The notes under the pieces: model-generated
Seen by the model: only the letters and a program-made list of their open reading frames with translations
Told to the model about the DNA's origin: nothing
Database searches by the model: none
Translations under genes and position numbers: made by a program
Shown here: piece by piece, positions 1 through 33,290 of the stretch
Numbering within the stretch: position 1 is the stretch's first letter
How the letters are laid out: each line of letters starts with the position of its first letter
NCBI GenBank assembly: GCA_040326155.1
Contig: JBEQLE010000046.1
Location: 1-33,290 of the forward strand
Source: Leptospirales bacterium
Lineage (GTDB): Bacteria; Spirochaetota; Leptospiria; Turneriellales; JAOUFE01
Length of the DNA stretch: 33,290 nucleotides
Reading direction: 5' to 3'

Positions 1-666
1 AACTCTTCATCGTATTTTGCCATTTTATCACCTCTTTATTTTTACGCAGAGGTGTCCAGAAAAATGGGGTCATATCACTCTTTATTTCTTATCATTATTT
101 TATTGATTATTTTTATTATATTGTTTCTTCCAATAATAATTTTAATTGTTCATATTATTAAAAAAGTAAATATTCTACATATCTTTTTGTCTATAGATCC
201 ATTGTTAATATTTAATACTTTAGTAATTTTTGTAGGTATTATTATTATACTTCTAAGAGAGAGTGTTTATAGGGAAATCCGCTCTTTAAATTCTGTAGAA
301 CATATAATTTTTAATTTTCCAGACCTCTGTGAATCAGAATTTAACTTTTTTATCAAAGCGACACGGCATGATATACTTTTTCAAGATTATGGCCTTTTCT
401 TAAGTAGTTTTTTTTCAAACCAATATCAAATACTTTTTAACAAATATAAAGACTATAAATATACCCAAAATGATATAGACACAAAATTAGGTTTAATTGT
501 ACAATTTAATAATTATCTTGATTTTAGTCAAAAAACAATAAAATGGCAGAATTCTCATATAGACGGTAAATTACGTTCAAAGTGGGCGTTTCGCATTATT
601 AAGGAAAAAGAAAGAAGGCGTACTATTAAGAAATTTCGCAAAATTTTACTAAAAAGTCATTCCTAA
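1..666 (+). CDS. Hypothetical membrane protein, possibly 5'-truncated by the window edge
   Basis: ORF track 52..666, and the frame stays open back to base 1. Two long hydrophobic segments are followed by a soluble basic C-terminus. No family recognised. Confidence 0.6.
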   Translation, partial: NSSSYFAILSPLYFYAEVSRKMGSYHSLFLIIILLIIFIILFLPIIILIVHIIKKVNILHIFLSIDPLLIFNTLVIFVGIIIILLRESVYREIRSLNSVEHIIFNFPDLCESEFNFFIKATRHDILFQDYGLFLSSFFSNQYQILFNKYKDYKYTQNDIDTKLGLIVQFNNYLDFSQKTIKWQNSHIDGKLRSKWAFRIIKEKERRRTIKKFRKILLKSHS

Positions 667-724
667 AAGATTACGGTGTCTAACGAGTCTGTTGAATAAG
701 GAAATCAGATGACTGTAACCCCCT

Positions 725-2497
725 TTAAACACCCCACCGCTCCACACCCCTTTGCATCGCCGTCGTCTCAACAGCCTCCACGAGCGCTGAAAAAAGTGGA
801 TTCTCCCAGTTCTTCTCCGGCAATTTTTGTCCGGCGAATTTTCGAGCCTCCGTAAAAAAGCGACCGCTTTTGTTTTCATTCAAAATACGCCAATAGTAAA
901 CTATATGCTCTTTCCTTTTTTGCAACAGATTGTATTCGGGAAGTTTGTCTCGTTTAGCATTGTTGACTTTGGAATCAACTGGGAGCAAATTCCAGAGATC
1001 GTTGTTGTGCCAGAGAGAATACGCAATCACATGATCGACATCAAATTTGTTTTTCAAGGTTTTACCGCTCCAGACACATTCAGGAGAGTCTAGACCCAAA
1101 AATATTTTACGCGACGCCAGAACATCTCGTCTGGGGTCAAAGTGCTCTAACAAGACAGAGAGAATTTCAGCTTTGGTAATCTCGATATTGCTGTTTTTAC
1201 CTGCCGCGTTTTTGGCCATTTTTTCGGAAAGTTCTGCCCAACGCAAAAGCAGTGAGTCATGAATCCAGTGACCCATTAATGTAAGGTCCCTCCAAATATC
1301 CGGCGAAACAACCACACTTTTCGATTGTGGATCATAAGAGAAAACCGGCTCGCCTGCGGTAGACATACCCGCATAGGTGACGGGCCCTTTTACAATGGTT
1401 TCTCCGATTTTGGAATACAGCGATTTAATTTTTTTATAAATTACACTTTTTACTTTATTTGAATTAACCGTTTTTTGATAATCCTCACTCTCTATGACCT
1501 CTCGGTAGGCGCTATAACCTCCCGATTGCGAAAAATAATCGATAATTTCAAGAAGATTAGACTTAAAAGCCATGTCTTTATTTGAGTTATTCGTCTGCGG
1601 TATTGGTTTTGTATATGACAAAAGATGATAATAATACTCAATCCATTTTTCAGTAATAATGCGCAGCGGAACATGAACCCCGGCTTGTAAATTATTCTCG
1701 TTATTTATAGAAATAAAATCGACGACTTTTTGATTCTCCCTTGCGATATCGCACAAGGCCCGAAACAGAGCCAGTTTATATGTCGCCGATTTTTTATCGC
1801 GGTTTAAAATTGCCTCGACCTTGTCTATGGGTCTACTCTCATCGGAATTCACCAGTTGAAAAGCCATGTTGACCCAGGTTACACCGGGTCGGTTCATTCC
1901 ATCTTCAGCCGGTTCTATAAATATTTTTTGAAAACCCAATTGTGCCAGCAAAAGTTCAATTTCGCCCGGAGAATACATAATGAATAGACGATCATGCTCA
2001 TCACGCTCTTCACTTTTTCGGTTGGGACGACTTGCAGGCAAAGAGATCAGCAAACGGCCTTTCTCTTTCAGTAAATTTTTTATTGTAAATACTGAATTAA
2101 ATAGATCTTCCCGAGCGATGTGTTGCAAAACCGCAGAGCATAAAATTCCTGAATATTTTGGATCCGGCTCATTCGCTTTTAATGCTTTCAATGAATCGAG
2201 CTCAGGCAAGGAACCTGCGAACAAACGATCTTTCAAATTATTATAATAGCCTACGGCTTGGTCCCTCATTTCAACAACAGGTTCAACCCCGATTGCGTCA
2301 TACCCCTTTTCAAGCAGTCGAGCAAGATCACGACCAGACCCTGCACCGATGTCGAGGTATTTTCCACTTTTGTCGGGAAAAACAGATTCCACTAAGTCGG
2401 TAATTCCATTTTTTGCTTTGTCATATAACCCGGTCAGGTTGGTAGCACTGTTTTTATAATATTCTTGCGTTAATTCATCCACGGGGTGGTTTTCCAC
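725..2497 (-). CDS. Class I SAM-dependent methyltransferase fused to a C-terminal HNH endonuclease
   Basis: N-terminal motif I YLDIGAGSGRD and ILCSAVLQH. Central ATYKLALFRAL helix of the kind seen in HNH restriction-like proteins. C-terminal CVWSG...DVDHVI...NDLWNLLP...VNNAKRDKLP HNH motif. GTG start. Confidence 0.85.
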   Translation of the reverse strand: MENHPVDELTQEYYKNSATNLTGLYDKAKNGITDLVESVFPDKSGKYLDIGAGSGRDLARLLEKGYDAIGVEPVVEMRDQAVGYYNNLKDRLFAGSLPELDSLKALKANEPDPKYSGILCSAVLQHIAREDLFNSVFTIKNLLKEKGRLLISLPASRPNRKSEERDEHDRLFIMYSPGEIELLLAQLGFQKIFIEPAEDGMNRPGVTWVNMAFQLVNSDESRPIDKVEAILNRDKKSATYKLALFRALCDIARENQKVVDFISINNENNLQAGVHVPLRIITEKWIEYYYHLLSYTKPIPQTNNSNKDMAFKSNLLEIIDYFSQSGGYSAYREVIESEDYQKTVNSNKVKSVIYKKIKSLYSKIGETIVKGPVTYAGMSTAGEPVFSYDPQSKSVVVSPDIWRDLTLMGHWIHDSLLLRWAELSEKMAKNAAGKNSNIEITKAEILSVLLEHFDPRRDVLASRKIFLGLDSPECVWSGKTLKNKFDVDHVIAYSLWHNNDLWNLLPVDSKVNNAKRDKLPEYNLLQKRKEHIVYYWRILNENKSGRFFTEARKFAGQKLPEKNWENPLFSALVEAVETTAMQRGVERWGV

Positions 2498-2636
2498 ATT
2501 TACTCAGAAAACACATTTTCCTTACTGGAAGGTCATCGTAAAGCGAAATTTCGCGCTGTAACCATTTTGTGTGTCAAATAGTTTATATTCTGCTATACAA
2601 ACAGATTAAAACCCCACCACCACATTCGCCAATAAC

Positions 2637-2707
2637 ATATCGTATTGGGTGACCAAGTCAGGGAAAAGGGGTACATTCGCGCACCAAAGAATTCCGGCTT
2701 TTCCCCT
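2637..2707 (+). repeat. Dispersed two-hairpin repeat, copy R1 (short form)
   Basis: ATATCGTATTGGGTGAC-CA-AGTCAGGGAAAAG...CTTTTCCCCT. Matches 10133, 14479 and 16011 but lacks their 20-nt GAA-loop insert. Confidence 0.85.
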
Positions 2708-2713
2708 CGTACT

Positions 2714-2965
2714 CTAATGGTTCGTATGCGTTTTGGCGTCTTTTAAGAGCGACTTGTCGATACTCCAAATGGTTACGGTATCTATTTTCGGATATTTTTT
2801 GACTAAAGCCAAAATTACCTGGTAATCGCGCGACGCCCCTAAAATAGTATTTCGAAAGCGCTGGTAATCTTTGTTACTCGTAAAACCCATATTAGCAGCG
2901 GCATTTTTTAAGAATCTGTATTCTAACTTGATTGCCGATTTTAATTTTTCTGGTGTATCTAACAT
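2714..2965 (-). CDS. Small putative DNA-binding protein (Ner/Cro-like HTH)
   Basis: 83 aa with RBS CAGGAG upstream. The pattern TPEKLKSAIK...LKNAAANMG...FRNTILG...TIWS loosely resembles Mu Ner-type repressors. Divergent from two XRE HTH genes. Confidence 0.55.
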   Translation of the reverse strand: MLDTPEKLKSAIKLEYRFLKNAAANMGFTSNKDYQRFRNTILGASRDYQVILALVKKYPKIDTVTIWSIDKSLLKDAKTHTNH

Positions 2966-3184
2966 AATGTATCTCCTGAAGAAAATTTATAAGTTATAGT
3001 AAAAAATTTAATTTGTAATTCTTTAAACAATACATATTTACAGACATATTTCAGCAATAAAATTACTGTTCCTTATATGAACTATTTGAGATATTGGTTA
3101 CAGCAAAGGAACATTTACGGTTTGATATTTAAGCCTACGAATTAGGCTAAACAAATTAGACAATAATATTTTACTAAACAATAT

Positions 3185-3556
3185 GTGCTTATGATAAAAT
3201 TAAACAAAACTGTTTTACAACGTTTCGAATCGGTTATTAAAAACAGTGGTTTGAATAAAAAAGAGTTCGCTGCGACAATTGGTTTAGCGCCTGCCTCTTT
3301 ATCTGAATTAACAAGCGGACGAACCAAGGCATTTTCGAATCCAGTCTTGAAAGCTATGGCAGCCGTGCATGGTGTAAACATAAACTGGCTAACAACCGGA
3401 AAGGAAGAACCTTACACTTCGTCGAATGCAATGGCTTCCACTTTTGAGTTTGACTTATTGTACAAATATCGAAGATTTACGACAATAAATAAAGATACAT
3501 TTGGAATATTCTACGAAACATTACTGAGACTACAAGAAGAGAAAGAAAAGGGGTAA
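3185..3556 (+). CDS. XRE/cI-like helix-turn-helix transcriptional regulator
   Basis: GLNKKEFAATIGLAPASLSELTSGRT HTH and VNINWLTTGK motif. No S24 peptidase domain. True start may be the ATG at 3191. Confidence 0.85.
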   Translation: MLMIKLNKTVLQRFESVIKNSGLNKKEFAATIGLAPASLSELTSGRTKAFSNPVLKAMAAVHGVNINWLTTGKEEPYTSSNAMASTFEFDLLYKYRRFTTINKDTFGIFYETLLRLQEEKEKG

Positions 3557-3558
3557 AT

Positions 3559-3951
3559 ATGCAACTAAACCAAGAAATACTTGACAGATTGGAAAAAGTT
3601 TTAACAGAAAATAATTTGAACAAAAGACAATTTGCCCTCTCGATTGGCGCCCAGACTTCGGGCATATCCGAGGTTTTTAATGGAAATATAGGTTCGCTTT
3701 CGGGAACAACCGTTAAAATTTTAGAAGTAATATATGGAATTAATCCTATATGGCTTGAAACCGGTTCGGGTAAACAGTACAAAAGTACAATCGTTACAAT
3801 GGATGAGGAGGAGAGCCAAATGATCGCCAAAACCAGAAAATTAACGAAAGAGAATAAAGTTCTGTTAAAAGCTTTGATCGATACTCTATGGCTCAAGCAA
3901 TGTACAGATATCAAGAAAATGAAGCGAGCGGCAAAAAGATCTAAAAAATAA
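3559..3951 (+). CDS. XRE/cI-like helix-turn-helix transcriptional regulator (paralog of upstream gene)
   Basis: NLNKRQFALSIGAQTSGISEVFNG HTH and INPIWLETGSG motif. Aligns end to end with 3185..3556. Confidence 0.85.
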   Translation: MQLNQEILDRLEKVLTENNLNKRQFALSIGAQTSGISEVFNGNIGSLSGTTVKILEVIYGINPIWLETGSGKQYKSTIVTMDEEESQMIAKTRKLTKENKVLLKALIDTLWLKQCTDIKKMKRAAKRSKK

Positions 3952-3962
3952 CCAAGCTTTAA

Positions 3963-4016
3963 AGGGTGGCAGTCGCCCCCCTCGCTCCGGCCGCCGGGCG
4001 TCCTCCGCTACCCCCC
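3963..4016 (-). repeat. Diverged two-hairpin repeat, copy R5
   Basis: Reverse strand reads GGGGGGTAGC-GGAGGACGC-CCG-GCGGCCG-GAGCGAGGGGGGCGACTGCCACCCT. Its core equals the R2 insert GGAGGACGC-GAA-GCGGCCG except for the loop, and its flanks match 25531-25581. Confidence 0.7.
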
Positions 4017-4198
4017 ACGTTCTCTTTTTCACATGGCTTCCTGTTTAAAGTTTTGTTGGGGGTAGAAGATTACGTGTGAATGTAGTTGATTGCCATATAG
4101 TCTAAGGCATTATTGCACGAGATTACTTTTTATCTTTACAAAGGGCTAACTTGGTAAAAATATTATCAATTTTATGGAAAATTCATTATATTGAACCG

Positions 4199-4963
4199 AT
4201 GCAGGATAAATTCTACACGGATCAAATCGGGATTAAGCGAAATAAAAACAAAGCAATTATTTACCCAATAAATACAAATACAAATACAAAGACAAAGACA
4301 AAGACAAAGACAAAGACAAATATACATCTTACCATTTCATGGAATAATAAAAGCAATAATTATGATTTACATTTAAAGAATGAAAAAACAAAACAGTATA
4401 TACCTTTAGCAGAATTTGCAGAATCTAATTACGATCTATTGATTGAGTGTCTACCTTCTATTTTCATCAAATATTGGAAAAACTATTATAGACCGGTTCG
4501 CATAGGCTGGCTGGGGCACCGAGGGTACAATATACAAATCTTTAAAAATCGTCTTAATGCTGACCTTGAAGAACACTTAGGAATCGATTTAGAAAGCAAG
4601 AATATCTATTTTGATATAAAAAAAATGAATCAATTTATTAAAGACAATATCAACGACTATGTGAATATTCTTGACCCAAAAGATATTACACCGTACAATA
4701 TTGATGTAAATGACCGACTACAAGCATTTAAGTATATTAATAATAAAAGGAAATCATTCGATTTATACCAGAGGCCATCTCAACATAATCCAGATAAACT
4801 TGTATTATTGAAAATTGATTCCCGTAAAGCAAGGCGATCATTTGACAGAATTATTGTTGAAATATCCAAAATATTACAAATAGATGTAGAAGGTGTTTTT
4901 AATGACCTTAACTCTCATATTGATTTAAATGAGATTTTCAACTTTGGCCAAAACGACACATAA
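4199..4963 (+). CDS. Hypothetical protein (cassette-like gene) containing an NT/KT dipeptide repeat
   Basis: ORF track 4151..4963 with ATG at 4199. Very AT-rich. The stop codon lies inside the ACATAAC end of an attC-like hairpin. Confidence 0.65.
   Translation: MQDKFYTDQIGIKRNKNKAIIYPINTNTNTKTKTKTKTKTNIHLTISWNNKSNNYDLHLKNEKTKQYIPLAEFAESNYDLLIECLPSIFIKYWKNYYRPVRIGWLGHRGYNIQIFKNRLNADLEEHLGIDLESKNIYFDIKKMNQFIKDNINDYVNILDPKDITPYNIDVNDRLQAFKYINNKRKSFDLYQRPSQHNPDKLVLLKIDSRKARRSFDRIIVEISKILQIDVEGVFNDLNSHIDLNEIFNFGQNDT
4270..4323 (+). repeat. In-frame hexamer tandem repeat (AAATAC)x3 (AAAGAC)x5 AAATAT
   Basis: Read directly. Encodes NTNTNTKTKTKTKTKTN. Confidence 0.95.
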
Positions 4964-5157
4964 CGAGTTTTAATTTCATCTGACGTTTCGAGACTACCGG
5001 AGTCAGCCAGGCTCGCACCAAACTAACCTCCCGTAGGCTTTGGCTATTTGCCAAAGAGTTTCGTGCGAGCTCTGGTGGATTAGGCAAGGCATCCCAAAAT
5101 ATGTTTGAGCGAAGCGAAACCCGAAGGCTCGCCTGAACAGATTAAAATTTGTTATCG
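4958..5157 (+). repeat. attC-like long imperfect palindrome (integron cassette recombination site-like)
   Basis: Begins ACATAAC and ends GTTATCG. TAACGAGTTTTAAT pairs with ATTAAAATTTGTTA. Inner stems are GCTCGCACCAAACT/AGTTTCGTGCGAGC (5011-5024/5057-5070) and CTTTGGC/GCCAAAG. At 200 bp it is longer than canonical attC sites. Confidence 0.6.
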
Positions 5158-5228
5158 GCAGTCAACGCCACACTAATAAATACAAGCTAGGTACGAGAAC
5201 AACTTGTTTAATCAAACCAACTGCACAA

Positions 5229-6659
5229 CTAGTCTTTTGACACAAATTCAACCACGAAATTGGTATCCGGGGGACATGCATAGTCACTACCTGCATCGCC
5301 GTAGGCAAAGCCATACACATTTTTGAATTGGCTGGAATTCTGTATGTTTGTATTATATGTAGAAGTGTTTGCGCCAATATCGCCGGGAGCCACATCGCAA
5401 CTGCCTGGTGTACTATATTGTCCAGTACAACAAAATTGATCTGCATTGCCAGTTCCGTTTAACTTTGCATAAGTACAGGGACTCATACATCCTTCAAACG
5501 CACCTTTTGTAGATGTTTTCGATAAAACCCAAGGTTTTGTAGGCCCTTTATAATTCAACGGTAATTGAGAACTGCTCGTGCACATAGTAGAGAGTGAAGT
5601 ATCACTTTTCGGCACTACCTGGGCTAATGAGTTTTTAGTGCTGTAATAACCAGCACCAAGAACATTTGAATTTTCAGGAGGCACGCTATACGTGCAATAC
5701 TCTGGCGAAGACGGATATAACCTAACACCCACATTATATCCATCAACAGCTGATATGTCAATGTTGCTTGAGCCCTTTGGAATACCAGTAATAACTTTCA
5801 AAATTGTAAACTCAATTTTGGTAGCGTAAGGACTCTGACCTGTAAAATACCCCCCCGTGCATACCCAATTAGCAGGGGGCTGAGGATTAGCTCCATTGCA
5901 TTGATCTACCGTTGGAGCTGTCTTGCACTCAGCCACAGACCCGGCTGTGCAATATGACGACAAATGAAAAGCTGCAGAATCTAATCCATTTAACCCCACT
6001 GTAACCACATAAGAGGAATTTTTTTGAATCGTGGCAACAATCGCTGTATTTTGGCAAGAAGGTGTGGAATTTTTACCATTACTTAAACTGCATGCTTCAC
6101 CAATCTGAATCACCGGATATGCTGTGTTATTCTCAAAGGTAATTGTACGATTACTATAACTTGTTTTTGTTGGATTAGTTGGTTTTTTTTTCACTGCTTT
6201 CCAAGCAGTGGTGCCAAACGCTACCGTATATACATTTGATGTGGCACCGTTTTGGGTCACTGGTGAATTGATCACAGCGCCAGGACAGGTGGTTGTGCTT
6301 GCAGCAACACTCCCTTTCGATAAAACAAATGTACAGCTGTACCACTGCTTGCTTTTTTGATAATAAAGATCATATGTTGCGTTCGTTACACCCGGTGTGT
6401 ACGACCCTGCAAAAACTTGCAAAGAAGTGTCCGGTATATATGCAACCTGTTTTTCATTTTGATAAATGTATATCGGGAGTGAAACACCGCTCCCCGGTAT
6501 TTGCCACATCAAAAAGGCACCTTTTGTCGGACTGGTTTCCGGTTCACACATAAAAACTGAACCCAAAAAAAGAAAACTCATCGGGAAAAATAATAGTTTT
6601 TTCAAATTCTTTTTGAAGAATATTGCATATAATTTGTTAGTCATCATAATAAGAGACAA
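5229..6659 (-). CDS. Thaumatin-like (PR-5 family) domain protein, probably exported or a lipoprotein
   Basis: Thaumatin signatures ITFENNT, TKIEFT, NIDISAVDGYNVGV, GCMSPC, FCCTGQY..PGSC and YGFAYGD...YACP..TNFVVEF. Cys-rich. N-terminal basic-then-hydrophobic stretch ends in Cys (FLFLGSVFMC). Exact start uncertain. Confidence 0.8.
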   Translation of the reverse strand: MSLIMMTNKLYAIFFKKNLKKLLFFPMSFLFLGSVFMCEPETSPTKGAFLMWQIPGSGVSLPIYIYQNEKQVAYIPDTSLQVFAGSYTPGVTNATYDLYYQKSKQWYSCTFVLSKGSVAASTTTCPGAVINSPVTQNGATSNVYTVAFGTTAWKAVKKKPTNPTKTSYSNRTITFENNTAYPVIQIGEACSLSNGKNSTPSCQNTAIVATIQKNSSYVVTVGLNGLDSAAFHLSSYCTAGSVAECKTAPTVDQCNGANPQPPANWVCTGGYFTGQSPYATKIEFTILKVITGIPKGSSNIDISAVDGYNVGVRLYPSSPEYCTYSVPPENSNVLGAGYYSTKNSLAQVVPKSDTSLSTMCTSSSQLPLNYKGPTKPWVLSKTSTKGAFEGCMSPCTYAKLNGTGNADQFCCTGQYSTPGSCDVAPGDIGANTSTYNTNIQNSSQFKNVYGFAYGDAGSDYACPPDTNFVVEFVSKD

Positions 6660-6822
6660 TGTAAATAACTAAATTGCCTGTCAAGCATATATCAAAATTA
6701 ATACGCCAAAATAAAATGCAATTTTATCACTTTTAATGTCTATAACGAATGGGTAAGCCTTCAAATTGTAATTGGCGCTTTTCAGCCAATTACAATTTGA
6801 CTTGCTTCTGTCTTTATCGGAA

Positions 6823-7014
6823 TTACTTATTGAGCAATTTCAGCAGCCCTATGAGATTCGCTTCGGTTATCTCGGTGTCGCCGATGGTAATCGTCCCCTT
6901 AACGGTAGCCGCTCCTTTGACCGTCAACCCAGCGTCGAATGTGACGCCGTGTGTGACCGACAGTGTCTGAGCTGATACTGATCCAACAGTTAAGTTTTTC
7001 AATGGTTCATTCAT
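6823..7014 (-). CDS. Small protein with short beta-strand repeats (spike/fibre-like)
   Basis: Strong RBS AAGGAG before the ATG. Periodic LTV/LSV/VTF/LTVKG/ATVKG/ITIG strands followed by an amphipathic helix. Confidence 0.6.
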   Translation of the reverse strand: MNEPLKNLTVGSVSAQTLSVTHGVTFDAGLTVKGAATVKGTITIGDTEITEANLIGLLKLLNK

Positions 7015-7450
7015 TAATTTCTCCTTATCAAGTGTAATTTAAAAAATTGCAATAACTTCAGCCCTCCCCAAGGAGTGAAAAGCGTTAAAAGTGTACTTCA
7101 ATAATTATAATGCTTAGAATGTAAGTTAATTTTTCACTCTATTTTCTACTTTGTCACCACCTATAATATTAAAGTATAGCCTTTCGTATATTAAGGAGTT
7201 ATCTAAAATTATATGGAAATACTATTTAATTCAATTATATTGTCAATAATTATTTTTTTGTCCTATGAGGCCACGATGGCCGAGTTTCTCGAATCTCTGC
7301 GTCTTTTGCCGATAACACTTTTTGTACGTTGTAAACCATATTTATATCCGTAAGTAAAACCTACCCGCACTGAATATTTCATTGCCCACAATTGGCAGGA
7401 AAATTGCTGGTGGGTAATTACCGGCCTAGTTTTTTACAGCGCAGTGAACT

Positions 7451-7696
7451 CTAACTCGCCGTTTCAGCGACATTTTCGTGGCCGATGTTTTCGAATTGCA
7501 AGATCATGTATTTAACTTTATCTTCTTTGTGTCTTTTTAAACCGGTTTGTGTATTGATGACCTGTCCTTCTTTAGTTACAAGACGCAACGAGAAATTTTC
7601 CCCTGTAGAAAAACCCAATAAAACCTTCATACCTTTTACGGCCAAACCGGCGACATCGCTATTATGTATAAAGGGTAGGCCTTTTTCGTTTAACAT
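7451..7696 (-). pseudogene. Truncated PAS-domain paralog (C-terminal part only)
   Basis: KGMKVLLGF...RLVTKEGQVI...YMILQFENI aligns with the final PAS domains of the two upstream genes (KNGIKILTGL...FIIMQFDNI and KNAIKVVLGF...YLVLQLDNI). The N-terminal PAS strands are missing. Confidence 0.6.
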
Positions 7697-7741
7697 TTCT
7701 TCTTTTCTATAAAGTCTTACGTATACACCTAACCAAGTACC

Positions 7742-8503
7742 TTACTTAACGGCTTCAACTTCTGCGTAGTCGGTAATATTGTCAAATTGCATAATGATGA
7801 AAGCAGAGCCGCCTTCTTTTCGTTTGCTCAAGGTTAAATCTGCCTCGATGAAATTACCATCTTTCTTTGAAAAACGTATATTTGCTGTATTCTTTGTTTG
7901 CAAACCAGTTAAAATTTTTATTCCATTTTTAAGCATCAATTTAAAATCGCCAGAATATACAATATCCGCTCCTCGTAATTTCATCATTTCATTATCGTTA
8001 TCGTTATAACCAAAAGCCTGAGAACATTTTTTATTTGCATAGACAAAACCGCCAAGTGGTTTACCAACAAGAATGGCGCTTGAGTTATCCTTTTCAATTG
8101 CGACGACGAGTTTAGCAATATTTGGATCTTTCTGCTTTTTGGCTGTTTCACCAATAATAGTAATATTTTCAAGTTGTATAACAGTCAAAGCCATACCGGA
8201 TTTATCGCGGTTACCTGTAATTGTCAAACCCGCTTTAATAATTTTACCATCTTTGCGAAGCAAACGAGCTTCCGTAGAAATATTTTTATTTGGCGTAGTA
8301 AAAATATCGACAATCGCTTCTGCAATGGAATGAACATCATCAGCGTGAATAAGTTCACTTTGTTTTATACCTAATAGTTCATCATTTTCATAGCCAAGAG
8401 TTTGAGAAATAAATTCATTGGCAAAACACATATTAGTAATATTTCGGTAAATAATAATACCACTTGCATCCTGATTCGTTAAACCCGCTAATATCTTCTC
8501 CAT
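7742..8503 (-). CDS. PAS-domain-only protein (2 PAS domains)
   Basis: FANEFISQTLGYENDELLG...LIHADD...RLLRKDG and YANKKCSQAFGY...RFSKKDG. No kinase, GGDEF or HTH output. Confidence 0.85.
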   Translation of the reverse strand: MEKILAGLTNQDASGIIIYRNITNMCFANEFISQTLGYENDELLGIKQSELIHADDVHSIAEAIVDIFTTPNKNISTEARLLRKDGKIIKAGLTITGNRDKSGMALTVIQLENITIIGETAKKQKDPNIAKLVVAIEKDNSSAILVGKPLGGFVYANKKCSQAFGYNDNDNEMMKLRGADIVYSGDFKLMLKNGIKILTGLQTKNTANIRFSKKDGNFIEADLTLSKRKEGGSAFIIMQFDNITDYAEVEAVK

Positions 8504-8512
8504 GATCTTTCT

Positions 8513-10042
8513 CTAATTCGTAGTTTCTAGGATTTCTTTTTGAACGATGTTATCGAGTTGCAAAACAAGATAGGATCTTTTGGATTTTTTATCTTTATAT
8601 TTTGTTTCTATGTGGTCGGCTTCAATTATACCGCCATCTTTGCGGATGTAACAGCCCTTAAACTTTGCTTTTTTTGTGAAACCAAGTACAACTTTTATGG
8701 CATTTTTCTTCATTGTAGAAAAATCATTTGGGTGTATAAGGTCGATAGCTTCTATGTTATTCAACTCAACCTGGTTGTAACCAATGTTTTCTTGCATATA
8801 GGAGTTTGCATAAATGTAACCATGGTCACCTATTTTCGCAATCAGAATTCCAGTTGTTTTCGATAGGTCATAAGTAGACAATATTTCATGGATATTATGT
8901 TCTTTTATTTTTTTTACACTTTCATCTAAAACCACAATGTTACTTATTAAGAAAACGCCTAGATAGTTACCATCTTCATCTCTACGATTAGTCACCTCGA
9001 CATTGGCTTCAATAACCTCGCCCCCTTTGCTCATAAATCTACTCTTACTTGTGAATTTATCATTTACTTTATCAAAAACACTTGCCAAACCTTCACTTAC
9101 TGTATCAAAATCTTCAGGATGATAAATATTGGTTAAATGCATCTTTTCGAATTCCTCATTCGTATAACCAAAGGCGTTTTGTAAAACTTCGTTAGTAAAT
9201 CGAATACCTGCACCAATTTTGTAGATAAGAATTCCATCCAAATCCTGTTTCGTTAAACCCGCCAATATCTTTTCCATGATCTTTCTCTCCTCTTTAAGTT
9301 TAGTTATTAATTGTAAATATTCATTTATACTGTAAACGAACATGATTACAGTGTCAATGTTATTTTCGTCTTTAAAGCGACTTACTTTTACTTTGACGGG
9401 TATAATGTCGCCGCTTTTGGTTTTATGGAAATTGTTAAACAGGGAATTTTCGGGGATATCGCCTTTTTTACCCATGGCCAGGTCAAAATAATTCATGGTT
9501 TTTAACTTTTTCTGGCTGTAACCCGAAAGTTTGGCGTAGGCTTCGTTTGTATCTTGTATTTTTCCATCGGTGGCTAGCAATAAATAACCGTCGGGTGAAG
9601 TTTCTACAATGGTTTTATATTGGTCTTTTCGGTTCTCTATTTTGTTTTCGATTGTTTTACGCAAGGTGATGTCGCGATAATCCATAAGAACTTCGCCAAC
9701 ATTATCGTAACGGCCCAGAAAATGGCAAGAGACTTCTACGGTAATCTCTTCTTTATTCTGTTTGTAGAGTTTGGTTTCAAAGGTGGCTCTATTGAATTCG
9801 GGGGTTAGCTCCCAAAATTTATCGTAGGCTTTTGTGGCGGCGCCGGGAGGCGTAAAGTCGAGAATCGGTTTTTGAATCAGGTCTTCTTTGTCGTAACCTA
9901 AATAACGAAGGGTATTCTCATTTACATCCTGTATATTACCTTTCTTGTTCAATAAAATTCCGCAATCTTTTATAGATTCAAACAGAGCATTATAAATATT
10001 ATTTTCAGCCTCTTCATCGTGTCCATCACTGTCTAATTTCAT
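8513..10042 (-). CDS. PAS-domain-only protein (4 PAS domains)
   Basis: Four S-box motifs: VNENTLRYLGYDKEDL, TNEAYAKLSGYS, TNEVLQNAFGYTNEE..YHPED and ANSYMQENIGYNQVEL..IHPND. No output domain. Confidence 0.85.
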   Translation of the reverse strand: MKLDSDGHDEEAENNIYNALFESIKDCGILLNKKGNIQDVNENTLRYLGYDKEDLIQKPILDFTPPGAATKAYDKFWELTPEFNRATFETKLYKQNKEEITVEVSCHFLGRYDNVGEVLMDYRDITLRKTIENKIENRKDQYKTIVETSPDGYLLLATDGKIQDTNEAYAKLSGYSQKKLKTMNYFDLAMGKKGDIPENSLFNNFHKTKSGDIIPVKVKVSRFKDENNIDTVIMFVYSINEYLQLITKLKEERKIMEKILAGLTKQDLDGILIYKIGAGIRFTNEVLQNAFGYTNEEFEKMHLTNIYHPEDFDTVSEGLASVFDKVNDKFTSKSRFMSKGGEVIEANVEVTNRRDEDGNYLGVFLISNIVVLDESVKKIKEHNIHEILSTYDLSKTTGILIAKIGDHGYIYANSYMQENIGYNQVELNNIEAIDLIHPNDFSTMKKNAIKVVLGFTKKAKFKGCYIRKDGGIIEADHIETKYKDKKSKRSYLVLQLDNIVQKEILETTN

Positions 10043-10132
10043 TTGTCACCACCATATTTAAGATATAAAATGAACTATTTTAATCTTTCGTTGTAAGTCA
10101 AGTTTATTTTATAAAATTAATTACGAAGATTG

Positions 10133-10227
10133 AATTAATATCGTATTGGGTGACGGAGGACGCGAAGCGGCCGCAGTCAGGGAAAAGGGGTTAATTCGCG
10201 TGGAATAAAATTCCGGCTTTTCCCCCT
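10133..10227 (+). repeat. Dispersed two-hairpin repeat, copy R2
   Basis: AATTAATATCGTATTGGGTGACGGAGGACGCGAAGCGGCCGCAGTCAGGGAAAAG...CTTTTCCCCCT. Confidence 0.9.
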
Positions 10228-10441
10228 GCCCCTATGTCGAAGTATTTACCGCTTTTGTCGGGAAAAACAGATTCCACCAAGTCTGTAATTCCATTTTTTT
10301 CTTTGTCATATAACCCAGCCAGGTTGGTAGCACTGTTTTGATAATATTTTTGCGTTAATTCATCCACGGGGTGGTTTTCCACATCAACTCGAAAACACAT
10401 TTTCCTTACTGGAAGGTCATCGCAAAGTGAATTTTAGCGCT
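10224..10441 (-). pseudogene. Truncated second copy of the 5' end and upstream region of the methyltransferase-HNH gene
   Basis: Aligns to 2339..2557, with 12 substitutions in the 159 coding bp. Breaks right after DIGAG at the edge of repeat R2. Confidence 0.9.
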
Positions 10442-10495
10442 TCCATTGTACGCCTTAATGGCTTCCCCCCAATTAGAAACTGATCTCTTTTCCCT

Positions 10496-10948
10496 TTAAT
10501 AATCTGATACATTGAATTTACCATCTTTAAAATCTATCAATATTTTGTTGGTTCTAATTCCGTATACCCTGGTCCATTCTGGGGGAATAGGCTGATCGGT
10601 GCCGTTGTAGTTCGCGATGTGCATATATATTTCAGGGGCGCCATCTCTGTCATAATCTTTAATAAAAAAATTATCAGGTTGACTCAGGTCAAATATAATG
10701 TAGCCTCCATCCATATCAAAAGGAAATTTTACCACAGTGTTTGATAAACTTAAATGCACACTGATGGTGTAGCAACAATGGGCTCCGCCTGAAAATGAAT
10801 ACATTATCTTATCTATATTTTGATCACCATCGAAATCAAATTTTTCCATCCATACGACACTGGTAGTTATATCCAAGTCCCTTTCACAACTGCAACGATC
10901 GCAAAAGCTTATTACGATTAGCAACATAAAAAATATTTTAATCCGCAT
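10496..10948 (-). CDS. Exported hypothetical protein with SGGAHCC motif and DxDGD loops
   Basis: Signal or lipoprotein-like N-terminus. DFDGDQNIDKI, FSGGAHCCY and DYDRDGAPEI (FG-GAP/VCBS-like calcium loops). Confidence 0.7.
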   Translation of the reverse strand: MRIKIFFMLLIVISFCDRCSCERDLDITTSVVWMEKFDFDGDQNIDKIMYSFSGGAHCCYTISVHLSLSNTVVKFPFDMDGGYIIFDLSQPDNFFIKDYDRDGAPEIYMHIANYNGTDQPIPPEWTRVYGIRTNKILIDFKDGKFNVSDY

Positions 10949-10951
10949 AAT

Positions 10952-11719
10952 TTAATCCGAATCCGATGCAGGTTCTCTTGTTAGCTCCATAACATAATCG
11001 ATAGGGCTTTTCAATATACCAATAAGGGGTAACCTCCAATAACTCTTAGCGGGAAATCTACTGTCAAAATTAGAATGATATGCCCAATGATCTTTTTCAA
11101 AAATATACCACTGAATAGGATATTGTTTGTAGTAAGGGCCCTCCATCACGTCTGCCTCACTATTCTTTAGCCCTTTACATAATAGCTCTTCTTTAAGGAT
11201 GCCTATATCAAGATTCCCATCCTTGTTGATATCTGATAATAGAAATTTTGAGTGCGCTGCAGTAAAACATCGCAATATACGCTGGCGTCTTTTTGTCATA
11301 CCAAGACTGACTATGCCTTTAAATATTGTATGTTCATTTATCATATAGACAAAAAAAATATCGCGCCCGAGGGCAATCTGGGCAGATCCACTTTTTTGTA
11401 CTTCATAAGAAGATAAATGAAAACCTATAATGTTGGGCGTCACTTTAAACGCCGTAACCTGACGATCAAAATTATTCTCAGGTATCGATTTTTCAATACC
11501 CTTTTTTGTAAATGACTCATGTAACCATTCTCGTGAAAAATATATTTTTTTGCATAACCCCCCGGAATCCAATTGAGCCATTGGGGAAGCAGGGTCTGCG
11601 ATAAGTTGAAATATTTTCGGCTCTATTTTATTGGACAAACCGCAACTGTTTTTTTCTGCCTTTGCAGGCGAATAAAATACAGAAAATATAATAAGTATGA
11701 CAAATATTTTTGACTTCAT
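10952..11719 (-). CDS. Secreted hypothetical protein
   Basis: Signal peptide ending SPAKA. One DINKDGNLDI loop. Lies 3 bp from the downstream gene, so likely co-transcribed. Confidence 0.7.
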   Translation of the reverse strand: MKSKIFVILIIFSVFYSPAKAEKNSCGLSNKIEPKIFQLIADPASPMAQLDSGGLCKKIYFSREWLHESFTKKGIEKSIPENNFDRQVTAFKVTPNIIGFHLSSYEVQKSGSAQIALGRDIFFVYMINEHTIFKGIVSLGMTKRRQRILRCFTAAHSKFLLSDINKDGNLDIGILKEELLCKGLKNSEADVMEGPYYKQYPIQWYIFEKDHWAYHSNFDSRFPAKSYWRLPLIGILKSPIDYVMELTREPASDSD

Positions 11720-11824
11720 ATAACTCTTTTAAGCAAATATTCTCATATTTTTAACCATTCGATAACTCTGCAATAATTTTATTGAATTCGGATACTCTTT
11801 TTTCTTAATCCAATCAGAAAGTTT

Positions 11825-12001
11825 TCTTTTCCCTTGAATAATCTGATACATTGAATTTGCCATCTTTAAAATCTATCAATATTTTGTTGGTTCTAATTCC
11901 GTATACCCTGTTCCATTCCGGGGGATAGGCTGATCGGTACCGTTGTAGTTCACTATGTGCATATATATTTCAGGGGCGCCATCTCTGTCATAATCTTTAA
12001 T
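11825..12001 (-). pseudogene. Frameshifted duplicate of the 3' end of 10496..10948
   Basis: Aligns with 10486..10663, showing 7 substitutions and a 1-bp deletion. The stop TAA is TCA here. Confidence 0.9.
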
Positions 12002-12410
12002 TTGTAAATATTTCAATAACATTTCCATTAGTATCGTTTATTATGACGTTCTCTTGAGCAATGGGAAATAGAACTTTATCTTCCAGTACTCTTTTAATAT
12101 TTTGTAAAATGTATTTATTTGGCTTCCCAGTACCGGTAAATGAGAGATGAATTGCCACAATTGTATCTACGGAAAGTTTATTTGGAAATGAAACTACTAC
12201 ATTTGCACCATCAACGCCTTCCAAATTAGATATTTTCGTCTCTATGTATGATGCCCATAGCCGACTCAAATTAACTTCATCTTCCAATTGGTCGTTGCTG
12301 AAAAAAGAGTTATTGAATATAATATCGTAATACTCTTTTAATAGTAGAGGAATTAATAAAATACCGACAGTTAGCCATGTAATTTTAAAGGCCAGTTTTA
12401 TTTTTTTCAT
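11997..12410 (-). CDS. Membrane-anchored protein with a single FliF/YscJ-type ring-building-motif domain
   Basis: One N-terminal TM helix, then IETKISNLEGVDGANVVVSFP...AIHL...IKRVL...ENVIINDTNGNVI. This parallels the FliF/SctJ RBM2 pattern (TIxxxxGVxxAxVhlxlP...eNVtivDxxGxxL). Confidence 0.6.
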   Translation of the reverse strand: MKKIKLAFKITWLTVGILLIPLLLKEYYDIIFNNSFFSNDQLEDEVNLSRLWASYIETKISNLEGVDGANVVVSFPNKLSVDTIVAIHLSFTGTGKPNKYILQNIKRVLEDKVLFPIAQENVIINDTNGNVIEIFTN

Positions 12411-12631
12411 ATGTTGAATAGTTCCATTTCCAAAAATAGACTCGCTTTGGCCAACACACCCACGCTACGGTTGCCCACGGTTCGCTGCAAATACATAACA
12501 CAATCGCGAGCATTGTTTCCCATTTGGGCAATTCCGGGGCGGGAGTGCGAAGAGTCAGTATGTGTTTTAGAAGAGGATCTTTTTTTACCCGGCGTTTGAG
12601 ACGATTTTTTAGAGCGATCTGAATATGACAT
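12407..12631 (-). pseudogene. Short ORF with LQRTVGNRxV motif, probable N-terminal remnant of a DUF4157/eCIS-type protein
   Basis: Low-complexity basic N-terminus followed by VMYLQRTVGNRSV, then it ends. This motif is typical of the leaders of DUF4157-containing proteins. Confidence 0.45.
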
Positions 12632-12658
12632 TTGTACTCATTTTGTCATATTACAATA

Positions 12659-12774
12659 TGTTAACAAGAGTTTTTTTAGTGGATGACGCAGACTGGCATC
12701 ACCTACCGGGAACCTCCCGACCCAACTCGCGCGCGGTTTCGATCCATTCTGATATACTAATTTCGGCGTTATGT
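12659..12774. repeat. Degenerate attC-like element
   Basis: GC-rich island in AT-rich DNA bounded by TGTTAAC and GTTATGT. TTAGTGGAT can pair with ATCCA...CTAA, but the outer pairing is poor. Confidence 0.35.
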
Positions 12775-12965
12775 ATGGCTTCTTCCCGTTAGCCTATATT
12801 TTTTGATAAGATTTTGTACTTGTTTGACTATGCGTGTGCTTCCCATTTTGTCTTGGACAGTGACCTAAAAAAGGCAGCGATTATGGACGTAGGGAAGTAG
12901 AAAAGTCTAAAAGTGGTTCTCCCCACACAATCGCACGAAACGATCTAAGCCTGAACGGCGACCTC

Positions 12966-13167
12966 TTATGGTATTTTACCTTGCTCCAGCGGGGTAAAAT
13001 CCTCTTCGGCATAGATGTAATCTTCGCCAGACTCATCAATGATTGAGATAAGCCCTTCGGGTAACTTTGTAGCTTCTGTATTTACTGTGTAGGCTTTTCC
13101 TTTTTCGAGGGAGGCTTCAAACCCTTCATTATTATTTCTATAAACATAAAATATTCTTTGTTGACAT
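12966..13167 (-). pseudogene. Frameshifted small conserved protein (NNEGxEASLE...IIDESGEDY family), absent from the ORF track
   Basis: Manual translation gives MSTKNILCL*, then in a shifted frame NNNEGFEASLEKGKAYTV...LISIIDESGEDYIYAEEDFTPLEQGKIP*. Confidence 0.7.
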
Positions 13168-13246
13168 GTTCAATTCTTGTTAATTTAATCCAATAAAGTA
13201 GTGTGCTGATTTAATAAACTGCCACCCGGGCAGCCATGGAGACACG

Positions 13247-13459
13247 ATGTTGAATATACATATAGATAATCCCGACGTAGAAAAAAGCCTAAAACAAACT
13301 TATGGCGATGATGAACAATCGATCGTGAATGCGTTTATGGAATTTGTTCAACAACAAAGGATAAAAAAAGATATAGGAATTTCCATTCAACAGCTGGATA
13401 ATGGCGAAAAGATTCCTCTCAAGAACGCAATGAAACAAATACGATCAAAATATGAGTAA
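13247..13459 (+). CDS. Putative antitoxin (type II, ParD/RelB-like position)
   Basis: 70 aa with RBS GGAG. Overlaps the downstream RelE/ParE-like gene by 8 bp. C-terminal SIQQLDNGEKIPL is typical of such antitoxins. Confidence 0.7.
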   Translation: MLNIHIDNPDVEKSLKQTYGDDEQSIVNAFMEFVQQQRIKKDIGISIQQLDNGEKIPLKNAMKQIRSKYE

Positions 13460-13733
13460 CATTATTTTTTCCCCAATAGCTATTGATCGCCTGTCCGAAA
13501 TTGCAGAATACTTATACCAACAAAATCAATCAAAAACTTTTATTTTAGATTATTTAGGTAGTTTAGAAACATATCTGAATTCCGTATTGAGTCAGTTCCC
13601 TGAATCGGGTACTCCAATGGAGCAATTTGGTAAATGTATAAGGCGAATTGTCTATCAAAAATACAGTTTTTTATATCGTACGGCTGGAAATTAAATTGAA
13701 ATTCTTACCATTTGTCGGGAAAATCTACTTAGG
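13452..13733 (+). pseudogene. RelE/ParE-family toxin with premature in-frame stop
   Basis: IIFSPIAIDRLSEIAEYL...LSQFPESG...IRRIVYQKYSFLYR, then TAA at 13692-13694. The expected last strand IEILTICRENL follows in the same frame. Confidence 0.75.
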
Positions 13734-13996
13734 CACCTTAATAAATTATCCTTTAAACATTAATACCTAAACACGATGTTACGTTGGGGATAGCGAAAAA
13801 TCTTTTTACCAAATAATATATATCGTATATTTTTTTCTTTTATTTGTACTCTACCACCCTCCTATAATCGCTCCCTTTTCGCACGAACCTGCCCATAAAG
13901 TGTCAAATGGTTTATTTAACGTTTTACAAGCCAAAAAATAACTATTGAATGTTTGCTTAGAGATCGGCGCGAATTATTCCAAACAATAATGAATTA

Positions 13997-14299
13997 TCAG
14001 ACATCAATAATTTCCGAGTCAATCCTGGCTTTTAGGTATGGGTTCATTTTCTCGCGATAATGAATAAGGTCTACGACACAGCCGAGAACTTCTTCGAGAT
14101 GCTGCTTAATGTGAACCATGTTGAATAAATCAGGTTTGACCATCTCTATTACGATATCAATATCGCTGTCTGCATCGTTTTCTTCCCGCGCGACGGAACC
14201 ATAAACTCCAAGACGCGTAACTCCATAAAGTTTGTGCAATATTGGTTTTTGTATCTTTAGTATGTCAATATAATCATTTCTTAATATTACTTCTGCCAT
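13997..14299 (-). CDS. Minimal nucleotidyltransferase (MNT/MntA-type antitoxin)
   Basis: YGVTRLGVYGSVAREENDADSDIDIVIE (GS..DxD) and VDL motifs, about 100 aa. Confidence 0.9.
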   Translation of the reverse strand: MAEVILRNDYIDILKIQKPILHKLYGVTRLGVYGSVAREENDADSDIDIVIEMVKPDLFNMVHIKQHLEEVLGCVVDLIHYREKMNPYLKARIDSEIIDV

Positions 14300-14428
14300 C
14301 AATTACTGCCTATTGTATATTTTAATACACCAAAAAATTGCGTCTTTAACAAACGAATTTATTATCTATAGCTTAATATACAAAATATATCAGAACGTCA
14401 ATCGAATCTTGTAAAACAGTTCCAAATA

Positions 14429-14466
14429 ACGAATTACGAATTAATAATATTCAATTCGTAATTCGT
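14429..14466. repeat. Perfect 14-bp inverted repeat built from TTACGAA/TTCGTAA heptamers
   Basis: ACGAATTACGAATT-N10-AATTCGTAATTCGT, with a further CTTCGTAATTAAT at 14473-14485. Confidence 0.85.
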
Positions 14467-14478
14467 ATTTCTCTTCGT

Positions 14479-14572
14479 AATTAATATCGTATTGGGTGAC
14501 GAAGGACGCTAAGCGGCCGCAGTCAGGGAAAAGAGTTGAATTCGCGCCCAATTAAGTACAGACTTTTCCCCT
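14479..14572 (+). repeat. Dispersed two-hairpin repeat, copy R3
   Basis: AATTAATATCGTATTGGGTGACGAAGGACGCTAAGCGGCCGCAGTCAGGGAAAAG...CTTTTCCCCT. Confidence 0.9.
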
Positions 14573-14623
14573 TAAATATGTAAAATGAACCAGACTCCCC
14601 TTCCCCCAACTGCAAATCTCGAT

Positions 14624-15901
14624 TTATTTTTTCTTAGCTTCTTTCTTAGCCTCTCTCTCGGCTTTTTTCAACATTCGAATAATAATACGATAAAAATCCG
14701 GAACATAATATTTACGTTCCAAGCGACCTTTGGAACCATCAATTGCAATATCTAAAGCTGTCTTTCCTTCTTTATTTCGAATAGACAGTTGTGCGCCGGA
14801 TTTTAGTAAAATGGAAACCATCTTAATATTTCCATAACTCGCTGCTATATGCAAAGCTGTGTTTCCTTCGGGGGTGGTCATATCCCGATCAATATTGTTT
14901 TCAAGCAGCAATTTGGCAGCATCAGGCTCAGCACGAATCGTAGACAAGTGCAACGCGCTATAACCTTCCCGGGTAAGTTTATTCACATCAGTACCACTTT
15001 TCAAAATTTCTGCCAGCAGGTGAGGACTCTCACTAAGCCTTAAATTCGGATACAATGCACCCGGTTTAACCAAAGTCGTTGGAGAATACGCCGGAGTGTC
15101 ATACTCTTTTAGTAATTTATGAGCCCGGTCCAGAATTGTCTTTAACGTTCCGTCCATATACCTTCTTTGTACAAACGATACCATCCTTTGATTATCAAGA
15201 CTATCTTTGTCCAAACCTGCATTCACAACCTGCATTATATCGGCAGCCCAATAAATTTCCCTAAAACCCCCATGTGAACTTTCAGTGGCAAATAATTTTT
15301 TATATTTTTCCAGAGTCTCAGTATTCGTAGCTACCGAGCCAAGTATATAAAGATATTTTCTCAAATATTCGCGAAAAGAAATATTATAAACAAGCTGGGC
15401 ATTCATACCCATAAATGAATACTGCGGGGGAATATATAGTTTATCGAACAATAATCCGATTGCCTTCTCATTATATTGAACCAGGCTTGTTTCCATATTT
15501 TTCACAAGCGGCTGGCCGGTCAATTTGCGAACAGTCTCACTGAAATCCTGCAAACCTTCATGAGATTGTCCATACAAGTTTATTCGAATTGGTAGTTCGT
15601 CTTCTATTATTTTGTCATAATTTTTTTCATATGCATAAGATATTACTTCGCTCAAAAAAACAAAAATATTATATAGTTGGTTGTCTTCGCTAAAAACGGG
15701 AATTTTTTTTCCTTTATATGGACCGGATGGTATTTCTGACCAATCCGACTCGATGTACCAACGTTGTGATTCTAATTCAACGGGACGAGAAATATAACTT
15801 ACATACAGTTGTTCGGCAATAAACACTTTAGCCGCCCATGCGCCTGCCCCTCCCAGGAAAAGCAAAGCCAAAACTGACACAATTATTATTTGTTTTTTCA
15901 T
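14624..15901 (-). CDS. Exported ankyrin-repeat protein
   Basis: Signal peptide ending AWA. C-terminal ankyrin repeats EGYSALHLS, EGNTALHIAASYGNIKMVSILLKSGA and EGKTALDIA. N-terminal ~270 aa unrecognised. Confidence 0.85.
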   Translation of the reverse strand: MKKQIIIVSVLALLFLGGAGAWAAKVFIAEQLYVSYISRPVELESQRWYIESDWSEIPSGPYKGKKIPVFSEDNQLYNIFVFLSEVISYAYEKNYDKIIEDELPIRINLYGQSHEGLQDFSETVRKLTGQPLVKNMETSLVQYNEKAIGLLFDKLYIPPQYSFMGMNAQLVYNISFREYLRKYLYILGSVATNTETLEKYKKLFATESSHGGFREIYWAADIMQVVNAGLDKDSLDNQRMVSFVQRRYMDGTLKTILDRAHKLLKEYDTPAYSPTTLVKPGALYPNLRLSESPHLLAEILKSGTDVNKLTREGYSALHLSTIRAEPDAAKLLLENNIDRDMTTPEGNTALHIAASYGNIKMVSILLKSGAQLSIRNKEGKTALDIAIDGSKGRLERKYYVPDFYRIIIRMLKKAEREAKKEAKKK

Positions 15902-16010
15902 ATGGTGGTAATATTCTAACCAAATTCCAATTTTACAAGTAATTTAATTTATGAATATACAATTGCTTGGCCATAAAAACTATAATCGCCCCACCCAAAA
16001 CCCACCTGTT

Positions 16011-16082
16011 ACGAAGGACGCGAAGCGGCCGCAGTCAGGGAAAAGGGTTAAATTCGCGCCCAATTAAGTTCATGCTTTTCCC
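16011..16082 (+). repeat. Dispersed two-hairpin repeat, copy R4 (5'-truncated)
   Basis: ACGAAGGACGCGAAGCGGCCGCAGTCAGGGAAAAG..AATTCGCGCCCAATTAAGT..CTTTTCCC. Confidence 0.9.
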
Positions 16083-16187
16083 GCATGGTGTTCATCCACT
16101 CTTCCATTGTAGGATATTCATCCTATTGACAAAAAGTCAATTTTATATTACAAAATTATACAAATTTAATTATAGGGGAAATATTTC

Positions 16188-16337
16188 ATGAAAACAAAAA
16201 ATAAACATGCCATTGTAATCGGGGGTAGCATTGGCGGTTTTTTAGCCGCAAGAGTCTTGTCTGAACATTTCGAAAAAGTTACGATACTGGAAAAAGATAA
16301 TTTTCCGGACCAACCGGAACCTCGAAAAACGAGCTGA
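16188..16337 (+). pseudogene. N-terminal stub of an FAD-dependent monooxygenase/epoxidase-like protein, absent from the ORF track
   Basis: Manual translation [49 protein letters not shown]. Rossmann GxxxxG beta-alpha-beta only. RBS AGGGG. Confidence 0.8.
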
Positions 16338-16465
16338 AACAAAGTCCATGCCGCAGGTGCTAGACGTAGATTTGAGTTAAGCGCAAGTTTAGCAAGGTCG
16401 TTGGGGATTTTTCGGTGGGGAATTTCCGACCTACATTATACTCCAAGCGCGTGTACAACACAGAC

Positions 16466-16495
16466 AAAAAAAAAGCCGGACAAATGCCCGGCTTT
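16466..16495 (-). terminator. Intrinsic terminator after tRNA-Glu
   Basis: Minus-strand hairpin AAAGCCGG...CCGGCTTT running into a 9-U tract directly 3' of the tRNA. Confidence 0.85.
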
Positions 16496-16501
16496 CGGAT
16501 G

Positions 16502-16573
16502 CGTCCCCTAGGGGAATTGAACCCCTGTTGCGGGAATGAAAATCCCGAGTCCTAACCACTAGACGAAGGGGAC
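16502..16573 (-). tRNA. trnE: tRNA-Glu (anticodon TTC)
   Basis: GTCCCCTTCGTCTAGTGGTTAGGACTCGGGATTTTCATTCCCGCAACAGGGGTTCAATTCCCCTAGGGGACG folds as a cloverleaf. CCA not encoded. Confidence 0.95.
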
Positions 16574-16646
16574 ATAATCCGTGGATAAATAATCATATTT
16601 ATCTACGATGTCAACTCATTTCGAGTTTAAGTCGCTAAGCGACTTT

Positions 16647-16719
16647 TGAGGCGTCCGGGGCTCGAACCCGGGACCCATTGCTTAAAAGGCAATTGCTCTA
16701 CCAGCTGAGCTAACACCTC
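16647..16719 (-). tRNA. trnK: tRNA-Lys (anticodon TTT)
   Basis: GAGGTGTTAGCTCAGCTGGTAGAGCAATTGCCTTTTAAGCAATGGGTCCCGGGTTCGAGCCCCGGACGCCTCA folds as a cloverleaf. CCA not encoded. Confidence 0.95.
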
Positions 16720-16905
16720 GTATGTTATTGATACACTATATAAATATAGTTTATCTACCACCTTGAGGTTTGAAACTCAATATTTGCATATTGCGCTCTA
16801 CCATCGAAATCCACTTTGTGGTTTATCCAATTCTTGCTTTTTGGATGCTTCGTCAAGTTAAATACTATTCTAAGGCTAAAAAAAAATCTTGATAATGGCC
16901 CTACT

Positions 16906-17985
16906 TTACTCCAGCCAATAACTCACGGCCTGAAGTACGGAAGGAACGGATATTTCGGACAGACAATTTTCATAGCCACAACTACCCGGCTGACAAACGC
17001 TTCGCTCACAGGTTACATTGGGCGTTAAAAGATAATTTTCTCTGTCTCTATGTTGATCGTCAATTGGTAGCGTCTTCCATCGTACGCTCGAAACGGAGTT
17101 AGCGGCGGGAAAAATGCCAATGTGGGGTTTTCCAAGCAGCGCGGCGTAATGCAATGGTCCCGAGGAATTACCAATATATAAATTACACTGAAGTAACAAC
17201 TGACCTAATTCAATCAAGTCTCGGTCAACATCGATTGTTAGACCTTTTTTTGCTAAAAAATATTTTTGAATTTCAGGACCATCAACACGATCACCCATGA
17301 CAATAATCTGAAAACCTTTGCCAATAAGTTCATCCACCAGTTTAACGTAACTTTGCATTGGCCATGCCAGAGAGGTTGCGTTTCTTTTATAGGGATGAAT
17401 AACAATTGTTTTTTTCTGCGATAACTTTTTGTTTTTTTCGGGACTAATATTCATATACACCGGGGAATATTGTTCGCTCATACCCAGAATGTTCATATAT
17501 TTCAAATTCAGCTCATACTCACTATAATTTGATTTTTTTCTACTGAAAGTAAAATAGTTTGTAAAATGATAGAAAAAAGAACGACGTAAAGAGCCAACAC
17601 GATACTTTACTCCCGCTTTATGTATAATCTTCGCTGATTGCGACTCGGCGTAAGGCATAAGGGCTATATCAAATTTTCGTTTTCGTATTATATCGATCAA
17701 TTCAGATTGTTTACTCTTACGCTCCTCTGGGGAAAATTTTTCAAAGTCTCTTTTTAATAATACCCCTTCATCACAAATTACATCGTCGACATCAAGAACA
17801 ACTTTGGTAAAATCAACAAAAGGTTTTCTTACCAGCATGGTTATTATACAATGAGGAGCTTGTTTTTTAAGAGCGGCAACCAAAGGGAGTGTTAAAATTA
17901 GATCACCCAAACCATCGTTTCGAACAACCAGAACTTGGAATTTAACGTTATTTTGAAGGAATTTTTGTAAGCCCGGTTTGAGCAT
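16906..17985 (-). CDS. Glycosyltransferase family 9 (LPS heptosyltransferase-like)
   Basis: VLVVRNDGLGDLILTLP, IVIHP...AWP and YIGNSSGPLHYAALLGKPHIGIF motifs. Confidence 0.9.
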   Translation of the reverse strand: MLKPGLQKFLQNNVKFQVLVVRNDGLGDLILTLPLVAALKKQAPHCIITMLVRKPFVDFTKVVLDVDDVICDEGVLLKRDFEKFSPEERKSKQSELIDIIRKRKFDIALMPYAESQSAKIIHKAGVKYRVGSLRRSFFYHFTNYFTFSRKKSNYSEYELNLKYMNILGMSEQYSPVYMNISPEKNKKLSQKKTIVIHPYKRNATSLAWPMQSYVKLVDELIGKGFQIIVMGDRVDGPEIQKYFLAKKGLTIDVDRDLIELGQLLLQCNLYIGNSSGPLHYAALLGKPHIGIFPAANSVSSVRWKTLPIDDQHRDRENYLLTPNVTCERSVCQPGSCGYENCLSEISVPSVLQAVSYWLE

Positions 17986-17988
17986 CGC

Positions 17989-19215
17989 TTATTTTATAAG
18001 TTCCATCATTTTGTACATCGGTATAAGAACAGATGCCATAATTCCCCCGATGACCAGGGCCAGAAATACAATTAAAATAGGTTCCATTGCGGTTGTTAAA
18101 CCAGTTGCAGTCGATTCGACTTCATCTTCAAGAATCGCAGCCCCTTTTTCGACTAATTCTGCCAGGCGGTCACTAGCCTCACCTGCATTTATAACACCTT
18201 TTACAAGGTGTGGAATAAAAGTAGAATCAGCGAGGGATTGTTTTAAAGTCTCACCTTCTTCAAGTCTCACTTTGGCTTTAGCGATCTCACGCCGAAAAAT
18301 TTCATTGCTGGCGCTCTCTTGGACGATAGACATTGCCTTTAAAATCGAAACTTTGGCTTCTAACAAAACAGCCAGGTTACGCCCAAATCTGGCAACTTCA
18401 GCTTTGCGAATAAGGTTCCCATAAATAGGTATTTTTAAAAATATTGCATCTGTCTTGAGTTTTCCACGACTTGTTTTTCTATACTTCGTGAAAAAGAAAG
18501 ACAAAACAAACCATCCACCAATAATATAAGGCCATGTGACTCTTATACAATCAGACGCCCCGATTACAATTCTCGTAGGAAGCGGTAACTCCATATCTTT
18601 TCCAAAATTATCGTACATTACCTGTATCTGGGGAATTACTCCAGTTAATAGAATAAATACTACAATCAACATAATGACAATCATTAGAATAGGATATATA
18701 AGAGCGGTCATCGCCTTTTGTTTAATCGAATGAGTTTTTTCTTCCACTTCTGCCAACTGCCGAAGAGTTTTTTCATAAGAACCCGTCGACTCACCGACTT
18801 TCACCATACTTTCATAAATTGGTGGAAAGATATCTCGATGCTGCGCAAATGTTTCGGAGAGTGATTTTCCTTCTATAACGGAAGCGCGAATTTCTGTAAC
18901 AATTTTTTGTAAATGCTTGTTTGCAATTTGCTCTTCTAGATCTTTTAAAGCCGCGTCGATCGATATGCCGGCTCCAAGAAGTGTACCAAGTTGACGGGCA
19001 AAAAGCCCAATCTCTTTTCGCGGTACCCGGTATAATAATTTACTTAAAAAGGGAAATAACTGTCGGTCTCTTTTTCCAGTGTCTTCTTTTAACTCTTTAA
19101 TATAGAGTTTCTTTTTTTTTAACTGGCTCCTGGCATATTGCATGTTCGTGGCGTCGATATGCCCGGATATTAGTTTTCCGGCTGCGGTAAAAGCTTTATA
19201 TTGAAATATTGGCAT
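17989..19215 (-). CDS. gspF: Type II secretion system inner membrane platform protein F
   Basis: MPIFQYKA start, FARQLGTLLGAG, MVKVGESTG, ALIYP and EPILIV. Two T2SSF domains. Confidence 0.93.
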   Translation of the reverse strand: MPIFQYKAFTAAGKLISGHIDATNMQYARSQLKKKKLYIKELKEDTGKRDRQLFPFLSKLLYRVPRKEIGLFARQLGTLLGAGISIDAALKDLEEQIANKHLQKIVTEIRASVIEGKSLSETFAQHRDIFPPIYESMVKVGESTGSYEKTLRQLAEVEEKTHSIKQKAMTALIYPILMIVIMLIVVFILLTGVIPQIQVMYDNFGKDMELPLPTRIVIGASDCIRVTWPYIIGGWFVLSFFFTKYRKTSRGKLKTDAIFLKIPIYGNLIRKAEVARFGRNLAVLLEAKVSILKAMSIVQESASNEIFRREIAKAKVRLEEGETLKQSLADSTFIPHLVKGVINAGEASDRLAELVEKGAAILEDEVESTATGLTTAMEPILIVFLALVIGGIMASVLIPMYKMMELIK

Positions 19216-19227
19216 TGCCTATCCTTA

Positions 19228-20910
19228 TCAGGTAACTCTCAAGGCTTCTTCTAAGGATGTTTGACCTGAAATCACGTTTTCAAGGGCAGATTGCCGTAAG
19301 GTTTTCATTCCCAATGAAACAGCCATTTTGCGTAAGGCATCCTCGTTGGGTTTTTCCAAAATCACCTGTCGCACTTTTTCTACTAACTTTAAAAATTCAT
19401 AGATTCCGGTTCTTCCTTTGTACCCACTTTGTTTACACGCATCACAACCGACGGGATTATAAATATAGATCTTCTTTTTGCTGGCTGGTAATGTGGCGCC
19501 AAGATCTTTCAGATTTTTAGCCGTGGTGCCTGTTTTTTTCTTACACTCCGGGCATAAAACACGTAATAAACGTTGGGCAACTATCCCTTTAACGGTGGCT
19601 GAAATTAAAAATGGCTCGATCTTCATATCGAGAAGTCGACTGATACTAGACGGGGCGTCGTTTGTATGCAGCGTAGAAAACACGAGGTGTCCTGTAAGGG
19701 CAGATTGTACTGCTACCCTGGCTGTTTCTTCGTCACGTATTTCCCCAACCATCACCACATCCGGGTCTTGACGTAGTATAGAACGCAACCCTTCTGCAAA
19801 AGTCAGGCCGATTTTAGCGCGAGCATGTACCTGACTAATACCATCAATCTGGTACTCGACAGGGTCTTCTACTGTTATAATATTTCGTGTTTCATCGTTT
19901 ATATGCATTAAAGAAGCATATAATGTTGTGGTTTTTCCTGAACCAGTCGGGCCCGTAATTAAGATAATACCATTGGGTTCTTCAATTAAGCTGCGAAATT
20001 GATCGAGAGTTTTTTTATCTAAACCAATGTTCTTGAGGTCAAAATTGTAATCGCTTTTATTTAACAGTCTCATTACAATTCTTTCACCAAACTGGGTAGG
20101 CAAAGAAGAAACCCGAATATCGATATCTTTTCCGCCGGTTCGAATTCGAATTCTACCATCTTGCGGCAGTCGATTTTCCGCAATATTCAAGTCGGCCATA
20201 ATTTTTATTCTGGATAATATGCCATTTTGAATTGATTTCGGGGGCGATAAAACTTTTTTCAATACACCATCAATACGGTAGCGAACGATCAACTCTTTTT
20301 CCTGTGGTTCAATATGAACATCAGAAGCGCCATCGTTAACAGCGTTTGTCAGCATCACATTCACCATTTTAATTATAGGAGCTTCATTCGCAAGGTCCAG
20401 GGAGTTTTGAAGGTCTTCCAGTTCCTCCATAAAATCAAGGTTATCTTCAAAGGGAAGATCGCCCTCTTTACCTGAAGCTGATTTTTCTTCATAATAATAG
20501 TGTATTATTTTAAGAACTTCAGATTCGGGTGCTATAACGGGTTGTACGTCATAATCTGAAAGTTGAAAACGTAACTCATCAAGCTGGTGTAGCTGACTCG
20601 GGTCGAATAACCCGACTTTCACTAAATCTTTTTCCAGGCTAAATGGAACCAATCGAAATTTTCGAACAAAGTTAATTGGTAAAAGGTCGACAAGCTTTTG
20701 AATATTTTTCGGTTCAAGCTGTTTTAAAACAGGAAGCTCATATTGCTCCCCAATGCAATCTACCAGATCAAATTCACTGATGATACCTTTTTTAAGAAGA
20801 ACTTGACCTATATTGATACCCGATTTTTTTTCGATATCGGCGGCTCGTTTTAGCTCCTCTTCGTTGACCAGTTTTTTATCACGAAAAATTTTAAGTAAAC
20901 TTTCAGGCAT
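19228..20910 (-). CDS. gspE: Type II secretion system ATPase E
   Basis: ASDVHIEP, RLPQDGRI, Walker A GPTGSGKTT, TVEDPVE, LRQDPDVVMVGEIRD and CxxC...CxxC. Confidence 0.95.
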   Translation of the reverse strand: MPESLLKIFRDKKLVNEEELKRAADIEKKSGINIGQVLLKKGIISEFDLVDCIGEQYELPVLKQLEPKNIQKLVDLLPINFVRKFRLVPFSLEKDLVKVGLFDPSQLHQLDELRFQLSDYDVQPVIAPESEVLKIIHYYYEEKSASGKEGDLPFEDNLDFMEELEDLQNSLDLANEAPIIKMVNVMLTNAVNDGASDVHIEPQEKELIVRYRIDGVLKKVLSPPKSIQNGILSRIKIMADLNIAENRLPQDGRIRIRTGGKDIDIRVSSLPTQFGERIVMRLLNKSDYNFDLKNIGLDKKTLDQFRSLIEEPNGIILITGPTGSGKTTTLYASLMHINDETRNIITVEDPVEYQIDGISQVHARAKIGLTFAEGLRSILRQDPDVVMVGEIRDEETARVAVQSALTGHLVFSTLHTNDAPSSISRLLDMKIEPFLISATVKGIVAQRLLRVLCPECKKKTGTTAKNLKDLGATLPASKKKIYIYNPVGCDACKQSGYKGRTGIYEFLKLVEKVRQVILEKPNEDALRKMAVSLGMKTLRQSALENVISGQTSLEEALRVT

Positions 20911-20912
20911 AA

Positions 20913-22736
20913 TTAACGTTCAGTATTTATTTTCTCAAACTCTTTCTCTTGCCGCTGCACAGACTCGTTTGTAAAATCATCGGCGACTTGCCTGTTCGTT
21001 AAAACATGGGGAGTAATAAAAACTAGAAGATTCGTTTTATTAATAACTGTACCTGTTCTTTTGAAAAGATAGCCTAAAATTGGAATATCACCCAAAATTG
21101 GAATTTTACGTTCGGTTTTTGTTTTACGAGTAGATACAAGCCCACCGATTACAATCGTTTGCCCGTCAGCAACACGAACTGAGGTTTTAATATCGCGTTT
21201 GGTAAACGTGGGGTTTAGAGTTGTGTCTTCAGGAACAATCGCCGACTTTACTTCCTGGTACAAATCGAGCGTTACCATACCATTTTTGTTTATGTGCGGA
21301 GTAAATTTGACCTTTACACCTACAGATTTATATTCATATGTAAAATAATCAACCTGATCATTCGAACCGCCTGAAACACGATTACCCGAAATAATGGGAA
21401 TATCTTCACCGACGTTAATTTCGGCTTCCTGGTTATCAAGGGTCAATATCTGTGGCGCCGAAATAATGGCAAAATTTTCATTGTCCACGTTAGCTTCAAT
21501 TAACCCGCCTAGTCCAAGACCATTAGAATTACCCGTTAAAAAACCCAGTGAAAAACCATCGAGACTATTAATACTTAATACATCAGGACTACCTTTGGTG
21601 ATGCCGATTCCACTTTTTTTTACGGTTCCGGTTGAAAACTGGCCGCTGCTACCGTTAGTTTGTACACGCCAGTCAATACCAAATGAATTGGAATCGTTTT
21701 GCGCTACCTCAATAATTAATACTTCGAGCAAAACCTGGTCTCTGGGAATGTCAATTTGCTTAATTAAATCGGATATTGGTTTAAACTCTGCATAAGTTCC
21801 AATAAATATAATACTGTTTGATTCTTTATGCGCAATTACTTCTATCGTTGAAGTTTGGCTGCCCCGGTTTGCCGGAGTTCTAGGTTGTCTCGCCTGTGGT
21901 GTTCGCTCATTTGGCTTTTTTTTAGTTTCTGGAGTCTCCACGGTTTTTTCTGGTAACCGGACCCGTCGCAGTGTTTGTTCCAGTTTTTCGGCTTGCAGAT
22001 TTTGCAGCCTGTAAATATGAACATTTTCAGAATGTGGCTTCGATTCATCATCATCATCTTCGCGCTTGGGGTCTAGCTCATTTACAATTTCTAGAATACG
22101 ATTTATTTCATCTGCTTCACCTGTCATGATCATTGTACCGACTTCGTCGTAATCAACTATATTCAGGTTGGGACTACTAATTCGTTTTAATATGCCCGCC
22201 AGGCGTGAGGGTTTATGATTATTTAAAGTTAATACATGCGTTATTACTTTGTTGTCTTTTAAAAGCTGTTCATCAATTTCTCCACGACCAATTAATATAA
22301 CATCGCCTTTTGCTGCGGCGTCTTTCATCGGTACTACTTTGAGTAAAATACCATCATCAATTATAGCAAAGCCTTTAATGGCAAGTACACTGGTCAGGTA
22401 AGCATAGGCATCGCAAACCGAAATCTTATTCGGAGATATTACAGTAATTTTCCCTTTCACCCGATCGTCAGTAATAATATTTCGTCCAATCGTCTTGGAC
22501 ATGGCTTTTAAAAAATCCTGGATATCTTTATCGCGAAAATCAACCCTGAATTTCCTGTTACAGGAGGGCCCTAGAGTAGTTTTCTTTACACGGGTATCAG
22601 ACTTCTTTTCAAGCTTGCCCGTCGTTCCACCTGTTGTATTTTGAGCGATAAGCGGGAAAAAAAAGGCGCCCATTAATAAACTGATTGTAACTACAAATGA
22701 TGATGTTCTCGAATAACTGTTTTTTTGTTTTTTCAT
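20913..22736 (-). CDS. gspD: Type II secretion system secretin D
   Basis: N0 domain VDFRDKDIQDFLK...VKGKITV and secretin core QVLLEVLIIEV, PQILTLDNQEAEINVG, DGQTIVIGGL, KIPILGDIPILGYLFK. Confidence 0.93.
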   Translation of the reverse strand: MKKQKNSYSRTSSFVVTISLLMGAFFFPLIAQNTTGGTTGKLEKKSDTRVKKTTLGPSCNRKFRVDFRDKDIQDFLKAMSKTIGRNIITDDRVKGKITVISPNKISVCDAYAYLTSVLAIKGFAIIDDGILLKVVPMKDAAAKGDVILIGRGEIDEQLLKDNKVITHVLTLNNHKPSRLAGILKRISSPNLNIVDYDEVGTMIMTGEADEINRILEIVNELDPKREDDDDESKPHSENVHIYRLQNLQAEKLEQTLRRVRLPEKTVETPETKKKPNERTPQARQPRTPANRGSQTSTIEVIAHKESNSIIFIGTYAEFKPISDLIKQIDIPRDQVLLEVLIIEVAQNDSNSFGIDWRVQTNGSSGQFSTGTVKKSGIGITKGSPDVLSINSLDGFSLGFLTGNSNGLGLGGLIEANVDNENFAIISAPQILTLDNQEAEINVGEDIPIISGNRVSGGSNDQVDYFTYEYKSVGVKVKFTPHINKNGMVTLDLYQEVKSAIVPEDTTLNPTFTKRDIKTSVRVADGQTIVIGGLVSTRKTKTERKIPILGDIPILGYLFKRTGTVINKTNLLVFITPHVLTNRQVADDFTNESVQRQEKEFEKINTER

Positions 22737-22900
22737 TTTTATTTCTTCTTTTTTTATATTTCACCCCATTTTCCAATTATTGTACCAACAGACAAGAAAT
22801 AAAACTTCATTTTCAATATAAATATCTATTTTGTACCCACTCTATTATTTTTTCATTGACAGTCTGTCTTATTATGTCGTTTTGAACGCACTCACAATCT

Positions 22901-22974
22901 GGGGCAGTAGTTCAGCTGGTTAGAGCACTTGCCTGTCACGCAAGAAGTCGCGGGTTCGAATCCCGTCTGCCCCG
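22901..22974 (+). tRNA. trnD: tRNA-Asp (anticodon GTC)
   Basis: GGGGCAGTAGTTCAGCTGGTTAGAGCACTTGCCTGTCACGCAAGAAGTCGCGGGTTCGAATCCCGTCTGCCCCG cloverleaf with G73. Confidence 0.96.
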
Positions 22975-23062
22975 ATTTTTCTTTAAACTATAATCCAAAT
23001 CTACTATAGACTTACCCGCGTTTTAGAATAAAAACTTTAAACAAAGGTACCTGAATACAACT

Positions 23063-23193
23063 CAAGAAGTCGTGGGTTCGCACCCATTCATTTCACATAA
23101 ATACTAGCCAATAAAAGCTTCCACAGGAGAATACTCTGTTGAAGTCTGGGTCTTCGCGAACAACGTGAGCGAGCTATCCCGTCTGCCCCGATT
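23063..23193 (+). repeat. Duplicate of the tRNA-Asp 3' half, split in the T-loop by a 95-bp insert (att-like scar)
   Basis: CAAGAAGTCGTGGGTTCG (23063-23080, 17/18 identical to 22941-22958) and ATCCCGTCTGCCCCGATT (23176-23193, identical to 22960-22977). Confidence 0.85.
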
Positions 23194-23203
23194 AATTTAA
23201 GTG

Positions 23204-23611
23204 TTAGTTGATTATTATTATAACTGAGCTTAATGCAATAGAAAAGCAGAGAGGAATATATATAAAATTATCGTATTTTGCAAAATCAGTTTTGTTCACT
23301 CTTTTGAATACTCCGACATATTTAAATTCACCAATTACTCGGGCAAAGAATACCGGGCCAATAATATAATATAAATATCTCTGTAAAAAGATGAGGTCTA
23401 TTTTATAGATATCAATTATTACGAGAAGTGATCCGATTACAAATATAATTGCTATAAAAATAGTTCCCCCAAATTCTGCCTTAAAAAGAGGCCCTTTTTC
23501 ATTTTCTGGAATGGCAACCTTTATCCCTTTTGTTCCCCCTGATGCCCAATAAATATGGATGCAACCAATAAGTGCGAATACCATTACCATGTAAATTTTT
23601 AAAATTATCAT
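23204..23611 (-). CDS. DUF3995-like membrane protein
   Basis: IHIYWASGG..G...AIP, RVIGEFKYVGVFKR...TDFAKYD..IYIPLC, four TM segments. Confidence 0.75.
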   Translation of the reverse strand: MIILKIYMVMVFALIGCIHIYWASGGTKGIKVAIPENEKGPLFKAEFGGTIFIAIIFVIGSLLVIIDIYKIDLIFLQRYLYYIIGPVFFARVIGEFKYVGVFKRVNKTDFAKYDNFIYIPLCFSIALSSVIIIIN

Positions 23612-24189
23612 TTTATTTCCTCCATTAAATACGGTTGTAATATATTTTTCAATATGAGTACACTTTCTTTAACCCTTTTTCGGTTTATTGCTTTGCCCTC
23701 TGTTTCTAAATAGGAGACCCAATATAGCGAAAAAAACCATATTGTACGAGCCAAAGAATAAATTTCTGAATGATTTAAAGTTCGAAAAATACGGGCCTTT
23801 GAATATTGATGAATAAAAGCCTGAATTTCTTTTAACCGCTTTTTTTGCACTATTTCAAATATAGCTTTAAACTCAGCAATCTGTTTATACAAAGACGAAA
23901 CTTCTCTGTGTATAAATCGATACTCCCATAAATATTCAAAAGTTCTTTCATACATATAGTATAAATTTTTAAGGTTTGGCTCCTGTGGTATGGGCGTTTG
24001 ATCCCATTTTGCAATCATACGTTTAAAAAGTGATAGAATGATTTCCTCTTTGCTCCGGAAGTGGTAATATAGATTACCGGGACTAATTGATAACTCCTCG
24101 CATATATAATTAGTGGTGATCACTGACGTCCCTTTTTCATTAAATAACTTTAAAGCGATTAAAAGTATTTTTTCTTTATTATCTTTCAT
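23608..24189 (-). CDS. TetR/AcrR family transcriptional regulator
   Basis: KEKILLIALKLFNEKG...ISPGNLYYHFRSKEEI HTH. Confidence 0.93.
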   Translation of the reverse strand: MKDNKEKILLIALKLFNEKGTSVITTNYICEELSISPGNLYYHFRSKEEIILSLFKRMIAKWDQTPIPQEPNLKNLYYMYERTFEYLWEYRFIHREVSSLYKQIAEFKAIFEIVQKKRLKEIQAFIHQYSKARIFRTLNHSEIYSLARTIWFFSLYWVSYLETEGKAINRKRVKESVLILKNILQPYLMEEIK

Positions 24190-24206
24190 GGTCTGTTACG
24201 ATCTTA

Positions 24207-24506
24207 TCACAATTTTTTTGCGTCAATATATGTCATGCCGCCGATCACTCTCATGTCAGTTTTAAATCCAATTTTTTCTATCACGTTTTTTATTTCTTTT
24301 GATTTTAAGCAGCTTGCTACAAGTTTATTTTTGTATAATATTTTCAAATATATCTCACTAATTTTACGATCGGTACATAAACAGCTTATGTGCAAATCTC
24401 CCCCTACTTTTAATATTCGATAAAATTCTTGCAACAGATTTTCTGGATCTTTTACCACATGCAATATACCAAAACTTATTATTCCTTCTTTGAATATCTC
24501 TTGCAT
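24207..24506 (-). pseudogene. Internally deleted class I methyltransferase (C-terminal half)
   Basis: ISFGILHVVKDPENLLQEFYRILKVGG motif with no SAM-binding motif I. RBS GAAAGGA is retained before the ATG. Confidence 0.7.
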
Positions 24507-24531
24507 CGAATTAAATTCCTTTCAGCAGTTA

Positions 24532-24584
24532 TGGAGTATTTACTCTAGAACAAACCAATATTAGAGTGATTACTCTATTTGTAA
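24532..24584 (-). promoter_or_regulatory. Two palindromic operator-like sites overlapping a putative promoter of the TetR operon
   Basis: TGGAGTATTTACTCTA (24532-24547) and TAGAGTGATTACTCTA (24562-24577). The second lies between a minus-strand TTTACA and TAATAT/AATATT. Confidence 0.65.
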
Positions 24585-24814
24585 ATACTTTTTTAAATTT
24601 AAATCCAGGTGCAGGCACTTCGCATAGCAGACTTTGATCTGCCAATTGGCCGGGGCCAACTCTCGTGCGCGGTTGCCGTGGTTAATTTAAAAAGGGGAGC
24701 GGAGGATTTTCTTGTTTTCTGGAATCCTGAGCTTTGCGAAGCGTTTAAAATTGCAAAAAACGCTGTAGCGGGGGGAAAATGGAATCTCGGGGTTGAGAAT
24801 ATACCTGCTAGATT

Positions 24815-25435
24815 TTATTTTTTTAATATTTTACCTTTCCAGGTGCGGTAAAAGTGTTTTAACGTATCGCCGCTACCTGGTTCGGCAGGATATTCATATC
24901 CAAAATACTCTATATCGACTTTGAATTTTTCGCGAATAATTTCAACTGTCTCAGGTGTATAATAACTGCTAAAATGGCTGTGGGGTTTAATATTCACATG
25001 TGGCAGGTCTTGCTCACAATTCAGGTTTACTTTTATTTTCGTCCAGTCTTCATGCAACGTTTCGAATTTTCCAATATAATCGACGATCACATTGCCCTTC
25101 GCATCAGTGAACCAATCGAGCTGATTTTTATGAGCTCTGGGGTACTGGCATGTGTCCGAACTGTTCTGAATCCAAGTTACAAAATCTTCAAAAGTCTCTT
25201 GTTTATGGACATTCTTTCGCTGATACAAGGAGACAGTACGGTCCCAAGGATTTCGTACAAAACCAAATTTATAATAACTGTTGAATACCGTCTCAGGAGT
25301 TTTTTCTTTAATTTGTAAAATATCAAGATGGGGAATTTCCGGTTCCCCCAGAATACGCCGAACACTAGTGCTAGCCGTCTTGGGAACCTCAATAAAAATA
25401 CATTTAAACTCGTCATTAACCATATGCTCTGACAA
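24815..25435 (-). CDS. Sulfotransferase family 2 domain protein
   Basis: 5'-PSB CIFIEVPKTASTSVR, 3'-PB FGFVRNPWDRTVSLY, VDYIGKFETLHEDW and DIEYFGYEY. Confidence 0.9.
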   Translation of the reverse strand: MSEHMVNDEFKCIFIEVPKTASTSVRRILGEPEIPHLDILQIKEKTPETVFNSYYKFGFVRNPWDRTVSLYQRKNVHKQETFEDFVTWIQNSSDTCQYPRAHKNQLDWFTDAKGNVIVDYIGKFETLHEDWTKIKVNLNCEQDLPHVNIKPHSHFSSYYTPETVEIIREKFKVDIEYFGYEYPAEPGSGDTLKHFYRTWKGKILKK

Positions 25436-25470
25436 AATCGTATTATTCTACGCCCGGTCAAGACGAATAA

Positions 25471-25581
25471 GAGGGGGGGCAATGGAAGGTAAGGGCTGCA
25501 CTAGCAGCCCCTAATATGGGAATGTTAACAAGCCCCCCTCGCTACGAATCTTTTTATTAAAAAGATTCGTAGCTACCCCCC
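25471..25581 (-). repeat. Diverged two-hairpin repeat, copy R6, with a perfect 15-bp stem
   Basis: GAGGGGGGGC...GCCCCCCTC outer stem with inner GGGCTGC/GCAGCCC, then GCTACGAATCTTTTT-ATT-AAAAAGATTCGTAGC, then TACCCCCC. Flanks GCCCCCCTCGCT and GCTACCCCCC are shared with 3975-4016. Confidence 0.7.
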
Positions 25582-25684
25582 GACTCCGTAAAAATACATT
25601 TCATCTTTCTGCGATTTTTTCGTTTTAAATATGTTTTTACTACGCCGAAAGGTGCGAAAATACCCATCGTAATTACCACGAAGA

Positions 25685-26278
25685 TTACCAATATTCATCA
25701 TCGGAGAAACGGATGAACTGGATTTGTTTATATTCAGGACTAACGTTCGGTAAAACAGCTAAACCATACAATTTAATACCCAGCCAATAAAAAGCCAACC
25801 GATGAAACCGTCCCGGTTTACCGGTGGACATTCGTTCTAGTTCACTTAAATACCATTCGAGAGCTAAGCGAACCAGATGCGACATGGTTCGATGTAAAAA
25901 ACCTGCAATCATTCGTACGTATAATTCATCATCACCATATAAACACAATTTATGTCGATGTAAATTCTTCTCTACAAGATGGTGCCTGGCTCTTGTTTCC
26001 ATCATCGTGTATTTTTCTCTTTGTTTTTCAGAATTAAAGTTAACCGGATTACTTTTCATGTTATTTCGTTTAATAAAACGAAACAAGCAATATCTTACAA
26101 CCCAGGAATAACTCTTTCCTTTGATGACTGCTATTTGTGAAATTCTCTCCCATGTATCCTGATTCAATCGTATTTCAAGAATATTTGGAATTGGGACACG
26201 AAGTTTATAGTAGGGCTTGTTTTTATTCACCATACTGATGTAATATGTAGAAATTGAATTATTTTTCATAATTATCAA
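25685..26278 (-). CDS. Hypothetical protein with two ribbon-helix-helix-like units (DUF1564-like)
   Basis: LEIRLNQDTWERISQIAVIKGKSYSWVVRYCL and HKLCLYGDDELYVRMIAGFLHRTMSHLVRLALEWY both fit a strand-helix-helix pattern. Confidence 0.6.
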   Translation of the reverse strand: MIIMKNNSISTYYISMVNKNKPYYKLRVPIPNILEIRLNQDTWERISQIAVIKGKSYSWVVRYCLFRFIKRNNMKSNPVNFNSEKQREKYTMMETRARHHLVEKNLHRHKLCLYGDDELYVRMIAGFLHRTMSHLVRLALEWYLSELERMSTGKPGRFHRLAFYWLGIKLYGLAVLPNVSPEYKQIQFIRFSDDEYW

Positions 26279-26744
26279 AAAATATGAATTCTTTATTGTT
26301 TTTTCTTAATTTTTTTCCAATATTTCAAATCGACGATATAATTGCTCAAATCTATTTTTCCTGCAAAAGTTGATGAGAATTTACACACCAAAAATCTTGA
26401 ATTCAAACATCCCACCAGACTAAAATACTTCTGACTTTTAAAAACCTTTGTACTACTTTCTATTTTACGATAGCTTTCATACTACAAACAAAAGCCGTAG
26501 TGCGGTAGCATTCCGCTGTGCGTACTCATGGAATAGCATACCTTTACCCTTCGTGTATACATATGCGGTCGCCTGCCATATCTTATATTCCTAGTAAAGA
26601 AAACCAACTTGATAACACTTGACGGGATGTCTCGCCTCAGCATTCATTTTTCAGGATTTTTATTTCAACTGGAAATTCTTAAAGAATCCTTCGGTAATTA
26701 GAAAAATATGCCGAAAAATTAATCATCAACACAATGGAGTTATC

Positions 26745-27815
26745 ATGTCAAAAAAAATTATTTCTATTATTATCGCCCTGGTCGGTTTGGCCGCATTAAC
26801 AACACATTTAACCGGAGAAACCGGTGGATCTTTTAAACTGATAAAAAAAATGTCAGGTGCGATTGCGCCAAAATCGGTCGTACATTCCGGCAACGGACTT
26901 TTCTTTGCACAGAATATGATGTACCAACATACTATAACTGTTTATAATCGAAAATTTGAATTGGTCAAAACAATATCGGACAAAATAAAACTGTCTGACT
27001 ATGGTTTTAAAGGATATTCTGGTTCTCACCGTGGAGCTCCCGTCGAAGCCGCTTTTTCTCATGGTGGAAAATATGGATGGGTTTCTAATTATAATATGTC
27101 AGGTGTGGGTTTCAACAATGCCGGCCATGACAAATGTTCTCCTAAAGAAAAAACAGATCGCTCTTTTGTTTATCGTGTGAATACCGAAACTTTAGCTATA
27201 GACAAGGTTATAAAAGTTGGTTCCGTACCCAAATATGTTGGCGTTACTCCCAATAATAAGTACGTACTGGTTACAAACTGGTGTACATGGGATGTTTCTA
27301 TTATTGATACTGAGCAAAACAAAGTTATTAAATCGGTGTACCTGGGTCGATACCCTAGAGGCATCGCCATATCCTCTGATTCTAAAACCGCTTATATTGC
27401 AGTAATGGGCTCTTACAATATTGCAATATTGAATCTTGAAACATTTGATGTCAGCTGGATTAAAGGTGTGGGGCGTTCACCAAGACACCTGAATATAAGC
27501 CCAGACGGCAAATTTCTGTATGCCACATTAAACGGAGAAGGTAAAGTAGCTAAAATCAACTTAAGCACAAAAGAAACTCTGAACAAAATTGCAACCGGAA
27601 GCGCACCGCGTAGCATGGTGTTATCCGGTGACGGTTCTTACCTTTATGTCGTGAATTACTTTTCTGATACCGTCAGCAAGGTACGAACGTCAGACATGAA
27701 AGTTCTTGCCACAAGAAAAACCGGCGTACACCCCATAGGAATAACATATGACGCAGGAACAAATCAGGTCTGGGTTTCTTGCTATCGAGCTTTACTTATG
27801 GTTTTTCAAGATTAA
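26745..27815 (+). CDS. Exported YVTN/YncE-type beta-propeller protein
   Basis: RBS GGAG and ATG at 26745, signal peptide, and repeated blades VGSVPKYVGVTPNNKYVLVTN, GRYPRGIAISSDSKTAYIA, GRSPRHLNISPDGKFLYA. Confidence 0.88.
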   Translation: MSKKIISIIIALVGLAALTTHLTGETGGSFKLIKKMSGAIAPKSVVHSGNGLFFAQNMMYQHTITVYNRKFELVKTISDKIKLSDYGFKGYSGSHRGAPVEAAFSHGGKYGWVSNYNMSGVGFNNAGHDKCSPKEKTDRSFVYRVNTETLAIDKVIKVGSVPKYVGVTPNNKYVLVTNWCTWDVSIIDTEQNKVIKSVYLGRYPRGIAISSDSKTAYIAVMGSYNIAILNLETFDVSWIKGVGRSPRHLNISPDGKFLYATLNGEGKVAKINLSTKETLNKIATGSAPRSMVLSGDGSYLYVVNYFSDTVSKVRTSDMKVLATRKTGVHPIGITYDAGTNQVWVSCYRALLMVFQD

Positions 27816-27993
27816 ATTCACTTTAAAAAATATTTAGACGAATCGTGTACAACGATAAAAAACATTATCGTTGTACACGAAAGATGGAAAAGAGAGTTCA
27901 TCTGCCTGGTTTTGGTCTAGGATTCGAATTTTCAAGATGAGAAAATACCCACCTAAAAATCCTAAATTGTAGAATTCCACCAAATTGACACCT

Positions 27994-28524
27994 CTATGAA
28001 CCATTTCTTTGTAGACATAAACCACTGCTACGATCTGTTATCCATCGTCCTACGGGTTTATCCCAGGGTTCCGTCGGTAATTCTTCCACCATTTGCCAGT
28101 CATACCCGATAAACAAAGTTAAATTACGATTGAAATAGTGTAAAAAACGGTCATAAAAACCCCCTCCTCGACCTAAACGATCCCCTTTACTGGTTACAAA
28201 CAGAGCGGGAACGATTACATAATCCAGGTTATAGCCTTTTTCGGGTTTATCTGTCTCTATAGAACGAGGTATAATACGATTTCCCCTGGTTTCCGGTAAA
28301 TAAATATGGATGTTTTTACTTCGTAAAAAATCAAGAACAGGAGGTTCTGAAGGAAAAGAACTATAAGCCATAATTTTCAGGTTTCTATTTTTGTGTGATA
28401 ATAACCAGGTATTTACCTTACGAGCCAGTTTACGGTCGGCAATTTTACGATCCTTTATATTGAATGTTTTATTTGAAATAAAGAATTGTTTTCTTAGTTC
28501 AACTTTTTTATCAATTATATCCAT
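27994..28524 (-). CDS. 5-formyltetrahydrofolate cyclo-ligase
   Basis: KVELRK, LDYVIVPAL...GDRLGRGGGFYDRFL and LPTEPWDKPV motifs. Confidence 0.92.
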   Translation of the reverse strand: MDIIDKKVELRKQFFISNKTFNIKDRKIADRKLARKVNTWLLSHKNRNLKIMAYSSFPSEPPVLDFLRSKNIHIYLPETRGNRIIPRSIETDKPEKGYNLDYVIVPALFVTSKGDRLGRGGGFYDRFLHYFNRNLTLFIGYDWQMVEELPTEPWDKPVGRWITDRSSGLCLQRNGS

Positions 28525-28597
28525 ATTCTATACAATTATATTAAAATTTCCCATATTAGACTTATAAATTTTGGCATTTCTATCGAACATAATATAG

Positions 28598-29641
28598 ATG
28601 AAAACATTCAATATAAAGATTTCCAGTATAATCATTTTCCTGTTGATACCACTCTTTTCAGTTTTCACTGAAAGCAAACCTGTTTTAAAAAAGAGATGGG
28701 TTAGCAATGGGAAATTTACCAAAGTATATATTCCCACTGACTTTCGTCCAGGTAAATTCAGGCGAAAAACATACACAGCAAACAATATGAAGGTTGTATT
28801 GTATGCTGTAAATTTTAAACCAGGAGAACCTGTTTATTTAGAAATCTTTATAACAGACAAACCCGAAAACAGTCAATTTGAAGTTAAGGCGCTTTTTTAC
28901 GGCAAAAAAGTATACCTTACGGAGCATAAATGGGGTTATCGCGGTTTTTTTGGTATCTCCCCAACCAGTAAAGAAGCCGAGGGTAAGCTAACGATAAAAT
29001 GGGGGGTGGGTAAAAAAACAACAGAAAAAAACATCGGCTTTTTTATCTCCGAGGCTGACTTCCCAGAATCAAATACCCCGCTGGAATTAAAAAAGTTTTC
29101 CAATGTTACCAAAAAAAGATCGGAAAAAACCAATAAATTTATCAAACTTTCGCGTGAAAAAAAAAGGAAAGCCCTGGCCAACACAGGTAAAAACCTGATT
29201 ACCAACAAGTTTTCTCACCCCAGGGATATGCACCACATTACATCGGAGTATTGGGCAAAAAGAGTCTATTCTCGATATTATTATAAAAAAGGTGTAAAAA
29301 TAAACGCAAAGTCGAAAACTTCCATACATCGCGGACTCGATTTTCGCGCTTACGAAGGAACACCCATCTTTGTAATTGCCGATGGAAGAATTGTGCTATC
29401 GGACCTTCTCTTTTATGAGGGAAACGCTGTTTTTGTCGACCATGGCAATAAAATATTTTCAGTATACCTTCATATGAGCAAAAGACTGGTCAAAAAAGGG
29501 GATCATGTTAAAGCGGGCTCCCAGCTGGGGGAAGCTGGCTCAACAGGAACAGTAACAGCTGCGCATTTACACCTCGCTGTATACATCAATAGTGTTCCCG
29601 TAAATCCCCTTTCGTTTATTTCTTTGCCGGTTAGGTATTGA
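28598..29641 (+). CDS. M23 family metallopeptidase
   Basis: HRGLD, VDHG...YLH, GSTG.VTAAHLH and VNP motifs, with a signal peptide. Confidence 0.92.
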   Translation: MKTFNIKISSIIIFLLIPLFSVFTESKPVLKKRWVSNGKFTKVYIPTDFRPGKFRRKTYTANNMKVVLYAVNFKPGEPVYLEIFITDKPENSQFEVKALFYGKKVYLTEHKWGYRGFFGISPTSKEAEGKLTIKWGVGKKTTEKNIGFFISEADFPESNTPLELKKFSNVTKKRSEKTNKFIKLSREKKRKALANTGKNLITNKFSHPRDMHHITSEYWAKRVYSRYYYKKGVKINAKSKTSIHRGLDFRAYEGTPIFVIADGRIVLSDLLFYEGNAVFVDHGNKIFSVYLHMSKRLVKKGDHVKAGSQLGEAGSTGTVTAAHLHLAVYINSVPVNPLSFISLPVRY

Positions 29642-29690
29642 TTCTTTAAAGAAAAGGTTGACATTTTAAAGATTTATCAGATTCAAACAT

Positions 29691-30077
29691 ATGTCGATAG
29701 TTTTATTCATATTATTAATACTCAGCGTTATTTTAGTTATTTTCGCTTTTATATACCCCCTGGTTATTGTTTCCATTATATTACAAACCCTGATTGTGGT
29801 ACTGGCGGGATTTATTCTACGTCGGCGAATTAAGAAAAAAATCGGTTATTTCGGAACCTCAATGATAACATTGTTGCATACCAGTTTATTAATTTTAATG
29901 TTCTTTATATTCTTCAGTTACTCACTCAAACAGCATGAAGAAGGTGACATGGACGATATCATGATTGGTTTAAAGCATCGAGTGATGAGAATGGTTGGTA
30001 TGGAACCCGACGAAACACGAAAACCTGATGAATCCACAACGCAAGAAAAAGAAAGCGAAATCGAGGACCCATTCTGA
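29691..30077 (+). CDS. Hypothetical membrane protein
   Basis: Three hydrophobic segments and an acidic tail. Coupled to the next ORF (TGATG). Confidence 0.7.
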   Translation: MSIVLFILLILSVILVIFAFIYPLVIVSIILQTLIVVLAGFILRRRIKKKIGYFGTSMITLLHTSLLILMFFIFFSYSLKQHEEGDMDDIMIGLKHRVMRMVGMEPDETRKPDESTTQEKESEIEDPF

Positions 30078-30445
30078 TGAATATGGAAACTGGTTATTCA
30101 CCGGCTTTTTTACAAAACCGGCTAATTTCAAACATAATCAAAGTTGTCATCTATACATTGTTATATATTTGCCTGCTTTTAAGTTTATTACCATTCGTTG
30201 GTTGGTGGGGTGGAACAGGCGCCGCTGTTTTGTACGCTTTTATATACGTAGCCAAAAAGCTTTCCATTTTTCCAGCCGGAAATATTCATAAAGTTGCCAT
30301 GAATCGCTGGTTGCGATTGAGTATGTATACGGTTTTTATCGGAATTATTTTTTACACAGGTGTCCGTATTTATTCCAATATGAAAGTGAACCTGTTAATA
30401 GCCGAATGCAGTGTTGAACAAGCCAAGTCTGACATTTCAAATTAA
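30077..30445 (+). CDS. Hypothetical membrane protein
   Basis: Three hydrophobic segments. Overlaps the previous stop codon. Confidence 0.6.
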   Translation: MNMETGYSPAFLQNRLISNIIKVVIYTLLYICLLLSLLPFVGWWGGTGAAVLYAFIYVAKKLSIFPAGNIHKVAMNRWLRLSMYTVFIGIIFYTGVRIYSNMKVNLLIAECSVEQAKSDISN

Positions 30446-30458
30446 GCAGGGTTTACAC

Positions 30459-30497
30459 TTACTTCCTGAAAAAAACTGATTCATATTCAGGAAGTAA
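30459..30497. terminator. 12-bp inverted repeat, possible terminator or regulatory hairpin
   Basis: TTACTTCCTGAA-N15-TTCAGGAAGTAA just after the stop at 30445. No clear U-tract. Confidence 0.45.
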
Positions 30498-30562
30498 ATA
30501 TCCAAACTATTTATAGCGAATCATATTCAAAAAAGAAACAAATAATAAACAAAAGAGAGAAA

Positions 30563-31909
30563 ATGAAATTAAATTTAAATTCACCCACACTAAAATTTTC
30601 CGTATCCGGTCTTCGCGGAGTGTATCCCGATGATATTAACCCGGAAAATGCTACGGCCATTATCGCCGCTTTTGAAGCCACCATCGGCAAAGGAGGCATT
30701 GCCATAGCACGCGATAATCGCCCTACCGGCGCCGCCCTGGAGGATATTGTCTCTGGTTCCCTCGCCGCCCTGGGAAGAAACGTTTATAAATGCGGTATTA
30801 TACCAACGCCAACTTTAAAAGCATTCATCAACAAAGAAAAACTGGCCGGAGGAATTATGATCTCAGCCAGCCATAACCCTATTCAGTACAACGCTTTTAA
30901 GTTTATAAAAAAACAAGGTTACTTTTTTGAGAAAACGGAAAACGACAAATTTATAGCAGCCTTAAAGAAAGGTTCCTCCTGGGGTTCTTACCAAAAACAA
31001 GGCAGTTTATACCAGTCCAAAGAAACCTCATCAGCATTGCATATTGAATCTATTTTATCGAATATGCCAAAAGTGCAATCACCCAAGAAAATAAAAGTAG
31101 CCATTGATACACTTGGCGCCTGCGCAACAGATATCGTTCCTATGTTTTTAGACAAAATGAACATACCCTGGGTTTCTCTATTTCCAAAAATATTACCAGG
31201 GTTCCCAAGAGGTCCAGAACCAGTACCCTCCGCATTGAAAAAGTTGGGTAAATTCGTAACCGAAAACAGGTGCGATATTGGTTTTGCTTTTGACCCCGAC
31301 GCTGATCGCCTTGCTCTGGTCAATGCAAATGGACAACCTTTAGGCGAAGAATTAACGTTGCCACTTGCCATGAGCCAGGCTCTACTAACTCAAAAAGGAA
31401 ACGTGGTTGTAAACCTTTCGACTTCCTATTATAATAATATTGTTGCCGAAAGCCTTGGTTCCAAAGTCATTCGCTCAGAAGTGGGCGAAGCCAATGTCGT
31501 ATCTACCATGATCAAATCGAAAGCGATTTTTGGGGGGGAAGGAAACGGTGGAGTCATCGACCCTCAGATACCATCTTTTGGACGCGATTCACTCAGTGGC
31601 ATTGCATGGATACTGCAAATTCTTAGAAGCGGATTATCTATTGATAATATTATTTCGAACTGGCCGCGTTTACATATGAAAAAAATGGCGGTACCCGGAG
31701 ACAAAAAAATGTATAAACTATATGCACAAAAATTGAAAAAAGAGCTGAAAGGGTGGCATCTCGATGTACGCGATGGTTTTCATTTTTCAGCGCCAGGAGG
31801 CCTTCCCTGGATTCATCTACGGCCTTCGAATACCGAGCCAGTCATCCGCATTATTGCCGAAAGCGATAAACCCACCGATATTCAAAAATTATTTTCCTTT
31901 TTTAAGTAG
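30563..31909 (+). CDS. Alpha-D-phosphohexomutase (phosphomannomutase/phosphoglucosamine mutase family)
   Basis: Catalytic SASHNP, metal loop FDPDADR, sugar loop GGEGNGG and phosphate loop RPSNTEP. Confidence 0.93.
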   Translation: MKLNLNSPTLKFSVSGLRGVYPDDINPENATAIIAAFEATIGKGGIAIARDNRPTGAALEDIVSGSLAALGRNVYKCGIIPTPTLKAFINKEKLAGGIMISASHNPIQYNAFKFIKKQGYFFEKTENDKFIAALKKGSSWGSYQKQGSLYQSKETSSALHIESILSNMPKVQSPKKIKVAIDTLGACATDIVPMFLDKMNIPWVSLFPKILPGFPRGPEPVPSALKKLGKFVTENRCDIGFAFDPDADRLALVNANGQPLGEELTLPLAMSQALLTQKGNVVVNLSTSYYNNIVAESLGSKVIRSEVGEANVVSTMIKSKAIFGGEGNGGVIDPQIPSFGRDSLSGIAWILQILRSGLSIDNIISNWPRLHMKKMAVPGDKKMYKLYAQKLKKELKGWHLDVRDGFHFSAPGGLPWIHLRPSNTEPVIRIIAESDKPTDIQKLFSFFK

Positions 31910-31968
31910 GCGAAATAGAGACAGTTTAGTATATTACGGTTAACTAATATAGCGATTTGGAGGGCCAT

Positions 31969-32328
31969 ATGGTAGAAAATTTAAACAATGAAACTTTTAA
32001 ATCAAAAGTATTCAATTATGAAAACAGTAAAGACTGGAAATACGAAGGAAGCAAGCCGGCGCTAATCGATTTTTACGCCGACTGGTGCGGACCATGTAAA
32101 ACAGTTGCTCCTCTTTTGGACGAATTAGCAGATGAATACAAAGGAAAGGTCGATTTTTATAAGATCGATACCGAGAAAGAACAACAACTAGCAGGGCTCT
32201 TTGGCGTACAAAGTATTCCCTCACTTTTGTTTGTTCCTATGGATGAAAAACCACAAATGGCTGTTGGAGCTTTGCCGAAAAATGCAATGAAAGACGCTAT
32301 ATCTAAAGTACTCGGAGTAGAAGATTAA
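31969..32328 (+). CDS. trxA: Thioredoxin
   Basis: DFYADWCGPCK active site. RBS GGAGGG before the ATG at 31969. Confidence 0.93.
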   Translation: MVENLNNETFKSKVFNYENSKDWKYEGSKPALIDFYADWCGPCKTVAPLLDELADEYKGKVDFYKIDTEKEQQLAGLFGVQSIPSLLFVPMDEKPQMAVGALPKNAMKDAISKVLGVED

Positions 32329-32333
32329 TTCTT

Positions 32334-33290
32334 CTACTCTTCTTTAAATTCCGTAACATTTTTACCCTGAACAGCGCAAAGCGAAATTCCATCGGTGAAG
32401 TCACCTTCGAGAATTTTTCTGGCAAGTGGGTTTACAATCACCTCTTCTAATTTTCGTTTCAAAGGACGAGCTCCATAAACAGGGTCATAACCACTTTCGA
32501 TAATCGCCTCTTTTAGTTTTTCATCGACAGACAAATGTATCCCTTTTAGAGCGGCTCGTTCAACGATTTTTGCCAGGTGAATATCAAAGATTTCTTTTAA
32601 ATGGGTTTTTTCTATGGGGTGAAAGATTGTGGTGCTGTCCAGGCGATTTAAGAATTCTGGCTTAAACTGCGCTTTCAAAGCCGCCAGCACACCCTCTTTC
32701 TTTTCATCCTCAGACAAATCACTGTCAGATAAAAACCTCGAACCCAGGTTTGATGTCATCACTAAAATTGTATTCTTAAAATTGATAGTCCTTCCTTTGG
32801 AATCGGTCAGACGACCATCATCAAATATTTGCAAAAAAAGATTAAATACATCCGGATGCGCTTTTTCGATCTCGTCAAATAAAATTACGGAGTACGGCCT
32901 GCGTTTTACGGCTTCGGTCAACTGGCCACCTTCGTCATACCCAACATAGCCGGGAGGCGCTCCAATTAATCGGGCCACGGAGTGTTTTTCCATATATTCG
33001 GTCATATCAAAACGTAGTAAAGCTTTTTCATCGTCAAATAAAAACCGCGCCAAAGCCCTGGCTGTTTCCGTTTTACCCACCCCGGTCGGCCCTAAGAATA
33101 AAAACGAACCAATAGGTCGGCCCTCTTCTGAAAGCCCCGCCCTGCTACGTCGAATTGCCTCAGCTACATTTACAATAGCTTCGTCTTGCCCGACGACCCA
33201 TTTGTGCAACTCTTTTTCAATGTGTAAAAGCTTTTGTTTTTCACTTTCAAGCATTTTAGTAACAGGAATATTTGTCCATTGTGACACAAT
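32334..33290 (-). CDS. clpB: ATP-dependent chaperone ClpB, C-terminal part (runs off the window)
   Basis: VSQWTNIPVTKMLESEKQKLL, VVGQDEA, FLFLGPTGVGKTE, DMTEYMEKHSVARLIGAPPGYVGYDEGGQLTEAV and YGARPLKR. Confidence 0.95.
   Translation of the reverse strand: MVSQWTNIPVTKMLESEKQKLLHIEKELHKWVVGQDEAIVNVAEAIRRSRAGLSEEGRPIGSFLFLGPTGVGKTETARALARFLFDDEKALLRFDMTEYMEKHSVARLIGAPPGYVGYDEGGQLTEAVKRRPYSVILFDEIEKAHPDVFNLFLQIFDDGRLTDSKGRTINFKNTILVMTSNLGSRFLSDSDLSEDEKKEGVLAALKAQFKPEFLNRLDSTTIFHPIEKTHLKEIFDIHLAKIVERAALKGIHLSVDEKLKEAIIESGYDPVYGARPLKRKLEEVIVNPLARKILEGDFTDGISLCAVQGKNVTEFKEE

Follow-up and report, generated by a model that had tools for sequence, protein, structure and literature searches.

A two-hairpin repeat family of Leptospira-like spirochaetes with a tail that mirrors its second stem: a candidate intrastrand DNA triplex

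What are the structured repeats that recur between the genes of this contig, and what has kept them in shape? The window, i.e. the whole 33,290-nucleotide stretch of DNA that was analysed, hosts six copies. The initial annotation described them as GGGT, a first hairpin and a second stem that opens AGGG and closes CCC; this layout was borne out and a covariance model recovered all six. The consensus can be written as tail-Gn-T, stem 1, then A-Gn-AAAG...CTTT-Cn. The copies, and a duplicated fragment that adjoins one of them, are as follows.

2633..2709, plus strand: R1, the copy with a minimal stem 1 (covariance-model match, E 1.9e-12); tail 2641-2649 (CGTATTGGG), stem 1a with its closing triloop 2650-2660, stem 2 strands 2661-2668 and 2698-2705.
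3958..4029, minus strand: R5, a 'mini' copy (covariance-model matches); G6 tail, stem 1 AGCG-GAG-...-GGA-GCGA, a plain stem 2 GGGGGGC/GCCACCC, then TTTAAA.
10136..10227, plus strand: R2, a full copy with four sub-parts (covariance-model match, E 1.1e-18); tail and proposed third strand 10142-10150, stem 1 with a GNA/GNA loop 10151-10179, stem 2 purine strand 10180-10187 and pyrimidine strand 10217-10224.
10224..10441, no strand assigned: duplicated fragment, 91-92% identical to 2339-2557.
14482..14574, plus strand: R3, a full copy and the top covariance-model match (96.2 bits); tail 14488-14496, stem 1 14497-14525, stem 2 strands 14526-14533 and 14563-14570.
16009..16082, plus strand: R4, a 5′-truncated copy.
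About 25466..25592, minus strand: R6, a diverged copy with weaker covariance-model matches; tail GTCGGGGGG, stem 1 with a 15-bp extension, stem 2 GGGGGGC...GCCCCCC around an inner hairpin.

R1 to R4 are homologous, yet similar rather than near-identical as first described: over 93 nt, R3 and R4 share 86% and 70% identity with R2, and the 51-nt stem-2 part is 75-84% identical to the R1 copy. R4 matches model positions 20-96 only, having no tail (its missing GGGT had been recognized) and no 5′ half of stem 1a. Genome-wide, R5 has an E of 1.5e-5 with covariance model R1 and 7.3e-12 with covariance model R2, and its type of stem 2 is present in two more copies (C94 and C132). R6 scores 19.5 bits with model R1 (E 0.0095, 127 kb searched) and 27.4 bits with model R2 (E 9.4e-5, genome-wide), and its 15-bp stem and stem-1 core also occur in two other family members. 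The idea of swappable stem-1 modules holds up well, as one 18-nt stem-1b core is shared by at least five different tail/stem-2 types. The GCGAAGC mini-hairpin does not characterise the family, being confined to R2, R4 and a few other copies.

These intergenic repeats are a lineage-wide family of Leptospira-like spirochaetes that has expanded to over 100 copies in the present genome. Here nhmmer finds 36 copies, covariance model R1 finds 82 and covariance model R2 finds 117. There are 55-58 covariance-model matches in each of the three other genomes of the taxonomic family, and of 22 genomes from a Leptospira-like genus 20 carry 1-9 each. A scan of genome and relatives had been suggested as a check, and it turned up many more copies; the real size of the family, its presence across the phylum and the mirror relation between tail and stem 2 go beyond the initial annotation. 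No described family in Rfam matches the element at gathering or lax thresholds. The window contains three tRNAs only (Rfam 15), 20 copies from this genome searched at E up to 10 gave chance hairpin matches, all below gathering, and seven loci from relatives gave one tRNA and otherwise no match.

Both stems covary strongly, and the view of a structure-conserved, non-coding, multi-copy element is supported. In 23 copies 87.8% of positions pair against 74.0% when shuffled (0 of 500 shuffles as high), and in 71 copies 92.1% against 70.6%, the latter in an alignment fitted to the model. Single-sequence DNA folds surpass shuffles only modestly, with z of -0.5 to -2.1 in five copies, and -6.5 in R6. 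The 5′ strand of stem 2 is 95.5% purine (658 of 689 bases), that of stem 1 48.5%. Compared with its complement, this strand gives stem 1 the better fold in 65 copies and the poorer one in 13.

The conserved 5′ tail mirrors the purine strand of stem 2. The G runs of the two have equal lengths, and the next bases correspond as G:G, A:A and T:A; as judged from the aligned sequences, such a code characterises antiparallel purine-motif triple helices. Of the 84 copies that could be parsed (16 of 100 sequences failed the parser), 65 have G runs of equal length, and in nine more the mismatch is accounted for by two Gs of stem 1a. In the parsed copies 252 of 316 stem positions obey the triplet rule, compared with 57.1% +/- 2.1 for shuffled tails (1000 shuffles, maximum 64.2%). 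In a model alignment of 71 sequences 459 of 508 positions conform overall, and at the five variable positions 252 of 298 do (84.6%), against 63.9% +/- 2.0 in 2000 tail shuffles (maximum 70.5%). The mutual information on the mirror diagonal of this alignment is 0.48, 0.74 and 0.60. Because the copies are related, these shuffle controls overstate the significance; the independent events behind the relation are some 10-15 tail/stem-2 types.

Distinct types follow the rule without exception: TATT~AAAA, TAT~AAA, AAAA~AAAA, GTGA~AGAG, GTGT~AGAG and TAGA~AGAA. The Leptospira-like genus is an independent example, where G4 tails accompany G4 stems, G5 tails accompany G5 stems, and GAG-G5 mirrors G5-AG. 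T is frequent opposite A-T pairs, with 22 (T,A,T) to 14 (A,A,T) at one position and 36 to 8 at a second. Only the purine motif allows T here, which points to that motif on this strand. That said, 10-20% of positions violate the triplet rule, e.g. C lies opposite a C-G pair in 8 of 71 copies, which is not a standard triplet.

The family has two stems, a homopurine polarity in stem 2 and a position-specific covariation between tail and stem 2, and its G-rich strand seems made for a triple-stranded DNA helix with a conserved hairpin as its cap. We propose that the G-rich strand, as single-stranded DNA, would fold into a class I purine-motif intrastrand triplex with stem 1 as the connector, a proposal whose chances we judge to be even. 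Such a triplex is defined with exactly this layout by Holder et al. 2015 (PMC4666352). The three blocks, the G.G-C and A.A-T/T.A-T combinations, the antiparallel course of the putative third strand and the homopurine tract within a Watson-Crick duplex are all found here. Loop 1, which is stem 1 itself, is 11 nt long in R1 and about 25-90 nt in other copies, outside the short loops (1-6 nt, or 0-10 nt in an earlier search) otherwise used to recognize such motifs. The tail would lie antiparallel in the major groove of stem 2, forming G.G-C, A.A-T and T.A-T triplets. Stem 1, a hairpin that has a conserved base and a GNA/GNA internal loop, would link the third strand to the purine strand; stacking on the triplex is probable, and stem 1 may serve as a protein-recognition module. 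We infer that the fold could arise transiently in vivo during replication, repair or transcription, and that it may be what selection preserves. More tentatively, as a somewhat less than even prospect, selection may maintain an intramolecular DNA triple helix in which tail, purine and pyrimidine strands co-evolve across the phylum, with the triplex-plus-hairpin fold as a functional single-stranded DNA landmark at gene ends. This landmark could, for instance, be a site for recognition, or an obstacle while DNA is replicated or transcribed.

Where the copies lie is informative too. Although ORFs cover 86% of bases, 99 of the 117 copies are intergenic. Neighbouring genes reveal no preferred strand: 66 copies have the downstream gene on the opposite strand and 48 have it on the same strand (P 0.11), and the upstream gene is co-directional in 52 and opposite in 49. 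The end of R1 and the stop of ORF 2714-2965 (minus strand) are 5 nt apart, R5 lies 7 nt past the stop of ORF 3559-3951 (plus strand), R3 is 50 nt from the stop of ORF 14624-15901 (minus strand) and R2 adjoins a truncated copy of the gene at 725-2497 (its 5′ end), much as initially annotated. The fragment duplicated beside R2 is homologous to 2339-2557, which covers the 5′ end and upstream region of the methyltransferase-HNH gene, and this homology begins exactly at the C run that closes R2, with CCCTGC shared. The claim that copies sit at breakpoints also stands for several of them, with exact homology breakpoints at the R2 junction, the R4 truncation and contigs C2/C84. Furthermore, 13 of the 117 copies are within 500 nt of a contig end, compared with 4.6 expected. 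The copies mark variable regions and assembly breaks in this genome, and their link to the mosaicism of the island is an association. The element may, like BoxC/PIT/TM_ECO, promote local rearrangement and module exchange rather than be moved by an HUH transposase.

The family also adds an element, so far without annotation, that is conserved next to housekeeping genes of Leptospira-like bacteria. There, copies occupy orthologous loci 5 nt past the stop codon of ileS and 54 nt past that of a pfkB-family gene. Across 10 genomes 51 of 62 columns of the ileS-adjacent element are identical, compared with 97 of 188 at the ileS coding end and 11 of 140 upstream of the element. This copy is more conserved than the coding sequence beside it, and such near-invariance fits an RNA or protein-binding role at least as well as a triplex.

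A structured RNA is an alternative to consider, either a small RNA or a 3′-UTR element that stabilises the transcript or ends transcription; we regard it as rather unlikely. Besides these orthologous loci it is favoured by the abundant compensatory changes in both stems, by the strand on which stem 1 folds better, by the 41 of 66 convergent copies in this genome that end within 60 nt of a stop codon, and by the TTT(A/T) that follows stem 2 in many copies here. However, that U tract is not kept in the Leptospira-like copies, copies in this genome are oriented almost at random with respect to genes, Rfam holds no match, and the unconserved sequence upstream argues against a conserved promoter. 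Under an RNA reading the relation of tail and stem 2 would be an RNA tertiary contact, or a pyrimidine-motif RNA triplex on the complementary strand. Where tails are purine-only (in the Leptospira-like copies and in the TATAAAAGGGG subfamily), a pyrimidine-motif triplex, a kind that can exist in RNA, could form on the complementary strand. The T-containing tails fit the purine motif only, and purine-motif triplexes cannot form in RNA according to the account of them in Holder et al. 2015 (PMC4666352).

A two-state hairpin switch without any triplex is very improbable. In such a switch two G runs compete for the single C run, so run lengths are kept equal; this equality is the strongest single signal in the data, and for R6 an energy model does predict pairing between the G run of the tail and the C run. 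Beyond the run, however, the tail has no complementarity to the 3′ flank: pairing with the C run and flank is seen at 131 of 336 positions (39.0%, against 45.0% shuffled), whereas in this comparison the mirror rule holds at 238 of 290 (against 60.6% shuffled). In the G3 subfamily a G:C helix of 3 bp would have to close a loop exceeding 60 nt and is likely to be unstable, and the purine content of the stem 2 5′ strand is left unexplained.

REP/REPIN-RAYT systems are defined by a conserved GTAG head on a 20-40-nt palindrome. The present family is likewise multi-copy, intergenic and hairpin-bearing, with truncated copies and breakpoints. Position 2 of stem 1a is G in 38 of 71 copies and A in 29; this A creates a GTAG at the foot of stem 1, where the tail joins it, and 28 of 71 copies read GGGTAGCG, their second stem-1a pair being A/G. 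The Y1 transposase (PF01797) has no match in this genome, which is 94.7% complete, and does not track the element across 41 genomes: it is found in one of four family genomes, and in none of seven element-bearing Leptospira-like genomes, but 12 of 14 genomes from a genus in which no element turned up do have it. TnpB (PF07282) likewise has no matches in the genome, and no integrase was found among the 31 ORFs of the window, so the suggested search for a linked HUH or recombinase gene came back empty. REPIN-type inverted pairs are absent (just five neighbour pairs of the 117 copies lie within 2 kb, spaced 560-1564 nt) and copies are stable at orthologous loci across species. With a REP/HUH-type system largely refuted, an element that is REP/REPIN-like or derived from IS200/IS605, with hairpins that are substrates of a Y1 HUH transposase (RAYT/TnpA) or an RNA partner of TnpB, is barely credible.

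Whether DNA triplexes form in cells, and are important there, is an old question. To our knowledge, BoxC/PIT/TM_ECO are the only well-studied bacterial triplex repeats, and they are too uniform for comparison to test the fold. The present family is diverse enough: all three strands change in concert, and do so in two separate lineages at least, which makes the question testable. Natural examples in which comparing sequences by itself speaks for a DNA triplex are rare, and this is one. Should selection indeed maintain such a helix, comparative genomics would for the first time have proved that an intrastrand DNA triplex is important in vivo.

How does the family compare with known systems? Like REP/BIME/REPIN elements with RAYT, it consists of short structured intergenic repeats in many copies, at gene ends and in some cases at rearrangement junctions; it differs in having neither RAYT nor inverted pairs, in combining two hairpins with a conserved single-stranded tail, and in its deep conservation at orthologous loci. 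RNA triple helices such as ENE/MALAT1 and those of riboswitches also clamp a terminal strand in the major groove of a hairpin, but they use the parallel U.A-U / C+.G-C motif, whereas the code and polarity here are those of the antiparallel purine motif. H-DNA shares the mirror relation and the purine-motif chemistry. In H-DNA, however, the Watson-Crick partner of the purine tract is the complementary strand and here it is a downstream inverted repeat on the same strand; in most copies the tail is also not a homopurine tract.

The closest relatives are the BoxC/PIT/TM_ECO triplex repeats (Hoyne et al. 2000, as cited by Holder et al. 2015, PMC4666352). As far as Holder et al. describe them, these are always intergenic, without strand bias and tied to instability, and an in-vivo footprint of the motif they studied was, in their account, not found. 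Both groups have three blocks on one strand (reverse-Hoogsteen, purine and pyrimidine) with G.G-C and A/T.A-T triplets, and both are multi-copy and intergenic, lacking strand bias and transposase linkage and having variable flanks. The pattern given there for TM_ECO, CCCTCNCCC-loop-GGGNGAGGG-loop-GGGNGAGGG, is class II, whereas the present consensus is class I, with the third strand at the 5′ end. The present family also differs in sequence, is richer in A/T and comes from another phylum, and its second loop can hold a 30-60-nt insert. Its first loop is a conserved hairpin of 11-90 nt, which ITxF, with loops of 1-6 nt (0-10 nt in the earlier search) as stated by Holder et al., would miss; short-loop triplex finders will overlook such elements. 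Finally, the support for a triplex in BoxC/PIT/TM_ECO, so far as that source sets it out, is high identity only, whereas here it is three-way covariation.

The window hosts six copies of the element (R1-R6). Two covariance models, which are distinct from the copies of the same number, were used to search for it: model R1 was trained on 23 copies and model R2 on 71 copies from all subfamilies.

2633-2709, plus strand: copy R1, from direct reading and a repeat finder
10136-10227, plus strand: copy R2, from direct reading and a repeat finder
14482-14574, plus strand: copy R3, from direct reading and a repeat finder
16009-16082, plus strand: copy R4, from direct reading and a repeat finder; model positions 20-96 only
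3958-4029, minus strand: copy R5, model R1 E 1.5e-5, model R2 E 7.3e-12
about 25466-25592, minus strand: copy R6, model R1 19.5 bits, model R2 27.4 bits

The initial annotation described the four plus-strand copies as near-identical. They are homologous but merely similar, as R3 and R4 are 86% and 70% identical to R2 over 93 nt, and identities to the R1 copy over the stem-2 part (51 nt) are 75-84%. Its claim that R5 and R6 have the same layout holds once these are reverse-complemented, and both are recovered by the covariance models.

The consensus consists of five parts, an A-rich lead, a tail, stem 1, a single A and stem 2. The tail is a conserved, single-stranded 5' segment, (A)TCGTAT-Gn-T in the main subfamily. 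At the base of stem 1 (stem 1a) T-R-G-C pairs with G-C-Y/G-A, and of 71 copies 37 have G-C as the second pair and 28 have A over G. In 51 of the 71 both sides of a symmetric GNA/GNA internal loop are present. The distal helix (stem 1b) can be missing (0 bp) or reach about 30 bp. Stem 2 opens with Gn-AAAG and closes with CTTT-Cn, followed by TTT(A/T), and is either a plain hairpin (the 'mini' copies, e.g. R5) or built around a 30-60-nt insert. In R4 the tail is missing, as is the 5' half of stem 1a.

Covariation is strong in both stems. Among 23 copies 87.8% of cells are paired (74.0% in shuffles) and 85 cells have changed on both sides (31 in shuffles); for 71 copies, in an alignment that is itself fitted to the model, the paired fraction is 92.1% versus 70.6% shuffled. 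A third stem within the stem-2 loop, with 56.5% of cells paired, was dropped from the models. The 5' strand is 95.5% purine in stem 2 and 48.5% in stem 1, and for stem 1 this strand is the more stable one in 65 copies and its complement in 13.

Two further sequences were seen next to copies. Immediately 5' of R3, window positions 14420-14460 form a near-perfect palindrome (ACGAATTACGAATT ... AATTCGTAATTCGT), and its TCGTAATTCGTAATT words recur ahead of an unrelated copy on contig C150. Within the 100 nt upstream of copies in the window's genome (e.g. C126:6190, C167:430, C4:10500) a different motif, GGTAATTACCCACC, is over-represented, with its hexamers present in 8-12 of 82 upstream flanks against 1-4 expected.

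The tail, when reversed, is a mirror of the 5' strand of stem 2. The G runs of the two are of equal length (3/3, 4/4, 5/5, 6/6) in 65 of 84 parsed copies, a further 16 of the 100 sequences having failed the parser, and in nine more copies (4/6) the two extra Gs belong to stem 1a. Past the G run a rule of G:G, A:A and T:A holds at 252 of 316 stem positions; giving copies one another's tails at random lowers this to 57.1% +/- 2.1, and sliding the register to 40-59%. In the model alignment 459 of 508 positions obey this triplet rule. For the five variable positions the figure is 252 of 298, versus 63.9% +/- 2.0 shuffled (maximum 70.5% in 2000 shuffles), and the mutual information peaks along the mirror diagonal (0.48, 0.74, 0.60). 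The rule is obeyed by tail~stem types as different as TATT~AAAA, TAT~AAA, AAAA~AAAA, GTGA~AGAG, GTGT~AGAG and TAGA~AGAA, each of which requires that the tail and both strands of stem 2 change together. The pattern is repeated independently in a Leptospira-like genus, where GAGAA-G4 is found with G4-AAG, and GAGAG-G5 with G5-AG/AA.

Judged from sequence, the triplets G.G-C, A.A-T and T.A-T, with a putative third strand antiparallel to the purine strand, are the code of a purine (reverse-Hoogsteen) triplex. Holder et al. 2015 (PMC4666352) term the order third strand-purine-pyrimidine 'class I'. The sole motif to fit every subfamily is the purine one on the G-rich strand, because a pyrimidine motif on the complement needs an all-purine tail, yet T is frequent in tails ((T,A,T) 22 versus (A,A,T) 14; 36 versus 8).

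The mirror might instead reflect two G runs merely competing for a single C run. If so, the tail should complement the 3' flank, but its complementarity is 39.0% versus 45.0% shuffled, while on the same copies the mirror rule stands at 82.1% versus 60.6%. Pairing of the tail with an upstream C run was rejected, as such a run is found in 34 of 107 copies versus 22% of random windows; its length is uncorrelated with that of the tail G run, and in the Leptospira-like genus it is part of an extra upstream hairpin. Pairing with the stem-2 loop gave mutual information without a diagonal and no covariation. An integron attC site was dismissed by eye, since the six copies show no terminal core-site motif and do not form a single long, imperfect hairpin.

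Successive searches of the window's genome gave more copies: 12 by BLAST, 36 with an nhmmer profile (E<1e-3), 82 with model R1 (E<=0.01) and at least 117 with model R2 (E<=1e-3, among 150 candidates scored). A single subfamily has about 30 members on its own in a motif scan. The taxonomic family of the window's organism has three other genomes, with 55, 55 and 58 matches; elsewhere in the order 1-3 matches were found in 5 of 30 genomes. Across a phylum sample, matches are found in 17 of 140 other genomes, including 10 of 14 from one family of the same class, whose main genus, the Leptospira-like one, carries 1-9 copies in 20 of 22 genomes. No family in Rfam 15 matches the element at gathering or lax thresholds. 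The pattern CGTAWKGGGTR...AGGGRAAA proved too degenerate for a contig-collection scan, returning 118 loci from unrelated phyla; none of the 100 scored by covariance model was confirmed, bar one 17.6-bit match.

Some matches depart from the usual layout. In another genome of the phylum sample (G038) nine weak matches, each of 107 or 114 nt and clustered within ~32 kb, are located at C1 1093919-1126249 and 3427196-3430576; these may be a different repeated unit sharing the stem-1/stem-2 core. On contig C83 of the window's genome (7653-7766, minus strand) there are two tandem 5'-only fragments, 113 nt apart, which have the tail and the beginning of stem 1 but no stem 2, and the same 40-nt flank precedes each.

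The midpoint is outside ORFs of at least 90 aa in 99 of 117 copies, in a genome where ORFs of at least 100 aa hold 86% of bases. Orientation relative to adjacent genes is near random (downstream gene 66 opposite and 48 same, P 0.11; upstream gene 49 and 52), and copies show no bias with local GC skew (36 versus 31). For convergent copies, e.g. R1, R3 and R5, the 3' end is a median of 32 nt from the stop codon.

Our analyses bear out the initial observation of a structure-conserved repeat at breakpoints, in a family greatly enlarged beyond six. The genome averages 27 copies per Mb, whereas the 33-kb window has 6; five of these six are located within 1-16.4 kb, a region with almost no DNA match in three relatives; to its right, tRNAs and type II secretion genes do match. 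Homology between 10224-10441 and 2339-2557 starts exactly at the C run closing R2, with a common CCCTGC, and the R4 cut lies within stem 1a. Contigs C2 and C84 have a common 108-nt upstream flank (99% identity) as far as the tail, past which stem 1 differs and the downstream flank is wholly different. Within 500 nt of a contig end there are 13 of 117 copies, versus 4.6 expected (P 7e-4). At least five different tail/stem-2 types carry one and the same 18-nt stem-1b core, all 'outside' occurrences of which are unrecognised family members; modules therefore swap between copies, with tail and stem 2 remaining matched. A filled/empty-site comparison of two genomes of one genus, which have only about 67-70% DNA identity, gave no clean empty site, and synteny is gone on one side of the element.

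Several other features were recorded in these neighbourhoods. Two duplications are found in the variable left part of the window, 2339-2557 with 10224-10441 (91-92%), which includes the 5' end of a methyltransferase-HNH gene (725-2497), and 10486-10663 with 11825-12001 (95-96%). ORF 4151-4963, for which Pfam gave no match, contains a 12-nt unit in tandem (AAATAC/AAAGAC hexamers) at 4270-4317, and eukaryote-like domains (thaumatin-family, ankyrin repeats, sulfotransferase) are encoded in variable regions at 5229-6659, 14624-15901 and 24815-25435. Elsewhere in the genome several copies adjoin very long ORFs (1400-2600 aa). On C2, at about 7800-9220, the gene upstream of a copy has an Rhs/YD-type core (...YDPEIGRF...) near its end and, after that, a variable C-terminal part, with about ten fragments of paralogues on C147, C25, C56, C117, C62, C31, C77, C54, C42 and C103.

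The HUH/REP mechanism suggested in the initial annotation finds no support. Neither a Y1 HUH transposase (PF01797) nor TnpB (PF07282) was found in the window's genome, which is 94.7% complete, Y1_Tnp does not track the element across 41 genomes, and no recombinase was found among 31 window ORFs. IS110 was rejected as a mobiliser; its three genes in this genome are not flanked by element halves and are unrelated to the copies.

Copies in the Leptospira-like genus recur at common loci rather than being scattered. In ten genomes (locus L212, 1573-2979, and the orthologous L209, L226-L229 and L231-L234) the end of the element is separated by 5 nt from the stop codon of the isoleucyl-tRNA synthetase gene, ileS, which is on the other strand. 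Seven loci have in common a position 54 nt away from the stop codon of a pfkB-family kinase gene. These Leptospira-like loci have an extra hairpin, TCCGGG...CCCGGA, before the tail, and pairwise homology often begins at the 5' edge of the element. At ileS all ten genomes agree in 51 of 62 columns of the element, in 97 of 188 of the neighbouring end of the coding sequence and in 11 of 140 of the upstream sequence. Element and extra hairpin form a block of about 105 nt, beginning 5 nt past the ileS stop codon, that is better conserved than the adjoining coding sequence. This speaks for a function kept by purifying selection, and keeps alive a reading as an RNA or a protein-binding site. A structured RNA is the main rival explanation, which we hold to be less likely. 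According to PMC4666352 the purine motif cannot form in RNA.

In the reading we prefer, and hold at roughly even confidence, the element is of the BoxC kind but with a new architecture, a single-stranded DNA that folds into a triplex plus a hairpin. The fold would form transiently on the G-rich strand, be preserved by selection and render the DNA around it liable to rearrangement and to swapping of modules.

We found no description of the element in the literature, which beyond PMC4666352 was mostly represented by abstracts; passages in PMC12306157 only list spirochaete genomes. The closest described systems are the BoxC, PIT and TM_ECO intrastrand triplex repeats. As described in PMC4666352, these are intergenic, without strand bias or transposase and linked to variable flanks, form a triplex in vitro and gave no in-vivo footprint. 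The element works like these repeats 'on paper', yet is no member of that group: it is class I where they are class II, its sequence is different, it belongs to another phylum and its first loop is a conserved hairpin instead of a short loop. Because of this hairpin the published triplex finder, which allows loops of 1-6 nt (PMC4666352), would miss the element.
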